In this document: one piece after another, positions 1-64,000 of the stretch | How the letters are laid out: each line of letters begins with the position of its first letter | Position numbering within the stretch: the first letter of the stretch is position 1 | DNA from: Prevotella sp. CAG:1058 | GTDB taxonomy: Bacteria > Bacteroidota > Bacteroidia > Bacteroidales > Bacteroidaceae | Assembly: GCA_963931425.1 (NCBI GenBank) | Contig: OZ007015.1 | Coordinates: 1,517,268-1,581,267, forward strand | Direction of reading: 5' to 3' | DNA length: 64,000 bases | Made by a program: the position numbers and the translations under genes | Notes under the pieces: model-generated | Database searches by the model: none | What the model was told of the DNA's origin: nothing | What the model saw: only the letters and a program-made list of their open reading frames with translations

Positions 1-12
1 CTGGCGGCTTTG

Positions 13-120
13 TTAATGTGTTGATATTCAACGAGTTGCAATATGCCGTCTTTTGGCTTGTAAAAGGCGGCATATTGCACGCTAAAAGGCGGCCTTTCGC
101 AATGCAAAAGACCGCCTTTC
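13..120. repeat. Dispersed 22-bp-period palindrome array, copy 1 (anchor palindrome 13-39, then 4 units at 40, 62, 84, 106)
   Basis: Units AATATGCCGTCTTTT, AAAAGGCGGCATATT, AAAAGGCGGCCTTTC, AAAAGACCGCCTTTC are spaced exactly 22 bp apart and directly follow TGATATTCA-ACGA-GTTGC. Confidence 0.9.
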
Positions 121-145
121 ATAAATGGCCGGGTTGTGTGTTGTC

Positions 146-676
146 TTAAAGTTCGTGCAGCTCTTTCAGCTTGGCGGCGAGCTTTTCAATCATGACCGTC
201 GAGAGTATTATCTGCCCCTGGCGGTCGATCAGGTACATTGCCGGTATCCACTGTATGTTGTACTGCTTCGATATCTCTGTCTGTTTCCACTTCTTCAGTT
301 CGCTTAGGTTGAGCCAGTCCATGCCGTTGACCTCGATGTAGTTGGTCCATTTTGCTTTGTCGTCGTCGAACGACACGCTGACAAACTTGATGTTCTGCCC
401 GTATTTGGCGTAAAGTTCCTTAAGCATGGGCGTGTCCTTGCGGCAATCCGGGCACCATGATGCCCAGAAGTCGAGCACGACGTAGCTGCCGCGCAGCGAC
501 GACAGGCTGTGGCTGGTGCCGTCAGGGGCGGCCAGGGTGAAGTCGGGTGCTGTTGTACCGGGTTGCAACAGGTTCTTGGCGTATTGGGCGTCGGCGTCCT
601 GTGCCGCTGCGCCTACGGTCATGGCCAATGCAAGGGCCACTGACATGAAGATGCGTTTGATTGTCATAAATTTCAT
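146..676 (-). CDS. TlpA/ResA-like thiol-disulfide oxidoreductase (AhpC/TSA family) with signal peptide
   Basis: Motif VVLDFWASWCPDC, APDFTL, WIPAMYLID, hydrophobic N-terminus. Start could be 697, 676 or 667. Confidence 0.9.
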   Translation of the reverse strand: MKFMTIKRIFMSVALALAMTVGAAAQDADAQYAKNLLQPGTTAPDFTLAAPDGTSHSLSSLRGSYVVLDFWASWCPDCRKDTPMLKELYAKYGQNIKFVSVSFDDDKAKWTNYIEVNGMDWLNLSELKKWKQTEISKQYNIQWIPAMYLIDRQGQIILSTVMIEKLAAKLKELHEL

Positions 677-770
677 CGTTTTTGTTTGTTTGAACATTAA
701 TTTATTGCGCCTTGGCGGTAAGGCAGTGCGGTGGCAGGCTCCTGCCTGTGTGGATTCGGCTTTGCCGGAG

Positions 771-1667
771 TCAGTTCTTGACCATCCTTGTATCTGCTCC
801 CCACATCATTTTCTCGCGCAGCGTGGAGAAGTAACGCTGGTTGCTGCGCTTCACAATCCTTGCCGAATAGGGTGCCTTGGTTATGGTCAGCCGGGCGTTC
901 TCAGTGCATTTGCCCGATTGTCCGTCGACGGCTATCAGGAAGTTGTGGCTGCGGCTCTCAACGGTCAGCGTTATCTCGGAGTCGTCGGGGATGACTATCG
1001 GGCGTACGTTGAGGCTGTGTGGTGCTACGGGCGTAAGGCATAGCGTGCCCGTGCGCGGCACTATTATGGGGCCGCCGTTTGACAGCGAGTAGGCCGTAGA
1101 GCCTGTCGGCGTGCTTACGATGAGGCCGTCGGCCTGGTAGGTCACGAGGTATTCGCCGTTTATTTCGGCGTGTATCGTAATCATCGACGCCGTGTCGCGC
1201 TTGAGTACGGCTATGTCGTTAAGCGCGCAGTCGGGGCATACGGGTTCGCCGCCCTCAACCTCGACGCGTATCACCGAGTGCGGCTCTATGGCGTAGTCGT
1301 CTTCGTACAGCGAGTTGATGGCGCTTTCGATCTCGCTCGGCACGATGTCGGCGAGGAAGCCCAGGCGGCCCATGTTGATGCCGAGTATGGGCGTGCCCTT
1401 CGAGCCTACGAGCCATGCGGCCCTGAGCAGGGTGCCGTCGCCGCCGAGCGAGATGACGAAGTCGGCCGTAAAGTCGCACCCGTCGAACACCTCGACGCAG
1501 CCCCGGGGTATCATGCCCGAACTTACCAGGAAATCGTAAAAGGCCTTTTCCATGCACAAGTCGGCGCCGTGTGCGGCCAGGCATTCCATAATCTTCAGGA
1601 TGTTTGCCGACTTGCGGCTCTGGTAAATGTTTCCGAACAGGGCGAACCTTAACTTACGTGACACCAT
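771..1667 (-). CDS. nadK: NAD kinase
   Basis: SLGGDGT, GINMGRLGFL, ALND, DGLIVSTPTGSTAYSLS motifs. Start MVSRKL chosen; the ORF track extends to 1724. Confidence 0.95.
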   Translation of the reverse strand: MVSRKLRFALFGNIYQSRKSANILKIMECLAAHGADLCMEKAFYDFLVSSGMIPRGCVEVFDGCDFTADFVISLGGDGTLLRAAWLVGSKGTPILGINMGRLGFLADIVPSEIESAINSLYEDDYAIEPHSVIRVEVEGGEPVCPDCALNDIAVLKRDTASMITIHAEINGEYLVTYQADGLIVSTPTGSTAYSLSNGGPIIVPRTGTLCLTPVAPHSLNVRPIVIPDDSEITLTVESRSHNFLIAVDGQSGKCTENARLTITKAPYSARIVKRSNQRYFSTLREKMMWGADTRMVKN

Positions 1668-1728
1668 GATTTTTGAGCTTTTAAATTTCTTTTTACACAT
1701 GTAATGCTTGGAAATGCCAAACATTTTG

Positions 1729-1763
1729 TAACTTTGCCGTTGGATAAGGCAAATGCAAAATTA
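1729..1763. promoter_or_regulatory. Divergent Bacteroidetes sigma-A -7 boxes for pdxJ (+) and nadK (-)
   Basis: TAACTTTG at 1729-1736 (+) and TAATTTTG at 1763-1756 (-) match the TAnnTTTG consensus. Confidence 0.6.
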
Positions 1764-1812
1764 CATATTTTGCCTGATAACAAACATTGCAGACATATTA
1801 AAAACGTAAAAA

Positions 1813-2526
1813 ATGACAAAATTAAGCGTAAACGTCAACAAAGTTGCCACTTTGAGGAATGCGCGTGGCGGTAACAACCCCAACGTGCTGCAAGTTGCGC
1901 TCGATTGCGAGAAGTTTGGCGCGCAAGGCATAACAGTGCATCCGCGCCCCGACGAAAGGCACATAAGATATAAGGACGTAAGGGACATAAGGCCCCTGGT
2001 TACGACCGAATTCAATATAGAAGGCAATCCTATCGAAAAGTACATCGACCTCGTGCTTGAGGTCAAGCCGACGCAGGTTACGCTCGTACCCGACGCCGAC
2101 AACCAGCTGACGAGCAACCACGGATGGGACACAAAGGCCAACGAGGGCTTCCTGACCGACGTGATAGGGCGCTTCAAGGAGGCAGGCATAAGGACTTCGA
2201 TATTCGTTGACGCAACGCCCGAAATGGTGGAAGCGGCCAAGCGCTGCGGCACCGACCGAGTGGAACTGTACACCGAACCGTACGCATCAGGCTACCTGCT
2301 CGACCGCGAGGAAGCCGTAAAACCGTTTGTAGAGGCGGCCAGGGTGGCGCGTGAAGTGGGTCTCGGACTCAATGCCGGGCACGACCTCAGCCTCGTAAAC
2401 CTGCACTATTTCCACCAGAACATACCATGGCTGGACGAGGTCAGCATAGGCCATGCGCTTATATGCGACGCCCTTTACATGGGATTGCACGACACGATAC
2501 AGGCTTACCTGGAATGCCTTAAATGA
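1813..2526 (+). CDS. pdxJ: Pyridoxine 5'-phosphate synthase
   Basis: [43 protein letters not shown]. Confidence 0.97.
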
Positions 2527-2579
2527 AAGGCGGACAATATACACATATTATCTATTAACCAATTAAATCTAATTTGAAA

Positions 2580-3143
2580 ATGGCAAAAGTATATGAATTC
2601 CTGGCTACGGGCTTCGAAGAGGTAGAGGCCCTGATACCATTAGACATAATGCGCCGCGCTGGCGTTGACTTCAAGACTGTCAGCGTGACAGGTGAGAAGG
2701 TTGTTGAAGGCGCCCACGGCGTGAAGATTGAAGCCGACCTGCTGATCGAGGAAGCCGATTTCAGTGACGCTGACCTGCTGATGCTGCCCGGCGGACTGCC
2801 CGGCGCAACAAACCTGAACGAGCATGCCGGAGTGAAAAAGGCCCTCGTAGAGCAGAACATACGCGGCAAGATGATTGGAGCGATATGCGCCGCACCTATG
2901 GTGCTGGGCGGACTGGGCATGCTTGAAGGCAAGCGCGCCACATGCTATCCGGGCTTCGAGGAATACCTTGAAGGTGCCGAATACACGCACGAGCTCTGCA
3001 CCGTGGACGGCAATATAACCACGGGCGAAGGTCCGGCGGCTACGTTCCCCTATGCTTACAAGCTGCTCGAGGCCCTCACCGACAAGAAGACCGCTGACGG
3101 AATTGCCGACGGAATGATGTACAAACACCTTATGCTGAAATAA
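2580..3143 (+). CDS. DJ-1/PfpI (ThiJ/YajL) family protein
   Basis: GFEEVEA, LPGGLPG, AICAAP nucleophile elbow. Confidence 0.92.
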   Translation: MAKVYEFLATGFEEVEALIPLDIMRRAGVDFKTVSVTGEKVVEGAHGVKIEADLLIEEADFSDADLLMLPGGLPGATNLNEHAGVKKALVEQNIRGKMIGAICAAPMVLGGLGMLEGKRATCYPGFEEYLEGAEYTHELCTVDGNITTGEGPAATFPYAYKLLEALTDKKTADGIADGMMYKHLMLK

Positions 3144-3215
3144 ACACCGGTGTGACATACGCATTACCTACACCTACGTACGGCCGGCAATAAGGCCGCC
3201 ACGCCAATAAGGACA

Positions 3216-3257
3216 ACTGCGCCACGGACGGATGGAATCCATGCCCCGTGGCGCAGT
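3216..3257. other. Intergenic hairpin (12-bp perfect stem) between DJ-1 and ispD
   Basis: ACTGCGCCACGG ... CCGTGGCGCAGT with an inner ATGGA/TCCAT stem and no U-tract. Confidence 0.6.
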
Positions 3258-3304
3258 CGGTTCTATAAGCAAGCTGGAATGAAATTAACCAACAAAACGA
3301 AAAT

Positions 3305-3970
3305 ATGGACTATGCAGTGATTGTAGCCGGAGGAAAGGGGCTGAGGATGGGCGCAAGCATACCCAAGCAGTTCCTTCCCGTTAACGGTTTGCCGATATTG
3401 ATGCTTACAATAAAGCGTTTCAGGGAGTATGACGGGTCGTTGCGTATAATACTCGTGCTGCCGAAGGAACAGCACGAATACTGGAACGAACTGTGCAAGA
3501 ATTATCATTTTACCGACGCTTATGCCGTGGTCGAGGGTGGTGAGACACGCTTCCACTCGGTAAGGAACGGACTGGCCGCCATACCGGACGACACGCAGGG
3601 CGTGGTCGGAATACACGACGGCGTGCGCCCCTTCCCGTCGGTAGAGGTCATACGCGCCTGCTACGAGACGGCGAGGACGGCCAAGGCGGTCATTCCCGTG
3701 GTGCCGGTGGTCGAGACTGTGAGGCACATTGTGGCCGGTGGGAAAACCGAAACGGTTGACAGGGCTGACTACCGGTTGGTGCAGACACCGCAGACCTTCG
3801 ACATACAGATGCTCAAGCAGGCTTACGCACAGCCATACAGGGACTGCTTCACAGATGATGCTTCAGTGGTTGAAAGCGCCGGCCATGAGGTGACCCTTAT
3901 CGAGGGCAACCGTGAAAATATTAAGATAACAACGCCGTTCGACCTCCGCATAGCGCGGATTCTTGCCTGA
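3305..3970 (+). CDS. ispD: 2-C-methyl-D-erythritol 4-phosphate cytidylyltransferase
   Basis: [49 protein letters not shown]. Confidence 0.96.
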
Positions 3971-4091
3971 ACGGCAGCCGGCAAGCCGGCCCTGGCCGTC
4001 AGGCTTGTGGCTTCAGGCGGAGTCGGCAATGGCTTTCAGCGGCGCCATGCGCCGTCAACAATACTGACAATTACAACGACAAGAAAAGACA

Positions 4092-6191
4092 ATGCTCGAC
4101 ATCCTTGACCAAGACATACAGTTCCTGCCCGGTGTGGGGCCAAGGCGTAAGGCCCTGCTCGATAAGGAACTGGGCATAAAGATTTACGAAGACCTGCTTG
4201 AGCATTATCCTTACAAGTATATAGACCGCAGGCATATTTACAGGATAAGCGAGCTTACGCCCGATGCCGCGTCAGTGCAGATATGCGCAAAGCTGCTGAG
4301 CTGCGAGGTGTTCGACATGGGTTTCCACCGCTCGAGGCTTGTCGCCCATGTGTCTGACGGTAGCGGAATTGCCGACCTTGTGTGGTTCAAGAAGGGCGAA
4401 CACATACTGAAGCACCTCAAGGCCGGTACGCAATACATCATCTACGGCCGCCCGACTGTGTTCAGCGGGCGTTACCAGTTCGCCCATCCGGAGATGAAGC
4501 AGATGTCGGAAGTCGAACTTTCGCAGCTTGGCCTTCAGCCTTATTACAACACGACCGAGAAGATGAAGAACTCGGGACTTGACACCTGGGGCATGGACAG
4601 GCTTGTGAAGTCTCTTCTTGATACGCTTAAAAAGCCCATTACTGAAACTCTTCCGCCGTTCATGACGCAACGTTTAAACCTCATGTCGAGGGACGATGCG
4701 TTGAGGAAGATACACGTTCCAAAAAATCCCGACGACATACGGCATGCCGAATACCGCATAAAGTTCGAGGAAGTATTCTACGTTCAGCTCAACATACAGC
4801 GCTATGCCAGCTTCTGCAAGCGCAAGTACCGCGGCTACATGTTTACCAAAGTAGGCGCGTATTTCAACGGTTTTTATTACAACAACCTGCCTTTTGAACT
4901 TACCGGGGCGCAGAAGCGCGTCATCAGGGAAATAAGGCAGGACATGCGTTCGGGATGCCAGATGAACCGTTTGCTCCAGGGCGACGTTGGCAGCGGCAAG
5001 ACCCTTGTCGCCCTTATGTGCATGCTCATAGCGCTTGACAATGGCTATCAGTCGTGCATAATGGCCCCTACGGAGATTCTAGCGGAGCAACATCTTGAGA
5101 CGATAGTCTCCTTCCTTAACGGCATGGATGTCCGCGTGGAGCTGCTTACGGGCATGGTGAAGGGTAAACGGCGGCGCGAGGTGCTCGAAGGGCTTGCCGA
5201 CGGCAGCGTAGACATACTTGTCGGAACGCACGCCGTGATAGAAGACAGCGTGCAATTCGCACGCCTGGGCTTTGTCGTAATCGACGAGCAGCACCGTTTC
5301 GGGGTGGAGCAAAGGGCGAAGTTGTGGAACAAGAGCGACAATCCTCCCCATGTTCTCGTAATGACTGCGACACCTATTCCGCGCACTCTTGCCATGACCG
5401 TTTACGGAGACCTTGACGTAAGCAAGATTGACGAGCTGCCGCCGGGGCGCAAACCCGTGGTCACCCTGCACAAGTACGACGACCAGACGACAAGCCTTTA
5501 CGCAGGCATACGCCGTCAGATTAATGCCGGAAGGCAGGCTTACATCGTGTTCCCGTTGATTAAGGAGAGCGAGAAGATTGACCTTAAAAACCTCGAAGAA
5601 GGGTATGAAAGCCTGCGCGAGGCGTTCCCGGAGTTTAAGTTGAGCAAGGTGCACGGCCGCATGAAGCCGGTAGAGAAGGAAGAGGAGATGCGCCGTTTTG
5701 TCAGCGGCGAGACACAGATATTGGTCTCCACGACGGTCATAGAAGTGGGGGTTAACGTGCCTAACGCCACCGTTATGGTGATAATCAACGCCGAACGCTT
5801 CGGCCTTTCGCAGCTTCACCAGTTGCGGGGGCGTGTAGGTCGTGGTGCCGACCAGTCGTTCTGCCTGCTCGTAAGCAAGCGTAACATATCAGACGACACA
5901 CGCAAGCGGCTTGACATAATGTGCGAGACCAACGATGGATTCGAGATAGCCGAGGCCGACCTAAAGTTGCGCGGGCCAGGCGATCTGGAAGGTACGCAGC
6001 AGAGCGGGGTGGTGTTCGGTTTCAAAAAAGTAGACATACGCAAGGACGACCAGATAATACAACTGGCACGCGACGAGGCCCGTAGCATAGTGGCCGACGA
6101 CCCGCAGTGCTGTAAGAGCGAGTATTCAATGGTGTGGCAGAGACTCAAGGCGCTCCGCAAGAACCTCCCTTATTTCGGCGACATATCATAG
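4092..6191 (+). CDS. recG: ATP-dependent DNA helicase RecG
   Basis: LLQGDVGSGKT, DEQHRFGVEQR, MTATPIPRTL, QLHQLRGRVGRG, DLKLRGPGD. Confidence 0.98.
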   Translation: MLDILDQDIQFLPGVGPRRKALLDKELGIKIYEDLLEHYPYKYIDRRHIYRISELTPDAASVQICAKLLSCEVFDMGFHRSRLVAHVSDGSGIADLVWFKKGEHILKHLKAGTQYIIYGRPTVFSGRYQFAHPEMKQMSEVELSQLGLQPYYNTTEKMKNSGLDTWGMDRLVKSLLDTLKKPITETLPPFMTQRLNLMSRDDALRKIHVPKNPDDIRHAEYRIKFEEVFYVQLNIQRYASFCKRKYRGYMFTKVGAYFNGFYYNNLPFELTGAQKRVIREIRQDMRSGCQMNRLLQGDVGSGKTLVALMCMLIALDNGYQSCIMAPTEILAEQHLETIVSFLNGMDVRVELLTGMVKGKRRREVLEGLADGSVDILVGTHAVIEDSVQFARLGFVVIDEQHRFGVEQRAKLWNKSDNPPHVLVMTATPIPRTLAMTVYGDLDVSKIDELPPGRKPVVTLHKYDDQTTSLYAGIRRQINAGRQAYIVFPLIKESEKIDLKNLEEGYESLREAFPEFKLSKVHGRMKPVEKEEEMRRFVSGETQILVSTTVIEVGVNVPNATVMVIINAERFGLSQLHQLRGRVGRGADQSFCLLVSKRNISDDTRKRLDIMCETNDGFEIAEADLKLRGPGDLEGTQQSGVVFGFKKVDIRKDDQIIQLARDEARSIVADDPQCCKSEYSMVWQRLKALRKNLPYFGDIS

Positions 6192-6235
6192 GTTGCACGG
6201 CAGCCCAAGGCTTTTCAGCCGTTTGTATGACACAT

Positions 6236-6279
6236 AAAAAAACGTTCCCGCAGGCTGTTTTGCTTGCGGGAACGTTTTT
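6236..6279. terminator. Bidirectional intrinsic terminator between convergent recG and M16 peptidase
   Basis: AAAAACGTTCCCGCAGGC / GCTTGCGGGAACGTTTTT stem with A and T tracts. Confidence 0.85.
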
Positions 6280-6301
6280 GTTATAGTATGTAGGACTGTT
6301 T

Positions 6302-9136
6302 TTATTTAGCCTCTTTCTCAGGCAACATAATCACTTTGACGCTGTTTCCACCTTTGAAGATAACGTCCTTAACCATCTTGGCAACCTTCTCCGGAGTGAG
6401 TGCGTTAACCACATTCTTGTAGTTTGTGTACGTATCTACGCCGTATTCGTCAAGGTTGTTGATTGTGCTTACCCAGTAAGAGTTGGTCTTGGCGTTCTCG
6501 TCGGCACGCTTCAGCATGAGTTCCTTAACCTTGTTGAGCATGTCTGCGTCAACGGTAGTACAGAGTTTCTTGGCCTCTTCTTCCATAATCTTGATAGCCA
6601 TGTCGCTCTTCTCCGGGTCCATCGGGCAGATACCTACGAGTGCGGTGAACGGAGTGTCGCCTCCGAGTGAAGCCATTCCTGTGGCTCCGGCAGAGTAAGC
6701 GGCTCCTGCGTCCTCACGTATCTTCTTCAGGTAGATCATCTCAAGAACCTGTCCTGCTGCGCTTGCAGCCACTGCATTCTCAAGAGAATACGGGGTTGTG
6801 AGGTTGTACCAGTACATGTAGGCGTTGGCCTTCGGAGTCTCCATCTTGCGTGTGAACTTGTTTTCGGCGTTGCCCTTTGCGTAGGTTGAAACCTTCTTCC
6901 AGTTCTCCTTCTTGCCTTTGGCGGGCAGTGAAGCTATGTACTGCTCTATGAGCGGACGTATTGTAGCCTCGTCGAAGTTGCCCACGATGGTGAATGTGAA
7001 GTCGCCTGCGTCAGCTGTACGCTCCTTTGCAATCTGCAGGATGCGGTCGTAGTTAACCTTCTTGAGGTCTTCGAGCTTCAGTGTTGCGTAACGTGGATTG
7101 TGGCAGTAGAGTGTTGACATCAGCGAGTCTGAGAATGCTGCGTCGGGTGAGAGTGCCTGGTTCTTCAGCATGGTCTCGAGCGTGGTCATAAGCTGTGCGA
7201 AGCTCTTCTCGTCCTTCCTTACGTCGGTGAAGTAGAGGTAAGTCAGCTGGAACAGTGTCTCCAGGTCTTTCGGGGTAGAGCTTCCGCTGAGTCCTTCGTG
7301 TAGGTTGAACAGCTGGAGGTTGGCATTGGCCTGCTTGCCGGCGAGAGCCTTCTCGAGTTCGGTGTTGCTGAAGTTGCCAAGTCCACTTGCGCCGATAGCC
7401 ATGTCGAACACTTTTGCATTGACGATGTCCTCGTCGCCGAGCAGTGAAGAACCCCCCTTTGATGTAGCGTCGATTACAACTTCGTCGTCCTTGAAGTCGG
7501 TCTTCTTCAGCAATACGCGTGCGCCGTTAGAGAGTGTAAGCTCCTTGTAGCCGAGAGTATTGTTCTCCTTCTCGCCTGTTATCTTGCCTTTTGCAGGCAT
7601 TTTTGCGATGAGCGGCTCCTGCTTTACGTTGTCGACCCATGCGGTCAGTTTCTCGCCGTGTACGGTGTCGATGGCTTTCTTGATGCTTTCAGCAGTCGGG
7701 TATACGGTTCCTTCCTTCTCGGTGTTGAAGCTCATTACAACGAGGTTGGTGTCGGTTACGCTTACGAGTTCTTTCATCACTTCATTGATAGCCTCAACCG
7801 GAATCATCGGGCTTATCTGCTGCATTATTGCGTATTCGTCTTCGATTGACGGGATAGGTTCGTTGTCGATGAAGTTACGTGTGTAGAGTTCGCAGTAAAC
7901 GCCGTTCTCGCGCTTGTTGCGGTTGGTGTATACCTTCTCCAGCTGGCTCATGTATTCAGACTTCGCACGGACGAACTCTGTGGGGGTGAAGCCGAACATG
8001 GTGGCGCGCATCACTTCGCGTACTGCGGCTGAGATGGCAGCCTCGGTCTGTCCGGGCTTCGGGATGCATACTACTGCGAACGCATCCTTTGACTTTGCGT
8101 AGATGTAGTCGCCGTCGCTGACGTATGCCTGGAGGTAGGGGCATTCAGGATTCTGTCCTACTTCGGCAAGGCGTGCGTTGAGCATCTGCAGCGACAGGTT
8201 GAGCGCATACTGCTGAACCATGTATGCGAGGCTTGTCTTCATGCTGTCGGGCACGTCGTCGTGCTTGAACATTATCTGCACGATGTTGAACTGCTGCTCC
8301 TTGTCCTTGTCTACAACGATTATAGCCTCGTTGTTGTCGGGCACGGGTTCTGCAACCACCGGTGCTGCGTTGGGGGCGAGCTTGATGCCGCTGAACATTT
8401 CCTTTATCTTCTGTTCTGTGCGGTCAACGTCGATGTCGCCCACTACGATTATGGCCTGGTTGTCCGGGCGATACCACTTGTGGTAGTACTGGCGGAGCAC
8501 TTCGGGCTTGAAGTTCTTAACCACCTCCATCGTACCGATAGGCATACGGCGGCCGTACTTGCTGCCCGGATAGATTGTCTCCAGGTTGCGCTCCATCATT
8601 CTCTGCATTGGTGTAGAACGCATACGCCACTCGTTTTCAATCACGCCACGCTCCTTGTCTATTTCCTCGGTAGAGAGAGTCAGACCGTTAGACCAGTCCT
8701 TGAGCACGAGGAGACAAGAGTCGAGTGCCGCGATGTTCTTTGACGGCACGTTGTCTATGTTGTAAACGGTCTCGGCTATCGATGTGTAGGCATTGAGGTC
8801 TCGGCCGAACTCCACGCCGATTGAGCGCATATATTCGAGCAGCTTGTCGCCCGGATAGTTGTCCGAGCCGTTGAATGCCATGTGCTCCAGGAAGTGGGCA
8901 AGACCCCTCTGGCTCTCTTCCTCCTGGATTGAGCCTACGCGCTGTGCGATGTAGAAGTTGACACGATGTTCAGGATAGTCGTTGTGGCGGATGTAATAGG
9001 TAAGGCCGTTAGGCAGCTTGCCTATCCTTACAGCATTGTCGACCGGTATGGGCGGCATCTGCATTCCTTGCGCCATTACCGCTGCGGTGCCTGTAATGAA
9101 TAGCACGGCGGCGACGAAAAGATGTTTTATTTTCAT
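6302..9136 (-). CDS. M16 family (insulinase/PqqL-like) zinc peptidase, secreted
   Basis: Inverted zinc motif GLAHFLEHMAF, IGKLPNGLTYYI, second-half LTLSNGARV, signal peptide. Confidence 0.93.
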   Translation of the reverse strand: MKIKHLFVAAVLFITGTAAVMAQGMQMPPIPVDNAVRIGKLPNGLTYYIRHNDYPEHRVNFYIAQRVGSIQEEESQRGLAHFLEHMAFNGSDNYPGDKLLEYMRSIGVEFGRDLNAYTSIAETVYNIDNVPSKNIAALDSCLLVLKDWSNGLTLSTEEIDKERGVIENEWRMRSTPMQRMMERNLETIYPGSKYGRRMPIGTMEVVKNFKPEVLRQYYHKWYRPDNQAIIVVGDIDVDRTEQKIKEMFSGIKLAPNAAPVVAEPVPDNNEAIIVVDKDKEQQFNIVQIMFKHDDVPDSMKTSLAYMVQQYALNLSLQMLNARLAEVGQNPECPYLQAYVSDGDYIYAKSKDAFAVVCIPKPGQTEAAISAAVREVMRATMFGFTPTEFVRAKSEYMSQLEKVYTNRNKRENGVYCELYTRNFIDNEPIPSIEDEYAIMQQISPMIPVEAINEVMKELVSVTDTNLVVMSFNTEKEGTVYPTAESIKKAIDTVHGEKLTAWVDNVKQEPLIAKMPAKGKITGEKENNTLGYKELTLSNGARVLLKKTDFKDDEVVIDATSKGGSSLLGDEDIVNAKVFDMAIGASGLGNFSNTELEKALAGKQANANLQLFNLHEGLSGSSTPKDLETLFQLTYLYFTDVRKDEKSFAQLMTTLETMLKNQALSPDAAFSDSLMSTLYCHNPRYATLKLEDLKKVNYDRILQIAKERTADAGDFTFTIVGNFDEATIRPLIEQYIASLPAKGKKENWKKVSTYAKGNAENKFTRKMETPKANAYMYWYNLTTPYSLENAVAASAAGQVLEMIYLKKIREDAGAAYSAGATGMASLGGDTPFTALVGICPMDPEKSDMAIKIMEEEAKKLCTTVDADMLNKVKELMLKRADENAKTNSYWVSTINNLDEYGVDTYTNYKNVVNALTPEKVAKMVKDVIFKGGNSVKVIMLPEKEAK

Positions 9137-9272
9137 AAAATAAGGGTTTAAAATGGTTTGACAAATATAGTTTTTTCTTGTATTAACGCTGTTGGTTACT
9201 TGTTATATTTAATATATTTTATACTTTGCGGTCGCCCGGTGTCGCATTTAATCCTGCTTTGGCTCTATCCGG

Positions 9273-9485
9273 TCACGGCTCGTCGCTGTATTCAAGTATG
9301 TCGCCAGGCTGGCAGTCCAATTCGCGGCATATGGCCTCGAGCGTACTGAAACGTACGGCCTTGGCCTTGCCCGTCTTGAGTATTGACAGGTTGGCCTGCG
9401 TCAGTCCCACGCGTTCGGCCAGTTCGCCGAGCGGCATTTTGCGCTTTGCCATTTCAACGTCAAGGTTTACTATTATTCTTCCCAT
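9273..9485 (-). CDS. Xre/Cro family helix-turn-helix regulator (YozG-like), partner of DUF2975
   Basis: LAERVGLTQANLSILKTGKAKAVRFSTLEAICRELDCQPGDIL. Confidence 0.93.
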   Translation of the reverse strand: MGRIIVNLDVEMAKRKMPLGELAERVGLTQANLSILKTGKAKAVRFSTLEAICRELDCQPGDILEYSDEP

Positions 9486-9498
9486 GCCTTTGCGTTTG

Positions 9499-10146
9499 TT
9501 ATATTGTTAGTTCCTGTTCTTCCCTCATCTTCAGTCCTATGGCGAAGGCTTCGGCTATTACGAGCGAGAACAGTCCGAAAAGGATGCTCGTGAAGTCAGC
9601 CGCCGACTTGTAGTCGACCACGTATTCGCTCAGGCTGAATACCTGTTGGGCCTGGTATGCGTCGTAGCATCCGTCGGCGGTGACGATGGCTCCTGCCGCC
9701 ACGAGGCACCAGCCTGTAAGGCGCAGCAGCTTGATGTTTTTGTGGATGAATATCTGGTTGCGGTTGACATTGCGCACGAAGAAGATGAACGCCACAAGTG
9801 CTGTTACGGCCATGGCGCCGAACGCCAGGGTGTAAACCACCTTGAATATTGCGGCAAGGGTGTTGATTTTACCGTTGAGGGGCACTATGAGCTGCGTCGG
9901 CCATGCCTGCTGCGACTTGTTCGTGGCCTTGTCGGTGATGGTCTGTGCGGTGCGCGGCGACATTTCCGCAGGCAGCAGCGATATGTAGCAGTAGCGGCTC
10001 GGGTCTATTTGCGTTACGTCGCGCCTCTCTTCACCGTGGCGCATGCCGCTCGTGAAGCCTGTGATGAATGCGTTCGACATTGAAAAGATGTCGCAGGCAA
10101 TCACCGCGAATATCAGTACACAGAACAGTTTGAGTTTCTTTTTCAT
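9499..10146 (-). CDS. DUF2975-like membrane protein
   Basis: Four hydrophobic segments and C-terminal IAEAFAIGLKMREEQELTI, directly upstream of the Xre gene. Confidence 0.85.
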   Translation of the reverse strand: MKKKLKLFCVLIFAVIACDIFSMSNAFITGFTSGMRHGEERRDVTQIDPSRYCYISLLPAEMSPRTAQTITDKATNKSQQAWPTQLIVPLNGKINTLAAIFKVVYTLAFGAMAVTALVAFIFFVRNVNRNQIFIHKNIKLLRLTGWCLVAAGAIVTADGCYDAYQAQQVFSLSEYVVDYKSAADFTSILFGLFSLVIAEAFAIGLKMREEQELTI

Positions 10147-10276
10147 CGTCGTAGCTTTTTACCGTAGTCCCGCCACCGTCTTGTGTTGACGGCGGCGGAA
10201 TATCCGGCTGGTTGTCTTTGATTTTAGAGAGAGTAATATTATGTTATTTGTATTATTATTGATATTTGATTATTAT

Positions 10277-10360
10277 TTATCGTTTTTTCGATATGCAAAG
10301 ATATGCACTATTTTTTAAACGGCAAAATAAAAACGATAAAAATTTATCGAAAATCGATAA
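10277..10360 (-). promoter_or_regulatory. Promoter and candidate Xre operator(s) of the DUF2975-Xre operon
   Basis: -7 box TATCTTTG (10303-10296), -33 TTTG (10326-10323), and TTATCG-N5/6-CGATA(A/T) palindromes at 10277-10294 and 10344-10360. Confidence 0.65.
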
Positions 10361-10448
10361 TTTAGTTTAAATCCTGTCCTTTTGCCGTTTTCCCCTTGCG
10401 TTTGGCCTTGCCGGCAGTCGTACAGGCGTATTGCGCCATATGGTTTCC

Positions 10449-10557
10449 AAGAGGCCGCCTTTTAGGCTGCAAAAGGTGGCTTTTCGGGCTGTAAAAGGAT
10501 ACCTTTTGCAGCCTGAAAGGTTATGTATTGGAAACTGCCTGGTAATCACGTCGTTAC
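10449..10557. repeat. 22-bp-period palindrome array, copy 2 (units 10449, 10471, 10493, 10515; anchor 10531-10557)
   Basis: AAGAGGCCGCCTTTT, AAAAGGTGGCTTTTC, AAAAGGATACCTTTT, GAAAGGTTATGTATT, then GAAAC-TGCC-TGGTAATCA-CGTC-GTTAC. Confidence 0.88.
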
Positions 10558-10724
10558 AGACATTACTTTGACTGGCGTGCTGTGGCTGTCTGCCGTCATT
10601 AACGGATGTTTTGCCATGTAGGCATATACGAATTTGTCAAAATACATGTTTTTTAACAATTTAAAGGTTAAAAATATGCAGAAAACCTTTTTCCATCAAA
10701 TAGTTTTCATATCTTTGCCCCGTC

Positions 10725-11684
10725 ATGAAACATATAAGGAAAATATTCTTAACTTGCGCTGCATTCATGGCGGCAGCCGGAATCAGCGCCCAGGAAAAGG
10801 TTGTGCCGTTGTCTTACGGCAACATGGACAGCTGGACCATACGCAAGGTGCATGAGTCAGCCATAATAGGCGGTAATACAAAGACACTCTACGAGATAGG
10901 TCCTAACCGCACCGTAGAGGGCAACAAGCCGTACACCAACGGCGGAGGTTCCCCATGGGGCACGTCAAACGTCATGGCCAAGGTCATGGGCGTAGTGAAG
11001 ACCAACAACTCCGTGTACCGCGACAAGCGCGGCAGCGGCTGGTGTGCCAAGCTGACCACGCACATCGAAAGCGTGAAGGTCATGGGCCTTATGAACATCA
11101 ACGTGCTGGCTGCAGGTTCCATCTTCCTCGGCGACATGAAAGAGCCTATAACCGGAACTAAGGACGGCCCGAAGGCCATGAACAACGGCATACCGTTCAC
11201 AGGCAGGCCGAAGGCTGTAAGGTTCGATTACAGTGTCAAGGCGGCAGGCACCCCTAACAGGATCAAGCAGACAGGTTTCAGCAAGAAGCAGACCGTGCCC
11301 GGGCGTGATTATGCCATAGCCGTGCTATACCTGCAGAAGCGAACCGAGGACAAGGCGGGCAATATCACGGCCAAACGCGTCGGCACCATGGTGGTGAAGT
11401 TCGGCAAGAGCACCGGCGGATGGGTCAACAACGCCACGTATAAGATAATGTATGGCGACATACGCAACACCCCCGGCTATGACGCTTCAACGATGGGGCT
11501 GCGCCATACGGACTACGCACGCAACAGCAAGGGCAAGAGCGTGCCTGTGAAAGAGATAGGATGGGCCGATGCCGACACCACGCCTACACACCTGATGTTG
11601 CAATTCTCGTCGAGCCACGGCGGAGCTTACATAGGCTCGGTAGGCAACACATTATGGGTGGACAACGTCGAGATGGTATACTGA
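10725..11684 (+). CDS. Secreted PCMD-like (putative carbohydrate metabolism domain) protein
   Basis: Signal peptide ending ISA-Q, SPWGTSN, AAGSIFLG, GIPFTGRPKAVRFDY, GNTLWVDNVEMVY. -7 box TATCTTTG at 10710. Confidence 0.75.
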   Translation: MKHIRKIFLTCAAFMAAAGISAQEKVVPLSYGNMDSWTIRKVHESAIIGGNTKTLYEIGPNRTVEGNKPYTNGGGSPWGTSNVMAKVMGVVKTNNSVYRDKRGSGWCAKLTTHIESVKVMGLMNINVLAAGSIFLGDMKEPITGTKDGPKAMNNGIPFTGRPKAVRFDYSVKAAGTPNRIKQTGFSKKQTVPGRDYAIAVLYLQKRTEDKAGNITAKRVGTMVVKFGKSTGGWVNNATYKIMYGDIRNTPGYDASTMGLRHTDYARNSKGKSVPVKEIGWADADTTPTHLMLQFSSSHGGAYIGSVGNTLWVDNVEMVY

Positions 11685-11707
11685 CCCGCGTAAATCCATA
11701 GGTAATT

Positions 11708-12889
11708 ATGAGGCTTGTTTTTCTCGCAGCATTCTTTATGTGTGCCATATTGCCGGGTGCAAGTGCGCCTGAGAACGGCAGCAAAGACACTGTTACGGTT
11801 GACAGCACGCAGCAAACAGACAGCGTGAAGAAGAGAAAAGGACTGATTAACAGGTTTCTTGACTACATAAACGAATCCAACAAGACCGATCCCGGCAAGA
11901 AGTTCGACTTCAGCCTGCTGGGCGGTCCCCATTACAGCACCGACACAAAGTTCGGCCTCGGCCTTGTTGCCACCGGCATATACCGCACCGACATGGCCGA
12001 TACGTTGTTGCCGCCCTCCAACACCGCCCTGTACGGAGACATCACAACGGGGCAGTTCTATAAAATAGGCATACGCGGAACGCACATCTTTCCCCATGAC
12101 AAGTGCCGCCTGGACTACAACGTATCGTTCGATTCGTTCAAGAGCAGCTTCTGGGGCATAGGCTACGTCAACGGCAACAAGGACTCTAACGAGAGTACGA
12201 TGGACAGGATACAGGTCCAGGCCAAGGCGAGCCTGCAGTGGCGTTTTGCCGATAATCTGTACATCGGGCCGACTGTAGTGTTCGACTATGCCGGCGTAAG
12301 CCACGTCGAGCGGCCTGAGCTTTTCGAGGGCATGGACCACCGGACGCTGAATGTAGGTGCCGGCGTATCCCTTGTTTATGACTCGCGCGACGTGCTAACC
12401 AACGCGCACAGGGGCTTCTATGTGAACATCTCGCAACTGTTCCGGCCGGCCTTCATGGGCAATGACTATGCCTTTGCCACCACCGACCTGCGTGCCGACG
12501 TGTACCGCACGGTGTGGAAGGGCGGAGTGGTAGCGGCCGACCTGCGCGGCACTCTCAACTTCGGTAACCCTTCGTGGGGCATGATGTCGCTGCTGGGCAA
12601 CTCTTACTCGATGCGCGGATATTACGAGGGACGCTACCGCGACAAGCACAAACTGGAGGCGCAGGTAGAGCTGCGCCAGCACGTATGGAAGCGCAACGGC
12701 ATTGCCTTGTGGGCAGGGGTGGGCACTGTCTTCAACAAGTTCAGCGCCTTACGCTCCGACAGGCTGCTTCCCAACTTCGGCATAGGTTACCGCTGGGAGT
12801 TCAAGAAGGATGTCAACGTGCGTCTCGACTACGGTTTCGGCAAGAGCGGACAGTCGGGTTTCATCTTCAACATAGGCGAAGCCTTCTAA
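11708..12889 (+). CDS. Omp85/TamA-BamA family outer-membrane barrel without POTRA domains
   Basis: YDSRD, MRGYYEGRYRD lid-lock motif, C-terminal FNIGEAF. Confidence 0.85.
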   Translation: MRLVFLAAFFMCAILPGASAPENGSKDTVTVDSTQQTDSVKKRKGLINRFLDYINESNKTDPGKKFDFSLLGGPHYSTDTKFGLGLVATGIYRTDMADTLLPPSNTALYGDITTGQFYKIGIRGTHIFPHDKCRLDYNVSFDSFKSSFWGIGYVNGNKDSNESTMDRIQVQAKASLQWRFADNLYIGPTVVFDYAGVSHVERPELFEGMDHRTLNVGAGVSLVYDSRDVLTNAHRGFYVNISQLFRPAFMGNDYAFATTDLRADVYRTVWKGGVVAADLRGTLNFGNPSWGMMSLLGNSYSMRGYYEGRYRDKHKLEAQVELRQHVWKRNGIALWAGVGTVFNKFSALRSDRLLPNFGIGYRWEFKKDVNVRLDYGFGKSGQSGFIFNIGEAF

Positions 12890-12968
12890 GGCACAGGCAG
12901 CACCCAATGTCGTGGAAAACGGCATTGCACTGTGTAATTACATGTAATTCAATACTTACGGATATTCA

Positions 12969-14705
12969 ATGAAAGACCCAAATAATCACGGCATATTGGC
13001 CCGTTTCTTGTCCGCAGGGGGACGTGACACGGGCAAAAGGCGCGCTTTAATACTTTTCTGGCTTACCATAGCGGTGCTTGCCGTACCTAACGTGGCGCTT
13101 TGCGTGACCGAGCGCATGTCGCCGGCTGCCGGCATAACCAATGTACTGCTGCCCGTGTCGGTGGTGTGGCTGCTTATGACCTTAAGTCCCCGCCCCGGCA
13201 AAACCACGTGGCTCATGTTTCCGCTTATATTCTTCGCCGCGTTCCAGCTGGTGCTACTCTATCTGTTCGGGCATTCCATAATAGCGGTGGACATGTTCCT
13301 CAACCTTGTTACGACCAACCCCGGAGAGGCTTTCGAGCTGCTTGACAACCTGCTGCCGGCCATCTCGATAGTAGTCGTGGTCTACATTCCGCCGCTCGTT
13401 ATAGCCACTGTCTCGCTGCACCGTAAGGACAAGCTCGATGCTGCTTTCATGTCAAGGCAGCGGCGCATGGCCCTCGTTGCAGTCGCAGTAGGTGCGGCAA
13501 GCCTCGGCGTTAGTTATGCATCAGACCGCGAATACAGTGCGAAGATACAGCTTTACCCGCTCAACGTGGGTTACAACCTTGTGCTTGCCGTAGAGCGTTC
13601 AGGGGCTACTGCCGACTATGCCGAGACCTCGGCGGGCTTCAAGTTCAAGTCTAAGGCCACGCACCCTGCCGCCAGCCGCGAGGTGTACGTCATCGTGGTG
13701 GGCGAGACGGCGCGTGCATGCAGCTTCAGCCTGTACGGTTACGGGCGCGAGACCACCCCGCTGCTCGAGCGTACACCGGGACTTGTGGCTTTCACCGACG
13801 TGCTTACACAGTCGAACACCACGCACAAGAGCGTGCCCATGCTGCTCTCGGCGGCGTGCGCAGAAGACTACGACCGCATATACCGCGAGAAGGGAATAAT
13901 AACAGCCTTCAAGGAAGCAGGCTTCCATACGGTGTTCATATCAAACCAGCGCCCCAACCGCTCGTTCATAGACTTCTTCGGCATGGAGGCCGACGAGTGG
14001 GTGTTCATGAAGGAGAATCATAAGGGGACGGAAACCCTCCAGGACGCCGACATGCTGCCGATGGTAAAGGACGTGCTGGCCCAGGGACGCAAGAAGGAGC
14101 TTATTGTATTGCATACGTACGGCTCGCACTTCAACTACCGCGAGCGCTACGCGGCACGTACGGCCGTGTTCAAGCCCGACAACGCGAGCGAGGCGAAGCC
14201 GTCCAACCGCGAGTCGCTCGTCAACGCATACGACAACTCCATACGCAGCACGGACAGTTTCCTGCACGGCCTGATTGGCATCGTCGACAGTTGCGGCGCC
14301 GTGTCGGCATTGCTCTACACGTCTGACCACGGCGAAAACATCTTTGACGACCGTCGCCAGCTGTTCCTGCATGCCTCGCCCGTACCGTCGTTCTACGAGC
14401 TTCATGTGCCGTTCGTCATCTGGACTTCAGACTCTTACCGGCGCACCTTCGCGCCCGTGGCTGCCGCCCTTGATGCCAACCGCCGCAAGAGCGTGGCCAG
14501 CAGCGTGTCGGTGTTCCACACCATGCTCGGTCTTGCCGGCATAGAAACGCCTTACCGCAACGACAGCCTGTCGGTGGCGAGCGGCAAGTTCACTCCTACT
14601 AGGCGCATGTATCTTAACGACCACAACGAGCCTGTGCCCGTTGAAAAGATACTGAGGGACAAGGAAGACTTCGTGATGATGGAACGTGTTAAGGCCGGGC
14701 AGTGA
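12969..14705 (+). CDS. Lipid A phosphoethanolamine transferase (EptA-like)
   Basis: N-terminal transmembrane segments, VIVVGETAR, SNTTHKSVP, LHTYGSH, YDNSI, YTSDHGE sulfatase-fold motifs. Confidence 0.88.
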   Translation: MKDPNNHGILARFLSAGGRDTGKRRALILFWLTIAVLAVPNVALCVTERMSPAAGITNVLLPVSVVWLLMTLSPRPGKTTWLMFPLIFFAAFQLVLLYLFGHSIIAVDMFLNLVTTNPGEAFELLDNLLPAISIVVVVYIPPLVIATVSLHRKDKLDAAFMSRQRRMALVAVAVGAASLGVSYASDREYSAKIQLYPLNVGYNLVLAVERSGATADYAETSAGFKFKSKATHPAASREVYVIVVGETARACSFSLYGYGRETTPLLERTPGLVAFTDVLTQSNTTHKSVPMLLSAACAEDYDRIYREKGIITAFKEAGFHTVFISNQRPNRSFIDFFGMEADEWVFMKENHKGTETLQDADMLPMVKDVLAQGRKKELIVLHTYGSHFNYRERYAARTAVFKPDNASEAKPSNRESLVNAYDNSIRSTDSFLHGLIGIVDSCGAVSALLYTSDHGENIFDDRRQLFLHASPVPSFYELHVPFVIWTSDSYRRTFAPVAAALDANRRKSVASSVSVFHTMLGLAGIETPYRNDSLSVASGKFTPTRRMYLNDHNEPVPVEKILRDKEDFVMMERVKAGQ

Positions 14706-14740
14706 CGGGCTGTGCGGCAATGCTATTTCGGTGATTTTGC

Positions 14741-14849
14741 AAAAGGTTGCTTCCGGGACGATGAAAGGTAACCTATTGCAACGCAAAAGGATGCCTTTTA
14801 CAATGCGAAAGGCATCCTTTTGTAATTATACTGATTATCAATAAGTTAC
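14741..14849. repeat. 22-bp-period palindrome array, copy 3 (units 14741, 14763, 14785, 14807; anchor about 14822-14849)
   Basis: AAAAGGTTGCTTCCG, GAAAGGTAACCTATT, AAAAGGATGCCTTTT, GAAAGGCATCCTTTT, then GTAATTATAC-TGATTATCA-ATAA-GTTAC. Confidence 0.9.
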
Positions 14850-14892
14850 AGACTGATGTAAAAACAACTGCCACGTCGTTTCAGCGCAGCTG

Positions 14893-15816
14893 TCAGCCGG
14901 CGTCGTGCTTAATGTTGCGCGGATGGTGTTCAAGTATCTCGCGTCGCAGTTCGTGGGTGTCAATGTGCGTGTATATTTCCGTAGTGCCTATGCTCTCGTG
15001 CCCGAGCATTGCCTGTATGGCGCGCAGGTCGGCACCGCCGGCAAGCAGCGCCGTTGCGAAGCTGTGGCGCAGCGTGTGCGGACTTATTGTCTTGCTTATG
15101 CCCGCCTCCTCGCCGAGGCGTTTTATCATTATGAGAATCATTGTGCGCGTAAGGTGCGCCCCGCGGCGGTTGAGGAACACGTAGTCCTCTTCGCCCGGCT
15201 TTATGTCCATCAGGTTGCGGTCTATGAACCACAGTTGCAACTGCCTTACCGCGCTCTCCGATATGGGCACGAGCCTCTCCTTGCGCCCCTTGCCAACAAC
15301 CCTTACGAAGTGTTCTTCAAGGTAAAGGTCTGACAGACGCAGCGTTACAAGCTCGCTTACACGCAGTCCGCAGCTGAAAAGCACCTCTATAATGGCCTTG
15401 TTGCGCTGCCCCTCCCATTTCGATAGGTCGATGGCCTGCTCGAGGCGGTCAACCTCCTCGGTTGTCAGGACTTCGGGCAGATGGTCGCCGAGCTGTGGCG
15501 ACTCGAGCAGCTCGGACGGGTCGTCACTTATGTATCCGTCAACCTGGAGATAGTGGTAGAACGTCCTCACGCCGCTCAATATGCGGCACTGCGAGCGCGC
15601 CCCTACGCCTATCGAGTGCAGGTTGGCGGCAAAGGCCTGCAGGTCTTCCAGCCGTGCGGCCAGCGGGTCGATGCCCTGCTCGCCGAAATAGGCCAGCAGC
15701 TTCTCTATGTCGTGCGAATATGCGTCGAGCGTGTTGGGCGTGAAGTTGCGCTCGAGTTTCATGTAGCGGCGGTAGGCGGCTACAAGATTAGACGCCTTTT
15801 TGTTTACTGTTTCCAT
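14893..15816 (-). CDS. xerD: Site-specific tyrosine recombinase XerD-like
   Basis: LFSCGLRVSEL, GKGRKERLVP, SPHTLRHSFAT, LGHESIGTTEIYTH. The xerC versus xerD call rests on similarity and adjacency to aroQ. Confidence 0.85.
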   Translation of the reverse strand: METVNKKASNLVAAYRRYMKLERNFTPNTLDAYSHDIEKLLAYFGEQGIDPLAARLEDLQAFAANLHSIGVGARSQCRILSGVRTFYHYLQVDGYISDDPSELLESPQLGDHLPEVLTTEEVDRLEQAIDLSKWEGQRNKAIIEVLFSCGLRVSELVTLRLSDLYLEEHFVRVVGKGRKERLVPISESAVRQLQLWFIDRNLMDIKPGEEDYVFLNRRGAHLTRTMILIMIKRLGEEAGISKTISPHTLRHSFATALLAGGADLRAIQAMLGHESIGTTEIYTHIDTHELRREILEHHPRNIKHDAG

Positions 15817-15936
15817 TTATTTTATTACTTTTGCAGCGTGGCGCGGCTGCCGGTTTACATGTGTCAGGCCGGCGTGCTGCCGTTATGGGCACGCCTGGCG
15901 CCGCGCAAGTGCAAAATTAAGAAAAATAATCCGGAT

Positions 15937-16377
15937 ATGAAAATATTAGTATTGAACGGTCCCAACCTCAACCTCTTGGGCGTAAGGGAGCCGGGCATTT
16001 ACGGCAACAGCTCGTTCGACGACTACCTGCCGAAGCTGCGCGAGGCTTTCCCCGGTGTGGAAATCGACTATTTCCAGAGCAACATAGAGGGCGTGATGAT
16101 AGACAAGATGCAGGAAGTAGGCTTCACGTACGACGGCATAGCGCTCAACGCCGGCGCCTACACGCATACCAGCATAGCCCTGCACGACTGCATAAAGTCT
16201 CTGAAATGCCCCGTGGTCGAGGTACACATATCCAACGTGCACAAGCGCGAGGAGTTCCGCCACAAGTCCATGATATCTGCTGCGTGCCTCGGCGTGGTGT
16301 GCGGTTTCGGGCTCGACTCATACCGGCTGGCCGTCGAGGCGCTGGTGCTCGACGCCCGGCAGCGTGAACAGGCATGA
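15937..16377 (+). CDS. aroQ: Type II 3-dehydroquinate dehydratase
   Basis: MKILVLNGPNLNLLGVREPGIYG, QSNIEG, NAGAYTHTS, EVHISN, REEFRH. The true start lies inside the 298-aa ORF. -7 box TACTTTTG at 15826. Confidence 0.96.
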   Translation: MKILVLNGPNLNLLGVREPGIYGNSSFDDYLPKLREAFPGVEIDYFQSNIEGVMIDKMQEVGFTYDGIALNAGAYTHTSIALHDCIKSLKCPVVEVHISNVHKREEFRHKSMISAACLGVVCGFGLDSYRLAVEALVLDARQREQA

Positions 16378-16394
16378 TAACGATACGGTGAATA

Positions 16395-17051
16395 ATGAAA
16401 CAGAGCCAGGTTGACATTAACAGGGGGTTGGACGAATACATACTCGCACACATAGACCCCGAGGGCGACTACCTGTACCGCCTGTGGCGGGCCACAAACA
16501 TACACCTGCTGCACGGGCGCATGGCAAGCGGCCACCTGCAGGGGCGGCTGTTGAAGATGCTCGTGCGGATGGTGCGCCCAAGTAACATACTTGAGATAGG
16601 CACATTCAGCGGATACAGCGCAATCTGTCTGGCAGAAGGGCTGGACGAGGGCGGAATGGTGTACACTTACGAGATAGACGACGAGCTGGAGGACTTCACC
16701 CGCCCGTGGATTGAAGGCTCGGCCGTGGCCGACAAGATACGTTTCATCATCGGCGACGCCATAAAGGAGGCCCCAAAGCTGGGTGTGGAGTTCGACATGG
16801 TGTTCATCGACGGCGACAAGCGCACGTACGTCGAGGCTTACGAGATGGCGCTGTCTGTGCTGCGCCCGGGCGGCTTCATCCTTGCCGACAACACGCTTTG
16901 GGACGGCCACGTGCTCGAGACGCCGCGCCAGACCGACCGCCAGACCATAGGCATAGAAACGTTTAACGACCTGATAGCCACCGACGGGCGCGTGGAAAAA
17001 CTGATATTGCCCCTGCGCGACGGCCTGACGATGGCAATGAAGAAGCGTTGA
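16395..17051 (+). CDS. Class I SAM-dependent O-methyltransferase (TrmR/YrrM/caffeoyl-CoA OMT-like)
   Basis: ILEIGTFSGYSA, FDMVFIDGDK, GGFILADN, LPLRDGL. Confidence 0.92.
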   Translation: MKQSQVDINRGLDEYILAHIDPEGDYLYRLWRATNIHLLHGRMASGHLQGRLLKMLVRMVRPSNILEIGTFSGYSAICLAEGLDEGGMVYTYEIDDELEDFTRPWIEGSAVADKIRFIIGDAIKEAPKLGVEFDMVFIDGDKRTYVEAYEMALSVLRPGGFILADNTLWDGHVLETPRQTDRQTIGIETFNDLIATDGRVEKLILPLRDGLTMAMKKR

Positions 17052-17186
17052 GAGACCGACCCGGCCGGCGTGCATGCCCGGCACGGCTTAAAAATAAGCT
17101 GCATAAGTTCGCAATGTCGAAAAAAATGTGTAAGTTTGCAGGCAGTTTTTACAGCCTGCACCTTATTAATATAACTACATAATAAA

Positions 17187-17522
17187 ATGCAAGAAACAAG
17201 ACAAAACCGCATAGCAAGGCTCCTGCAGAAGGAGCTTAGCCTTATATTCCAGTCGCAGACGCGCTCGATGCGCGGCGTGATGGTGAGCGTGACGCGCTGC
17301 CGCATAAGTCCCGACCTGAGCATCTGCACGGCATATCTGAGCATATTCCCGTCTGAAAGGGCTGACGAGATAATAAAGAACATCACGGCCAACGATAAGA
17401 CTATACGTTACGAACTGGGCACCCGTGTGCGCAACCAGTTGAGGATAATACCCGAACTGCGCTTCTTCGTAGACGACTCGCTCGACTACATAGCCCACAT
17501 TGACGAGTTGCTGAAGAAATGA
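17187..17522 (+). CDS. rbfA: Ribosome-binding factor A
   Basis: VSVTRCRISPDL, LRIIPELRFFVDDSLD. -7 box TAAGTTTG at 17131. Confidence 0.95.
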   Translation: MQETRQNRIARLLQKELSLIFQSQTRSMRGVMVSVTRCRISPDLSICTAYLSIFPSERADEIIKNITANDKTIRYELGTRVRNQLRIIPELRFFVDDSLDYIAHIDELLKK

Positions 17523-18751
17523 ACTTCCCCTTTTACATAGCCCGTCGGTACCTGTTCTCGAAAAAGAGCACGCACGTAATCAACCTGATAAGCGGCATAA
17601 GCGCAGTAGGTGTGGCCATCGCCACCATGGCTCTGGTGGTTACGTTGAGCGTGTTCAACGGCTTCCATGACCTGGTGGCGTCGTTCCTTACATCGTTCGA
17701 CCCGCAGCTCGAGGTCGTGCCCGCTAAAGGCAAGACTGCTCCGGCTGACGACCCCGTGCTGGCCAAGATACGCACGTTGCCGGAAGTCGACGTAGCCACT
17801 GAAAGCGTGGAGGACCAGGCTTTGGCCATTTACAAGGGCAATCAGGCAATGGTTGTGGTGAAGGGTGTTGACGACAATTTCGACAAGCTGACGCATATTA
17901 ACGAGATTCTTTACGGCGACGGCGAGTTCTCGCTTAGCGCCGCCAACCTCCAATACGGTACGGTGGGCATACGTCTGGCCGCCGACCTGGGCATGGCCGC
18001 CGACTGGGACGGATACTTGAAGATATATGCGCCCAAGCGCGAGGGGCAGCTCGACATGATGAATCCTACCGAGGGATTCGTCGAGGACTCGCTGATTTCG
18101 CCGGGTGCGGTGTTCTCCGTCGGTAACGGGCGCTACGACCGCAATTACGTGCTGACGTCGATAGCCTTCGCCCGCAATCTTTTCGGGCAGCAAGGCATGC
18201 TCTCGCAGCTTGAGTTGAGGCTCAAGCCGGGGTCTGACATAGACGCCGTGAAGGAGGAAATGAGGCAGATTGCTGGTGGCAAGTATCTCGTCCTTGACCG
18301 TCTGGAGCAGCAGGCTGACACGTTCAAGATAATGAAGATAGAGAAATTCATTGCTTATATATTCCTTACTTTCATACTTGCTGTGTCGTGCTTCAACATC
18401 ATAGGCTCGCTCTCGATGCTGATTATCGACAAGAAAAACGACGTTGTTACGCTGCGCAACATGGGCGCAACCGACAAGCAGATTACACGGATATTCCTTT
18501 TCGAGGGCCGTATGATTTCGGTTATCGGTGCCGTTGCCGGCATATTGCTCGGCTTGTTGTTGTGCTGGTTGCAGCAGACATACGGTTTCGTGGCGCTCGG
18601 ACAGTCGAGCGGTTCGTTCGTCGTTGATGCTTATCCGGTAAGTGTCCACCCTGAAGACATCCTGTTGGTGTTCTTCACGGTTGTTGTGGTCAGCTTTGTT
18701 TCGGTCTGGTATCCTGTAAGATATTTCTCCAAACGGCTGATAGGAGACTGA
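17519..18751 (+). CDS. LolC/E-like ABC transporter permease
   Basis: FYIARRYLFSKK, VVTLSVFNGF, TLRNMGAT, IFLFEG. ATGA overlap with rbfA. Confidence 0.88.
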   Translation: MNFPFYIARRYLFSKKSTHVINLISGISAVGVAIATMALVVTLSVFNGFHDLVASFLTSFDPQLEVVPAKGKTAPADDPVLAKIRTLPEVDVATESVEDQALAIYKGNQAMVVVKGVDDNFDKLTHINEILYGDGEFSLSAANLQYGTVGIRLAADLGMAADWDGYLKIYAPKREGQLDMMNPTEGFVEDSLISPGAVFSVGNGRYDRNYVLTSIAFARNLFGQQGMLSQLELRLKPGSDIDAVKEEMRQIAGGKYLVLDRLEQQADTFKIMKIEKFIAYIFLTFILAVSCFNIIGSLSMLIIDKKNDVVTLRNMGATDKQITRIFLFEGRMISVIGAVAGILLGLLLCWLQQTYGFVALGQSSGSFVVDAYPVSVHPEDILLVFFTVVVVSFVSVWYPVRYFSKRLIGD

Positions 18752-18777
18752 TTTTAGCGCGTATTAAGATAAAGGAA

Positions 18778-18830
18778 AACGCTAAAGGAGGTGTGCTTTT
18801 ACAGGATTGCGGCACACCTCCTTTAGCGTT
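18778..18830. terminator. Bidirectional terminator (19-bp perfect stem)
   Basis: AACGCTAAAGGAGGTGTGC ... GCACACCTCCTTTAGCGTT between convergent genes. Confidence 0.8.
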
Positions 18831-18869
18831 AATCTTTAGTTTATGATTTTTAATTGCCAACCCAATGGC

Positions 18870-20414
18870 TCAGCTCCTTTCAGCCCAGTCGCCACGGTCA
18901 AGGTTACGGTAGCTTATGGCCTCGGCAAGGTGTTGCGGCTGCACGTTCTCGGATGCCTCCAGGTCGGCTATGGTGCGCGCTACCTTAAGTATGCGGTTGT
19001 ATGCGCGGGCGGACAGGTTGAGGCGTTCCATGGCAGTGCGCAGCAGGTTTATTCCAGCCTCGTCGGGCTCGGCGTACTGGTGTATCATGCGCTCGGACAT
19101 CTGTGCGTTGCAGTGTATTCCGTTGCAGTCCTTGAAGCGTTGTTCCTGGATGAGCCTGGCCTTGATTACCCTTTGGCGTATGCTGGCGCTGCTCTCGCCC
19201 TGCGTGGAGCGTGATATGTCCTTGAAAGGTACGGGCGTTATTTCTATCTGTATGTCTATTCTGTCGAGCAACGGACCGCTTATCTTGTTGAGGTAGCGTT
19301 GTATTTGGCCTGGCGAACACACGCATTTGTGGGTCGGGTCGTTGTAATATCCGCACGGACAGGGGTTCATCGAGGCCACGAACATGAACGAGCAGGGGTA
19401 TTCAACGGTGTATTTTGCACGTGAAATGGTAATCTTGCGGTCTTCAAGTGGTTGGCGCAGCACTTCGAGCGTTGACTTGTTGAACTCAGGTAGCTCGTCG
19501 GCAAACAGCACGCCGTTGTGCGCAAGCGATATTTCGCCCGGCTGCGGATTCAGTCCTCCGCCTACAAGTGCCACTTGTGAGATGGTGTGGTGGGGCGAGC
19601 GGAACGGTCGTTGGGATATTAACGACATGTTCTTGCCAAGCTTTCCCGCCACCGAATGTATCTGCGTTGTTTCAAGGCTTTCGGCCAGTGAGAGTGGGGG
19701 AAGTATCGAGGGAAGCCTTTTTGCCATCATCGACTTGCCGCTTCCGGGAGGACCGATCATTATCATGTTGTGTCCTCCTGCTGCCGCAACTTCCATCGCC
19801 CGCTTGACGCTCTCTTGTCCACGGACGTCGGCAAAGTCGAGGTCGAAGCTGCTTTGCTGTTCGTAAAATTCACGTCTTGTATCGATGAAAGTAGGCTCGA
19901 ATCCACCTTCACCGTTCATGAAGCGCACCACGTCGAGCAGGTTGTCCATGCCGTAGACATGTATCTTGTTTACAACGGCGGCCTCGCGTATGTTCTGTTG
20001 TGGCACAATCAGCCCTTTGAAACCCTCCTTGCGTGCCCTTATGGCTATTGGTAGGGCACCTCGTATGGGTTGTATCTTGCCGTCAAGGCCGAGTTCTCCC
20101 ATTATCATATAGTCGGAAAGCATGTCGGTTTTGACCTTTCCTATTGCGGCGAGGATGCCTATTGCCATGGGCAGGTCGTATCCGCTGCCCTCCTTGCGGA
20201 GGTCGGCGGGAGCCATGTTTATGGTTGTATCGACTACGGGAAGTTTTATTCCGTTGTTCTTTAGTGCTGAAGCTATGCGGTCGCGGCTTTCCTTTATTGC
20301 CGTGTCGGCAAGTCCGGAGAGGTGGAAATTGACGCCTTTCGTCACGCTTACTTCCACCGTTACGGTCGTTACTTCAAGACCGTTTACTGCCGCGCAATAC
20401 GTCTTGACTAACAT
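18870..20414 (-). CDS. comM: YifB/ComM family Mg-chelatase-like AAA+ ATPase
   Basis: [59 protein letters not shown]. Confidence 0.92.
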
Positions 20415-20434
20415 GTGGAGTGTTTTTTTGTGTA

Positions 20435-21436
20435 TTAGTTTAGTAGCACCTTGAGTCTTGCTTCAAGGTCGTTAGTTTCCAGGTTGCGTTCCAATACGCG
20501 TCCTTGTGCATTGAACAGTATGTTTTCTGATACCGAATTGAGTGAAAAAGTTTCGAGTAGCGGACTGTCGAACATCATTTGGTCGCAGACGGTTATCACT
20601 CCTGTCGAGTCATTGCGCATGGTCTGCCTGCATTTATGTTTGCTTGCGTCAATGTTGATGCCCATTATTGCGAGCCTGTTTCCGTACTCGTTTTTCAGTT
20701 GGTTGAGTTTGTAGCGCATGTTTACGCTTCTGTTATTCCATTCAGCCCATGTGTAAATAACAGCCACTTTGCCGCGTAATTCAGCGTCTGAAACGGGTTT
20801 GTCGTATATGTCTTTAGTCCTGAATACTGGCATCTTGGCTCCTGCCGTGCATTGTCCGGCAGCCTTTGCGTAGCGCAGAATGCGTGCAATGTTGCCGTTT
20901 TTAGGCTGCTCTTTATACAGGATGTTTGCCAGTTTTTCTATTTCCTTGGGGTCCGCGTCTGTTGTATTGACGAAGTATTTCCTTAGAACATATACGCTTG
21001 CGAGTGACTTGGGGTTGTTTTTTATGAACTGTGCGGCATAGTTTTTCACCTCAGGAGGTGACGCTTTGGCTATCTGTTGGCGGAATCCGTTCATGAGCTT
21101 ATCCTCTTTTGTTCCGTCGACTTCTATCTCCTTGAGGTGTGATGCGTCGCCTTTTATTGTTGCAGACTTGCCCGGTTCGGCGAATACGGGCTGCTCTGAG
21201 AAGTTAGGGAAGATAATTACGATTGTGCCGTTTTCCTTGCATGGCGTTTCAAAGGTGAAACGTCCGCCTTCGACTTTTATCGTATCGACGCCGTCGAATA
21301 CGCCGTCTGGACTGTAAACATAAAACTCACCCTGGTTTAGGTTGAGTAACCGGCCTTCAAAACTGAAGTAACCGCTGCGTGAACCGCAGGACACCAAAAC
21401 CAGGGTGAGTGTAAAGATATAAATTAGCCGCTTCAT
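20435..21436 (-). CDS. Lipoprotein, DUF4369-like domain plus thioredoxin-like domain lacking CxxC
   Basis: Lipobox [17 protein letters not shown], and TWAEWNNRS at the position of WASWCxxC. Confidence 0.7.
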
Positions 21437-21449
21437 GCGCCAGCTTTAT

Positions 21450-23135
21450 TTATTTGCTGACTTTTGACAGCTCAAGGTCGTTGTTTGCGTAAGTTGCAAG
21501 TGAAGGATCCTTCTGCAATGCGCTTCTCAGGTAAGAAGAAGCTGCGTCGTTGTTGCCCTGACGTGCGTTGAGGATAGCCTGCAGATAGTCTGTCATGGCG
21601 TCTTTCTTCTCAATGTTGTTCAGAGTGCTTGCTGCGCCGGCATAGTTCTTGTTAAGGATCTGTGCCAAAGCTGTAGTGTTGCAGTTGTAGCCCTTCAAGT
21701 TCTGCTCTGCTGTTGCATAGTCGCCCTTGGCAAGGTTGAGTGAGCCGAGTACCTTGTTGTAGTCGGTTGCAGTGTTAGCCTTTGCGATGTAGCCTTCAGC
21801 TTCGCTGATGTTACCGTTCTTAAGAGCGAGCAGACCGAGGTTTGCATTTACCTCAGGTGCGTTGCTGTTCTTGCTCTGAGCCTGTGCCAGGTAGTTCTTG
21901 GCAGCGTCGTAGTTGCCCTTTTCGAACGCGATGGTTGCAAGGTTGTTGTAAGCACGGTAGTCGTTAGGATAAACCTGTGTAGTCTTCTTGTAGATGCTTT
22001 CTTTTGCGTCAACGCTGCTCTCGAGTGTAGCTGCGTACAGCATTTCGTCAACTGAAAGCTGTGTAGCGTCTGCTGCGTACTGGTCTTTGATCTGCTGGTC
22101 GCTGCGACCGATGAGCTCGTAGTTGATGATCAGGCGTGAACGGCGGAGTTCGGGAAGGATGCCGTCAGCAAGTTCGCGGAAACCTGCAGACATGTTGCGT
22201 ATCTGCTGCTCGCGCTCTTCAGGATCCTGGTACATAGAGAGAACACGGAGGATAACGTCCTTGTCCTGTATGTTAGATGCTGCAACGAGTTTCTGGAAAC
22301 CGTCCCAGTCCTCAGCTGTGTAGCTGCCTGTAACGTCGCTTTCGAGTTTCGCATTCTTAACCTGCTTCTTAGCGTAGTCTACAGATACGTTCTGACGCTT
22401 GCCTGCAAGCTTGTCGTTGAAGTCGAGTGTACCGTCGGGTGATGCGTAAGCAAGTACTTCTACGTTCTTGAGGTTGAGTTTCTCGCGGTCAGCGTTGATT
22501 TCCTTAAGCATCTTTACGAACTCTGTAATAGAGTTGTTCTTCAGCTCGCTCTTGCGGAGGTTTGCCTGGTTGATAAGGAACTTGATCTGTGCTTCCTGCC
22601 TCTGTGCACGTACGCGCTGGAATGTGTCAGCTGCGATGCAAGCGCCGCTGCCTGAGAGTGTGCTTGTGTAAAGTTCAGATGTTGCGATAACGCCTTCAGC
22701 AACCTTTACAGCAGGAACTTCAACCTTTTTCTTTTTCTTGCCTACATAAGCATCGAAAGTCATGTAAAGGTCGCTCTTCTGCATTTCGGGCACATACTTA
22801 TAGTTGGCTCTCATTGTGTAGTTGCCACCCATCTTGTATGAGATTGTCTGGTCGTTGCCTTCAACCTTCTCACCCTGGAATGTTGCAGCCTGGCCTTGTG
22901 CAGCCTGTCCGTTGCCGTAGCGCAGCTCGGGAACAACTGTAACAACAGCCTTTTTCTTCAAGTACTTCTCGGGGAAAGTACCATTGATAGTTACGGCTAC
23001 CTGTCCGCCTTTTGATTCCAGCGGATTGGGTGTAACTTTAAAATTGTCGGTAGAGAGTTCTCCAAGTTTTGAAGAGCATGACGACAGTGCAAGCACTGAA
23101 GCTGCCGATAAAAATAAAATAAGATTTTTCTTCAT
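21450..23135 (-). CDS. Conserved Bacteroidales lipoprotein with OmpA-like and C-terminal TPR domains
   Basis: Lipobox LSSC, YASPDG..N..LAGKR OmpA-like motif, DYRAYNNLA and APEVNANLGLL TPR helices. Confidence 0.8.
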   Translation of the reverse strand: MKKNLILFLSAASVLALSSCSSKLGELSTDNFKVTPNPLESKGGQVAVTINGTFPEKYLKKKAVVTVVPELRYGNGQAAQGQAATFQGEKVEGNDQTISYKMGGNYTMRANYKYVPEMQKSDLYMTFDAYVGKKKKKVEVPAVKVAEGVIATSELYTSTLSGSGACIAADTFQRVRAQRQEAQIKFLINQANLRKSELKNNSITEFVKMLKEINADREKLNLKNVEVLAYASPDGTLDFNDKLAGKRQNVSVDYAKKQVKNAKLESDVTGSYTAEDWDGFQKLVAASNIQDKDVILRVLSMYQDPEEREQQIRNMSAGFRELADGILPELRRSRLIINYELIGRSDQQIKDQYAADATQLSVDEMLYAATLESSVDAKESIYKKTTQVYPNDYRAYNNLATIAFEKGNYDAAKNYLAQAQSKNSNAPEVNANLGLLALKNGNISEAEGYIAKANTATDYNKVLGSLNLAKGDYATAEQNLKGYNCNTTALAQILNKNYAGAASTLNNIEKKDAMTDYLQAILNARQGNNDAASSYLRSALQKDPSLATYANNDLELSKVSK

Positions 23136-23158
23136 ATATGAAAGGTTTTAAATGATTG

Positions 23159-23244
23159 TGCCGCGAGCGGGACTCGAACCCGCACAGCCATTACTGGCCA
23201 AGGGATTTTAAGTCCCTCGTGTCTACCAATTCCACCATTGCGGC
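23159..23244 (-). tRNA. tRNA-Leu(TAA)
   Basis: GCCGCAATGGTGGAATTGGTAGACACGAGGGACTTAAAATCCCT, long variable arm, GCGGGTTCGAGTCCCGCTCGCGGCA. One A-C mismatch in the acceptor stem. Confidence 0.96.
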
Positions 23245-23251
23245 TTTTGTG

Positions 23252-23324
23252 AGCGGCAAACGGGACTCGGACCCGCGACCTCGACCTTGGCAAGGTCGCG
23301 CTCTACCAACTGAGCTATTGCCGC
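23252..23324 (-). tRNA. tRNA-Gly(GCC)
   Basis: GCGGCAATAGCTCAGTTGGTAGAGCGCGACCTTGCCAAGGTCGAGGTCGCGGGTCCGAGTCCCGTTTGCCGCT. Confidence 0.96.
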
Positions 23325-23336
23325 TTAAACGTAATG

Positions 23337-23368
23337 CAAAGATAAGTCTATCTTCCCAAAGACGCAAA
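23337..23368 (-). promoter_or_regulatory. Promoter of the tRNA-Gly/tRNA-Leu pair
   Basis: TTTG-N20-TATCTTTG, a full -33/-7 Bacteroidetes consensus ending 12 nt before tRNA-Gly. Confidence 0.85.
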
Positions 23369-23397
23369 TTAATTTACACATTTTAATATTTAAAGTG

Positions 23398-23952
23398 TCA
23401 GTTTATTACTGAAACAATGCCTCCGGCAATACTTGCATGGTAACGGATTAGTTTATCGCCCTGGTCGCCGTCGATTATCAATCCGTCGTTGTTCATGTCG
23501 TATTTACGGTGACAGCTGCCGCATTCGGCCGTACCGTTGGTCTTCATGGTGAGCTGGTAGCGTGGCATGCTGGTGTCCTTGAAGCAGTTGGGGCACTGGC
23601 TGTCGTATGCGTAAAGTATGGCTGGATTGTTCAGGTTGCCGTATCCTATTATTATCCCCGTGCCGTTGTATACGCCCAACTTGTTTGTGCGTTGCTTGTC
23701 CAGGGCGGTCAGTGCTACTTTGTCAGACAAGCCCTGGTTTGTGTTGAAGTTGAAGTAGTTGGCGTTGGGCATGGTCGCCCGGCAGAATATGCCGGGTGAG
23801 TTAGGGTTGGTAGCCGAGGCCAGTGCCGGGCTTTGGCTGGCGGAATTGTTGAAAATGAAATAGCACGGATAGCCGCTGTATTCGTAGTCGGTGTTGCCGC
23901 ACGCTGTGAAAAGTGTCAGCAGTGCTATAATATAATAGGTGTAATGTTTCAT
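23398..23952 (-). CDS. Small lipoprotein with a Rieske-like fold signature (CPNC ... CGSC)
   Basis: MKHYTYYIIALLTLFTAC lipobox, YAYDSQCPNC, AECGSCHRKYDMN. ATGA overlap with the argH stop. Confidence 0.75.
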   Translation of the reverse strand: MKHYTYYIIALLTLFTACGNTDYEYSGYPCYFIFNNSASQSPALASATNPNSPGIFCRATMPNANYFNFNTNQGLSDKVALTALDKQRTNKLGVYNGTGIIIGYGNLNNPAILYAYDSQCPNCFKDTSMPRYQLTMKTNGTAECGSCHRKYDMNNDGLIIDGDQGDKLIRYHASIAGGIVSVIN

Positions 23953-25283
23953 TTCAGCAAGTTCTTTTCTGCCTGTTCGGCTTTTTTGAATGTGAATCCT
24001 TCGAGTATAGTGTCCATGAGGGCGCTTATCCTGTCGTTGCACAGATTGCCTATCGAGCCTTCGTGCGTATGGTGTATGTTCTTGTCGGGCGTGAATCTGC
24101 CGGCCTCGATGTCGAGTCCCACCTTCTTGTAGGCGTCGCGGAAGGGCATGCCTGAGGCGGCTAGGCGGTTGACTTCCTCTACCGAGAACATCAGGTCGTA
24201 GCGCTTGTCGTCGAGTATGTGCTCGTTCACTTCCATTCTGTTTATTATGTAGGCAGCCATGCGCAGGCAGTCTTTCAGTTCGTCGAAGGCGGGCAGGAAC
24301 TCCTCTTTTATTATCTGAAGGTCGCGGAAGTAGCCCGAGGGCAGGTTGTTCATTATCAGCGTAATCTGCTGCGGCAGCGCCTGCAGCTTGTTGCTCTTGG
24401 CGCGTATCAGCTCGAACACGTCGGGGTTCTTCTTGTGCGGCATGATGCTGCTGCCCGTTGTGCACTCCTTCGGCAGCTTGACGAACGAGAAGTTCTGGCT
24501 GTTGAACAGGCAGGCGTCGAACGCCATCTTGGCCAGCGTGCCGGCAACTGAGGCCATTGCGAAGGCCGTGCTGCGCTCGGTCTTGCCGCGTCCCATCTGT
24601 GCGTACACCACGTTGTAGTCCATGGTGTCGAAGCCCAGCAGCTCTGTCGTCATCGTGCGGTCGAGAGGGAACGACGAGCCATAGCCCGCCGCGCTGCCCA
24701 GGGGGTTGCGGTTGGCCATGCGCCATGCGGCTTGCAGGAACAGCATATCGTCGGCCAGGCTCTCGGCGTAAGCCCCGAACCACAGGCCGAACGAACTTGG
24801 CATGGCCACCTGCAGGTGGGTGTAGCCGGGCATGAGCACGCCCTTGTATTGCTCGCTCTTTTGCAGCAGTTCGTCGAACAGGCTCTTCACGAGCTGCACT
24901 ATCTCCTTTATCTCGTTGCGGATAAACAGTTTCAGGTCAACCATCACCTGGTCGTTCCTTGACCGTCCGCTGTGGATTTTCTTGCCCATGTCGCCAAGGC
25001 TGCGCGTGAGCATCAGCTCCACTTGCGAGTGGACGTCCTCTATGCCTTCCTCGATTACGAACTCGCCTCTCTCGCACGTGGCGTAGATGTCCTTCAGCTC
25101 GGCAAGCAGCTGCGCCAGCTCGTCCTTTTCGAGCAGTCCGATTGACTCCAGCATGGTGATGTGCGCCATGCTGCCCAGCACGTCATACTTGGCCAAGTAC
25201 ATATCCATCTCGCGGTCGCGGCCAACGGTGAAGCGTTCAATCTCCTTGTTTATGGAGAAGTTCTTTTCCCAGAGTTTGTTCAT
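23949..25283 (-). CDS. argH: Argininosuccinate lyase
   Basis: MNKLWEK start, EDVHSQVE, HSGRSRNDQ, MPGYTHLQ, TGSSIMPHKKNPD, SGYFRDLQ. Confidence 0.96.
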   Translation of the reverse strand: MNKLWEKNFSINKEIERFTVGRDREMDMYLAKYDVLGSMAHITMLESIGLLEKDELAQLLAELKDIYATCERGEFVIEEGIEDVHSQVELMLTRSLGDMGKKIHSGRSRNDQVMVDLKLFIRNEIKEIVQLVKSLFDELLQKSEQYKGVLMPGYTHLQVAMPSSFGLWFGAYAESLADDMLFLQAAWRMANRNPLGSAAGYGSSFPLDRTMTTELLGFDTMDYNVVYAQMGRGKTERSTAFAMASVAGTLAKMAFDACLFNSQNFSFVKLPKECTTGSSIMPHKKNPDVFELIRAKSNKLQALPQQITLIMNNLPSGYFRDLQIIKEEFLPAFDELKDCLRMAAYIINRMEVNEHILDDKRYDLMFSVEEVNRLAASGMPFRDAYKKVGLDIEAGRFTPDKNIHHTHEGSIGNLCNDRISALMDTILEGFTFKKAEQAEKNLLK

Positions 25284-25334
25284 TGTTTGTTTTATTGTAG
25301 TTGGCGGACAGGCTTGCGTGATTGTGAGTAGCGG

Positions 25335-25508
25335 AATAGGACAAATAAGGCTGATGAGCCTAATGGGCTTCGCGTGACGGGAGGGTGCTCGTCGGTTGTT
25401 GCTTATTAGCTTGTGGCTCGTTCCTCGTTTGCTTGTCCCTTGTCTCTTGTCTGCTCGTCTCTTGTCTGCTCGTCTCTTGTCTGCTCGTCCCTCGTTTGCT
25501 CGTCTGCT
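25335..25508. repeat. Composite short tandem repeats: four 9-mers (25335-25370) plus a CT(C/T)GT 7/8-mer array including GTCTCTTGTCTGCTC x3 (25442-25486)
   Basis: AATAGGACA AATAAGGCT GATGAGCCT AATGGGCTT, then three exact 15-mers with degenerate flanking copies. Confidence 0.85.
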
Positions 25509-25513
25509 AAAAA

Positions 25514-25924
25514 TCAATACGGCAGCATTGCCAGTGCGTCGGCTATTTTGTCTACGCCGTCTTGCAGTTTGTTGCCGAGCATGGGCTTCAGGAACAGCGG
25601 AATGTCGGCCTTCACCGTCACGCGCATCTTGCACGTGGTGTCGGTTACAGGCAACAGCTGCACCCAGAGGTTGAACGGCACGGGCGAGTTCTCCGTTTCG
25701 AACTTGATGCACTTAGGCTCGTCCCTGTCTACAATCCTCAGCTTTATGCTGCCCACGGGCGCCACGTTGACACTTACCGAGTCGCGGTCGAACGCCAAGT
25801 CCTTCACTTGGTCGGCCGGGATGCGGTCTTTTATTCTCTCTATGTTGTTCAGGTCGCTAAGCGTGTTGTACACCGCCGTCTGCGGATGCGGTATTTGCTT
25901 AACGCCGCTTTCGTATTTGCTCAT
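25514..25924 (-). CDS. SRPBCC/START-like (CoxG-like) protein
   Basis: 136-aa beta-rich fold, VYNTLSDLNNIE, IPLFLKPMLGNKLQDGVDKIADAL C-terminal helix. Confidence 0.8.
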   Translation of the reverse strand: MSKYESGVKQIPHPQTAVYNTLSDLNNIERIKDRIPADQVKDLAFDRDSVSVNVAPVGSIKLRIVDRDEPKCIKFETENSPVPFNLWVQLLPVTDTTCKMRVTVKADIPLFLKPMLGNKLQDGVDKIADALAMLPY

Positions 25925-25940
25925 TGTTCTAAAAAACAGC

Positions 25941-25972
25941 AGCCCCTCCCGTCCTCCCCCAAGGGGAGGGGC
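25941..25972 (+). repeat. REP-like hairpin, left end of the cassette
   Basis: AGCCCCTCCC-GT-CCTCCCC-CAA-GGGGAGG-GGC. Confidence 0.85.
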
Positions 25973-26068
25973 CTGATTACAGTTACTATAATGTTAATGC
26001 GGCAGACAGCCTTTCAGGGTTGCTTGCCAGTGTGTTATCCGCACGATTGCTCACTTTTACGCAAATGG

Positions 26069-26461
26069 TTAATCCCATTCTATTTCATCACCTTTCTCTC
26101 GGAGGATTTTATATATGTCCTCTTCGTTTTCAATCAAGGATATAATGATGTCGGCAAAGCGTTTAGCCCTTTCCTCGTTTTCTCTGGTGTCTTCAAAATA
26201 GGCTGCGTATGAACCTGCTTCTGGGTCGCTCTCCATGTTTTCTAAAATGTCCGGCGCGTTTTTCGCGAGGTAATAGTTGAAGAATGCGTCCCAGTTGTAC
26301 CCGTTCATGTATGCCTCTTCGTTTATCTCATTCATCCGCTCTCCTATTGCCAATATCTTTTCGGCCTCATTTTCGAAGAGCAGGACGATGCTTCCAGAGT
26401 CATTTGCGTAAATTTTGACATATTCATTATTGAAAATGTCTCTTTCTCCTGTTGTTGACAT
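26069..26461 (-). CDS. Orphan immunity protein, Imm51-like
   Basis: YMNGYNWDAFF..YL...APDILENMESDPEAGSYAAY resembles the Imm51 NGYxW/DPEAG signature. It is acidic and AT-rich, with its own -7 box TAACTTTG at 26551-26544. Confidence 0.72.
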   Translation of the reverse strand: MSTTGERDIFNNEYVKIYANDSGSIVLLFENEAEKILAIGERMNEINEEAYMNGYNWDAFFNYYLAKNAPDILENMESDPEAGSYAAYFEDTRENEERAKRFADIIISLIENEEDIYKILREKGDEIEWD

Positions 26462-26606
26462 GATTATAGTAAGATATAAATATATTGCGAAAACCATAAA
26501 TGTAACTATTGGGATGTCAATAGACTTTTTGGCGAAACTTTTGCAAAGTTACTATAATTTTATTGTTTTTATATGCGGATAATGTAGGTTTAAATGCAAC
26601 CTTCAA

Positions 26607-26640
26607 GCTCCTCCCCACTGGGGAGGTTGGGAGGGGGGCT
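26607..26640 (-). repeat. REP-like hairpin, right end of the cassette (inverted relative to 25941)
   Basis: The reverse complement reads AGCCCCCCTCCC-AA-CCTCCCC-AGT-GGGGAGG-AGC. Confidence 0.85.
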
Positions 26641-26641
26641 T

Positions 26642-27274
26642 TTACTTCTTCCAGTTTGCCGGGTCCTTGCGCCACTCGTGCAGCAGCTCAACGTCTTTCT
26701 CCGAGATGTAGCCAGTGGCTACAGCCTCCTCGACCACGTGCTCGTAGTCAGTCAGGGTGACGAGCGTCACGCCGGCGTCTTCGAACGCCTTCTTGGCAAC
26801 GGGGAATCCGTAGGTGTAAGATGCCACCATGCCTACCACCTCGAAGCCTGCCGCACGCAGGGCCTCTACGGCCTTCAGGCTGCTGCCGCCGGTAGAGATA
26901 AGGTCCTCGACTACTACCACCTTGGCACCTTCGGGTATCTCGCCCTCTATCAGGTTGCCCATGCCGTGGTCTTTAGCCTTGCTGCGTACGTAGGCGAAGG
27001 GCAGTCCCAGCTCGTCGGCCACCAGCGCACCCTGGGCTATCGCACCCGTGGCAACGCCGGCTACTGCCGTGGCCTCGGGGAAGTGCTCGAGCACGGCGTG
27101 TGCCAGCTCCAGCTTGACGAAGCTGCGCAGGTCGGGGAACGACAGGGTCTTGCGGTTGTCGCAATAGAACGGCGACTTCCATCCCGAAGCCCATGTGAAG
27201 GGGTTGTCCGGTTGCAGTTTTATCGCCTTTATCTTTAGCAGTTTAGATGCCAATGCTCTTTTCAGTGTATCCAT
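26642..27274 (-). CDS. pyrE: Orotate phosphoribosyltransferase
   Basis: FTWASGWKSPFYCDNR, GVATGAIA, KDHGMGNLIEG, VVVEDLISTGGSS. Promoter TTTG-N19-TAACTTTG at 27359-27329. Confidence 0.97.
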   Translation of the reverse strand: MDTLKRALASKLLKIKAIKLQPDNPFTWASGWKSPFYCDNRKTLSFPDLRSFVKLELAHAVLEHFPEATAVAGVATGAIAQGALVADELGLPFAYVRSKAKDHGMGNLIEGEIPEGAKVVVVEDLISTGGSSLKAVEALRAAGFEVVGMVASYTYGFPVAKKAFEDAGVTLVTLTDYEHVVEEAVATGYISEKDVELLHEWRKDPANWKK

Positions 27275-27431
27275 GTCTGTAAGTTTTATTGTATTTAAAT
27301 AATGTACATGTATGTAATTTACAAGCTGCAAAGTTACGTTTTTTGGCGTGTAAAACAAAATAAATCGCCTTGTTTTTGCCTAAAAGCGGCCGGCATCGCC
27401 CCTTTTTTGCAACATGGCTGCACCCGTGTGT

Positions 27432-27546
27432 GCAAGCCCTTGATATTCAACGCGTTGCAAACTGAACTGCGGATGAACCCCAAAGACCGTCTTTTACTTT
27501 CCAAAAGGCCACCTTTTGCAAACGTGCTGGTTTTCAGTATGTTTGC
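27432..27546. repeat. 22-bp-period palindrome array, copy 4 (anchor 27432-27458; units 27481, 27503; second anchor 27518-27546)
   Basis: GCAAG-CCCT-TGATATTCA-ACGC-GTTGC, CAAAGACCGTCTTTT, AAAAGGCCACCTTTT, GCAAAC-GTGC-TGGTTTTCA-GTAT-GTTTGC. Confidence 0.85.
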
Positions 27547-27787
27547 AATGTTGTGTCAACGGTGTTGCATGTTTTTGTTTTGTGATTTATAGATAAAAAT
27601 CGCTTAGACGTAGATTTCTTGTAAAGATAAGGTGAATTTATTTGTAAGAAAAATCCAAAATTAATCATTGTTTGCATTTTAATTTTGTATATTTGCCGCC
27701 GGAATAACGATTTATTAATATAACAGGTGCGACTGTTGTAACAAATGTTAAGCTGGATGATTAATATTAACCAAATATGTCTTGAAT

Positions 27788-30316
27788 ATGAAAAAACTTT
27801 TACTCTTGTTGTTGACGGCGGTCTGCGCCGTCACTGCAATGGCGCAGAGTTCTGAAGAAACCGCGCTGGAATTGCAAAAGGGAGAGAATCCTTGGACTCT
27901 TGACGCCCCCGGCGGTTATGCCTATTGGTATTATACACCCACTGAAAATACACTGCTTACGGTGTCTCCGTCGGCGGGGTATATTTCCGTTTACACGTAT
28001 GACGGCGAAGGTGACGCCGCTACCCAGGTTTATCTGAGAGGCGTAAACCCGTCGCAGCAGACAAGCATCTTCAGTTTGGAAAGCGGCCGTAGGTATTACG
28101 TACTGGCCGGTGGCAGTGATACGGGTACGCTCACAGCCGAGATGGCTACCGGTGAGAACATTGGCAAGGGCTTGTCGGCTGACGACCCGATGCCCATCGT
28201 CGTTGGCGAGGAGGCTTACATGGGTTCGTCCATTGTGGCCGGCAGCAACCTGACATCGTATGCCGAATATACAGCTACTGAAGACGGAGTCCTGCAGCTT
28301 ACATTGACAACATACGTGCAGGTTTCGGTCAACGGCGGTGCGCCGACATCCGCTGAGTCGGTAAGCAGCGGTGAGTATGTTTGCAAATTTACCGTTGAAA
28401 ACGGCCAGACCTACGACCTTACGTTTACCCATTACGGCCCGTTCATCCTCACGGCGGAGGTGACCCACCCCGTTGAAGGCTCTTTGGACATGCCTTTCAC
28501 GCTTGTAGAGGGTGACAACGAGCTGCCTGCCGAGACCGGTGAATATTGGTACACGTTTACAAATACCAGCACCGGCTATGGCGTTATTAACGGTGGCACG
28601 GGACTTAGGGCACAGGTAAAAGTCTACAACAACAAGGCCAACATTGATTACGGACAGACTTATGCAGAGTCGGAACTCGGTAGCTTTGACGTACGTTTCG
28701 AGCTGCCTTATCCTGGCACTACATATTATATAAGTGTAAATCGTGGAATAAGTGTTGACCAGCCAAGTACATTGACCTTTACAGTTGAAGACTATAAGCA
28801 GGGCGAAAGGGAAGACAACCCGATTGTACTGGAGAGCCTGCCCGCAACAGAAACCACGTCAAATGCAGGAGGAACGTATTATTACGCCGTGGATGTGCCT
28901 GCCGGAGAGCATAAGTTCCTCAACGTAGAGGCACTGTCTGAAATAACGAACACAGCAACTTCGGTTGCCGTATATGTGCAGGGCAACAGCTATAACGCTA
29001 CAAGCGGCAATGCTTCTGTACGCGCGGAGGTGAACGGTGGCACGTCGGGTCAGCGTTATATAATAAGGTGGACGTCTTCAGAGTCGTCGCCGATAGAGTT
29101 TACCGCCTCGTTTGAAGACATCAGGCAAGGCGACCTGATAAGCGAACCGCTCGACGCAGTGCTCGGTACAAACGAAATCGATGCCGACGGCACAAGGTAT
29201 TACAAGTACACTCCCACCAAGAACTGCAAGCTTGTTCTGGCCGGAACGATTGAAATGGCCGTGTCATTCTCCGTGTACAGCTACGGTTATTATACTCCTG
29301 TTACAGCGTCGCAGACCGGGGCCGAATACTCGCTTACAGCTACCGAGGGCACTGAGTATTACATACAGATAGACAATGCCAAGGCAGGCGACGAGTTCAC
29401 TTTGGCGGAGGCCGAGTTTGAACAGGGCGAAACGCGCGACAATCCCGTGATAGTTGAGGACGGAAAGTTCACCTTCGGCTCGGAGACTTACGGCGACTAT
29501 TGGCTGCAATACACTGCCGACAGGGCCGGAAAGCTTGTCATCGAGAGCGATGTTCCTTATAATTATACTGAAAGAATGCAGTACGGCAGGTCTACGGACA
29601 GCTATTTGTCAAACATGGTTATGAGCAGCTATGACGGCAGCACGTCAACAACCGTTTATGGTGCGGAGGTGAGTGTAGCCGCAGGTGATGTGTTCCTTGT
29701 CAACTTGAAGATGGCGGCTCCCCACGAAGGATGCGTAATCACATTCACTATAAGGGACTTTGAGGCTGGCGAGTCGACTTCTACAGCCATCGAACTGCAG
29801 AAAGACGAGACCGTATCCGTTCCTTCTGTATCGCGTACAGCGCCTATGTGGTATAAGGTTTCTTTGCCGGAAGCATGCAATATTACCATTACAGCCGACA
29901 ATTTTATCAGCGGATATTGGTATCAAGGCTTGGAGTCTACTACAGGTTCGGGCGAATACATGACATTCAATTACAGCTATGACGAAGAAACTTACGTAAC
30001 AACCTACACCTTTACCAAGGAGGTTGCGGCTGCAGGTGATTATTATATAATGATAGACCAGTGCTATGGCAATACCAATATGACATTCACTTCTGACGGA
30101 ACGTCAGGCATAGGCAGCGTCGGTACAGGCTCTTCAATCAGCGTAAATGGCGGTACTCTCAACATCAATGCCGACAATGCCGACGTCAGGGTGTACACCG
30201 TTTCAGGTGCTGCGGTTGTCAGCGAGAGGGTTTCTGGCAGCGCGTCGTTCAGCTTGGACAAAGGCATTTACATTGTTAAAATCAACAATACTGTGAAGAA
30301 AGTTATCGTAAAATAG
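27788..30316 (+). CDS. T9SS-secreted protein with about 6-7 internal beta-sandwich repeats and no recognisable catalytic domain
   Basis: Signal peptide ending AMA-Q, recurrent G-x(3)-D/E-x-P-I/V/F-x-L/V modules, and a type-A CTD ending GIYIVKINNTVKKVIVK. -7 box TATATTTG at 27688. Confidence 0.8.
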   Translation: MKKLLLLLLTAVCAVTAMAQSSEETALELQKGENPWTLDAPGGYAYWYYTPTENTLLTVSPSAGYISVYTYDGEGDAATQVYLRGVNPSQQTSIFSLESGRRYYVLAGGSDTGTLTAEMATGENIGKGLSADDPMPIVVGEEAYMGSSIVAGSNLTSYAEYTATEDGVLQLTLTTYVQVSVNGGAPTSAESVSSGEYVCKFTVENGQTYDLTFTHYGPFILTAEVTHPVEGSLDMPFTLVEGDNELPAETGEYWYTFTNTSTGYGVINGGTGLRAQVKVYNNKANIDYGQTYAESELGSFDVRFELPYPGTTYYISVNRGISVDQPSTLTFTVEDYKQGEREDNPIVLESLPATETTSNAGGTYYYAVDVPAGEHKFLNVEALSEITNTATSVAVYVQGNSYNATSGNASVRAEVNGGTSGQRYIIRWTSSESSPIEFTASFEDIRQGDLISEPLDAVLGTNEIDADGTRYYKYTPTKNCKLVLAGTIEMAVSFSVYSYGYYTPVTASQTGAEYSLTATEGTEYYIQIDNAKAGDEFTLAEAEFEQGETRDNPVIVEDGKFTFGSETYGDYWLQYTADRAGKLVIESDVPYNYTERMQYGRSTDSYLSNMVMSSYDGSTSTTVYGAEVSVAAGDVFLVNLKMAAPHEGCVITFTIRDFEAGESTSTAIELQKDETVSVPSVSRTAPMWYKVSLPEACNITITADNFISGYWYQGLESTTGSGEYMTFNYSYDEETYVTTYTFTKEVAAAGDYYIMIDQCYGNTNMTFTSDGTSGIGSVGTGSSISVNGGTLNINADNADVRVYTVSGAAVVSERVSGSASFSLDKGIYIVKINNTVKKVIVK

Positions 30317-30398
30317 TATCAATACATACGGGCGTTTGTTGTCCCAGCGTTGTCTGGTGGCGGCAAACGCCTTAAAATATTCATTAAACATTCAATAC

Positions 30399-33300
30399 AT
30401 GAAAATTCTGAAAAAACTTTTGGTGGGCTTGGGCCTGCTGTTGTGTGTGCCGCAAGACGCCGATGCCGTAAAGGCTTATCCGCGTCCTGTCACCATAACG
30501 CAGCCCGACGGCACGAAAATCACGGTGAGGATTCACGGTGATGAGAGTTTCCATTACACCACGACAATCGACGGTTTCATGCTCGAAATGGACAAGGCGG
30601 GCTTCTTCCGCTATGTCGACTACGACTTCAAGACGGGCAAGAAGACTCTCTCCGCGTTGCGTGCGCGCAACGTAGGCGAACGTACCGCCGAGGAAAAGAC
30701 GTTCGTTGCCAACCTGAAGGCGGCCACCCTGATTACCGCCGACATGAAGACACGCCGCCCCTTGACGCTGAAACAGCCGGGCAGGACGGTGCGGCCATGG
30801 CTTGAAAAACAATCGGCGGCAAAGGCGAATGCCGCCAACGCCGCGGCGGCGAGAACCGTTAGCGGCGACTGCGAGTATCTTGTAATACTCGTGAATTTCG
30901 CCGACAGCACGTTCAAGTACAAGAATGAAGACTTTGAAACATGGCTCAACGAGCCGGGCTACAGCACAAACGGCGGTACCGGCAGCGTTAAAGACTACTG
31001 GAGGGACAATTCAATGGGGCAGTTTGTGCCCAACTTCACGGTGGTAGGGCCTTACACTTTGTCCAAGCCTCTGGTTGCATACGCAGGCAATGCGGAAGAC
31101 ACCGGCGAGGACATCGACCCCCGTTCTATGATAAAGGAGGCCTGCCAGCTGGCCAAGGAGGCCAATCCTGGCCTTGATTTCAGCAAGTTTGACAACGACG
31201 GCGACGGCGTTGTTGACAACTGTTATGTAATATACGCTGGCTACAGCGAGGCCAGCACGGCCAACCCTAATGACATGTGGCCACACAGCTGGACGATGGG
31301 TGACGATGTGTTCGAGATTGACGGAGTGAAGATAGACGAATACTCATGCTCCGCCGAGCTTGTGGGCATGCCCGGAGCGCCGGCTGTGCCGACGATGGAC
31401 GGCATCGGAACGTTCACCCACGAGTTCGGACACATTCTCGGTCTGAAGGACATGTATGACACCGACGATTATACAAACGGCTACGGAGTTGACCCGGGCG
31501 CGTACAGCCTGTACGCTTCTGGCAGTTACAACAACGACAGCCGCACGCCTCCCTGCCTGATGGCTTTCGAGCGTTTGCAGATGGGATGGGCAAAGGAAGG
31601 CGTCGACATTGTAGAGCTGAAGGACGCCGAAGACGTGACGCTCGACAATGTCGCGACAAACAAGGCGAGATACATCAACGCACAGCCCGACCGCGAACCC
31701 GGCACGGGTTACGAGTGGTTTGTGCTTGAAAACAGGCAGAAGACCGGCTGGGACTCGTACATACCGGCTCACGGACTGCTTATATACCACTATGACTATA
31801 CACAGGAAATGGTGGACGAGTACTGGAGCGTGAACGGTCCAAACAACAACGCAAACCACCGCTGCATGTACATCAAGGCGGCCGACGGCGTTGACGACGA
31901 GAACTCGCGTGCCGGAGACACATATCCAGGAACAAGTGCGAACACCGAGTTTACCGACACTTCTACACCAAACTCTTTGAACTGGAGCAACGAGCCGGTA
32001 AACGTGCCCGTGACGAACATCATCGAGCAGGACGGCATCATACGTTTCCAAGTAGGCGGAGGCACATCGACATGGGACTTCGTGAAGACTAACGTGCCGA
32101 CGGACATACGCGACGTGTCGGCTACTTTCACAGCGGAGATGAGCGGAAACACGGCGGAAGTGACCGAGACAGGTTTCTGCTGGTCGCTCGAGGAGAACCC
32201 GACGGTAGAGGGAGAGCACAAGACTGCGGCGATGGCTGACGGCAAGTTCAGCGCAGCCGTTGACAACCTGCAGCCCGGAAGCAACTATAACGTAAGGGCA
32301 TACGTGAAGATGGCCGGCGGCGAAGTTGTCTACGGCTCTTCCGTATTGTTCACCACTGAATGCAAGACTGGCGAGGTTCCCTTCGTGGCCGACTTCATGT
32401 CGTGGACTAACGGACAGCCCGACTGCTGGCAGATTGTAGACCGCAACGGCGACGGCACGACGTGGATTCTCGACGAGAGCACCGGCGCGATAGTCTACCA
32501 GTTCGACTACTGGAACAACGCCGACGACTGGCTGATAAGCAAGAGGCGCATACACGTGCCCGAAAACGGTACGTTGTTCTTCTCGCGAGGCGTGGCCGAG
32601 ACCACCACAGTGGAAGACCTTGAGATATACGTGTCGACAAAGACGAGCGACATAGACGACTTTTTCCTGATAGAGAGGATGTCGTTCGCCGACTATTTCA
32701 GCGAGCAGCACATCGAGGAAGTAGACCTGAGCCGATTTGCCGGACAGGATATCTACATTGCATTCAGGTGCTGTTCCGAGAAATTGCAAACCAACCTGTG
32801 GATATGGCAGATAGCCGTGACCGAGAAGTTAGGCACGCCTACCGTGACCAAGTTCGACAAGACTGGCACCGACCAGCTCACGGTAGAGTGGACGCCGGTA
32901 GACAAGGCGGCTTACTATTACCTCTATTTCGGCAAGGAGACTGACGAGCCTAACTATGTATTGTTGTTCACTCCCGTTTCGTTCTTCGAGAAAGTCGAGG
33001 GCGACGTGCAGCTGAGCACCGGTTCGATGCTCTTCACCGGCGGCGCCACGGTAGAGCTTATAGACATACCCGAAGGCATCGACGACCTGAAGTTCATGGC
33101 AACAGCATCGGGTCCGACCGGCAGTTCGACACTGCTTGTTGAAGGAACAACCGACGGCTCCACATGGACGAGCGTAGGCCCGAGGGTCGTTTTCAGCGAG
33201 TATGACAGCGAGGGGCAGGAGTGCGACTGGCAGAGCTACGTAGAGGGCAAGGGCTACAAGAAGCTGCGCTTCAGGTTCACGCACGGCGGACGCAACGGAC

Positions 33301-33752
33301 GCGTTAAGTATCTTACGCTCGGCTACAACGACGGAAAGATTATCGAAGACCTAGCAGCCGGCAGGGCTGACGGCACGTCGATGGTCATCAACGCCACCGC
33401 TCCGGGCGAGTTTGACACCGGACGCTATGTTGCGTGGGTGGCTGCAGGCGACGATCTGTTCTTCTATGACCAGTCGGCCAACGCTTACTACGAGAACGGT
33501 ACGCCGTCGTCGATCACCGATGTCATCGAAGGTTCGGGCATAAGCATTACCACAGGAGCCGGCTTCATAGCAGTCGACGGAGTCGAGCCGGGCAGCATCA
33601 TTACCTGCACGTCGGCCTCGGGCGCATTGCTTTACAGCGGCAAGGCAGGCGGCAGCCATGCCAAGATAAGCCTGCCCGGAGAAAGCGGCATTGTGATAGT
33701 GAATATCGAATGCGGCGGCAAGACTTACAGGACAAAGGTGATAGTTAGATAA
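30399..33752 (+). CDS. T9SS-secreted M6 (immune inhibitor A-like) metalloprotease with FN3 and cleaved-adhesin (choice-of-anchor J) domains
   Basis: QPDG..I.VRIHGDE propeptide, HEFGHILGLKD (HExxHxxGxxD), LENRQKTGWD, WQIVDRNGDG...DDWLIS, CTD ending KVIVR. Confidence 0.9.
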   Translation: MKILKKLLVGLGLLLCVPQDADAVKAYPRPVTITQPDGTKITVRIHGDESFHYTTTIDGFMLEMDKAGFFRYVDYDFKTGKKTLSALRARNVGERTAEEKTFVANLKAATLITADMKTRRPLTLKQPGRTVRPWLEKQSAAKANAANAAAARTVSGDCEYLVILVNFADSTFKYKNEDFETWLNEPGYSTNGGTGSVKDYWRDNSMGQFVPNFTVVGPYTLSKPLVAYAGNAEDTGEDIDPRSMIKEACQLAKEANPGLDFSKFDNDGDGVVDNCYVIYAGYSEASTANPNDMWPHSWTMGDDVFEIDGVKIDEYSCSAELVGMPGAPAVPTMDGIGTFTHEFGHILGLKDMYDTDDYTNGYGVDPGAYSLYASGSYNNDSRTPPCLMAFERLQMGWAKEGVDIVELKDAEDVTLDNVATNKARYINAQPDREPGTGYEWFVLENRQKTGWDSYIPAHGLLIYHYDYTQEMVDEYWSVNGPNNNANHRCMYIKAADGVDDENSRAGDTYPGTSANTEFTDTSTPNSLNWSNEPVNVPVTNIIEQDGIIRFQVGGGTSTWDFVKTNVPTDIRDVSATFTAEMSGNTAEVTETGFCWSLEENPTVEGEHKTAAMADGKFSAAVDNLQPGSNYNVRAYVKMAGGEVVYGSSVLFTTECKTGEVPFVADFMSWTNGQPDCWQIVDRNGDGTTWILDESTGAIVYQFDYWNNADDWLISKRRIHVPENGTLFFSRGVAETTTVEDLEIYVSTKTSDIDDFFLIERMSFADYFSEQHIEEVDLSRFAGQDIYIAFRCCSEKLQTNLWIWQIAVTEKLGTPTVTKFDKTGTDQLTVEWTPVDKAAYYYLYFGKETDEPNYVLLFTPVSFFEKVEGDVQLSTGSMLFTGGATVELIDIPEGIDDLKFMATASGPTGSSTLLVEGTTDGSTWTSVGPRVVFSEYDSEGQECDWQSYVEGKGYKKLRFRFTHGGRNGRVKYLTLGYNDGKIIEDLAAGRADGTSMVINATAPGEFDTGRYVAWVAAGDDLFFYDQSANAYYENGTPSSITDVIEGSGISITTGAGFIAVDGVEPGSIITCTSASGALLYSGKAGGSHAKISLPGESGIVIVNIECGGKTYRTKVIVR

Positions 33753-33816
33753 AAAAATAACGCGAATGTACCCGCTGTCCGTGCCACGCATGGCCGTATC
33801 AAATTACAAGGTTTGC

Positions 33817-33914
33817 AAAAGACGGCATATTGCCGCGTAAAAGGCGACCTTTTACAGCCTGAAAGACGGCCTTTTGCATCGCTGGAGGCAACACGCTGAA
33901 AGCCAGCTGGTTAC
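33817..33914. repeat. 22-bp-period palindrome array, copy 5 (units 33817, 33839, 33861; anchor 33888-33914)
   Basis: AAAAGACGGCATATT, AAAAGGCGACCTTTT, GAAAGACGGCCTTTT, 12-nt gap, GCAAC-ACGC-TGAAAGCCA-GCTG-GTTAC. Confidence 0.88.
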
Positions 33915-33986
33915 CTCCGGGATAAAAAACAAAGCCGGTGCGGACGGCAGGGACGCTCGCCGTAGAAACAATAAACATACGTAACA

Positions 33987-36900
33987 ATGAAAATACGCAA
34001 TTACATTTTGTCGTTAGTGGCGGCAGCCGGGTGCGCCGTCTGCGTGGCTGCGATAGCCGACGGGCGCAATGACGACAAACAGGAGAAAGTGAAGCCGGCG
34101 GAAAACATGCCCGCCAAGGTCGACACGCAGCGGTCGCCCTATTCGCTGATTAACCTTGCAGGCAGCGAGGACGGCATACCTTACGGCCTCCGCCTGATGG
34201 AGGTCGACAATAAGGATGTGTCGCTAAGCTGGAACACTCCCGAGGCCACGGACGGCTATTGGGACGACTTCGAGACGCACGACGACTTCGTAATCAACTC
34301 GCCCGGCAGTGTCGGCTGGCAGTATATCGACGCCGACAACGCGAGGACGTACACGTGGCAGGCCTGCACCTTCCCCAATATGGGACAGAAGATGGCCTTC
34401 ATCGTGATGAACCCGTCGATGACATCGCCGGCGACAGACACCAACCCTAACTATAAACCATTCTCGGGCAATAAGATGCTGGTTGACTTCTGCGCGGCAG
34501 ATGTGCCAAACAACGACTTCATAATATCGCCTGAACTCAACTTCTCGAGCGACTTCAAAATCAGCTTCCGCGCACGCAGCTACAATGACGCTTATGCGCT
34601 TGAGCGCATCCGCGTGGGCTATTCTACCACTGGCATAAGCCCGTCAAACTTCACATGGGTGCAAGGAGGCGACTACGTGGAGCTTCCGGCAGAGTGGAAC
34701 TTGTATGAATACGAGATACCCCAGGAGGCCAAGTATGTTACCATCAACTGCGTATCTGACGATGCCTTCATGCTGCTCATCGACGACATCTTCGTCGGTA
34801 CGAACGAAGTACGCCCGGGCGTGATGCCGATGAAAGCTCCTGCCGCCGGGGCGAAGCTCACCGGCTTCAACATATACCGTGACGGCACAAAGGTTAACCA
34901 GGAACCTGTCACCGAGATAAGATATACCGATACGGTTGACGACTACGGCACATTCAGCTATACGGTAGCCGCCGTTTATTCTGACGGCAGCGAGTCGGAG
35001 AAGTCTGACGCGTTGCAGGTTGAAGTGCCTGACATCAGGCTTCTGCCTTTTGAGGACGACTTCGAGACATGGACTTTGGCCGAAGACAAGTGGAGCACGA
35101 TGAACGGCGACGCATACGATGTGAACAACTGGAGCATAGACTACTATGCTACAGGCCTGGTTGACCCGTGCGCCACGTTCAGATATTCAAACCTGGTGAA
35201 CTACGACCAGTCGCTTGTCACCCGTGAACTGAACACTGAAAACAGGGGCGCTACTTACCTGCGCTTCAACCTGAAGCTGCAGAATGAACGCCACGAGAAC
35301 GACGACTACCTTGCAGTGGAAGTAACCAGCGACGGCGGAAAGACGTGGAAGAACGTTGCGACGTTTGACAACAAGCAGGGCGCATTCGACTGGAAAGTAT
35401 GCCAGTACAACATCGGCGGCCTGCTCGACAGCAACCTTTTCCGTATCCGTTTCCGTGCTTACGGCGCCATTTCGACATATATCGACTACTGGTATGTTGA
35501 CGACATAAAGGTCTGGAACCCCGAATGGACAACGGCAACGCTCACCGTAATGTCGGCCGACGGAGCTGTTGCAGGCTGCCCCGTGACGCTTACCGGCAAT
35601 TCGGGAGGCGTGTACACAGCCACCACCGGCGATGACGGCAAGGTCGTATTCGATGAAATCGAGGACGACACATACACCGTGTCAATCGTGAACGACGGCT
35701 ATAACATATACGAAAGCGAGTGGACCGTAAGCAAGGAAGGTGAAAACGCATTCACCGCTGAGCTTAAACGGCCTGTTATGACATTGTCGTCAACCGACGT
35801 GGCAGCCGAAATCGTGGCTGAAAGCAGCATCGAGAAGACCGTCACATTGAGCAATACCGGCGACGGCCCGATGACATGGTATCTCAACACGCAGCATAAG
35901 GCAGGCAGCGGCGACGCGTCACGCCTTTGGGAAATACAGGGCACGTTCACCGCGTCCGGCGACCTCCAGTCGTGCGTTGCGTTTGACGGCGAGAACTATT
36001 ACACCAGCTCTTCAATCGAACTTGGCGAGTTCTGGAAGTACGACAAGGACGGAACACTCGTTGAACGCTTCCGTCTGCCTGACATGTACTTCCCCGTTTA
36101 CGACCTCACTTTTGACGGACGCTACTTCTACGGAGGCGACGGCACCAACCGTGTGTTCAAGTTCGACTTCTACAACAAGCGCGTGGCCGACATCATTACG
36201 GTTGATGCCGAGCCGGGTCTGGAAATCACCCACTGCTGCTATGACCCCGACCTTGGCGGCCTTTGGATTGGCGGATGGAATACGTTGGGTCTTATCGACA
36301 TGACAGGAAAAATAATAGTGTCGGTTGAGAACTTTGACCCTAACACGACGCTTTCGGTCATTGGTTCTGCCTATGACAATGTTACGCCCGGCGGCCCTTA
36401 CCTTTGGCTGGCCGACGGATCGTCGTCTGAAACCATGATTGACCGCGTTGCGATACATCAGTACAATATTAATGAAGCACGCCTTACCGGCGTAAGCCAT
36501 CTCGCAACCGACGTTCCGGGTTACAAAATCGGCAATGCCTCAACAGGAGTGAACAGGATTGGTGGTCTGTCGTCGTCGTTCGACATAAAGAACGGAACGC
36601 TTACGCTCACCGGAGTGCTGCAGCAGTCGCCCGGATTAATCTTCAACTACACTCTGTGTGAAATAGGAGAATGGGTTGAAATGTCGCCAAAGCACGGCAC
36701 GCTTCAGCCCGGCGACAGCCAGGACATCACTTTCGGCTTCAATTCAGTTGACGCAAAGAAGGGTGACAAGTTTGAGACTACAGCTGAAATACTGACCGTT
36801 CCCGAACTTGGAGAGCAGTCATTGGCTGTAAGTATGGACGTTAATGCCGATGCAGCGTCGCCGCGTCCTGTAGAGCTTAAGGCCGAACCGGGACAGGCTT

Positions 36901-39900
36901 CGGTACAGCTTACATGGAAACCGGGCGACGAAAGCCGTGCGCCGATGGGTTACAATGTTTACCGTGACGGCACTAAGGTGAACACTGAAGCCGTTACAGA
37001 GACGGCGTTCACGGACGACAAGCTTGTTTACGGAGAGTATTATTATAAGGTGACGGCCGTTTATGACGGTGGTGAAGAGTCGCTCCCGTCAGACTCCGTG
37101 GCAGCTTTCGTAAAGCAGGGCGCGCAGTATTACGCTCCGCTTGAGCCTGCCGCAGTGGTTGAAGGCAACAATAACGTCAACCTGACGTGGAAATCTCCGC
37201 TTGTAAATGCTGGCGAGAGCAACAGCGTATCATGGTCAACCGGCGTATATGCTGATGCAATGGGCGTTGCCGACGGTGGCACTTTCTATGCCGCTTCGGA
37301 TTGGACTGCCGAAGACCTTGTGCCTTACCGCAACAAGCGTGTGTCGTCAGTGTCGGTACAACTCGTCAACCCTTGCTCGTATCTTAGACTGTTCGTGTAT
37401 AAGGACGGAGAAAGTGTTTACTCGAAAACGTACAACGGCAACATCTTGTATGACGGCACATATACCGACGTAACCATTGACGAGCCGCTCCTCATTGAGC
37501 CGGGTGCGGAGTACAGGTTTGCCTTCCAGCTGCAGAATGCGCAAGGCATAAAGCCGTTGGGTATGGACGCCAGCCAAGCAGTTGACGGCAAGGGCAACCT
37601 CCTGTCGATAGACGGAGAGACATGGTTCCCGGCTTCTTACCAAGGCATCGCCGGCAACTTTAACATAAAGATTGACGTTGTTCCTGATGAAAGCATGGTC
37701 GAAGAGGCTCCTTCAGGCTACAATGTGTACCGCGACGGAGAGAAGGTTAATGACAAACCCGTTACTGCCACGAGCTATACTGACGTTGTAAGCGAGTCAG
37801 GAACTCACGAGTACACCTTAACGTCGGTTTATTCTGACGGCGGAGAGTCGGCTGAAAGCGAGAGTGTAAGCGTTGAGATAGTCGGCATATACGGTCCTTA
37901 CGCACCTTCTGCGGTTGATGCGGACGTGCACATCAACAGGGATGTAACTCTGTGCTGGGACTATCCGACGGACGGCACGCATACATTGAAGGCTGACATC
38001 ACGACCCGTCCGGTGACGGTAGACGACAACATGCCCGAATATGTCAATTCTTTCACCGGCCATGACGAGGGTGTTGAGATGGGTATAGCGTCAGACAACA
38101 ACTTCATCTACACCTCCACTTACTCTAAGGACGGTTATGTGAACAAGTACTCGATGGACGGAGAGTACATCGAAAGCTTTACAATAGACGGCATCGAGGG
38201 AATAAGGAACATCGTTTACGATGGCACCGACTTCTATGTAGGCGATTACAGCACCAACATTTACAAGGTTGACATGGAGGCGCACATGGTTCTTGCCACG
38301 ATGACCATTTCCGAGTTCTCTCGCCATCTGGCATACATCCCCGAGCTTGACGGCGGCAACGGCGGCTTCGAGGTTGGCGACTGGGAGACCAGTATCTATG
38401 TAAGGAAGGACGGAAGCAAGATTGGCAACGGGCCTACTTTGCTCGGAGCGAGCGGCACGGCATATAATGACGGCCTGCTGTATGCCTTCGAACAGGGCGG
38501 TGACAATACCCGTACAATAGGCATATACGACTTCGCGACTTCTCAACGGGTGGGCAGCATCGACGTGACTGCTTACTCTGAGATAACAGGAATATCAACA
38601 GCTTCAGCCGGAGGTATGTCTGTTGTGTCGCGTCCCGACGGTTCTAAGTTCCTTGCCTTGGCGCTGCAACGCCAGGACGACAACACCAAGTTCGCATTCA
38701 TCGAGCTTGAAGGCGTAAGCGGAGTGACGGGCTATAACGTCTACCGCAACGGCGAGCAGGTGAACGACGAACCGCTGACACGCCGCTATTTTGCGGAAAG
38801 TCTTGACAATGAAGGCTCTTACAAGTATGAAATCGAGACGGTTTATATTGACGGAAGCAAGTCTGACAGCCGTGCAACGGTAGACATACAAATCCAGCCC
38901 AAGGGCACGGCAGAAGTGCCTGAAGACGTCAAGGCCGTGCAGTCTACCTACGGTTACAACGTGCTCCTCTCGTTCGCCGATCCGCAGATGAACGACGGCG
39001 CAGCCAAGGCCGAGAGCTTCGAGACTGCCAATGCGCAGGAACCTGTCAGCGTAGAAGGCTGGATAAACAAGGCTGACGCATGGAAGGTGACAGCCGACTA
39101 TGCTTACGAAGGCATCAAGGCAATGGAAGCCGAAGGCGACGGCGAGGCCACAATGATACTCTCTGTGGATGGAATGGCAAGCCTGAAGATGGCCGTGCGC
39201 AACGCCGACGACCATAACGGACACGGCTCAATAAGCCTGTTGCGCTCGATAGGCGGCACCGATGACGCCGACTTCATACAGATGAACGCATACCAGACCA
39301 ATGAGGCCTGGACTGAAATCGAAGCCGACATACCCGAAGGCACAGAATATCTGGCGATAAGGAAACCGGCCGGCATCGAGACACAGTTCATCGATGCAGT
39401 ACGCCTGTTCACGCAGAAGACACCGTCAAGCGTGTACGCTTACGACATATTCCGCAACGGTGAGCAGATAAACGAGCAACCCGTAACGGGCATAAGCTAC
39501 ATAGACCGCAACCTCGTGCCAGGACACTATGACTACCAGGCACGCCTTACCACGACTTTGTCGGCCGTCAGCGAACTGTCAGACAAGGTGGGCATCGACC
39601 TCGACTACGACAACGGAGGCCTCGCACCGACAGGCCTTAAGGCCGGTTATGAAGCCGACGGCAGCGTGAAACTCAGCTGGCAGTTCCCCGCACTGGGCGA
39701 ACCTATATATCTGCGCTGGCACGACGGCAACAGCTATGACGCCGGAGGCGTGGCCAACGGTGGCTCGTTCTTCGCCGGAGCACGCTGGTATGCGTCAGAC
39801 CTGAAGGACTATGAGCAGCTGTCGCTTACAGATGTAGAGTTCTACATCAACCAGATACCAGACGCTCTGTTCGTTCTCGTTTACGAGGGCAGCACGCTCG

Positions 39901-40721
39901 TGCGCCAGCAGTACGTGTCAGACCTGCGCCAGTACTCGTTCAACAACGTGAAGCTTGACGAGCCGCTCGCCGTCAACACGTCGAAAGACCTGCTCGTGGC
40001 CATATACATAGAGCACAACGAGATAACCGCACCGCTTGGCTACGACGCCGGTCCTGCCAACAACGGACGTGGCAACCTCTACTCCAGCGACGGCCAGACA
40101 TGGAGCCTGTTGAGCGACTCCGAGACAGGCATTGACGCCAACTGGAACATCTCGATAGGGCTTAGTCCTTATTCTAATGCCCCGCTCGAGCCTAACGGTG
40201 CCATGAAGGCACAGCGCAAGGCGTTTGCTCCCAAGAAGCAGGCCAGCCCCGTCAAGCTCTTGTCAGTGCCTGCCGGCAGCCAGTCGGCATCGCAGAAAAA
40301 CGCCTTCATGGGCTACAACGTGTACCGCAACCACGAGCGTCTCAACAGCGAAACGGTAACTGAAACGTCGTACATCGACGCAACACCGGCCGACAACAAA
40401 TATCTTGAATACCAGGTATCGGCCATCTACTCAGTATCGGGCGAGAAGCTCTCGGCACCCGTGACGCTCACAGCCACCGGCATAGACGGCGTCGAGGTTT
40501 ACAGCGGAATGCGTGTTACGGTTGAACGCGGCGACATCCTTGTCCACGGAGTCAGCGCCGGAACGCCCGTATGCCTGTACGATGTCAACGGCGCCATGAT
40601 ATACAAGGGCATTGCAGCCGAAGCCGGCGTACACGTAATAACTGGTTCAGGCATTGCCGACGGTACATACATCGTCAAGGCAGGCAACGCCACGGCCAAG
40701 TTTGCCAAGAACGGTAAATAA
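33987..40721 (+). CDS. 2244-aa T9SS-secreted multidomain adhesin-like protein (cleaved-adhesin domains, six FN3-like GYNVYRDG modules, two propeller-like regions, Asp-box)
   Basis: Signal peptide, WQYIDADN...NNDFIISPEL, VTSDGGKTW, six G/A-Y/F-N/D-V/I-Y/F-R-D/N motifs, CTD with LYDVNG...GTYIVK. Confidence 0.85.
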   Translation: MKIRNYILSLVAAAGCAVCVAAIADGRNDDKQEKVKPAENMPAKVDTQRSPYSLINLAGSEDGIPYGLRLMEVDNKDVSLSWNTPEATDGYWDDFETHDDFVINSPGSVGWQYIDADNARTYTWQACTFPNMGQKMAFIVMNPSMTSPATDTNPNYKPFSGNKMLVDFCAADVPNNDFIISPELNFSSDFKISFRARSYNDAYALERIRVGYSTTGISPSNFTWVQGGDYVELPAEWNLYEYEIPQEAKYVTINCVSDDAFMLLIDDIFVGTNEVRPGVMPMKAPAAGAKLTGFNIYRDGTKVNQEPVTEIRYTDTVDDYGTFSYTVAAVYSDGSESEKSDALQVEVPDIRLLPFEDDFETWTLAEDKWSTMNGDAYDVNNWSIDYYATGLVDPCATFRYSNLVNYDQSLVTRELNTENRGATYLRFNLKLQNERHENDDYLAVEVTSDGGKTWKNVATFDNKQGAFDWKVCQYNIGGLLDSNLFRIRFRAYGAISTYIDYWYVDDIKVWNPEWTTATLTVMSADGAVAGCPVTLTGNSGGVYTATTGDDGKVVFDEIEDDTYTVSIVNDGYNIYESEWTVSKEGENAFTAELKRPVMTLSSTDVAAEIVAESSIEKTVTLSNTGDGPMTWYLNTQHKAGSGDASRLWEIQGTFTASGDLQSCVAFDGENYYTSSSIELGEFWKYDKDGTLVERFRLPDMYFPVYDLTFDGRYFYGGDGTNRVFKFDFYNKRVADIITVDAEPGLEITHCCYDPDLGGLWIGGWNTLGLIDMTGKIIVSVENFDPNTTLSVIGSAYDNVTPGGPYLWLADGSSSETMIDRVAIHQYNINEARLTGVSHLATDVPGYKIGNASTGVNRIGGLSSSFDIKNGTLTLTGVLQQSPGLIFNYTLCEIGEWVEMSPKHGTLQPGDSQDITFGFNSVDAKKGDKFETTAEILTVPELGEQSLAVSMDVNADAASPRPVELKAEPGQASVQLTWKPGDESRAPMGYNVYRDGTKVNTEAVTETAFTDDKLVYGEYYYKVTAVYDGGEESLPSDSVAAFVKQGAQYYAPLEPAAVVEGNNNVNLTWKSPLVNAGESNSVSWSTGVYADAMGVADGGTFYAASDWTAEDLVPYRNKRVSSVSVQLVNPCSYLRLFVYKDGESVYSKTYNGNILYDGTYTDVTIDEPLLIEPGAEYRFAFQLQNAQGIKPLGMDASQAVDGKGNLLSIDGETWFPASYQGIAGNFNIKIDVVPDESMVEEAPSGYNVYRDGEKVNDKPVTATSYTDVVSESGTHEYTLTSVYSDGGESAESESVSVEIVGIYGPYAPSAVDADVHINRDVTLCWDYPTDGTHTLKADITTRPVTVDDNMPEYVNSFTGHDEGVEMGIASDNNFIYTSTYSKDGYVNKYSMDGEYIESFTIDGIEGIRNIVYDGTDFYVGDYSTNIYKVDMEAHMVLATMTISEFSRHLAYIPELDGGNGGFEVGDWETSIYVRKDGSKIGNGPTLLGASGTAYNDGLLYAFEQGGDNTRTIGIYDFATSQRVGSIDVTAYSEITGISTASAGGMSVVSRPDGSKFLALALQRQDDNTKFAFIELEGVSGVTGYNVYRNGEQVNDEPLTRRYFAESLDNEGSYKYEIETVYIDGSKSDSRATVDIQIQPKGTAEVPEDVKAVQSTYGYNVLLSFADPQMNDGAAKAESFETANAQEPVSVEGWINKADAWKVTADYAYEGIKAMEAEGDGEATMILSVDGMASLKMAVRNADDHNGHGSISLLRSIGGTDDADFIQMNAYQTNEAWTEIEADIPEGTEYLAIRKPAGIETQFIDAVRLFTQKTPSSVYAYDIFRNGEQINEQPVTGISYIDRNLVPGHYDYQARLTTTLSAVSELSDKVGIDLDYDNGGLAPTGLKAGYEADGSVKLSWQFPALGEPIYLRWHDGNSYDAGGVANGGSFFAGARWYASDLKDYEQLSLTDVEFYINQIPDALFVLVYEGSTLVRQQYVSDLRQYSFNNVKLDEPLAVNTSKDLLVAIYIEHNEITAPLGYDAGPANNGRGNLYSSDGQTWSLLSDSETGIDANWNISIGLSPYSNAPLEPNGAMKAQRKAFAPKKQASPVKLLSVPAGSQSASQKNAFMGYNVYRNHERLNSETVTETSYIDATPADNKYLEYQVSAIYSVSGEKLSAPVTLTATGIDGVEVYSGMRVTVERGDILVHGVSAGTPVCLYDVNGAMIYKGIAAEAGVHVITGSGIADGTYIVKAGNATAKFAKNGK

Positions 40722-40770
40722 CGCCCGGGTTGACCGCTAAATAGTCTGCTGGCAGTCAGCAGCACTTCAC

Positions 40771-40805
40771 AAAGCCACCTTTTGCCTCGCAAAAGGTGGC
40801 TTTTC
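40771..40805 (+). terminator. Intrinsic terminator of the adhesin gene, built from two units of the 22-bp repeat family
   Basis: AAAGCCACCTTTTG-CCTCG-CAAAAGGTGGCTTT followed by TCTTGT. Confidence 0.75.
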
Positions 40806-40895
40806 TTGTATGTGGTATTATGCCGCCCCATTGTATTATTCCCCAAACTATCCGCCTGCCGGTGCCGTTTGGGCATGCAGTTTTATGTCATGCTT

Positions 40896-41003
40896 GCAAC
40901 ATGTTGATATTCAACGCGTTGCAAAAGGTCGTCTTTTGCATTATAAAAGGTAACCTTTTAGCGCCTCAAAGACGGCCTTTTACGTTGCAATATGCCGCCT
41001 TTT
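40896..41003. repeat. 22-bp-period palindrome array, copy 6 (anchor 40896-40922; units 40923, 40945, 40967, 40989)
   Basis: GCAAC-ATGT-TGATATTCA-ACGC-GTTGC immediately followed by AAAAGGTCGTCTTTT, AAAAGGTAACCTTTT, CAAAGACGGCCTTTT, AATATGCCGCCTTTT. Confidence 0.92.
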
Positions 41004-41159
41004 GCATTTTGCCCGTTTCCTGCCTCCTGCGCCATTGCTTTTTCATGGTGCTATGAAAGAAGATGGTGTTAAAATGTGTTCACATATAATTGTTGTTACG
41101 TTGGTTGTTGTAAACGAATGTTAAATCGTACATTCCAATTGAATTTTATTGTCGGATAA

Positions 41160-41216
41160 TTTGCAATATATCTGATATTGCATTACATTTGCAGTGTACT
41201 ACAACAATAGTACACT
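41160..41216 (+). promoter_or_regulatory. Promoter (TTTG-N20-TACATTTG) with YtrA-type GntR operator AGTGTACTA-N6-TAGTACACT
   Basis: The perfect 9-bp-arm palindrome at 41193-41216 lies directly after the -7 box, and the operon encodes a YtrA-type GntR. Confidence 0.85.
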
Positions 41217-41270
41217 ATGATAAAGACAATAAGAGTATAAAAATATTTGCAATCTAAGACTTTAACAATT

Positions 41271-41753
41271 ATGGGAACAATCATCACAGCCGCCACGATA
41301 ATGGCGTTTTACCTTAACTCGGCAGGCAACGTTGAGTCGCCGTATTACTACAATGCCGACATTGACAACGGTCAGATAAAGACCATGTATGTTTACGACA
41401 AGCAGGGTGAAAGCCTCGTAGGCAAGACGGAATGCCGTTATGAATACGACGCCTGCGGGCGAATCACTGCTAAAGAAATCTACAGCCGCAGTGCGGCAAC
41501 CGGCCTAATGACCCCGCGCAGTCGTTACGAATACACCTATACGGACGACGGCTACAGCCTGGCACACCGTATGTGGAACCCGGATAAGCAGGCTTTCGGC
41601 AAGGCAGACAGCCGCACGGACTACCGCATGGCGACCGAAGGGGTTATGGCAGTGACCAACTACGAACTTCAGGAGGGAAGTTCAGTAATGACACCGGTCA
41701 GCAACATTCTCGCCATAGTGCCTTGCGATAGGGCTTCGCTTGCCGGCTTTTAG
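41271..41753 (+). CDS. DUF3836-like protein
   Basis: YYYNADIDNGQI...RYEYDACGRITAKE...RYEYTY beta-hairpin pattern. First gene of the YtrA operon. Confidence 0.65.
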   Translation: MGTIITAATIMAFYLNSAGNVESPYYYNADIDNGQIKTMYVYDKQGESLVGKTECRYEYDACGRITAKEIYSRSAATGLMTPRSRYEYTYTDDGYSLAHRMWNPDKQAFGKADSRTDYRMATEGVMAVTNYELQEGSSVMTPVSNILAIVPCDRASLAGF

Positions 41754-41793
41754 TCTATAAATCAACATTAACAATCATCAAAACAACAATAAA

Positions 41794-42612
41794 ATGATAC
41801 ACATCGAGAATCTTAAATACAAGTACCAGGGCGCGAAACAGTATGTTTTCGACGGTTTCAACCTCGACCTTGAGGACAATAACATCTACGGACTGCTCGG
41901 CAAGAACGGCACGGGCAAGTCTACCTTGCTTTATCTTATCAGCGGACTGCTGCGCCGCACGGCAGGCTCGATAACCATCGACGGTGTCGACACATCGTTG
42001 CATAGGGCAGAAACGCTTGAGGAAATATTCCTCGTTCCCGAGGAGTTCGACCTCGCCTCGATGACCCTCGACGCATACGTCAGGCTCAACCAACCGTTCT
42101 ATCCGCGCTTCAGCCGCGAGATTCTGGAGAGCTGCCTGCGCGACTTCGAGCTTACGCCCGACATCCACCTGAAGGAGCTTTCAATGGGACAGAAGAAAAA
42201 GGTGTACATGAGCTTCGCCCTTGCAGCCAACACCCGCCTGCTGCTTATGGACGAGCCGACCAACGGACTTGACATTCCGTCGAAGAGCCAGTTCCGCCGT
42301 GTCATTGCAAACAACATGGGCGACGACCGCACGATGATAATCTCTACCCACCAGGTGCACGACGTCGAGTCGCTGCTCGACCACATCGTGATGCTCGACC
42401 GCTCGCAGATTCTCCTCGATGCGTCGGTCAGCGACATCTGCGCCAAGTACAACTTCGAGTTCCGTTCGCTGGGCGAGCCGCAGGACGACGTGCTCTACGC
42501 CGAGCCGTCGGTGCAGGGCAACGCCGTAATAACACGTAAGCGCGAGGGCGACGACGACACTACGCTCAACCTCGAGCTGCTCTTCAACGCCCTTACAAAA
42601 CATGCACTATAA
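41794..42612 (+). CDS. ABC transporter ATP-binding protein (YtrB-like)
   Basis: GKNGTGKST, LSMGQKKK, LLMDEPTNGLD, ISTHQVHD. Confidence 0.93.
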   Translation: MIHIENLKYKYQGAKQYVFDGFNLDLEDNNIYGLLGKNGTGKSTLLYLISGLLRRTAGSITIDGVDTSLHRAETLEEIFLVPEEFDLASMTLDAYVRLNQPFYPRFSREILESCLRDFELTPDIHLKELSMGQKKKVYMSFALAANTRLLLMDEPTNGLDIPSKSQFRRVIANNMGDDRTMIISTHQVHDVESLLDHIVMLDRSQILLDASVSDICAKYNFEFRSLGEPQDDVLYAEPSVQGNAVITRKREGDDDTTLNLELLFNALTKHAL

Positions 42613-42630
42613 CCTTAAAGACTGAAGACA

Positions 42631-43458
42631 ATGAAGAATTTTGATATGAACCGCTTCGGCCGCACGCTCAAATGGAGCGCGCTGATGACCAAGAAAGAGG
42701 CGCTGACCAACCTTGCCTCGATGACGTTCGCGTTCGCCGTGCTCGCCGTGGTACAGGTAATGTCGAGCCGTAATGTGCCTGACATAGTAGTTGAAAATAA
42801 TCTCCATAACTTTACATCGTTTGCGCTTTTCGTTTTTTTGATAATCTGTTTCATCGGCGGATGCTGGATTTTCAGCAACATGAAGACCAAAGAACAGCGC
42901 ATAACGTTCAAGATGTTGCCCGCCACCGACCTTGAGAAGTTCGTCGTCCGCGCGCTTTACGCCACCGTAGTGTGGTGGCTCATGGCCTTCGTGGCTTTCT
43001 GCCTTGCCGACCTTTTCCGCATGCTTGTCAGCCTGGTTGCCGGGGTCAGCATAAAAGGCAGCGCCGTGCCGTTGTTCTTTTCGATGATTTCCGCCAATAC
43101 TGATGTCAACATAAACACGCTCAACAGCGGCGACGTAGCCTTTGCCGCGGCAATATATACGATGGCAAATGCCTGGGCTTTCTGGGCACATTCGCTCTAC
43201 ATACTGGGTGGTACGCTGTTCCGCCGCCGCCAGTTCGTGCTTACCACGCTTGCCCACAGCATCATCGGGCTTGTGTTTACGCCCATGCTCATCCACTTTG
43301 TCGACAGTTCCGACAGCCTTGCCTTGCGCGATTCGCTTGTAGCAATAGTCTGGACAGCGGCCGCGGTGTTCGCCGTCTGGGGACTGCTCGACTGGTGGCT
43401 GTCGTACAGAATATTCCGCCGTATGCAGGTAATCAACAACAAGTGGCTTAACATTTAG
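42631..43458 (+). CDS. ABC-2-type membrane protein, paralog 1
   Basis: Six hydrophobic segments, MLPATDLEKF, C-terminus MQVINNKWLNI. Confidence 0.75.
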   Translation: MKNFDMNRFGRTLKWSALMTKKEALTNLASMTFAFAVLAVVQVMSSRNVPDIVVENNLHNFTSFALFVFLIICFIGGCWIFSNMKTKEQRITFKMLPATDLEKFVVRALYATVVWWLMAFVAFCLADLFRMLVSLVAGVSIKGSAVPLFFSMISANTDVNINTLNSGDVAFAAAIYTMANAWAFWAHSLYILGGTLFRRRQFVLTTLAHSIIGLVFTPMLIHFVDSSDSLALRDSLVAIVWTAAAVFAVWGLLDWWLSYRIFRRMQVINNKWLNI

Positions 43459-43620
43459 CGCGTCAAGGTGAAGAGTCGGGAACAAAGGGTGAAGAATGTG
43501 GAGGTCTGGTAGAGGCGGCAAAAACGTCGACAGGAGCGTGGCGTGCGCTTTCATGCAGCCTGATTCTTACCTTGGTGTTGCTCGATTCATGACAATTTTG
43601 AATAATAAAAACAGGGAGTT

Positions 43621-44442
43621 ATGGATAATTTCGATATAAAACGTTTTGCGAGGACAGTCCGCTGGATGTACAGGATTAATGTTAAGAACGTGCTGTCGTT
43701 TGCCGCCGGCCTTTCTTTCGGCTACCTGTTCACGTTCATTGGCTGGCTCTGGCCCTTGCTCAAGTCAGGAAGTGCAGCGCAGGAGGCAGCTGTCAGATAT
43801 TCGTCAAGCCTGGGTACATGTTCCTTTATTTACGTGCTGGTCATTGTATTCAGCGGTATTTGGATTTTCTCGGACATGAATATTAAAGGTAAGTGCATAA
43901 CATTGAAAATGCTGCCGGCAACCGATTTCGAGAAGTTTCTTGCCCGTTTCCTTGCCATGACGCTTGGAACGGCGGTGGCGGGCTTTGTGGCGTTCTGCAT
44001 CGCTGACGTCCTGCGTATAGTCTTTTGCCTTGCGGTGGGCATCGACTATGTTGGTTTCGGCTTTTCAGAGTTCTTTTCCAATATTGCCGGGGTTGGCAGG
44101 TTGCTCCCCTGGAAGTCGGAGGGCAGTCCGCTTGTAGGCAGTGTTGTCGTAGTGCTGTGGTGTTTATGGGCACAGTCAATGTACATGCTCGGCAGCGTAT
44201 TGCTGCGCCGTAACCAGGCCGCCGTCATCACAACGGCACATGCCTTACTGATTATTGTCCTCTCAGGGGCTGCGTCATGGCTTGTAGCCGAAGACAGGAC
44301 GGCCTTTATTGAAAGGTTGTATGAACCGCTGGTGTACACGCTTGCTGCCGTGCTGGCCGTGGCTACGGTGGCCGACTGGTGGCTGTCTTACAAGGTGTTC
44401 AGCCGCATGCAGGTTATTAACAACAAATGGATTAACTTATGA
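43621..44442 (+). CDS. ABC-2-type membrane protein, paralog 2
   Basis: MLPATDFEKF, C-terminus MQVINNKWINL. ATGA overlap with gntR. Confidence 0.75.
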   Translation: MDNFDIKRFARTVRWMYRINVKNVLSFAAGLSFGYLFTFIGWLWPLLKSGSAAQEAAVRYSSSLGTCSFIYVLVIVFSGIWIFSDMNIKGKCITLKMLPATDFEKFLARFLAMTLGTAVAGFVAFCIADVLRIVFCLAVGIDYVGFGFSEFFSNIAGVGRLLPWKSEGSPLVGSVVVVLWCLWAQSMYMLGSVLLRRNQAAVITTAHALLIIVLSGAASWLVAEDRTAFIERLYEPLVYTLAAVLAVATVADWWLSYKVFSRMQVINNKWINL

Positions 44443-44798
44443 ACTTTACGACAGAAAAAGCGATTTACGTACAGATAGCCGACAGGTTGTGCGACGAGAT
44501 ACTCACGGGCAAGTTCGTCGACGACGAGCGCATACCCTCTGTGCGCGAGTATGCCGTGCTGCTTGAGGTGAATACCAACACCGCCGTGAAGTCTTACGAC
44601 CTGCTGGAGCAGCAGGGAGTGATATACAAGAAGCGCGGACTGGGCTACTTCGTCACGGCAGGGGCCAAGCAGCGCATACTCGGCGAGCGGCGAAAGGAGT
44701 TCATGGAGGTGCGCCTGCCCGAGATGTTCCGCCAGATGAAGATGCTCGGAATAGGCATCGGCGAGGTGGACGAGGCGTGGAAACGTGACGGCGAATGA
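44439..44798 (+). CDS. GntR family regulator, YtrA subfamily
   Basis: 119 aa, IYVQIAD, RIPSVRE, VNTNTAVKSY.LLE..G, KRGLGYFV. Confidence 0.93.
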   Translation: MNFTTEKAIYVQIADRLCDEILTGKFVDDERIPSVREYAVLLEVNTNTAVKSYDLLEQQGVIYKKRGLGYFVTAGAKQRILGERRKEFMEVRLPEMFRQMKMLGIGIGEVDEAWKRDGE

Positions 44799-44899
44799 GT
44801 TTTTTCGCATTTTATGCCATGTCCGTGCAACATTCGGGCTGCATGATGCGTCATATTAAATAAACGTGTAACAGGAAAAAGGAATTGCAACGTGATATT

Positions 44900-45619
44900 A
44901 TGATTCACTTGGAAAACATAAACAAGACATACGACAACGGGCAGCCGCTGCACGTGCTCAAAGGCATAAACCTCGACATAGAGAAGGGCGAGTTTGTGTC
45001 GATTATGGGTGCGTCAGGCTCCGGCAAGTCGACATTGCTCAACATTCTGGGCATTCTTGACAACTATGATTCAGGCGAATACTGGCTGAACGATACACTG
45101 ATAAAAGACCTTTCGGAGACGAAGGCGGCCGAGTTCCGCAACCGCATGATAGGTTTTATCTTCCAGTCGTTCAACCTCATATCGTTCAAGACGGCCGTCG
45201 AGAACGTCGAGCTGCCCCTGTTCTACCAGGGCGTGCGCCGCCGCGAGCGCCACCGCCTGGCCATGGAGTACCTCGATAAGCTGGGCTTGAAGGAGTGGGC
45301 AGGCCATTATCCAAACGAGATGTCGGGCGGACAGAAGCAGCGTGTGGCAATAGCCCGCGCGCTGATAACGCATCCGCAGATAATACTGGCCGACGAACCT
45401 ACGGGCGCACTCGACTCAAAGACCAGCGTGGAGGTGATGAAGCTGCTCAAGAAACTTAACGAGGACGAGGGCATGACGATAGTAGTCGTTACGCATGAGA
45501 GCGGCGTTGCCAACGAGACCAACAAGATTGTACACATCAAGGACGGACTGATCGGCAACATAGAGATGAACTTTGACCACCATGCTTCGCCGTTCGGAGT
45601 TGACGGTGTGATGAAGTGA
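44900..45619 (+). CDS. MacB/LolD-like ABC ATP-binding protein
   Basis: LKGINLDI, GASGSGKST, MSGGQKQRVAIAR, LADEPTGALD, VVTHE. Confidence 0.94.
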   Translation: MIHLENINKTYDNGQPLHVLKGINLDIEKGEFVSIMGASGSGKSTLLNILGILDNYDSGEYWLNDTLIKDLSETKAAEFRNRMIGFIFQSFNLISFKTAVENVELPLFYQGVRRRERHRLAMEYLDKLGLKEWAGHYPNEMSGGQKQRVAIARALITHPQIILADEPTGALDSKTSVEVMKLLKKLNEDEGMTIVVVTHESGVANETNKIVHIKDGLIGNIEMNFDHHASPFGVDGVMK

Positions 45620-45669
45620 CTGAGCAGTGGAATACTGCCGGTTTTTCAATTTATGGCAAAACGCATTGC

Positions 45670-45767
45670 AAAAGATGCTCTTTTAAACTGTAAAATGGCA
45701 TCTTTCATGAGCTAAAAGAGCATCTTTTGCAATGGCGAATATAAAGTATTGATTTTCAATAACTTAT
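45670..45767. repeat. 22-bp-period palindrome array, copy 7 (units 45670, 45692, 45714; anchor 45741-45767), inside the exporter operon
   Basis: AAAAGATGCTCTTTT, AAAATGGCATCTTTC, AAAAGAGCATCTTTT, 12-nt gap, ATAAA-GTAT-TGATTTTCA-ATAA-CTTAT. Confidence 0.85.
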
Positions 45768-45780
45768 AAAGCGTTCAGAA

Positions 45781-47040
45781 ATGAGGGACATTATAGTTGA
45801 AATATGGAGTACGGTACACCGCAACAAGTTGCGCACAGCCTTGACAGGATTTGCCGTGGCGTGGGGTATCTTCATGCTGATATTCCTCCTCGGAGCCGGC
45901 AACGGACTGATTAACGCTATGCTGTTGCAGAACAGCAAGTTTCTCGACAACTCGATGATTGTAAGCGGAGGAATGACAACAAAGGCTTATAACGGACTGA
46001 AAGAGGGGCGCGCGATAGAGCTGAACGACCGTGACATGGCTGTTACGGGCAACAATTTCTCGGCCAATGTGGATGAGACAGGCGGCTCGGTGTCGCAAAG
46101 CGGACTGACATTCAGCAGCGGAGCCAACTATGTAGGCGGTACTCTCGAAGGCGTATATCCGAATGAAATCGAGATAAACAAGAAGGAAATGCTTTACGGC
46201 AGGTTTATAAACCACATCGACATAGAGCAGAAGCGCAAGGTGCTGGTGCTGAGCGAGGACGACGCCAAGGAACTGATGCCTAACGGAACGGAGCGTATCA
46301 TCGGTCAGTATGTCGACGTTGACAGTCTGGCGTTCCGTGTGGTAGGTGTCTACAAAGCCGACCGAAGCGGTATGAATACATCAGCCTATACGGCGTTTAC
46401 GACAATACGCACCATCTACAACAAAGGCGACGAGGTCGGTTCGATAGTATTCTCGTTCAAAGGACTTGACACACAGGAGGCCAACGACGCCTTTGAGACT
46501 CAGTATCGTGCGCGTATTAACGGCAATCACAGTGCTGCACCCGACGATGAAGGCTCTGTATGGATATGGAACCGCTTCACGCAGAACTTGCAGATGAACA
46601 CCGGCATGAACATGATACGCACTGCGTTGTGGATTGTCGGTCTGTTTACGCTTTTGAGTGGAATAGTCGGTGTAAGCAATATCATGCTTATCACTGTAAA
46701 GGAACGTACCCGCGAGTTCGGCATCCGCAAGGCGATAGGAGCCAGGCCGTCGTCTATATTGCGGCTTATAATAATTGAAAGCATCGTGATAACGACGTTT
46801 TTCGGCTACATAGGAATGGTAATCGGCGTTGCCGCCAATGAGTATATGGACGCTACAATCGGACAGATGAAGGTGAACAGCGGTATGTTTGAGGCCACGA
46901 TGTTCTATAACCCGACTGTCGGCATAGGTGTCTGCATTGCCGCCACGGTGGTTATGATTGTGGCAGGAACGCTCGCAGGGCTTATACCGGCACGTAAGGC
47001 AGCACGCATCAGACCGATAGAGGCGCTGAGGGCAGAATAG
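45781..47040 (+). CDS. MacB/FtsX-like ABC permease 1
   Basis: KLRTALTGFAVAWG, GVSNIMLITVKERTREFGIRKAIGA, PIEALRAE. Confidence 0.93.
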   Translation: MRDIIVEIWSTVHRNKLRTALTGFAVAWGIFMLIFLLGAGNGLINAMLLQNSKFLDNSMIVSGGMTTKAYNGLKEGRAIELNDRDMAVTGNNFSANVDETGGSVSQSGLTFSSGANYVGGTLEGVYPNEIEINKKEMLYGRFINHIDIEQKRKVLVLSEDDAKELMPNGTERIIGQYVDVDSLAFRVVGVYKADRSGMNTSAYTAFTTIRTIYNKGDEVGSIVFSFKGLDTQEANDAFETQYRARINGNHSAAPDDEGSVWIWNRFTQNLQMNTGMNMIRTALWIVGLFTLLSGIVGVSNIMLITVKERTREFGIRKAIGARPSSILRLIIIESIVITTFFGYIGMVIGVAANEYMDATIGQMKVNSGMFEATMFYNPTVGIGVCIAATVVMIVAGTLAGLIPARKAARIRPIEALRAE

Positions 47041-47047
47041 TTCTTTT

Positions 47048-47222
47048 AATTCATAATTCACAATTCATAATTCATGATTGCGCCGGATGATAATCACAGT
47101 TCACAATTCATAATTCATGATTGGGCTGGGTGGTAATTCATAATTCACAATTCATAATTCATGATTGGGCTGGATGATAATTCATAATTCACGATTCATA
47201 ATTTATAATTGGGCTTGTGAGT
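47048..47222. repeat. Tandem repeat: 4 x 43-44 bp, each of four AATTCA(T/C) heptamers plus GATTGGGCTGGATGAT
   Basis: Units at 47048, 47092, 47135 and 47179, read directly from the sequence. Confidence 0.9.
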
Positions 47223-47261
47223 GGTTGAAATGACATATTTTCTTAGTTAAATAAGTATATA

Positions 47262-48506
47262 ATGAAATTTGATATAGACCGTTTCCGTGAGATACTCGAT
47301 ACATTGTCGAGGAATAAGAGCCGCAGTTTCCTTACAGGTTTCGGCGTGTTCTGGGGCGTGTTCATGCTCGTTGCGCTGCTCGGTGGCGGACAAGGACTGA
47401 AGGAACTGCTGCAAGGCAACTTTGAAGGCTTTGCCACAAACTCCGCTATAATATGGGCACAGCCTACCACAAAACCTTACGCCGGATTCAGAAAGGAGCG
47501 CCAGTGGAGCATGGTTTATGGCGACGTGGAGCGTCTGAAACAACAGGTTACAGAGCTTGCAACGGTTTCGCCGGTGCTGTCTCATTGGGGTGGAAGCGCT
47601 ACTTTTGCTGACCGTAAGACCGATTGCACTATGAAAGGACTGCTGCCTGACTATCAGCAGGTTGAGGCTCCGCAGATGTTTTACGGGCGTTACATCAACG
47701 ACATGGATATAAGTCAGAACCGCAAGGTCTGCGTTATCGGCAAGAAGGTCTACAAGGACCTGTTCCCCTCGGGCGGCGACCCTTGCGGCAAGCGCATCTG
47801 TGTGGACAAGATTTATTACGATGTGGTAGGTGTTGACTACAGTTCGGGCAACATGAACGTGAGCGGACGTAACGAGTCGTCTGTCGTGGTGCCGCTTACG
47901 ATGATGCAGAAAGCCTACAACCTCGGCGACAGTGTTCATCTTATATGTGTTACTGCGAAGCCGGGCGTAACCATGAGCAGCATTTCAGGAAAGATGCGCG
48001 CGGTCATAGCAAAGGCTCACAAGGTTGATCCTACTGACGAAAAAGGTATCATGGTGTTCAATACAGAGGTGCTTTTCGGTATGCTCGACAATCTTTTCAG
48101 CGGTGTAAACTTCCTTATTCTGCTCGTTGGTATCGGCACTCTGCTGGCCGGAGCGATAGGAGTCAGCAACATTATGATGGTAACCGTGCGCGAACGCACT
48201 ACCGAGATAGGCATCCGCCGCGCCATAGGAGCCACGCCGAAGAACATTCTCAGTCAGATAATAGCCGAGAGTGTGATTCTTACTGCGGTTGCAGGCATGA
48301 GCGGAATACTCTTTGCTGTCATGGTTCTTGAGATGCTTGAGCTTGGCAATACTACTGACGGAATAGTCAATGCGCACTTCCAGGTAGGCTTCTGGACAGC
48401 TATCGGCGCAGTGCTTCTGCTTGCGCTGCTCGGTGTTCTGGCAGGACTTGCGCCGGCGTTGCGTGCAATGAGCATCAAACCTGTTGACGCCATGAGGGAC
48501 GAATGA
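47262..48506 (+). CDS. MacB/FtsX-like ABC permease 2
   Basis: NKSRSFLTGFGVFWG, GVSNIMMVTVRERTTEIGIRRAIGA, PVDAMRDE. Confidence 0.93.
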   Translation: MKFDIDRFREILDTLSRNKSRSFLTGFGVFWGVFMLVALLGGGQGLKELLQGNFEGFATNSAIIWAQPTTKPYAGFRKERQWSMVYGDVERLKQQVTELATVSPVLSHWGGSATFADRKTDCTMKGLLPDYQQVEAPQMFYGRYINDMDISQNRKVCVIGKKVYKDLFPSGGDPCGKRICVDKIYYDVVGVDYSSGNMNVSGRNESSVVVPLTMMQKAYNLGDSVHLICVTAKPGVTMSSISGKMRAVIAKAHKVDPTDEKGIMVFNTEVLFGMLDNLFSGVNFLILLVGIGTLLAGAIGVSNIMMVTVRERTTEIGIRRAIGATPKNILSQIIAESVILTAVAGMSGILFAVMVLEMLELGNTTDGIVNAHFQVGFWTAIGAVLLLALLGVLAGLAPALRAMSIKPVDAMRDE

Positions 48507-48600
48507 CGCACAGACAGTGTTCAGCTTGCCGTGAACGGCAGAGCATAACATGATGTTTTATATAATAAAAATAGACCGAATTTAAATAAAACAAATAAAT

Positions 48601-49704
48601 ATGAAGAAGTATCTGAAAGTAATCATTGCGGCGATTGTAGTCCTTGTATTTATAGGGACGTTCGTCTTCCTGTACCAGAAGTCGAAGCCGCAACCGGTAG
48701 TTTACGACGAGTTTACGCCTAAAGTTACCGACATCAGCAAGACGACCGTCATAACCGGCGCGATAGAACCGCGCGACGAGGTGGAAGTGAAACCGCAGAT
48801 CAGCGGCATCATTACCGAAATCTACAAGGAGGCGGGCCAGATGGTGAAGGCCGGCGAGGTGATAGCCAAGGTTAAGGTTATACCCGACATGGGGCAGCTA
48901 AGTTCTGCCGAGAGCCGCGTCAGGCTGGCGGAAATAAACCTGAAGCAGGCGAAGGTTAACTACGACCGTGAGAAGCAGCTCTATGACAAGCAGCTTGTCA
49001 GCGCAGAGGAATACGACAACGTGCGCCAGACTCTTGACCAGGCACGCGAGGAAAAGACTGCCGCCATCGACGCACTTGAGGTTGTACGCGACGGAGTATC
49101 ACGCAGTAATGCCAGCGCAAGCAGCACTCTGATACGCTCGACGATAAGCGGACTGATTCTCGACGTGCCCGTAAAGGTGGGTAATTCGGTAATTCTCAGC
49201 AACACATTCAACGACGGTACGACGATAGCGACCGTCGCTGACATGAGCGATCTTATCTTCAAGGGCAATATTGATGAGACAGAGGTAGGACAACTCGTTA
49301 CGGGAATGCCGATGAGAATTACCATTGGAGCATTGCAGAACCTGAAGTTTGAAGCCCGACTCGAATACATTTCGCCGAAGGCAACAGACAACAATGGCGC
49401 CAACCAGTTTGAGATTAAGGCGGCGGTAACCGTTCCGCAGGGTAACGCCATACGTTCAGGATACAGTGCAAACGCCGAGATTGAACTGGCAAGTGCCAAA
49501 GGTGTGCTTACAGTTCCTGAAAGTGCGATTGAGTTCAGCGACAACGACACTTATGTGTATGTGATTAAAGGCAGCGGCGACGACAAGACATACGAGCGCC
49601 GTAAGGTTGCAACCGGACTGAGCGATGGTATCAACATCGAGATAAAGAGCGGACTGAAAAAGAGCGAAAAGGTAAGAGGTCCGCAGAAGGTGAAGGACGA
49701 ATAA
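48601..49704 (+). CDS. Periplasmic adaptor (MacA/HlyD-like membrane fusion protein)
   Basis: N-terminal anchor, GAIEPRDEVEVKPQISG, IRSTISG, IDETEVG, GLSDGINIEI. Confidence 0.92.
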   Translation: MKKYLKVIIAAIVVLVFIGTFVFLYQKSKPQPVVYDEFTPKVTDISKTTVITGAIEPRDEVEVKPQISGIITEIYKEAGQMVKAGEVIAKVKVIPDMGQLSSAESRVRLAEINLKQAKVNYDREKQLYDKQLVSAEEYDNVRQTLDQAREEKTAAIDALEVVRDGVSRSNASASSTLIRSTISGLILDVPVKVGNSVILSNTFNDGTTIATVADMSDLIFKGNIDETEVGQLVTGMPMRITIGALQNLKFEARLEYISPKATDNNGANQFEIKAAVTVPQGNAIRSGYSANAEIELASAKGVLTVPESAIEFSDNDTYVYVIKGSGDDKTYERRKVATGLSDGINIEIKSGLKKSEKVRGPQKVKDE

Positions 49705-49775
49705 CGCCGTGGCAGGCTGCATAAAGGCCTTGGACACAGACCGACGGCAATGGTTATACTTAATAAGGAAAGATT

Positions 49776-51113
49776 ATGTTAGTACATAAATTTATTGTAA
49801 CAATATTTTTTCTCCTGGCTGCCATTATGGCTTCGGCGCAGCAGAAGAAGGCGTGGACCTTGCGCGAGTGCATCGACTACGCGCTTGAGAACAATATAAC
49901 AGTGAAGCAACAGGACGTGAAGAGACGCCAGGGCGAGATAGACTTGAGTACGGCTAAGAACAGCCGGCTGCCCGACCTGAGCGCGTCGGCGTCGCAGAAC
50001 TGGTCGTTCGGGCGCGGACTGACCTCGGACAACACGTATTCAAACCAGAATACGGGAAGCACTTCGTTCAGCCTCGGCACGAGCGTACCGCTCTTTACGG
50101 GTTTCAGCATACCGCGCACGATAGAGCTTAACAAGCTTAACCTTGAGGCGCTGACGGCCGACCTTGCCAAGGCACGCGACGATGTAAGCGTGCAGGTGGC
50201 GCAGGCATACGTGCAGATACTTTACGGCATGGAGCTGCGCGACGTGGCGCAGCGCCAGATAGCCATTGACTCGATGCAGGTGGAGCGCCTGAGCGAGATG
50301 TACCGTACGGGCAAGGCGAGCGGCGTTGAGGTGGCGCAGCAGAAGGCGACGCTTGCCCAAAGCCGCCTGACGTACACCCAGGCCGACAACGACTACCGGC
50401 TGGCATTGCTCTCGCTGGCGCAGTTGCTCGAACTGCCCACACCCGAAGGCTTCGCCATTGTGCGTCCGGATGCAGCAGCACTTACGGTCGGCGGCGGCGC
50501 AGGCATGCCCCTGCCCGACGAGATATACCAGGAGGCTGTAGCCGTGAAGCCGGAAGTAAAGGCCGAGGCGTACCGCCTGAAAGGAGCTGAAATGAACATA
50601 AAGCTGGCCAAGAGCGCGCTGCTGCCGACGCTGTCGCTCACGGCAGGACTCGGCTCCAACTATTACAAGACGAGCGGTCTGGAAGCAAAGTCGTTCGGCT
50701 GGCAGATGCGCAACAACTTCAGCCAGTACGTGGGCTTCAACCTAAGCATACCCATATTCAACCGCCTTGCCACACGCAACAACATACGCACCGCGCAGCT
50801 GAACCATGAGACGCAGCAGTTGCAGCTGGAAAACGTGAAGAAAAGCCTGTACAAGGAAATACAGCAGGCGTACTATAATGCCCTGGCGGCCAAGGCGCAG
50901 TATGAAAGCAGCCGCGAGGCGGTGGCAAGCAACAAGGCTGCCTTCGACCTGATGTCGGCAAAGTACGAATATGGCAAGGCCAACATAACTGAGTTCAACG
51001 AGTCGAAAAACAACCTGCTGAAGGCCGAGAGCGACCTTGCGCGCTCGAAATACGAGTACATGTACGACATGAGCCTTATAGACTTCTACCGCGGCAGGAG
51101 CCTCGACTTCTGA
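49776..51113 (+). CDS. TolC family outer-membrane efflux protein
   Basis: WTLRECIDYALENN, RLPDLSASASQ, LSIPIFN, KYEYGKANITE. Confidence 0.93.
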   Translation: MLVHKFIVTIFFLLAAIMASAQQKKAWTLRECIDYALENNITVKQQDVKRRQGEIDLSTAKNSRLPDLSASASQNWSFGRGLTSDNTYSNQNTGSTSFSLGTSVPLFTGFSIPRTIELNKLNLEALTADLAKARDDVSVQVAQAYVQILYGMELRDVAQRQIAIDSMQVERLSEMYRTGKASGVEVAQQKATLAQSRLTYTQADNDYRLALLSLAQLLELPTPEGFAIVRPDAAALTVGGGAGMPLPDEIYQEAVAVKPEVKAEAYRLKGAEMNIKLAKSALLPTLSLTAGLGSNYYKTSGLEAKSFGWQMRNNFSQYVGFNLSIPIFNRLATRNNIRTAQLNHETQQLQLENVKKSLYKEIQQAYYNALAAKAQYESSREAVASNKAAFDLMSAKYEYGKANITEFNESKNNLLKAESDLARSKYEYMYDMSLIDFYRGRSLDF

Positions 51114-51162
51114 CGCTTGCAGGCATGTAACTGTAACAAAACGACATAACAATTAATCAACT

Positions 51163-51927
51163 ATGAAACAGAACGTATTCATTTTAGCGGCGGCTGCCAT
51201 GTTGGCGGCATCGTGCAGCGTAAGCATCAATGGCAATGGCGGCAGCCTGCCTCCTGCCGGTAGTGCCAAGGCCGCCGTACATGCAGCCGAAAGCGCTGCG
51301 GCAAAAGGGTTTACAGGAATAAGGATAAACGGCGGATATGATGTCTATTACACGCCGGGCGCCCAAACAAGCATAAGGCTGGAGGGAGATGCTGACTGCA
51401 TAAGGCGCACCATAGTGGAGAACAAGGGTAACACCCTGATAATATCGCCGGCGAAGGGAAAGGGCTTTTTCAAGTCAAACGATCAAGACGTCGACATTTA
51501 CATCACCTCTCCTGCAATTTCGAACGTCAGTGTTAAAGGCTCGGGCGACTTCACTGCGAAAGGCGACATCAGCACCCGGAAGTTCTCTGCAGCAATAGCC
51601 GGTTCGGGCGACGTAAGGATGAGAGGCGTCACTGCGGACGCGATAAGCGTAAGCGTTTCAGGCTCTGGCGACGTTGAAATTGGTGCGGCAAAGGCCGGAG
51701 TGGCAGAGTTCTCGATATCAGGTTCGGGCGACATTGGCGTGAAAGACATCAAGGCCGGCAGCGTGAAGGCGAGAATTGCCGGTTCGGGCGATGTGGAAAT
51801 GGCACGCGCCGACATAGGTAAGGCTTCATGCTCGATAGCTGGTTCGGGCGACATAAGTATAAAAGGCAGTGTGGACAGACTTGAAAAGTCGGTTGCCGGA
51901 TCGGGCACGGTGTCGGTAAGCCGGTAA
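51163..51927 (+). CDS. Head GIN domain (DUF2807) lipoprotein
   Basis: Lipobox AASC and repeated (I/V)(S/A/K)GSGD(V/I/F) beta-helix motifs. Confidence 0.88.
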   Translation: MKQNVFILAAAAMLAASCSVSINGNGGSLPPAGSAKAAVHAAESAAAKGFTGIRINGGYDVYYTPGAQTSIRLEGDADCIRRTIVENKGNTLIISPAKGKGFFKSNDQDVDIYITSPAISNVSVKGSGDFTAKGDISTRKFSAAIAGSGDVRMRGVTADAISVSVSGSGDVEIGAAKAGVAEFSISGSGDIGVKDIKAGSVKARIAGSGDVEMARADIGKASCSIAGSGDISIKGSVDRLEKSVAGSGTVSVSR

Positions 51928-51994
51928 TGCTGAAACGCCTTGCGTGACGTGCCTGTCAATCGTCGTGACACCGCCCGTAAAACAGGCGTGTCGT

Positions 51995-52075
51995 GAAAGG
52001 CCGCCTTTGAGGCCGCGAAAGGTAACCTTTTAGAGCGTGAAAGGTTACCTTTTACATCCTAAAAGGTAACCTCTT
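51995..52075. repeat. 22-bp-period palindrome array, copy 8 (units 51995, 52017, 52039, 52061; only a half anchor at 52111)
   Basis: GAAAGGCCGCCTTTG, GAAAGGTAACCTTTT, GAAAGGTTACCTTTT, AAAAGGTAACCTCTT. Confidence 0.88.
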
Positions 52076-52127
52076 GCAATTCATGCGCGGCTTAGCCATG
52101 CCGGACGTGTGTAAGTAATTGAAAATG

Positions 52128-52176
52128 AAGGAGGATGAACCAAAAACCACAAGGCTGAGGTTCATCCTCCTTTTAT
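52128..52176. terminator. Terminator hairpin between convergent GIN and MFS genes
   Basis: AAGGAGGATGAACC ... GGTTCATCCTCCTT followed by TTATATTTT. Confidence 0.75.
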
Positions 52177-52276
52177 ATTTTGTCAGGACTGCCGGCCCTG
52201 TTGTGTTATTGTAGCTTTCAGCTTGTTTCCGGTATCATCAAGCCTGTTGGCAGGCGTCAAGCCGTAGTCTTCGGGC

Positions 52277-53602
52277 TTATTGTTTTTCGCCCAAGGTCTC
52301 CTTTATTATTGATACGCTCGCTGCTCCGGCAAGCATTAATACGCCAGAAACGAGCATCATGCTGCTCTGCGCGCTGCCTACAAGGCCGAGGACAACGCCG
52401 CCGAGAGCCGCCGCAATGATTTGCGGGATGCAGATTGTGCCGTTGAACAGTCCGAGGTACGTGCCCATGTGGCTGCCGTTAAGGGCGTTGGTAACGATGG
52501 TGAAAGGCATTGCCAGCATTGCCGCCCATGCGCAGCCGATAAGCAGGTAGGGGATGAACAGCACGTACTGGTCGTGGATGTAAGGCACCATGAGGAAGCC
52601 TGCGCCTCCTAGCACGAGGCTGAGCGAGTATGCCAGCTTGGTCTTCTTGAACTTGGGCAGCACCACGGCCCAGCATACGCTGCCTATGGCCTGCACGGCG
52701 AAGAGTATGCCAACCCAGTTGCCGGCTGCCTGGAAACCTTCAGACGTAGGGTCGGTTGTGTGCCAGCAGGTTTCGGCTATCGCTCCGTTGGTGTAGTTCC
52801 ACATGTAGAGGAACGCTGCCCAGCAGAAGAACTGTACGAGTCCTACCGTCCAGAATGCCGACGGGGCTTCGCGCAGCAGCTTGAACCAGTTTACTTTCTC
52901 CTCGTTGAGCGGTTTTGAGAGACCGTGGTATTCGGCATACTCCTTCGGCGGCATCTCCTTTACTTTCACGGCAGTGTAGATGACGCAGAGTATCAGTATG
53001 GCCGCTCCGATGTAGAACGAGTAGATTACCGAGTCGGGGATTACGCCTTTGGGCGCAATGTTGCTTATGCCGATGAACGTGAAGAAGAACGGGAATACGT
53101 ATCCGACCAGCGAGCCGGCGTTGCAGAGGAAACTCTGTATGGAGTAGGCAAGGCCTTTCTGCTTCTCGTTTACCATGTCGCCCACGAGCATCTTGAAGGG
53201 CTGCATGGCCATGTTGATGCTTGTGTCGAGGAACATGAGCGACACGAGGCCGAACACCATTGCGGTCGATACTGTCATGCCGAGCGAGCCTGCGTTGGGC
53301 AGCATGCACATTACGAGTACGGCCACCAGGGCTCCCACGAACAGGTAGGGTATGCGCCGGCCGAAGCGGCACCATGTCTTGTCGCTGAACGTTCCCACCA
53401 ACGGCTGTACTATTATGCCCATTAGCGGCGGCAGTATCCAGAAATAGCTGAGATTGTGCGGGTCGGCGCCGAGAGTGGCGAAGATGCGGCTGATGTTGGC
53501 GCTTTGCAGGGCGTATGCAATCTGTACGCCGAAAAAGCCTAAGCTCAAGTTCCAGAGCTTGATGAAACTAAGGTCTGGTTTGTTTTTTAATCCTGTATTC
53601 AT
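52277..53602 (-). CDS. MFS maltose/sugar transporter (SLC45/MalT-like)
   Basis: LWNLSLGFFGVQIAYALQ, FSDKTWCRFGRRIPY, DTSINMAMQPFK, GTYLGLFN. Confidence 0.9.
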   Translation of the reverse strand: MNTGLKNKPDLSFIKLWNLSLGFFGVQIAYALQSANISRIFATLGADPHNLSYFWILPPLMGIIVQPLVGTFSDKTWCRFGRRIPYLFVGALVAVLVMCMLPNAGSLGMTVSTAMVFGLVSLMFLDTSINMAMQPFKMLVGDMVNEKQKGLAYSIQSFLCNAGSLVGYVFPFFFTFIGISNIAPKGVIPDSVIYSFYIGAAILILCVIYTAVKVKEMPPKEYAEYHGLSKPLNEEKVNWFKLLREAPSAFWTVGLVQFFCWAAFLYMWNYTNGAIAETCWHTTDPTSEGFQAAGNWVGILFAVQAIGSVCWAVVLPKFKKTKLAYSLSLVLGGAGFLMVPYIHDQYVLFIPYLLIGCAWAAMLAMPFTIVTNALNGSHMGTYLGLFNGTICIPQIIAAALGGVVLGLVGSAQSSMMLVSGVLMLAGAASVSIIKETLGEKQ

Positions 53603-53636
53603 TTTTTATGTTTAAGGTATTAAGTTTGTTCATGAT

Positions 53637-54674
53637 TCAAGCGTTGTCGGTATCCCTTGTCGTTCCTCTTATTATCAGCCTTGTCTTTATCACGCGTTTT
53701 TCAATCTTGTCGATAGGGATTCTTCCTTCAACTTTGTTTATAAGTATGTCCGCCGCCTCGCGGCCTACCTTGTATCCGTTCTGCTCTACGGTGGTAAGCA
53801 TCGGGTTGCAAGCCACGGCCCTTTGTCCGTTGGTGAATCCGCATACCGAAATGTCTTCGGGTACGCGCAGCCCCATGCGTTTTGCCGTGTACATTATTCC
53901 GATCGCCGTGTCGTCGTTGATGGCGAAGAAAGCGTCGGGGCGGTTCTCCATCCTTAGCACGTCAGGGGTCAGCCGCTCGGCGTCTTCACGGTTGTCGCAT
54001 TCTATTTTCACGCATTCGTCAGGGTTGAGGCCGTATTTGCGCAGTGCGTCGTGCCAGCCGTTATAGCGGTTCTTTGATATCTCAAGCTTCATCGACGAAC
54101 CATAAAACGCAATGTTGCGGCAGCCTGTCTTGATCATGTATTCAACGGCAGAGAAAGCTCCCATGTAGTCGTCCACGGTGACGCGGCTGGTGTTTATGCC
54201 TGTACATATCCTGTCGAAGAACACCAGGGGCATGCCCATGTCAATAAGGCGCTGGAAATGGTCGTATTTACGGGTGCTTTTGGCTTGTGACACTATTATG
54301 CCGCACGCCTTGTTGTCGTAAAATGACTTACATGTGTCTACTTCGCGCTGGTAGTCTTCATTGCTTTGCGCCACAAGCAGCCGGTAGCCGTGCTTGAGCG
54401 CTTCGTCTTCAATGCCGCTCAGTACGGACGAGAAGTAAAAGTGTGTGAATTGCGGTATTATGACGCCTATTATCTTGATGGTCTTGTTGTTGCGCAGTGA
54501 TTCAGCCATAAGGTTGGGGCTGAAGTTGTGCTCTCTTGCATAGGCGGTTATCTTGTTGCGTGTGTTTTCGCTTATTCTCGGATTACCCTTAAGGGCACGC
54601 GACACCGTTGCCACTGAAACATTGAGCTCCCTGGCTATGTCTTTCATCGTTATCGGCGTGTTGTTTTTAGGCAT
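53637..54674 (-). CDS. LacI family regulator (MalR-like)
   Basis: ITMKDIARELNVSVATVSRAL, FSPNLMA, LVFFDRI, VPEDISVCGF. Confidence 0.95.
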   Translation of the reverse strand: MPKNNTPITMKDIARELNVSVATVSRALKGNPRISENTRNKITAYAREHNFSPNLMAESLRNNKTIKIIGVIIPQFTHFYFSSVLSGIEDEALKHGYRLLVAQSNEDYQREVDTCKSFYDNKACGIIVSQAKSTRKYDHFQRLIDMGMPLVFFDRICTGINTSRVTVDDYMGAFSAVEYMIKTGCRNIAFYGSSMKLEISKNRYNGWHDALRKYGLNPDECVKIECDNREDAERLTPDVLRMENRPDAFFAINDDTAIGIMYTAKRMGLRVPEDISVCGFTNGQRAVACNPMLTTVEQNGYKVGREAADILINKVEGRIPIDKIEKRVIKTRLIIRGTTRDTDNA

Positions 54675-54752
54675 TCCTCTTTTTTATGTCGCAAAAATAC
54701 TTACAGTCGACATATTATTACGTTTACACCTTGTATTATTTAAAGATTTCAT

Positions 54753-54770
54753 TGTGCAACCGATTGCACA
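54753..54770. promoter_or_regulatory. LacI-type operator between divergent lacI and susC
   Basis: TGTGCAA-C-CG-A-TTGCACA with central CG, between -7 boxes TATTTTTG at 54699-54692 (-) and 54824-54831 (+). Confidence 0.82.
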
Positions 54771-54934
54771 TTTAGAAGTGTGTTTTTTCGTTAAATTCAA
54801 TGTCATGTATATCAAATCGGAAGTATTTTTGCAATTGTGAAAACTGACCTATAAGCCGTAATTTTTGATAATGTAACCAAGAAACAATTTATTGGAAATA
54901 TGTTTGTATTTAATGTTAACTTTAAAAGCACAAA

Positions 54935-57900
54935 ATGATGAAGCAGGTAAAATCAAGACCTCTATTTAGGATTTTGTCCCTGTTGTTGGGGCTTTTCCTA
55001 TCAGTGGGAGCCTTTGCGCAAAGTAACGTCAAAGGCGTAGTGAAGGATGCTTCCGGTGAGCCGATAATCGGTGCCACTGTCCGTGTCGTAGGGCAAGAGG
55101 GTGGCGTCATTACCGACTTTGACGGTAATTTCACCATCAAGGCCGCTCCTGGAGCTAAAGTGTCCGTGTCTTACATAGGTTATCAGACTGTCGAAGTGCC
55201 GGTGTCGGCCAACATGGTCATAACACTTAAGGATGACACGCAGTTGCTTGAAGACGTGGTGGTTATCGGTTACGGCCGTGCCAAGAAAGAAGACCTTACA
55301 GGTTCTGTTACGGCTGTAAAGCCAGACGAGATGAGCAAGGGTATCACAAGCAGTGCCTCTGACATGCTTGTAGGCAAGATTGCCGGTGTCGATGTCATCA
55401 CGGCAGGCGGTTCTCCGGGTGCCGGAGCACAGATACGCATCCGCGGCGGTTCGTCATTGAACGCCAGCAACGACCCGTTGATTGTAATCGACGGACTTAC
55501 GATTGACAGCCACACGGCTACCGGTATGAGTAACGTAATGGCTATGATTAACCCGAACGATATCGAGACTTTCACGGTGCTCAAGGACGCTTCGGCTACT
55601 GCAATCTACGGTTCGCGTGCGTCAAACGGTGTAATCATCATCACCACCAAGAAGGGACGCAAGGGCACAGGACCGAAGTTCTCTTACAACGGTGACGTTA
55701 CAATCTCTACAACACAGAAGCGTTACGACGTGCTCACAGGCGACGAGTACCGTAATCTGATTAGTCAGGTTGAAGGCCCTGAGGCACTTAAAGGCTTAGG
55801 CCAGTCAAATACCGACTGGCAGGACGAAGTGTTCCGCACAGCTGTCAGCACATCGCACAACCTCTCGATTACCGGCGGCTTGAAGAACATGCCTTACCGC
55901 GTATCAGTTGGTTACCAGGACGACAACGGTATCGTGAAGAACTCTTACATGAAGCGTTTCAACGCATCAGTAAACCTTGCGCCGTCTTTCCTCGACGACC
56001 ACCTGAACTTCAACGTCACTGCTAAGTTCATGACAGAGAAGGACCGTTATGTCGACACAGGCGCAGCCATAGGTTCGGCTCTATCAATGGACCCGACACG
56101 CCCTGTTTATGCCGACAGTGAAATGGGACAGTTCTTCGGCGGTTTCTACCAGAACGGACAGGAAGCCAATTACAGTGACCCCGACTGGCTGTACACCAAG
56201 AACCCGAACTCTCCGCAGAACCCGGTGGCTTACCTTAACCTTGTAAGCTGCATTGCACACTCTTACGACTTTACGGGTAACGTGGAGATGGATTATAAGA
56301 TTCATGGATTCGAAGATTTGCACATACACGCAAGCTACGGCGGACAATACACCGACTCAAAGCAGGACGATGTAAGTTCTCCTTATTCTTACCAGGACAA
56401 CTACTTCGGCTACAACAAGCTGACCCGTTATTGGAAATACAGCATCACAGCCAATGTTTACGCACAGTACCAGCACACGTTCGGTGCGCACAACATCGAC
56501 ATCATGGCTGGCGCCGAGGAGTCACACTATCACAGGAACGGCTGGAGCTACGGTAACGGCGTTGACCCGGTAACAGGCGATACTTCATACAACCGTACAA
56601 TCAAGTCTGAGCAGGAATGGGCAACCCATAACTCTCTTGTTTCATACTTCGGACGTCTGAACTATACTCTTCTCGACCGTTACATGGTTACTGCAACATT
56701 CCGTGCCGACGGTTCTTCACGTTTCGCCAAAGGACACAAGTGGGGCTATTTCCCGTCTGTAGCTCTTGCATGGCGCATCAACGACGAGAAGTTCATGAAG
56801 AACATCGATTGGTGGAACGAGTTCAAGCTCCGTCTTGGTTGGGGTCAGACAGGTCAGCAGGACCTCGGCGACAGCGTAGGCGACTTCCTCTATGCCCCGC
56901 TGTACACAGTCAGCGACCAGTATGCACAGTATCCGTTCGGCAGTACGTATTATTATACAATGCGCCCGAACCGTTACAATCCCGACCTTACTTGGGAGAC
57001 TACTACCACATGGAACGCAGGTCTTGACTTCGCATTCTTGAACAACCGCATTACGGCAAGCATCGACGGCTACTATCGTAAGACTACCGACCTTATCCAG
57101 GAAGTAAGGCTCCCGTCTCTGATGAACTTCGCTTCACGTATGGCAAAGAACATCGGTTCGCTCGAAAATTACGGTGTTGAATTCTCATTCGGAGCAAAGC
57201 CCATCGTTACTAAGGACTTCACTTGGGACATCCAATACAACGTTACATGGAACCACAACGAGATTACAGAGCTTATCGGTGGCGACGACGGCTATATCGT
57301 GCCGACAGGTACGACAGCTTCACGCGGTAACACTACTTACGTGCAGGCACATACGGTAGGCCAGCCGGCTAACTCGTTCTGGGTTTACCAGCAGGTTTAC
57401 GACGACAACGGCAAGCCAATCGAGGGCGTTTACGTTGACCGCGACGGCAACGGCCAGATCAACAGCGACGACCGTTACTTCTACCACAGCCCCGCAGCTG
57501 ATGTTTACATGGGCTTCACGACCAAGTTCATCTACAAGCGTTGGGACTTGAGTGCATCGTTCCGTGCTGCCATCGGCAACTACGTTTACTACGACTTCCT
57601 GTCTAACTTGGCAAACGTAAGCGTTTCAGGTTTGCACCACCACAACATTTATACTAATACGACGCAGGCTGCTGTCGACCTCGGTTTCACCGGAATGGCT
57701 GACATTGCCCTTAGCGACTACTTCGTTCGCAATGCTTCTTACCTGAAGTGTGCCAACATAACGCTCGGCTACTCGTTCCCGGCTTTGTTTAAGGCTGGCA
57801 ACAACGAATATTTGTCAGGACGTCTGTACTTCACGGTTCAGAACCCGTTCATCATAACCAAGTATGACGGTCTTGATCCTGAAATCTCAAGCGGTGTTGA

Positions 57901-57958
57901 CAAGAACCCGTATCCGCGTCCAATGAGCTTCCAGATCGGTGTCAACCTGAACTTCTAA
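54935..57958 (+). CDS. susC: SusC-like TonB-dependent transporter
   Basis: [33 protein letters not shown]...[27 protein letters not shown], C-terminal GVNLNF. Confidence 0.97.
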   Translation: [1007 protein letters not shown]

Positions 57959-58006
57959 TGTTCAAAGTGTTAATGTTTTACTTATAATCATCAAAGAGTA
58001 ATAACA

Positions 58007-59686
58007 ATGAAAAAGATATTTTCAAATACGATAGCTGCGGCTGTATTGACGTTGGGTCTGACCGGTTGCGTCAATGACCTTGACATCAGCTCAATCGACT
58101 CGCAGACAAAACCGAGCGCAACAGATATGGAACTGTTGGCAAAATGCTACTCCACGCTCGGTGTTACAGGACAGCGAGGCCCTGCAGGCAATGCCGACCT
58201 TGCCGGAATTGAAGACGAGGGAGAGTCTGGTTTCTACCGCACTACGTTCAACTGCCAGGAACTGATGACTGACGAATGTGCATGGGCATGGCAGGACAAC
58301 CAGGACATAGCTCCGTTCACCATGATTTCATGGAACTCAGGCAGCGTGCGCACCCAGTGGGTTTATACACGTCTTACTTATAACATCACTCTCTTCAACA
58401 GTTATCTGAGCCAGGTTGCCGACAACGAGGAAAACAGCCAGTATCGTGCAGAGGTGCGTTTCCTCCGTGCATTGAATTATTGGTATTTGCTTGACTTGTT
58501 TGGCAAGGCTCCGTTTAAGACAGAGTTCAATATAACCGACCTGCCTGTTGAGTACAGCGGTGAAAAACTTTATGAATGGCTTGATCAGGAGCTGACAGAG
58601 ATTGAACCTCTCATGGCAGAGCCAGGCTCATTCTGCAACACTGAGAACTTCGGTCGTGCAGACCGTGGCGCAGCCTATATGCTCCATGCGCGTCTGGCAC
58701 TTAATTCTGAGGTTTACACCAAGGGCAAAGTGAAAGATTATCAGAAAGCAATTGATTGCTGCGACCTGTTGATTGGTAATAGTACTTATGGCCTTTCAAC
58801 TCAGGAGAAGAACGGATTCTCAGGTTATCAGCAGCTGTTCATGGCTGACAACGACGAGAACCCTGAAGCAATGAAGGAGATAATCTTCCCGATACGTCAG
58901 GACGGACAGAAGACACGTTGCCACAGCGGTGCTATGTATGTTGTAAACTCTATGCGCGCAGCCGGAATGCCTAATATGGGTACAACAAACGGATGGCAGT
59001 GTTTGTTCGCACGCAGAGCTTTGATACAGAAGTTCTTCCCGAATCTTTCAGATTGTCCTATATCAACAGAGCCTGCTCCTGCTGATGCTAATGAGGCTAA
59101 AATCATGGAGCTTGACCAGCAGGACGGCTCTTCAACTGCACAGATTATAGCCAAGGCCGGCGACAAGCGCGCTTTGTTCTACGCAGGACGCGGTGGCGGT
59201 ATCCGTACGCTTTATCCTGAGGCAATTACAGCCTTTACTAATGGTCTGTCAATCGTTAAGTGGGACAACCACCGTTCAGACCTTCAGCTAACTCATGACC
59301 AGACTGAATATCCTGATGTAGACCTGCCGTTGTTCCGTCTGGCTGAGGCTTATCTTACACGTGCCGAGGCCAAGTGGCGCAAGAGCGGTAACCTGGCTGA
59401 CGCACAGGCTGACATCGACGTAATCCGCAACCGTGCAGGTGCTGCCAAGATGACAATCACAAGCGAGGAGGACATCCTCGACGAGTGGTGCCGCGAGTTC
59501 TACGTTGAAGGACGCCGCCGCAGCGACCTCGTACGCTTTGACCGCTTCACAGGTGGTAAGTATCTTTGGGACTGGAAGGGTGGTGCGCCCAACGGAACTT
59601 CCGTTGATCCTCACTTCAACGTGTTCCCGATACCTTACGACGAATGTCTTAACAACAAGAATCTGACTCAGAACGAGGGATATTAA
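58007..59686 (+). CDS. susD: SusD-like surface lipoprotein
   Basis: Lipobox TGC-VNDLD, EVRFLRALNYWYLLDLFG, FRLAEAYL..AEA, EFYVEGRRRSDLVRF, TQNEGY. Confidence 0.96.
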   Translation: MKKIFSNTIAAAVLTLGLTGCVNDLDISSIDSQTKPSATDMELLAKCYSTLGVTGQRGPAGNADLAGIEDEGESGFYRTTFNCQELMTDECAWAWQDNQDIAPFTMISWNSGSVRTQWVYTRLTYNITLFNSYLSQVADNEENSQYRAEVRFLRALNYWYLLDLFGKAPFKTEFNITDLPVEYSGEKLYEWLDQELTEIEPLMAEPGSFCNTENFGRADRGAAYMLHARLALNSEVYTKGKVKDYQKAIDCCDLLIGNSTYGLSTQEKNGFSGYQQLFMADNDENPEAMKEIIFPIRQDGQKTRCHSGAMYVVNSMRAAGMPNMGTTNGWQCLFARRALIQKFFPNLSDCPISTEPAPADANEAKIMELDQQDGSSTAQIIAKAGDKRALFYAGRGGGIRTLYPEAITAFTNGLSIVKWDNHRSDLQLTHDQTEYPDVDLPLFRLAEAYLTRAEAKWRKSGNLADAQADIDVIRNRAGAAKMTITSEEDILDEWCREFYVEGRRRSDLVRFDRFTGGKYLWDWKGGAPNGTSVDPHFNVFPIPYDECLNNKNLTQNEGY

Positions 59687-59781
59687 TTAATATTGGACCC
59701 GGCACCGGGATAAAATCCGGTATACTCCGCTTTTTCCCGGTCTGCCCAATGGAAGAATAACAACTTAAACGAGAAACGAAC

Positions 59782-60951
59782 ATGAAAAATATAATTAAAA
59801 GTCTGTTAGCTCCAGCCGTGGCCTTGGCCGTGTTGCCGTTCATGGCCTCATGCGAGACTGACACGGACAGCAATCCGACGCTGCAACATCCGACGTCGTT
59901 CGTGCTCAATACTCCGGCTTATGCCGAGAATAATGTTTACGATCTGGCTAACTCGGAAAGCGTCAACCTCACAACGACGCAGCCCGACTATGGTTTCCCC
60001 GTTGTCACCACATACGAAGTTCAGGTGTCACTCAACCAGGCGTTTACCGAGGTTACAGGAGCCGAAGTTCCTGAAACAGTGAATTACGAAACCCTCATGA
60101 GCACATACGACAAGGCCAACATGGACGTCAGTGCCGAGGAAATGAATAATGCCATTGTGTCTTTGTACCAGCAGGATTTCGGCGGCGACCCGTCAGGCAA
60201 GGTCCTTGACGTTTACGTACGTCTTGCCGCACATGTGGCAAATGCCGACAATAGCTATTGCTATTCTAACGTGATAAAACTTCCGGTGGTTGTTTCATAC
60301 ATTGCAACAATGCCTAAGGTCGTTTATGTTGCGGCTGAGTCTATACACGGAGGCACTGAGGGCAAGGCCCTTGCACCTGTATTCGGTCTGGATGCCCAGT
60401 GGTACGGCATGGTTTACATGTCAGCCGGAGCTTCCCTCACTTGGGGCGATGCAGATGCCCAGGATAACGGTGCTGCCGTTACAACTTTTGACGACCAGGC
60501 CGATGCTGGACTTTCCGAGGCTGCCGACGGCGGTATAGCCTTTGCAAATGCAGGCTGGTACGTGCTCCATTTCAGTGCTTCGATTGCCGACAATACATTG
60601 ACTTCAAAGCTTACCGTTTATCCGGGCGAGGCTTATGTTATCGGTACAGTCATGTCACAGTCTACATGGGGACACGATCCCGCAACGCAGCTTACTGCTC
60701 CTGCCGACGCTTCAGGCGAGTGGGTTTCTCCCAAGTTCCTTGCAGGCGGCGAGCTTCGTGCAAGCATCAAGGTGCCCGGTCTCGACTGGTGGCGCACCGA
60801 GTTCACCCTTTACAAGGGCGATCTTTACTGGCGCAACTGCGACATTCCTGACAACTGGGCTGTTAATGTCGGAAGCGACTATTCTGTAAGTTGCTCTGTC
60901 GGACAGAAACTCTATGTTAACTTCGATTACGACACAGGCCGTGTTGAATAA
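59782..60951 (+). CDS. SusE-like starch-binding lipoprotein
   Basis: Lipobox ASC-ETDTD, NLTTTQPDYG, DWWRTEF. Located after susD. Confidence 0.8.
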   Translation: MKNIIKSLLAPAVALAVLPFMASCETDTDSNPTLQHPTSFVLNTPAYAENNVYDLANSESVNLTTTQPDYGFPVVTTYEVQVSLNQAFTEVTGAEVPETVNYETLMSTYDKANMDVSAEEMNNAIVSLYQQDFGGDPSGKVLDVYVRLAAHVANADNSYCYSNVIKLPVVVSYIATMPKVVYVAAESIHGGTEGKALAPVFGLDAQWYGMVYMSAGASLTWGDADAQDNGAAVTTFDDQADAGLSEAADGGIAFANAGWYVLHFSASIADNTLTSKLTVYPGEAYVIGTVMSQSTWGHDPATQLTAPADASGEWVSPKFLAGGELRASIKVPGLDWWRTEFTLYKGDLYWRNCDIPDNWAVNVGSDYSVSCSVGQKLYVNFDYDTGRVE

Positions 60952-61065
60952 CAAGGACGGTTCATCGGGTTTTGCGGTTGTCAGGCCGTCATCAGGCATG
61001 GTGGCCGTAAAACCTGAAGACAAATCCTTAAAACAACCTTATAACTATAAATAAAGAAAATCATC

Positions 61066-62541
61066 ATGAAAAAGATAATGTTTTTAGGCGGTCTGCTTCT
61101 TTCGGCCATGACGTTCGTTGGCTGTAGCGACGATTTCACCGACTGGGCCTCACCGCAGACCAATCCGCAGGAAGATGCGATTGAATTGCCAGGCTACACG
61201 GCTTCGGCAGTTACGACGTCCATCGACCTTTCAACAGTCACAGGCGACAGCGTCCAGGTATTGACCTTGTCAGACGCTACCCTTCCCGAAGGTGCAGTGG
61301 TATCCAATACCCGCGTAGAACTCCTGCCTGATGGCGACGAGACAGCTACTGCCGTAACGCTCGCCGTTGACAATGAAGGCCGTGTAGGCAAGGCTGACCT
61401 CCAGGCCACAATTGAAGGCTTCTACGGCAAGCGTCCTGAAGCGCGTACCTTGGTCGGACATGTTTATTCAAACGTCATGATCAACGGACAGGCTTTCCTT
61501 GTAGACGCACAGACTATAAACGTAGTAGCTACTCCTGACGCACCTTTCATCGCGTCAGCTTACTACATTGTCGGTAATATGACAGACTGGTTTAATGGTG
61601 ATCCTATCAAGTTCAGTCATTCTGACGTAAATGTATACGACGATCCGGTGTTTACAGTTTCATTCACTGCTCCGGCAGACTGCTACTGGAAGATAATTCC
61701 TCAGAATAACATAGACAGTGGCGATCTCGAACATACTGGTGAAGACGGTGTCGTAGGTGTGGCTGAAAATGGTGATGTCTCTATGGAAGGCTCACTTGTC
61801 ACAGGCGACGGTGTTGGCGCAGGCCGCATCCTGAATGCCGGAATGTATCTTATGACCATTAACATGATGGAGTACACTTATAAGATTGAGGAAATGGCTG
61901 CAACATACTATTTGGTCGGCGATTTCGGCGGTGCTGCTTCTTGGGACATAAGTAACTTTAATTATGCGTTATATCCGCAAACTACGACCACTCAGAGCTA
62001 TACTACCAAGTGGACAGGTTCAGGCAGCTTCAAGTTCTTCACCGAGGCTAACAATTGGGATAGTGCATACGGAGCTGAATTAGGCACGACTGCCGGAGCT
62101 GCATCTGGAACGTTGGCTTCTAATGCAAACAATGGTGCTGACAATATTTCTGTACCTGAGGTTGGTGCATATTATACTTTCACTGTCGATATGTCAGCAA
62201 TGACTTATACATGGACAAAATGTGATGAGTCAACAATAGTAGATTACAACACTATAGGCCTTATCGGAGTAAACGGCGACTGGAGTGACAATAGCGATGT
62301 ATTCCTGACACAGGTAACTTCTCACAACTGGTATGTTGAGGTTGACGTAACTTCAGATTGCGAAGTCAAGTTCCGTGTTGACGGTAACTGGAATGTAATG
62401 GATTGGGGTGCTGACGTTAATATCGCAGACCAGTCTTACGGCACAGGTACTAAGGGTGGTGCTAACATCAAGTTGCCTGCCGGCAAGTACAAAGTTTACT
62501 TCAACGACATAACAGGACAGTTCTTGTTCCTCGCTGAATAA
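61066..62541 (+). CDS. SusE/SusF-like (DUF5115-like) lipoprotein with tandem CBM-like modules
   Basis: Lipobox VGC-SDDFTDW, YYIVGNMTDW, KFSHSDVNVYDDPVF, VKFRVDGNW..DWG, GKYKVYFNDITG. Confidence 0.8.
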   Translation: MKKIMFLGGLLLSAMTFVGCSDDFTDWASPQTNPQEDAIELPGYTASAVTTSIDLSTVTGDSVQVLTLSDATLPEGAVVSNTRVELLPDGDETATAVTLAVDNEGRVGKADLQATIEGFYGKRPEARTLVGHVYSNVMINGQAFLVDAQTINVVATPDAPFIASAYYIVGNMTDWFNGDPIKFSHSDVNVYDDPVFTVSFTAPADCYWKIIPQNNIDSGDLEHTGEDGVVGVAENGDVSMEGSLVTGDGVGAGRILNAGMYLMTINMMEYTYKIEEMAATYYLVGDFGGAASWDISNFNYALYPQTTTTQSYTTKWTGSGSFKFFTEANNWDSAYGAELGTTAGAASGTLASNANNGADNISVPEVGAYYTFTVDMSAMTYTWTKCDESTIVDYNTIGLIGVNGDWSDNSDVFLTQVTSHNWYVEVDVTSDCEVKFRVDGNWNVMDWGADVNIADQSYGTGTKGGANIKLPAGKYKVYFNDITGQFLFLAE

Positions 62542-62568
62542 TCAGCAACAGAGTAACTGCTTAACAAT

Positions 62569-62614
62569 AAGCCGCTTGCATGGATTAGCAAAATCGCTGT
62601 GCAGGCGGCTTTTT
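62569..62614 (+). terminator. Terminator ending the sus operon
   Basis: AAGCCGCTTGCA ... TGCAGGCGGCTT followed by TTT. Confidence 0.8.
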
Positions 62615-62623
62615 CTATTATGG

Positions 62624-63523
62624 TTATTCATATATTCCGTTATTGTAATCGACAAGATATTGTGTGAATGTTTTTCCTGTTTGTTTCTTGAAAAATCGCA
62701 TCAGATGGCTTGGGTCTGAGAAATTAAAATAGTCAGCCAGCTGACTGATATTATGTTCCGAGAAAAGCAGCTCATTTTTCACAGCTTCCAGTAGTCGTTG
62801 TTTTATTAAATGGTTGGCCGAAACTCCGAACTGTGATGTTACGGCATTGTTCAGTGTCACACGGCTGATATGTAACATTTCTGCATATTCTGTAACTCTT
62901 TGTTTCTTGTTTATATGTTTTTCCAACAGATGCTTAAATTGAAAAGCGTAGTTGTTTTTGGGAATGTCAGCAGGTAGTCCCCAGACTTTCGCGTACTGTC
63001 TGTTGATAATCAGCAGGAGATAGTAAAGCACGGAAACGATAATGTGGTAGCTGTCTGTTGCCGGATGTGTCAGTTCTTGTTTTATTTTTTTAAGGAGATC
63101 AATATATTCATCTGATTCCTCTTTTTCTGCTGATAAATATGGAGGAGTGTCCGTCTGATAATAATAGTGGAGGCGGTATACAAAAAGTTTGTCTGCAATA
63201 AATGTACGTATAAAGTCTTCACGAAATATGAGAAATGAGTATTTCAACTCTTTTTCATCTACATGCCATTCTTGCTTTTGGTGTGGAGACAGGAGCAGCA
63301 CCATTTTGTCCCGCAGGTCAATTCTTCTAAAATTAAGAATAAGATAACCGTTTGCCTTGTTGAAAAAGAAAAATTCAAAAAAGTCAGTCTTGAATACTTT
63401 GTATTCCGTGAGCACACCACAGATGTCTTTGTCTGTGCCTGTGTTGATGTAAAAATCAACATTACATTCAGTCTTGCTGAACGGAACACTGACGAGTCTT
63501 TCAGGATTAGTTGTTTCTTTCAT
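62624..63523 (-). CDS. AraC family transcriptional regulator (AT-rich)
   Basis: C-terminal double HTH: VTEYAEMLHIS, ISQLADYFNFSDPSHLMRFFKKQTG. -7 box TATCTTTG at 63546-63539. Confidence 0.92.
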   Translation of the reverse strand: MKETTNPERLVSVPFSKTECNVDFYINTGTDKDICGVLTEYKVFKTDFFEFFFFNKANGYLILNFRRIDLRDKMVLLLSPHQKQEWHVDEKELKYSFLIFREDFIRTFIADKLFVYRLHYYYQTDTPPYLSAEKEESDEYIDLLKKIKQELTHPATDSYHIIVSVLYYLLLIINRQYAKVWGLPADIPKNNYAFQFKHLLEKHINKKQRVTEYAEMLHISRVTLNNAVTSQFGVSANHLIKQRLLEAVKNELLFSEHNISQLADYFNFSDPSHLMRFFKKQTGKTFTQYLVDYNNGIYE

Positions 63524-63652
63524 ATTGTGTGTTTTCTGCAAAGATAATACATTCATTTATCAAAATGGCATATTTCCCGGTTATTTGGGCATAGTGCTTT
63601 CTGTAGATTTTATCGAACTTTGCAGGCGTAAAACTTATAAAGAAAAATGTTT

Positions 63653-64000
63653 ATGGAAGAGAGAACTGTTATAAGATTGGTGCGTAATGCGACATTGAGG
63701 ATTCATTATTCAGGCATGAACATACTCGTTGACCCAATGCTGGCAGAGAAGGGAACATTGCAGTCTGCACTTGGTGTTTATAATACTCCTCGGGTACATC
63801 TGACTATGCCAGTCAATGAGATAGTTGAAGATTTGGATATGGTACTGCTTACGCATAATCACATAGATCATTATGACCCGACTGTAAAATATCTTTTACC
63901 GAAAGACATTCCGTTTTATACGCAACCCCAAGATAAGGATGCAATCATGCTTGACGGTTTTACAGAGGTTGTGGCTATTGATAAAAGTAAAGTCATAGAC
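63653..64000 (+). CDS. Metallo-beta-lactamase-fold hydrolase (partial, runs off the window; absent from the ORF track)
   Basis: Manual translation: MEERTVIRLVRNATLRIHYSGMNILVDPML...LLTHNHIDHYD (HxHxDH). Confidence 0.88.
   Translation, partial: MEERTVIRLVRNATLRIHYSGMNILVDPMLAEKGTLQSALGVYNTPRVHLTMPVNEIVEDLDMVLLTHNHIDHYDPTVKYLLPKDIPFYTQPQDKDAIMLDGFTEVVAIDKSKVID

Follow-up and report, generated by a model that had tools for sequence, protein, structure and literature searches.

A dispersed ~115-bp repeat element with a palindromic head and a 22-bp-period body in Prevotella

The loci and the anatomy of the element

The window analysed here is a stretch of 64,000 nt from Prevotella sp. CAG:1058 (assembly GCA_963931425.1, contig OZ007015.1, positions 1,517,268-1,581,267 of the forward strand). 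It carries the following arrays of short palindromic units, their palindromic anchors (or heads), and associated genes, with the strand given where one is assigned.

13-39: copy 1 anchor (head palindrome), TTAATGTGTTGATATTCAACGAGTTGC; PWM 22.4, gap to array 0
40-120: copy 1 array, four units (starts 40/62/84/106); unit 1 is the AATATGCC variant
10449-10529: copy 2 array, four units (starts 10449/10471/10493/10515), divergent intergenic
10531-10557: copy 2 anchor, GAAACTGCCTGGTAATCACGTCGTTAC; PWM 15.4, gap 1 from a degenerate unit 4
14741-14821: copy 3 array, four units (starts 14741/14763/14785/14807), convergent intergenic
14823-14849: copy 3 anchor, TAATTATACTGATTATCAATAAGTTAC; PWM 16.0, gap 1, 44 bp from the XerD-type stop codon
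14893-15816, reverse strand: XerD/XerC-type tyrosine recombinase gene (Pfam PF02899 and PF00589), candidate partner
27432-27458: copy 4 anchor, GCAAGCCCTTGATATTCAACGCGTTGC; PWM 25.8, gap 22, left edge of the 13.4-kb variable segment
27459-40895, forward strand: three-gene cluster of 13.4 kb, missing in some strains, flanked by two direct anchor copies
27481-27546: copy 4, two units (starts 27481/27503) and a second, weaker anchor-like palindrome (27519-27545)
33817-33875: copy 5 array, three units (starts 33817/33839/33861), between co-directional genes
33888-33914: copy 5 anchor, GCAACACGCTGAAAGCCAGCTGGTTAC; PWM 23.8, gap 12
40769-40805: solo inverted doublet, two units, AAAGCCACCTTTTGCCTCGCAAAAGGTGGCTTT then TC
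40896-40922: copy 6 anchor, the best copy, GCAACATGTTGATATTCAACGCGTTGC; PWM 27.3, gap 0, right edge of the variable segment
40923-41003: copy 6 array, four units (starts 40923/40945/40967/40989)
45670-45728: copy 7 array, three units (starts 45670/45692/45714)
45741-45767: copy 7 anchor, ATAAAGTATTGATTTTCAATAACTTAT; PWM 21.5, gap 12
51995-52075: copy 8 array, four units (starts 51995/52017/52039/52061), convergent intergenic, without anchor
62553-62579: lone anchor-like site without array, GTAACTGCTTAACAATAAGCCGCTTGC; PWM 14.9

All eight loci of the original prediction lie where it placed them, seven with an anchor (PWM above 12 at 13, 10531, 14823, 27432, 33888, 40896 and 45741, with gaps to the array of 0, 1, 1, 22, 12, 0 and 12) and the one at 51995 without, but a ninth array (40769-40805) and the lone anchor-like site at 62553 had been missed. 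The exact 22-bp step between unit starts holds in every array of the window.

A complete copy, some 115 bp long, consists of the anchor and four units. The 27-bp palindrome of the head reads GTAAC-N4-TTGAWWWTCAA-N4-GTTAC. The units had been described as 15-bp palindromes separated by a free 7-bp spacer; the palindrome stands, but its symmetry was understated, with the unit consensus TGY-AAAAGG-YnR-CCTTTT-RCA comprising 21 symmetric bp plus 1. Dyad axes thus recur every 11 bp on a single lattice common to head and body, and A4 and T4 tracts alternate along the body with the same 11-bp step.

The units are also more than the plain repeats first described, in that the body is built of two tandem 37-bp inverted repeats, each with 15-bp arms on either side of a 7-bp spacer. 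Exactly four units are spanned by 156 of the 266 arrays in the genome, and among these, unit 1 comes within one mismatch of the reverse complement of unit 2 in 33 arrays, and unit 3 within one of that of unit 4 in 35, against about seven expected by chance in each case. No other pairing within four-unit arrays is in excess, all being at or below expectation, and the register of the array is anchor-[1:2]-[3:4]. In about 75% of unit pairs complementarity is at chance level.

Genome-wide census, placement and constraint

The eight loci belong to a genuine repeat element of some 115 bp, which occurs about 260 times in this genome and has apparently not been described before. The 3.63-Mb genome contains approximately 264-266 arrays of AAAAGG-N3-CCTTTT units, bearing out the proposed dispersed REP/MITE-like family. 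The unit motif has 906 genomic matches (≤2 mismatches), with 312 in the first Mb versus 36 in a shuffled Mb, and the unit pattern read backwards, used as a control, gave 0 matches in 41 genomes. Spacings between neighbouring units are not broadly distributed but concentrated at 22 bp genome-wide (408 at exactly 22 bp, 48 at exactly 44 bp, one at 21 bp and one at 25 bp). The predicted coupling of anchor and array is likewise found: 44 of the 54 anchor matches (≤2 mismatches, versus 3 in shuffled sequence) adjoin an array, and the gaps between the two are quantised, taking only the values 0/1 (60), 12/13 (30) and 22-24 (14). By PWM, an anchor is found beside 102 of the 264 arrays, flanking 100 of them on a single side and two on both. 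Since roughly 60% of arrays lack a recognisable head, the head is not essential to whatever the arrays do.

We further note that 97% of the arrays are intergenic and that they occupy every intergenic type roughly by its length (0.34 arrays per kb in tandem, 0.42 in divergent and 0.49 in convergent intergenic DNA), so that they are not restricted to gene 3' ends, as had been anticipated. Anchor side is random with respect to transcription direction (27:27), and a genome-wide search for replichore bias found none. This presence in all intergenic types, together with random orientation, indicates that the elements are not terminators. Action at the RNA level, with hairpins in the transcript terminating transcription bidirectionally, stabilising mRNAs or acting as small RNAs, is accordingly very improbable, even though hairpins with an A-tract, GC core and T-tract resemble bidirectional terminators and density is mildly raised in convergent regions (p = 0.03). 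The doublet at 40769-40805, with a predicted 14-bp hairpin (z = -6.2), starts 48 bp past the stop of a 2244-aa gene and is followed by a T-run, which also suits such a role. Against it, 65 arrays lie between divergent gene pairs, where no transcript ends, units show no internal covariation and an Rfam search returned no match.

Comparison among strains shows five loci fixed in position. The copy 2 array (10449) occupies the same position in 5/5 other strains sampled, the copy 3 array (14741) has nearly no variation among seven other strains and the copy 8 array has one variable site only across ten. One strain has an additional 22-bp unit in the copy 5 array, at 33854, and units 2-4 of the copy 6 array are mosaic between strains with the register preserved. 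No recent copies were found by comparing copies within the genome, no target duplications were found at the elements and no matching RAYT is present in the genome; the elements are not currently transposing in this species. Within the species, segregating sites make up 7.3% of unit cores, 7.0% of flanking intergenic DNA and 16% of heads (all from four loci only); by this measure, unit cores are not clearly under stronger constraint than the intergenic DNA beside them.

The family occurs in a single GTDB genus only, Prevotella, where it is patchy over species and its unit cores are species-specific. Presence and absence vary at orthologous sites between species, with 12/16 syntenic sites empty. 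Where orthologous elements do occur (L048 and L056), there are zero indels over head and units, whereas the adjacent intergenic DNA is unalignable; in the L056 species, anchor, gap and units of the copy 7 orthologue (45670) are all free of indels. Conservation of spacing rather than sequence, claimed originally for the copies of the window, thus holds both between copies and between orthologues in different species.

These patterns bear on the view that the elements are neutral relics, left by a selfish element with a minisatellite that expanded through the genus long ago and is now decaying. We consider this unlikely, and consider it equally unlikely that the exact period arose from unit duplication and template switching at quasi-palindromes instead of from function. 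The lack of recent copies, fixed positions, cores as polymorphic as flanks, unit numbers differing between strains, patchy distribution and the chance-level complementarity of most unit pairs are all consistent with relics. Decay, however, would be expected to blur cores and spacing alike. Nearest-neighbour identity between copies is 0.77 versus 0.74 in column-shuffled controls and spacers are almost randomised, yet the period is exact, with just 2 departures from 22 bp in ~410 neighbour spacings. Similarly, orthologues at ~20% coding divergence have no indel in ~105 bp alongside indel-rich intergenic DNA, and the quantised head gaps also speak against decay.

The head, IS1595 insertion and the 13.4-kb indel

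The head reads like a site for an IHF-type bending protein, and such binding is predicted. In a set of 100 anchors, one half of the palindrome comes within one mismatch of the IHF consensus WATCAANNNNTTR in 45% and the other half in 46%, compared to 0.26% of intergenic 13-mers, although this consensus derives from Proteobacteria and the match is partly imposed by anchor selection (TCA and TT in the seed pattern). Among five heads from other species inspected by eye, four have one half perfect to WATCAANNNNTTR and the fifth is one mismatch away. IHF sites are commonly located near the ends of IS elements; two IS5-like families in this genome have a perfect WATCAANNNNTTR-type site ~60 bp from one end. 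The genome encodes four to five HU/IHF-family proteins. In CTnDOT recombination in vitro, E. coli IHF can take the place of the host factor from Bacteroides (PMC2034462), and thus IHF site preference is plausibly common to both groups. The consensus match would fit the originally proposed nucleation at the anchor, whereas the cooperative protein filament suggested with it is purely hypothetical.

The head serves as a landmark for other DNA transactions. Nine of the 15 copies of an IS1595-family element lie 6-11 bp from an anchor-like site (eight at 9-11 bp), and these sites score 12-25 where the 99th percentile of background is 7.9; from these insertions, the head is recognised in vivo. The second transaction is the 13.4-kb indel. 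In L126, L127, L130, L131 and L132, which lack the three-gene cluster, the left half of the anchor at 27432 is joined to the array at 40923, through a common 22 bp (TTGATATTCAACGCGTTGCAAA) inside the head. Run X16 shows the same junction, as a loose end, and the site without the cluster consists of a canonical head with four units.

This indel raises the question of whether the head is a tyrosine recombinase crossover site (Xer-, integron- or att-like) with two 10-bp inverted arms and a 7-bp centre. We think this doubtful, and no less doubtful that the array is an accessory arm and that site-specific recombination disperses or once dispersed the elements, leaving target sites unduplicated, with cassette-like gain and loss of clusters. 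The junction would fit, combining the left arm of one copy, the common core and the array of the other, as would the missing target duplications, which are expected of recombinase-mediated insertion. Yet it is the single such indel found, its 22-bp identity equally allows homologous or slipped deletion, the cluster contains no recombinase gene and a search for the circle junction in four metagenomes saw none.

A candidate enzyme exists, qualifying the original statement that the window holds no cognate protein: the XerD-type gene ending 44 bp from the copy 3 head, whose product scores 315.8 bits as NCBIfam XerD equivalog and exceeds the PRK00283 cut-off. Arrays also lie 3' of the xerD orthologue in G019 and Prevotella bivia, and the genome has 53 tyrosine-recombinase matches. 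In pristine copies the head alone forms a 12-bp hairpin, comparable to the hairpins of folded attC sites. However, XerD is a housekeeping gene found in element-free species too, and G023 has arrays but none beside its xerD. Moreover, about 100 proficient sites in both orientations would scramble the chromosome, whereas five loci are fixed among strains.

Inverted pairing and relation to known repeats

The inverted unit pairing, including compensated variants, is not explained by a plain duplex protein lattice and could also reflect a substrate that is single-stranded or cruciform. One such scheme is an orphaned REPIN-like system in which unit pairs act as ssDNA hairpins for an HUH (Y1, RAYT-like) transposase since lost. 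The inverted doublets with compensated variants, the folding of a pristine copy into three hairpins (-54 kcal/mol), the absence of target duplications and the species-specific, REP-like unit cores all point in this direction. The element-rich G019 carries one copy of a 174-aa Y1 gene, and an array lies 30 bp from the repeat that flanks this gene; Bacteroidetes contain Y1 subclasses with atypical flanking structures (PMC6006769). Nonetheless, we judge this scheme improbable. That Y1 gene has its own 110-bp inverted repeats, unrelated to the units. A search for a Y1 match in the genome studied here found none, and Y1 presence is uncorrelated with the elements, occurring in the element-free genus members G006, G010 and G013 and missing from the element-bearing G000, G023, G153, G195, G257 and G009. 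The unit consensus carries no GTAG or CGTC tag, and hairpins do not require an exact 7-bp linker between them.

We favour, at about even probability, an interspersed nucleoprotein element that acts at the level of double-stranded DNA, resembles REP, BIME and RIP and is found only in the GTDB genus Prevotella. Here we infer the binding protein and its identity, the bending of the DNA and a benefit to the host. A host IHF/HU-family or other dimeric protein would bind and bend the head, and the phased A/T-tract body would then provide curved DNA or repeated sites on the same face. Head and body together may form a compact nucleoprotein structure, a functional analogue of E. coli RIP/BIME-1.

The closest likeness to the Prevotella elements is found in the E. 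coli REP/BIME repeats, whose transposase they lack. They also differ from E. coli RIPs in placement, the latter lying at 3' ends of transcription units. In E. coli, BIME-1 includes an IHF site and IS elements use REPs as targets (PMC3333891, PMC1525189). RIP/BIME-1 joins REP units to an IHF site, as the Prevotella element joins its array to an IHF-like head.

A 22-bp lattice of inverted unit pairs

The original prediction described eight intergenic loci in the window, starting at 13, 10449, 14741, 27432, 33817, 40896, 45670 and 51995, in which 15-bp palindromic units (AAAAGG-N3-CCTTTT) begin exactly 22 bp apart, with a separate palindromic anchor at seven of them. All eight arrays are found in the window sequence as described, consecutive unit starts within each locus always lie 22 bp apart, and the seven anchors (or heads) stand 0, 1, 1, 22, 12, 0 and 12 bp from their arrays. 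The list of loci omitted a two-unit inverted doublet at 40769-40805, and the palindrome, though real, extends beyond 15 bp. The unit logo reads TGY-AAAAGG-YnR-CCTTTT-RCA plus one free base, and this additional symmetry places dyad axes every 11 bp. A4 and T4 tracts alternate at the same 11-bp spacing in the logo. A lone anchor-like site lies at 62553.

Across the genome, a single contig of 3.63 Mb with 47.6% G+C in which the window takes up bases 1517268-1581267, the pattern AAAAGG-N3-CCTTTT has 906 matches with at most two mismatches; the first Mb holds 312, as against 36 in a shuffled Mb. Distances between neighbouring matches genome-wide are 22 bp in 408 cases, 44 bp in 48, and 21 and 25 bp in one case each. 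Read backwards, the unit pattern has no match in 41 genomes. The lattice is real and far beyond chance. Chaining the units yields approximately 264-266 arrays and about 900 units in total; 156 of the arrays have a span of exactly four units.

Mirrored positions inside a unit pair no more often than independence predicts (for positions -1/15, 48% observed and 49% expected, and likewise for 5/9 and others). Given this absence of covariation, a model in which each unit forms its own hairpin was dropped in favor of pairing between units. In 33 of the 156 four-unit arrays, units 1 and 2 are reverse complements of each other with no more than one mismatch, and the same holds for units 3 and 4 in 35, where about seven are expected by chance in either case; the remaining combinations are at or below expectation. 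Compensated variants are found among some unit pairs (for example, GAGAGCTTGCC...GGCAAGCTCTC). The 1:2 and 3:4 pairing indicates that the body consists of two tandem 37-bp inverted repeats, each with a 15-bp arm, a 7-bp spacer and a second 15-bp arm, and anchored copies keep the register anchor-[1:2]-[3:4]. In another genome, G257, the unit cores are not themselves palindromic (AAAAGCATTGCTTTT / AAAAGCAATGCTTTT), yet they again form inverted pairs. Folded as single-stranded DNA, a pristine copy gives three successive hairpins (-54 kcal/mol, z = -13). The element begins with GTAAC and ends with CCTTTTRCAAA, with no conserved flank past the head. The unit foot carries neither a GTAG nor a CGTC tetranucleotide, its flanks in the logo being TGY and RCA. 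The Bacteroidetes promoter consensus (TTTG / TAnnTTTG), compared by eye, was rejected since the units carry a surplus T and their spacing is incompatible with it.

Measured against a home-made codon-bias call of 2645 genes, 97% of the arrays are intergenic. Tandem, divergent and convergent intergenic regions contain 128, 65 and 63 arrays, at 0.34, 0.42 and 0.49 arrays per kb of intergenic DNA, respectively, which is nearly proportional to length (p = 0.03). Anchor orientation shows no polarity with respect to transcription (27:27) or replichore (31:26 and 24:19). The arrays between divergent genes, one quarter of the total, rule out ordinary terminators and argue against a general role at the RNA level. 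Intrinsic terminators are further disfavored by this random orientation and by the distance to the nearest gene 3' end (median 114 bp), while isolated doublets such as 40769-40805 may still terminate transcription. A scan of the window at Rfam gathering thresholds returned two tRNAs and nothing at the elements. Together with the divergent arrays, this makes it extremely unlikely that the elements are RNA hairpins. Metatranscriptomes are uninformative on the arrays, being assembled contigs that break at repeats.

We further note several other sequence features. A terminator-like hairpin at window ~52125-52175 (arms GGATGAACC/GGTTCATCC) has its loop in one orientation in the window and in nine other strains but inverted in strain L156, a loop-flip polymorphism. 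An intergenic 44-bp-period tandem repeat of TAATTCA-like heptads lies at 47047-47215, and strain L133 carries another, distinct 44-bp tandem repeat (GTGAAGAGTGAAAAGTGAAGAGTGAA...; L133:4760-5000) as an insertion at the equivalent of window ~43460-43620. Tandem repeats with periods of 7, 15 and 30 bp (CTTGTCT-like) occur at 25424-25505 within a 587-aa minus-strand reading frame.

The anchor as a candidate protein site and a landmark

A PWM scan places the anchor on 102 of 264 arrays, on a single side in 100 and on both sides in two. The gaps between anchor and array are confined to 0/1 bp (60), 12/13 bp (30) and 22-24 bp (14), a quantization that puts the anchor dyad on the same 11-bp lattice as the units. 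The anchor logo is GTAA(C)-N4-TTGA-N3-TCAA-N4-TTAC, and each half repeats the letters and spacing of WATCAANNNNTTR, which we take from the E. coli literature to be the classical IHF consensus. This consensus is matched with at most one mismatch by 45% of array-proximal and 46% of distal anchor halves, compared with 0.26% of intergenic 13-mers, an enrichment that is partly inherent in the way anchors were selected. Among five heads from other Prevotella species compared by eye, four have one half that is a perfect fit to the IHF consensus, and the fifth departs from it by a single mismatch. At the sequence level only, an IHF consensus site is physically joined to the palindromic units. The genome encodes four to five HU/IHF-family proteins, with paralogues at genome positions 1092889-1093158 and 2649822-2650091 and a tandem pair at 2578511-2579076. 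[quoted passage not shown] We infer the binding protein, the bend and any benefit to the host: a dimeric bending protein would sit on the head, and the head-bound protein and the phased A/T-tract body would together form a compact nucleoprotein structure.

Anchor-like sites are also targets for a resident insertion sequence. An IS1595-family element of 1.07 kb with ends GGCTCTAGTT... is present in 15 genome copies (for example, G000:C1:1070657-1071727, 1173763-1174831 and 2336605-2337676), and for nine of these the edge of an anchor-like site is 6-11 bp away, with eight of the nine distances at 9-11 bp. The sites concerned score 12-25, where the 99th percentile of the background is 7.9. Either flank of the anchor can be occupied by the insertion sequence, which in two cases lies within unit 1 of an element. 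Strong target-site selection near anchor-like palindromes is thus a property of this IS1595-family element.

Two IS5-like families with ends ACGTGAGTTCGATATAAG and TACGCCAGTTCGGGATAAG (for example, G000:C1:436177-437205 and 681247-682309) carry a perfect WATCAANNNNTTR site about 60 bp from one end, a position near which IS elements often have IHF sites; in both families the site is part of an anchor-like motif. The ends of these families resemble those of P. gingivalis ISPg3/MITE239.

A three-gene 13.4-kb cluster (~27459-40895) is missing from five of ten sampled strains, and its empty site is a canonical anchor followed by four units. At the junction, the left arm of the 27432 copy is joined to the array of the 40923 copy through 22 bp common to both, which include the head core. 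The same junction occurs beside the filled allele in a bird-gut metagenome; in the four metagenomes searched, this junction was seen and no circle joint was found. These observations show that the 13.4-kb indel arose by recombination between two heads. Where present, the cluster (window 27788-40721) comprises three very large genes, large parts of which are less than 90% identical between strains (contigs of sequencing runs X7-X9).

This single exchange may have been either site-specific or driven by homology. An alternative reading of the head is a pair of inverted 10-bp arms flanking a 7-bp centre, and this 10-7-10 layout resembles tyrosine-recombinase core sites, which have inverted arms of 9-13 bp and a crossover region of 6-8 bp. 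With the indel junction falling inside the 22-bp identity that spans the core, the heads might be recombinase crossover sites; the same letters, however, fit an IHF-type palindrome and a homologous deletion may have produced the single indel, and we consider this explanation unlikely. The anchor of the third copy lies 44 bp from the end of an XerD/XerC-type recombinase gene (window 14893-15816, minus strand), and arrays lie downstream of the orthologous gene in G019, a relative, and in P. bivia but not in G023, another relative; a partnership with the elements is suggestive only. We regard as improbable the broader reading that head and array form a dedicated cis-acting module of the genus Prevotella for chromosome organization and recombination, in which an IHF-like double head would nucleate a complex that spreads or wraps along the 11-bp-phased lattice, while the heads would serve as Xer- or integron-like exchange points swapping clusters such as the 13.4-kb one between strains. 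If true, this would be a cassette system without known counterpart in Bacteroidota.

Larger duplications are present as well. A duplicated lone anchor pair at genome positions 1660165 and 1693207 was traced to a larger duplication of a region with a lipoprotein gene. Duplications of 12.8 kb (G000:C1:1-12808 and 3615856-3628656) and 26.8 kb (G000:C1:1183580-1210426 and 3528060-3554908) contain tyrosine recombinase gene clusters, which suggests that they are probably integrated mobile elements present twice.

Persistence, distribution and candidate mobilizers

Four-unit arrays have a nearest-neighbour identity of 0.77, compared with 0.74 after column shuffling. Recent transposition was rejected because identity is barely above this control and the few near-identical groups sit within larger duplications. 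The elements at 10449, 14741, 40896 and 51995 occupy the same positions on metagenome contigs from other strains, and at five loci no insertion polymorphism was seen within the species, every strain sampled being filled. The strain differences seen are substitutions, which form a mosaic in units 2-4 of the copy at 40896, plus one gain of a 22-bp unit at 33854. This additional unit, CAGCCTGAAAGACGGCCTTTTG, is found in the 33817 array in the isolate-like runs X7-X9, a number polymorphism in exact lattice steps. Segregating sites make up 7.3% of unit-core positions and 7.0% of flanking intergenic DNA, compared with 13% of spacer and 16% of anchor positions, with the low power of four loci. In strain L133, an unrelated insertion accounts for a length difference of 66 bp, and another difference of 176 bp is a 44-bp tandem repeat, not units.

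No target-site duplications were detected (the best combination of k-mer and offset reaches at most 13 of 100 for 3-mers, with nothing at k >= 4), and no terminal repeats are common to the element and any of the five resident IS families found, whose ends (GGCTCTAGTT, ACGTGAGTTCGA, TACGCCAGTTCGGG, ATGAATGTCCGC and TCATTAGTGTCCCG) are unrelated to the element ends. In both respects the element departs from a MITE mobilized by a DDE transposase.

Sixteen array loci of other Prevotella species have syntenic flanks in this genome, where four are filled and 12 are empty. The empty sites have neither anchor nor array, which indicates that the anchor belongs to the element and is not a pre-existing target. 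At two filled orthologues, L048 and L056, the coding flanks are about 80-82% identical and there are no indels over anchor and units, while the adjacent intergenic DNA is unalignable and differs in length by tens of bp; L048 retains the unit-specific centres too. Constraint on spacing and core is supported mainly by these indel-free orthologues and by the near-random spacers with an invariant period between copies. We give little credence to the view that the elements are neutral relics.

Of 12 species sampled from the same GTDB genus, six carry the double-unit pattern, the present genome included; beyond the genus it is absent from 189 genomes representing 28 further genera of the family and from 16 further families of the order. 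Matches per genome range from 0 to more than 200, and elements make up about 3% of intergenic DNA in some species and none in close relatives. Carriers include Prevotella histicola, P. bivia, P. brunnea, Xylanibacter brevis, Segatella baroniae and many gut and rumen MAGs. Among them, P. bivia DSM 20514 and P. histicola offer element-rich strains in culture. Unit cores are species-specific, with AAAAGCAGCCCTTTT in G023, AAAAGGGCACCTTTT in two further genomes (G153 and G195) and AAAAGCATTGCTTTT in G257. Phage carriage is essentially nil, with two matches in 2.9 million viral contigs.

The Y1/RAYT transposase (PF01797) has no match in the genome, and its presence does not correlate with element count across 41 + 7 genomes: it occurs in element-free species and is missing from several carriers. 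RAYT/Y1 was rejected as cognate mobilizer on these grounds, and the same observations make an orphaned HUH- or REPIN-like system a very unlikely origin. In the element-rich G019, a single-copy 174-aa Y1 (HUH) transposase with a YIKRQKEHH motif (L161 = G019:C63, 6480-7290) is flanked by its own inverted repeats of about 110 bp, unrelated to the units, and a four-unit array lies 30 bp beyond one of them.

Significance and comparison with known systems

Bacteria of the genera Prevotella and Segatella are keystone members of gut, oral and vaginal communities but genetically poorly tractable, and to our knowledge their non-coding DNA is almost unstudied. The present family is one at which short-read assemblies break, to which an insertion sequence is drawn and at which at least one strain-variable cluster ends. 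A rigid lattice long kept without an identifiable transposase offers a clean test of whether REP/BIME-type repeats are parasites or host-maintained architecture, and raises the question of which protein reads them. The fixed anatomy of head, quantized gaps and four units lends itself to binding assays and spacing mutants.

The R6K 22-bp iterons and P1 parS with its IHF site are likewise two-helical-turn repeats beside an IHF site, cooperatively bound on one DNA face. Iteron and partition arrays are single replicon loci with dedicated Rep or ParB genes, whereas the Prevotella element has hundreds of chromosomal copies and no Rep/ParB-like gene was identified.

No published description of the unit sequence or of a 22-bp Prevotella repeat was found in the papers searched, and the element is apparently undescribed; the described Bacteroidales repeats, BrickBuilt and PINSR, differ in anatomy. 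BrickBuilt of Porphyromonas gingivalis consists of spacer-less 23-nt tandem repeats between a leader and a tail, with IS5-type terminal repeats (PMC4596501). It shares the order, an intergenic location, a share of about 0.4-0.6% of the genome and internal repeats of about two helical turns. The Prevotella element, in contrast, has no leader, tail or terminal inverted repeats, and consists of four fixed palindromic 22-bp units in about 264 copies; sequence similarity is limited to CCTTTGCA-like words. PINSR is a 188-bp non-periodic repeat with about 180 copies in one clade, Prevotella intermedia/nigrescens (PMC4755523). It is similarly lineage-restricted and intergenic, without terminal inverted repeats and with positions mostly kept between strains, but by its description, rather than by sequence, it has neither 22-bp lattice nor anchor.

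The REPIN-RAYT systems of Pseudomonas and Enterobacteria resemble the element in their inverted doublets that form long hairpins, vertical persistence at conserved positions, lack of target duplications and patchy copy numbers among relatives. A REPIN consists of two REPs around a spacer, whereas the element has four units and a head, with no tracking Y1 transposase and no clusters of recent copies.

In E. coli BIME-1 (RIP/RIB: REP, IHF-site linker, inverted REP), an IHF site is attached to REP palindromes, strains differ in unit number and REPs serve as IS targets (PMC3333891, PMC1525189). Like REP/BIME, the Prevotella family comprises hundreds of short intergenic palindromes in inverted pairs within mosaic arrays, with strain-variable copy number and a species-specific consensus, and, as in BIME-1, a separate IHF-site motif is joined to them, here as judged from sequence. 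It differs in phylum and in having no GTAG tag, cognate RAYT or bias towards the 3' ends of transcription units. Its IHF-like site is a 27-bp palindrome at the element end, not a linker between REPs, and REPs have nothing comparable to its rigid 22/11-bp lattice with A4/T4 phasing. The reading with the best support is an interspersed mosaic element that would act at the DNA level and whose closest functional counterpart would be E. coli BIME-1/RIP.

Follow-up and report, generated by a model that had tools for sequence, protein, structure and literature searches.

Orphan immunity genes are thought to shape survival in contact-dependent warfare in the gut, and most of those described so far belong to arrays on mobile elements or have a dedicated recombinase beside them. 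We wanted to know how one such gene came to lie between two inverted hairpins inside a housekeeping gene pair of Prevotella sp. CAG:1058, and whether hairpins and gene form one mobile unit. The analysed DNA, called here the window, is a stretch of 64,000 nucleotides. A preliminary description of it had proposed a cassette bounded by REP-like hairpins, possibly mobilised in trans by RAYT transposases, as a route for capturing single immunity genes.

Layout of the pyrE-SRPBCC interval

Positions 25941-26641 of the window form an AT-rich unit with inverted copies of a three-part, GC-rich hairpin motif at both ends and a gene for a 130-aa Imm51 protein inside. The coordinates and gene calls given earlier for pyrE, this open reading frame (ORF) and the SRPBCC gene were correct, and both hairpin copies were found again at 25941-25971 and 26610-26641, the right one beginning 1 nt past the pyrE stop. 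The features are listed from pyrE towards the SRPBCC gene.

26642-27274 (-): pyrE (orotate phosphoribosyltransferase), upstream core gene, Pribosyltran E 1.9e-13, stop codon 26642-26644
26610-26641 (-): REP-R, right hairpin unit AAGCCCCCCTCCCAACCTCCCCAGTGGGGAGG, beginning one base past the pyrE stop
26586-26609 (-): inner extension of REP-R, AGCTTGAAGGTTGCATTTAAACCT, resembling the TTGAAGTTAGCTTTG extension on a subset of repeat copies in genome G019
26574-26585 (-): 5' cassette core remnant ACATTAT/CCGCA, boundary motif of rAID-1-type cassettes
26462-26573 (-): AT-rich leader, holding TAACTTTG, a candidate Bacteroidota -7 box
26547-26558 (-): upstream copy of the 12-nt direct repeat ATTATAGTAACT, which has two copies only in the 3.63-Mb genome
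26069-26461 (-): Imm51 orphan immunity gene, 130 aa, PF15595 E 9.6e-32
25988-26039 (-): 3' attC-like element, consisting of GATAACAC, an imperfect hairpin and then ATTAACATTAT, with the architecture of array intergenic repeats
25981-25992 (-): downstream copy of the direct repeat ATTATAGTAACT, overlapping the 3' core
25972-25987 (-): inner extension of REP-L (gene strand AGTAACTGTAATCAGG), with a weak likeness, judged by eye without alignment, to the GATTGAAGTTAGC-type extension of G019
25941-25971 (+): REP-L, left hairpin unit AGCCCCTCCCGTCCTCCCCCAAGGGGAGGGG, inverted relative to REP-R
25925-25940 (-): 16-nt spacer GCTGTTTTTTAGAACA from REP-L to the SRPBCC start codon, cassette allele only
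25514-25924 (-): SRPBCC-like gene, downstream core gene, weak Polyketide_cyc2 match, conserved beside pyrE genus-wide

The low GC content noted before was confirmed: 38.6% in the interior, 41.5% in the Imm51 ORF and 27% in the 5' leader (26462-26605), against 59.7% in pyrE, 55.5% in the SRPBCC gene and 47.6% in the whole genome. The SRPBCC gene matched Polyketide_cyc2 with E 1.6e-4 and 22.5 bits, under the cutoff of 27.4. The C-rich tails of REP-L and REP-R point outward, and both genomic copies of ATTATAGTAACT fall inside the hairpin-bounded unit. The TAACTTTG box, at 26544-26551 (-) and 83 nt ahead of the Imm51 ATG, may be a promoter element of the gene. A scan for sigma-70 promoters and terminators, which does not cover Bacteroidota promoters, returned generic matches only. 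The Rfam scan of 25000-27500 with E up to 1 gave no match.

The Imm51 gene

The profile search supported the proposed family, as the ORF matched Imm51 with 109.4 bits (cutoff 29.8) over profile positions 2-103 of 104. Its translation contains the W of NGYNW and the Dx[DE] of DPE, which are listed as conserved Imm51 residues by Zhang et al. 2012 (PMC3482391). Imm51 is a predicted immunity family (PMC3482391; 10.1101/2020.10.15.341461). Its members neighbour Tox-RES or Tox-URI1 toxins and have been recorded in polyimmunity loci (PMC3482391); experimental verification linking any Imm51 protein to a toxin was not found in the literature (PMC3482391; 10.1101/2020.10.15.341461). The gene is an orphan, as had been suggested: there is no toxin or transposase gene nearby, and neither a RES-domain toxin nor Y1_Tnp was matched in the whole genome.

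With dN/dS of 0.05 (dS 1.2) in comparison with an array copy, the gene is under strong purifying selection. Two contigs derived from RNA (1659 and 1164 nt) each link pyrE, Imm51 and the SRPBCC gene in one sequence; they are assemblies from RNA libraries, in which DNA carry-over is possible. By analogy with its family, the Imm51 product would neutralise a Tox-RES- or URI-type toxin delivered by competitors.

The gene is not conserved at this site across the genus, and the relatives' pyrE-SRPBCC spacers hold no copy of it. Searches of 40 relatives, 24 of which are congeneric, did not find it. Where pyrE and the SRPBCC gene are both present (26 loci from 25 species of the genus), the distance between them is 2-248 bp and Imm51 is missing.

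Origin of the interior

The preliminary description had set the proposed capture route apart from integrase-associated immunity arrays. Our comparison contradicted that view, since the interior itself is a cassette of the rAID-1 type and retains the boundary motifs of such cassettes. The name rAID-1 stands for recombinase-associated acquired interbacterial defence; these integron-like immunity arrays occur in gut Bacteroidales. The nearest Imm51 homologues, 87% identical in amino acids, lie in recombinase-associated polyimmunity arrays (P0008 is a multispecies Bacteroidales array protein). At locus L035 the homologue directly follows a tyrosine recombinase, and at L038 it lies within an array of SUKH, DUF2750, Imm9, Imm51 and Imm44 genes. 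Paraprevotella clara YIT 11840 (L036) is among the rAID-1 clusters of Ross et al. (10.1101/471110). DNA homology to the array copies spans 26007-26464 at 83%, which takes in the ORF and a further 62 nt on its 3' side.

The motif ACATTAT/CCGCA and the same leader precede Imm51 in arrays L035, L036, L037, L038 and L039 and in the solo copy L043, with local alignment scores for 5' core and leader of 36-44 against shuffle maxima of 28-34. On the 3' side, the array intergenic repeats of L038, L035 and L036 consist of GATAACA, a hairpin, and then AACATTAT or CCCATTA. The 3' element of the window shares this architecture; its fold (-14.1 kcal/mol) is no better than that of shuffles. The attC-like hairpin of the window is degenerate. 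Approximately 95 nt of the window leader are missing from the array copies, and no convincing homologue of the leader was found in the genome, in all fetched loci or in 400 genomes of the order. Short A-rich matches of the leader at query positions 560-600 were rejected as a cassette core.

[quoted passage not shown] Here, a single gene is present, with 41.5% GC in the ORF and 38.6% in the interior. The best genome match to a rAID-1-like recombinase was 26% identical and located elsewhere (tblastn, L035 query), the query being a proxy made of the frameshifted recombinase ORFs of L035 and not the B. fragilis reference BF9343_RS08045. The boundaries agree with those at L035-L043, having the 5' core ACATTATCCGCA with leader and the 3' GATAACAC-hairpin-ACATTAT arrangement; this boundary motif was derived from the fetched arrays and not from a figure of Ross et al. 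The host has no rAID-1-like recombinase, RES toxin or Y1 transposase, and the cassette is therefore a stranded solo copy. L043, another solo copy, is likewise not part of an array and lacks hairpins; the DNA upstream of it is weakly similar to AGCTTGAAGGTTGCATTTAAACCT, the inner extension of REP-R.

The hairpin repeat family

Both hairpins are copies of an intergenic, REP/BIME-like repeat that is spread across the genus. Its core, CCTCCCC-N2-6-GGGGAGG, is present twice in the 64-kb window (0 in 100 shuffles) and 4 times in the 3.63-Mb genome, and because of these few copies the repeat is not an abundant REP in this genome. Across 60 genomes of the genus the copy number ranges from 0 to 90. In G019, where the repeat unit is AGCCCCCTCCYRACCTCCCCGAGGGGAGG, the copies form singlets and tandems and, in at least 10 cases, convergent doublets enclosing non-coding spacers of 20-320 nt, and the left edge of the repeat regularly meets A-rich sequence, often TAA. 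The G066 copies sit within mosaic repeat clusters.

The gene-strand fold of REP-L has -23.6 kcal/mol, and a T-run follows 3 nt further on; REP-R lacks such a run. The G/C-run lengths of REP-L differ among strains, as does the C-run of REP-R, by 2 nt. We rejected the two hairpins as intrinsic terminators: the RNA-derived contigs read through both, and REP-R is without a T-run.

If hairpin, cargo and hairpin were one mobile unit, a REPIN or MITE with a passenger that captures single immunity genes and is moved in trans by an HUH/RAYT or other transposase, the repeat should tell of it. Two of the four genomic copies do bracket Imm51 in inverted orientation, and the nearest species sampled has many inverted doublets. 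However, Y1_Tnp (PF01797) was absent from this genome and from three REP-rich relatives (G066, G062, G076), and none of the 10 Y1_Tnp loci in relatives had the repeat within approximately 1.5 kb, which speaks against the suggested RAYT mobilisation. Among close pairs in five genomes (G000, G019, G045, G062, G066) no other one enclosed a gene, and 0 of 80 loci with Imm51 homologues carried the repeat. The G019 doublets (10 or more) have spacers unrelated in sequence and length, and show no consistent target-site duplication; because the spacers are mutually unrelated, doublets do not replicate as units. Two wide G019 pairs (1.8 and 2.3 kb end to end) were rejected as cassettes, as their repeats lie in neighbouring spacers; they hold core genes, and one also includes a DUF559-like gene.

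The cassette-free allele

An allele with the hairpin doublet only, which the preliminary description had proposed to look for, was found in conspecific metagenome contigs of a sister clade. It is 138 bp long (REP-R, a 75-nt spacer, REP-L), folds as a single hairpin (-78 kcal/mol, z -9.2) and is flanked by TAAA on both sides. Its spacer contains GTATTAT, similar to the ACATTAT core. The outer 20 nt of REP-R, variable linker included, are identical between the two alleles. The inner halves of REP-R differ, and so do the loop and linker of REP-L. At the position of the 16-nt spacer GCTGTTTTTTAGAACA the cassette-free allele has TAAAGTT. Homology between the short-allele spacer and the long-allele interior was not detectable, therefore the long allele did not arise by simple insertion into the short allele sampled here; the short allele as a deletion derivative of the long one was rejected on the same ground. 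No target-site duplication was found around the cassette allele.

The doublet at the same position bears on the order of events. Had the hairpins come after the cassette, they would have colonised its two edges independently, at stop codons or A-rich borders, and would now be transcript-end or stabiliser structures. The preference of the G019 repeat for A-rich edges with TAA, the place of REP-R one base past the pyrE stop, the REP-L stem with its T-run and the different small palindromic inserts that fill this spacer in other species all fit such colonisation. We consider it very improbable, as the sister clade has its doublet without a cassette and with the identical outer 20 nt of REP-R, two independent insertions around one gene are improbable at four copies per genome, and the RNA contigs read through both hairpins.

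Spread of the cassette

The cassette was present in 23/23 contigs with the PyrE type of the window, and the short allele in 22/23 contigs with the other PyrE type. Within the species complex, one clade is fixed for the cassette. Backgrounds whose pyrE sequences diverge by up to 13% share an almost identical cassette tract, and the breakpoints vary in position within pyrE and the SRPBCC gene. In recombinants L351 and L122 the replaced segment begins no more than 45 nt ahead of the pyrE stop and ends at the SRPBCC ATG, and the 16-nt spacer was transferred together with the cassette.

Because the swapped tract takes in 16 nt outside the hairpin pair, the cassette spreads by homologous recombination, entering the sister clade through the flanking core genes. 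The tract runs past REP-L as far as the start codon of the SRPBCC gene, and the hairpins, which had been taken for the ends of a moving unit, are not such ends. The alleles offer the mobile-unit explanation some points, namely common hairpin ends around unrelated interiors, as if the ends recombine, and a short allele which is a perfect REPIN-like long hairpin between two TAAA. Against these stand the long allele without target-site duplication, the Imm51 variant of the window seen at one site only, and the transferred 16 nt. Together with the missing transposase and cargo, we find one mobile unit distinctly improbable.

A metagenome scan that took the 3' end of pyrE for its pattern retrieved other species only (SRPBCC 37-78% identical), with 0 hairpins and 0 Imm51, and confirmed the short ancestral pyrE-SRPBCC spacer.

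A probable composite of two unrelated parts

We regard it as probable that the interval is a composite of unrelated parts, a REP/BIME-like hairpin pair and a rAID-1-type Imm51 cassette. In this reading, two GC-rich hairpins of approximately 32 nt, in inverted orientation, occupy the pyrE-SRPBCC spacer. Between them lies about 600 bp of foreign AT-rich DNA: the 5' core, the leader with an added promoter-like segment, Imm51 and the attC-like palindrome. Most likely, the cassette would have been put into the AT-rich spacer of a pre-existing doublet, or would have replaced it. The entry step may have been site-specific recombination by a recombinase acting in trans, or illegitimate recombination.

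As a rough estimate, the odds of a random landing in a spacer of approximately 100 nt are 1 in several thousand intergenic positions. Two of four genomic hairpins flank the cassette, therefore the association is not explained by chance. Such non-random association would be expected if the doublet were an active landing pad, whose cruciform or hairpin would make replication stall or would imitate a folded recombination site, so that integron-like cassettes, or other foreign DNA, integrate preferentially between the hairpins. The association would then be causal, and the gene would move without the hairpins. In favour, a cassette-free doublet is found at the site, both recombination cores are kept in the cassette, the genome-unique repeat ATTATAGTAACT brackets promoter, ORF and attC as a crossover core would, and GTATTAT in the short-allele spacer resembles ACATTAT. 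Yet there is one example only, hairpin and rAID core are dissimilar in sequence, the host has no recombinase, nothing of the short-allele spacer is kept in the long-allele interior, and the solo cassette L043 lacks hairpins outside any array. We therefore hold an active landing pad to be unlikely. The general form of this reading, in which doublets of the repeat may be landing or exchange sites for integron-like immunity cassettes and the pair may mark a structure-directed recombination hotspot, is likewise speculative and of low probability. In it, a cassette that had left an rAID-1 array would have been caught between the hairpins in a genome lacking both array and recombinase.

Within the composite reading, an immunity cassette can still be read in a housekeeping gene pair, in a host genome without array or recombinase. 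Its near-identical tract, across up to 13% divergence of pyrE, suggests a gene-specific sweep of a defence gene by homologous recombination. The alleles with and without the gene are a natural near-isogenic pair for testing Imm51, and the tie to 2 of 4 hairpins is a starting point for asking whether foreign DNA is drawn to such repeats. If the landing-site reading were true, core operons could take up single defence genes, which could then spread in a sweep through a species complex by homologous recombination.

Comparison with known systems

A MITE carrying a passenger would have terminal inverted repeats and a target-site duplication. Here the ends are inverted and TAAA stands on both sides of the short allele; the cassette allele has no duplication, and the G019 doublets have no consistent one. 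As in REP, BIME and REPIN systems with RAYT (Escherichia coli, Pseudomonas), the hairpins are short GC-rich palindromes between co-directional genes, the family occurs as singlets, tandems and inverted doublets, and the cassette-free doublet forms one long hairpin as in a REPIN. In contrast to those systems, this genome has only four copies (up to 90 in relatives of the genus) and no RAYT, no RAYT was found next to the repeat in relatives, and the doublet spacers are not conserved among copies. To our knowledge, no REPIN has been described with a protein gene inside.

The protein agrees with the Imm51 family in its full-length Pfam match and its W and Dx[DE] residues (PMC3482391), and differs from the typical family context in having no adjoining Tox-RES or Tox-URI1 toxin gene. 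Unlike rAID-1, the unit has a single gene instead of an array of at least 2 co-directional genes, its genome has no XerD-like recombinase beside the gene or anywhere, and the cassette is placed between two housekeeping genes, with hairpins of an unrelated family on either side. The cassette also has an extra promoter-like leader of approximately 95 nt and spreads by homologous recombination of its flanks. Like rAID-1 (Ross et al. 2019, 10.1101/471110), the interval contains a low-GC orphan immunity gene, 87% identical in amino acids to an array cassette, including Paraprevotella arrays, and shares the 5' boundary core, the leader and a repetitive 3' attC-like intergenic element.

Integron cassettes at secondary sites differ in that the recombinase of the source array is XerD-like and not IntI, and the core sequences are different; site-specific integration of the window cassette is inferred. 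The likeness is in the plan, one promoter-poor ORF with an imperfect palindromic recombination site and a short conserved core. As with attC-bearing cassettes outside an integron, the window holds a stranded copy away from its integrase.

Organization of the pyrE-SRPBCC interval

We analyzed the interval between pyrE and the SRPBCC-like gene, which are separated by two inverted hairpin units, REP-R and REP-L.

Features of the interval, in gene-strand order (window coordinates)
26642-26644, minus strand: stop codon of pyrE, the first gene
26641-26610, in minus-strand order: REP-R, a 32-nt GC-rich hairpin unit, with one base between the pyrE stop and the unit
Between the hairpins: about 640 bp of AT-rich DNA, enclosing the 130-aa ORF
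26461-26069, minus strand: 130-aa ORF (Imm51)
25971-25941: REP-L, an inverted copy of the unit, 16 nt from the SRPBCC-like start
25924, minus strand: start codon of the SRPBCC-like gene

The ORF matched Imm51 (PF15595) over its full length (E 9.6e-32), and the protein has both the W and the Dx[DE] residues given for this family (PMC3482391). The GC content of the interior was 38.6%, compared with 59.7% for pyrE and 47.6% for the genome. The core CCTCCCC-N2-6-GGGGAGG was present twice in the window and never in 100 shuffles. Therefore the preliminary description of an AT-rich, hairpin-bounded unit with an Imm51 gene was right in every checkable particular.

The neighbouring SRPBCC-argH spacer contains a tandem repeat (25424-25505; about 4 copies of the 15-nt unit GTCTCTTGTCTGCTC). 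RNA-library contigs of other samples have small insertions there, and the length of this spacer varies among metagenome contigs (about 64 vs 215-230 nt).

Origin of the interior

The interior originates from an array cassette. Its nearest non-self homologue was P0008, a multispecies Bacteroidales protein (87% amino acid identity), and no Imm51 homologues fell between 87% and 97% identity. P0008 genes reside in polyimmunity arrays associated with recombinases: directly after a tyrosine recombinase in Paraprevotella xylaniphila (L035), and between Imm9 and Imm44 genes, downstream of SUKH and DUF2750 genes, in Bacteroides oleiciplenus (L038). Paraprevotella clara YIT 11840 (L036) is among the recombinase-associated acquired interbacterial defence (rAID-1) clusters analysed by Ross et al., who describe a XerD-like recombinase, genes of at most 41% GC and integron-like repetitive intergenic sequences (10.1101/471110).

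From array to array the same Imm51 cassette has different neighbours and sharply defined boundaries. On the 5' side the boundary falls between ...ACATTAT and CCGCAATAGTAAAACAAT...ATG, and the 3' boundary follows GCGGATAACAC, a hairpin and CCCATTA. Both are retained in the window, as ACATTATCCGCA with the leader at 26585-26550 (alignment scores 36-44 vs shuffle maxima of 28-34) and as GATAACAC, hairpin and ACATTAT at 26039-25988. At the DNA level, homology to the array copy (83%) extends over the ORF and 62 nt past its 3' end. Ahead of the ATG the window carries an additional stretch of about 95 nt, containing TAACTTTG, and a 12-nt direct repeat, ATTATAGTAACT, which occurs nowhere else in the genome, lies on each side of the promoter-ORF-attC unit. 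This promoter is probably used, and the gene presumably functions in immunity. The hairpin repeat was found at 0 of 80 Imm51 homologue loci. Comparison with the array copy (dN/dS 0.05, dS 1.2) shows that the gene is old relative to the sampled arrays and under purifying selection.

We observed a second solo cassette outside any array, with intact boundary motifs, between a TetR-family gene and a HU-HIG gene of an uncultured Bacteroides MAG (L043, 3001-3393). Stranded rAID-type cassettes may therefore not be rare. The source genome itself has a second orphan Imm51 gene outside the window (G000:C1:1827088-1827567; L002/L004), 55% identical to the first, GC-rich (about 55%) and with an N-terminal extension. 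It is flanked by a 706-aa gene, which from its N-terminal sequence we take to encode a TonB-dependent receptor, and a 435-aa gene, presumably for a MATE-type transporter. Its locus has neither the hairpin repeat nor the cassette core, and, like the window's gene, it is absent from 40 relatives.

The hairpin repeat family

The three-part hairpin motif had only four copies in the genome (3.63 Mb, one contig), two flanking the Imm51 gene and two distant singletons. Both singletons (G000:C1:1634740-1634830 and 1716440-1716560) adjoin a different repeat, in which AGTTAA/GGAGTTA-type words recur around a short hairpin; an element of this kind also fills the 248-bp pyrE-SRPBCC spacer of a relative (G001, L023).

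Across 60 further species of the genus, the motif was present in 0 to 90 copies. Among the species sampled, the SRPBCC protein is most similar in G019, whose unit reads AGCCCCCTCCYRACCTCCCCGAGGGGAGG. This unit has a sharp outer edge, usually abutting A-rich sequence. It occurs there as singlets, direct tandems and at least 10 convergent doublets, whose spacers (20-320 nt) are non-coding and mutually unrelated. In relative G066 the unit forms part of mosaic clusters together with other repeats, and in G045 and G062 it is nearly always a singlet. The window's hairpins belong to this REP/BIME-like intergenic family. In five genomes, no close pair except the window's enclosed a gene. Two G019 pairs (1.8 and 2.3 kb end to end) were rejected as cassettes, their copies lying in neighbouring spacers around core genes. 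One G019 copy lies directly beside a 125-aa ORF (L314, G019:C65:2400-5100, at 1764-2141) between the two 2-oxoacid:ferredoxin oxidoreductase subunit genes. From its sequence we take this ORF to encode a DUF559-like (Vsr-fold) protein, and it resembles a small selfish element inserted into the operon.

Alleles of the site

Within the genus, 25 species (26 loci containing both genes) had pyrE and the SRPBCC gene adjacent, 2-248 bp apart and without Imm51, and a metagenome scan gave many further such pairs. Other small palindromic inserts occupy this position in several species. In spacers L026, L267, L179, L184, L191, L010 and L015, from different species, the inserts are palindromic or MITE-like, unrelated to each other and 60-240 nt long. 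Within the genus, this spacer seems to be a general hotspot for small hairpin elements.

Exact-protein look-ups gave two alleles among close relatives. The long allele, with the cassette, is 715-720 bp and nearly identical everywhere. The short allele (138 bp) comprises REP-R and REP-L around a 75-nt AT-rich spacer, is flanked by TAAA at either end, and folds into one hairpin (-78 kcal/mol, z -9.2). The REP doublet without cargo, one of the alleles to look for according to the preliminary description, therefore exists among close relatives. Both alleles have the same outer 20 nt of REP-R, among them a linker that differs from one repeat copy to another. From the REP-R loop up to the SRPBCC start codon they differ throughout, with no detectable homology between the interiors.

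We conclude that the gene is a stranded solo Imm51 cassette of rAID-1 type, which lies in the spacer of a core operon between two members of a generic family of intergenic hairpins. The weak points of this reading are that two of the four genomic repeats flank the cassette and that the alleles share hairpin ends and nothing inside. Chance is a poor explanation for both, so three rivals were kept open. That the doublet is a recombination hotspot or landing pad we consider unlikely. It is very improbable that the repeat colonised the edges of the cassette late, as the doublet also exists without the cassette. The third rival is a hairpin pair that moves as a unit (see below).

Spread of the cassette

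The long allele was present in 23 of 23 contigs with the window's exact PyrE protein. Contigs with the other PyrE type had the short allele in 22 of 23 cases and the long allele in one (L351). Compared with the short-allele contig L127, long-allele contigs had pyrE genes of 87-98% identity, and window-type and L127-type pyrE differed by about 12%. Diversity among long alleles was near zero over a tract that starts about 40 nt ahead of the pyrE stop and reaches about 230 nt inside the SRPBCC gene; the edges of this tract vary between contig pairs. Contigs L122 and L351 combine short-allele-clade flanks with a long-allele tract that begins at most 45 nt ahead of the pyrE stop and reaches the SRPBCC start. 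These tract edges and recombinant flanks show that the cassette moved between clades by homologous recombination through core genes. We infer that it most likely first entered the site by integrating into, or replacing, the AT-rich spacer of an existing doublet.

The exchanged segment does not end at the hairpins. The earlier proposal of a hairpin-bounded capture unit is not supported by L122 and L351, where the tract takes in 16 nt outside the pair. Pfam Y1_Tnp had no match in the window's genome (G000), in the repeat-rich G066 (99% complete), or in G062 and G076, and 0 of 10 Y1_Tnp loci in relatives had the repeat within about 1.5 kb, which argues against the proposed mobilisation by RAYT, the Y1 (IS200-like) transposase tied to REPs. 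In the host genome no array-type recombinase (best match 26% identical) and no RES-domain protein were found. We consider a mobile hairpin pair quite unlikely, even with two of four repeats at the cassette.

The region is strongly mosaic in conspecific contigs (L115-L131, L336-L354). Their pyrE genes differ by up to 13% between contigs with DNA-identical SRPBCC genes, and upstream of pyrE they carry a T9SS-type adhesin cluster, ABC/DUF3836 genes, or an ISL3 remnant with Peptidase_C25.

Expression

Contigs assembled from gut-sample RNA libraries cover the unit. One, of 1659 nt, extends from pyrE across Imm51 and into the SRPBCC gene, and another, of 1164 nt, from the SRPBCC gene to the pyrE end. 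They fit transcription through both hairpins, with DNA carry-over in the libraries possible. The short-allele junction was also seen in one sample.

Comparison with known systems

No description of such an arrangement was found in the literature searched. The window's Imm51 gene would be functionally like any AID/rAID orphan immunity gene. The locus differs from a rAID-1 cluster in two of three published criteria, having no recombinase and a single gene, so we call it a cassette of rAID-1 type and not a rAID-1 system. In behaviour the hairpins resemble REP/BIME elements, but they differ from REPINs in lacking both a RAYT and a conserved spacer. In summary, the arrangement is a variation on known kinds, namely a rAID-1-type cassette and REP/BIME-like hairpins.
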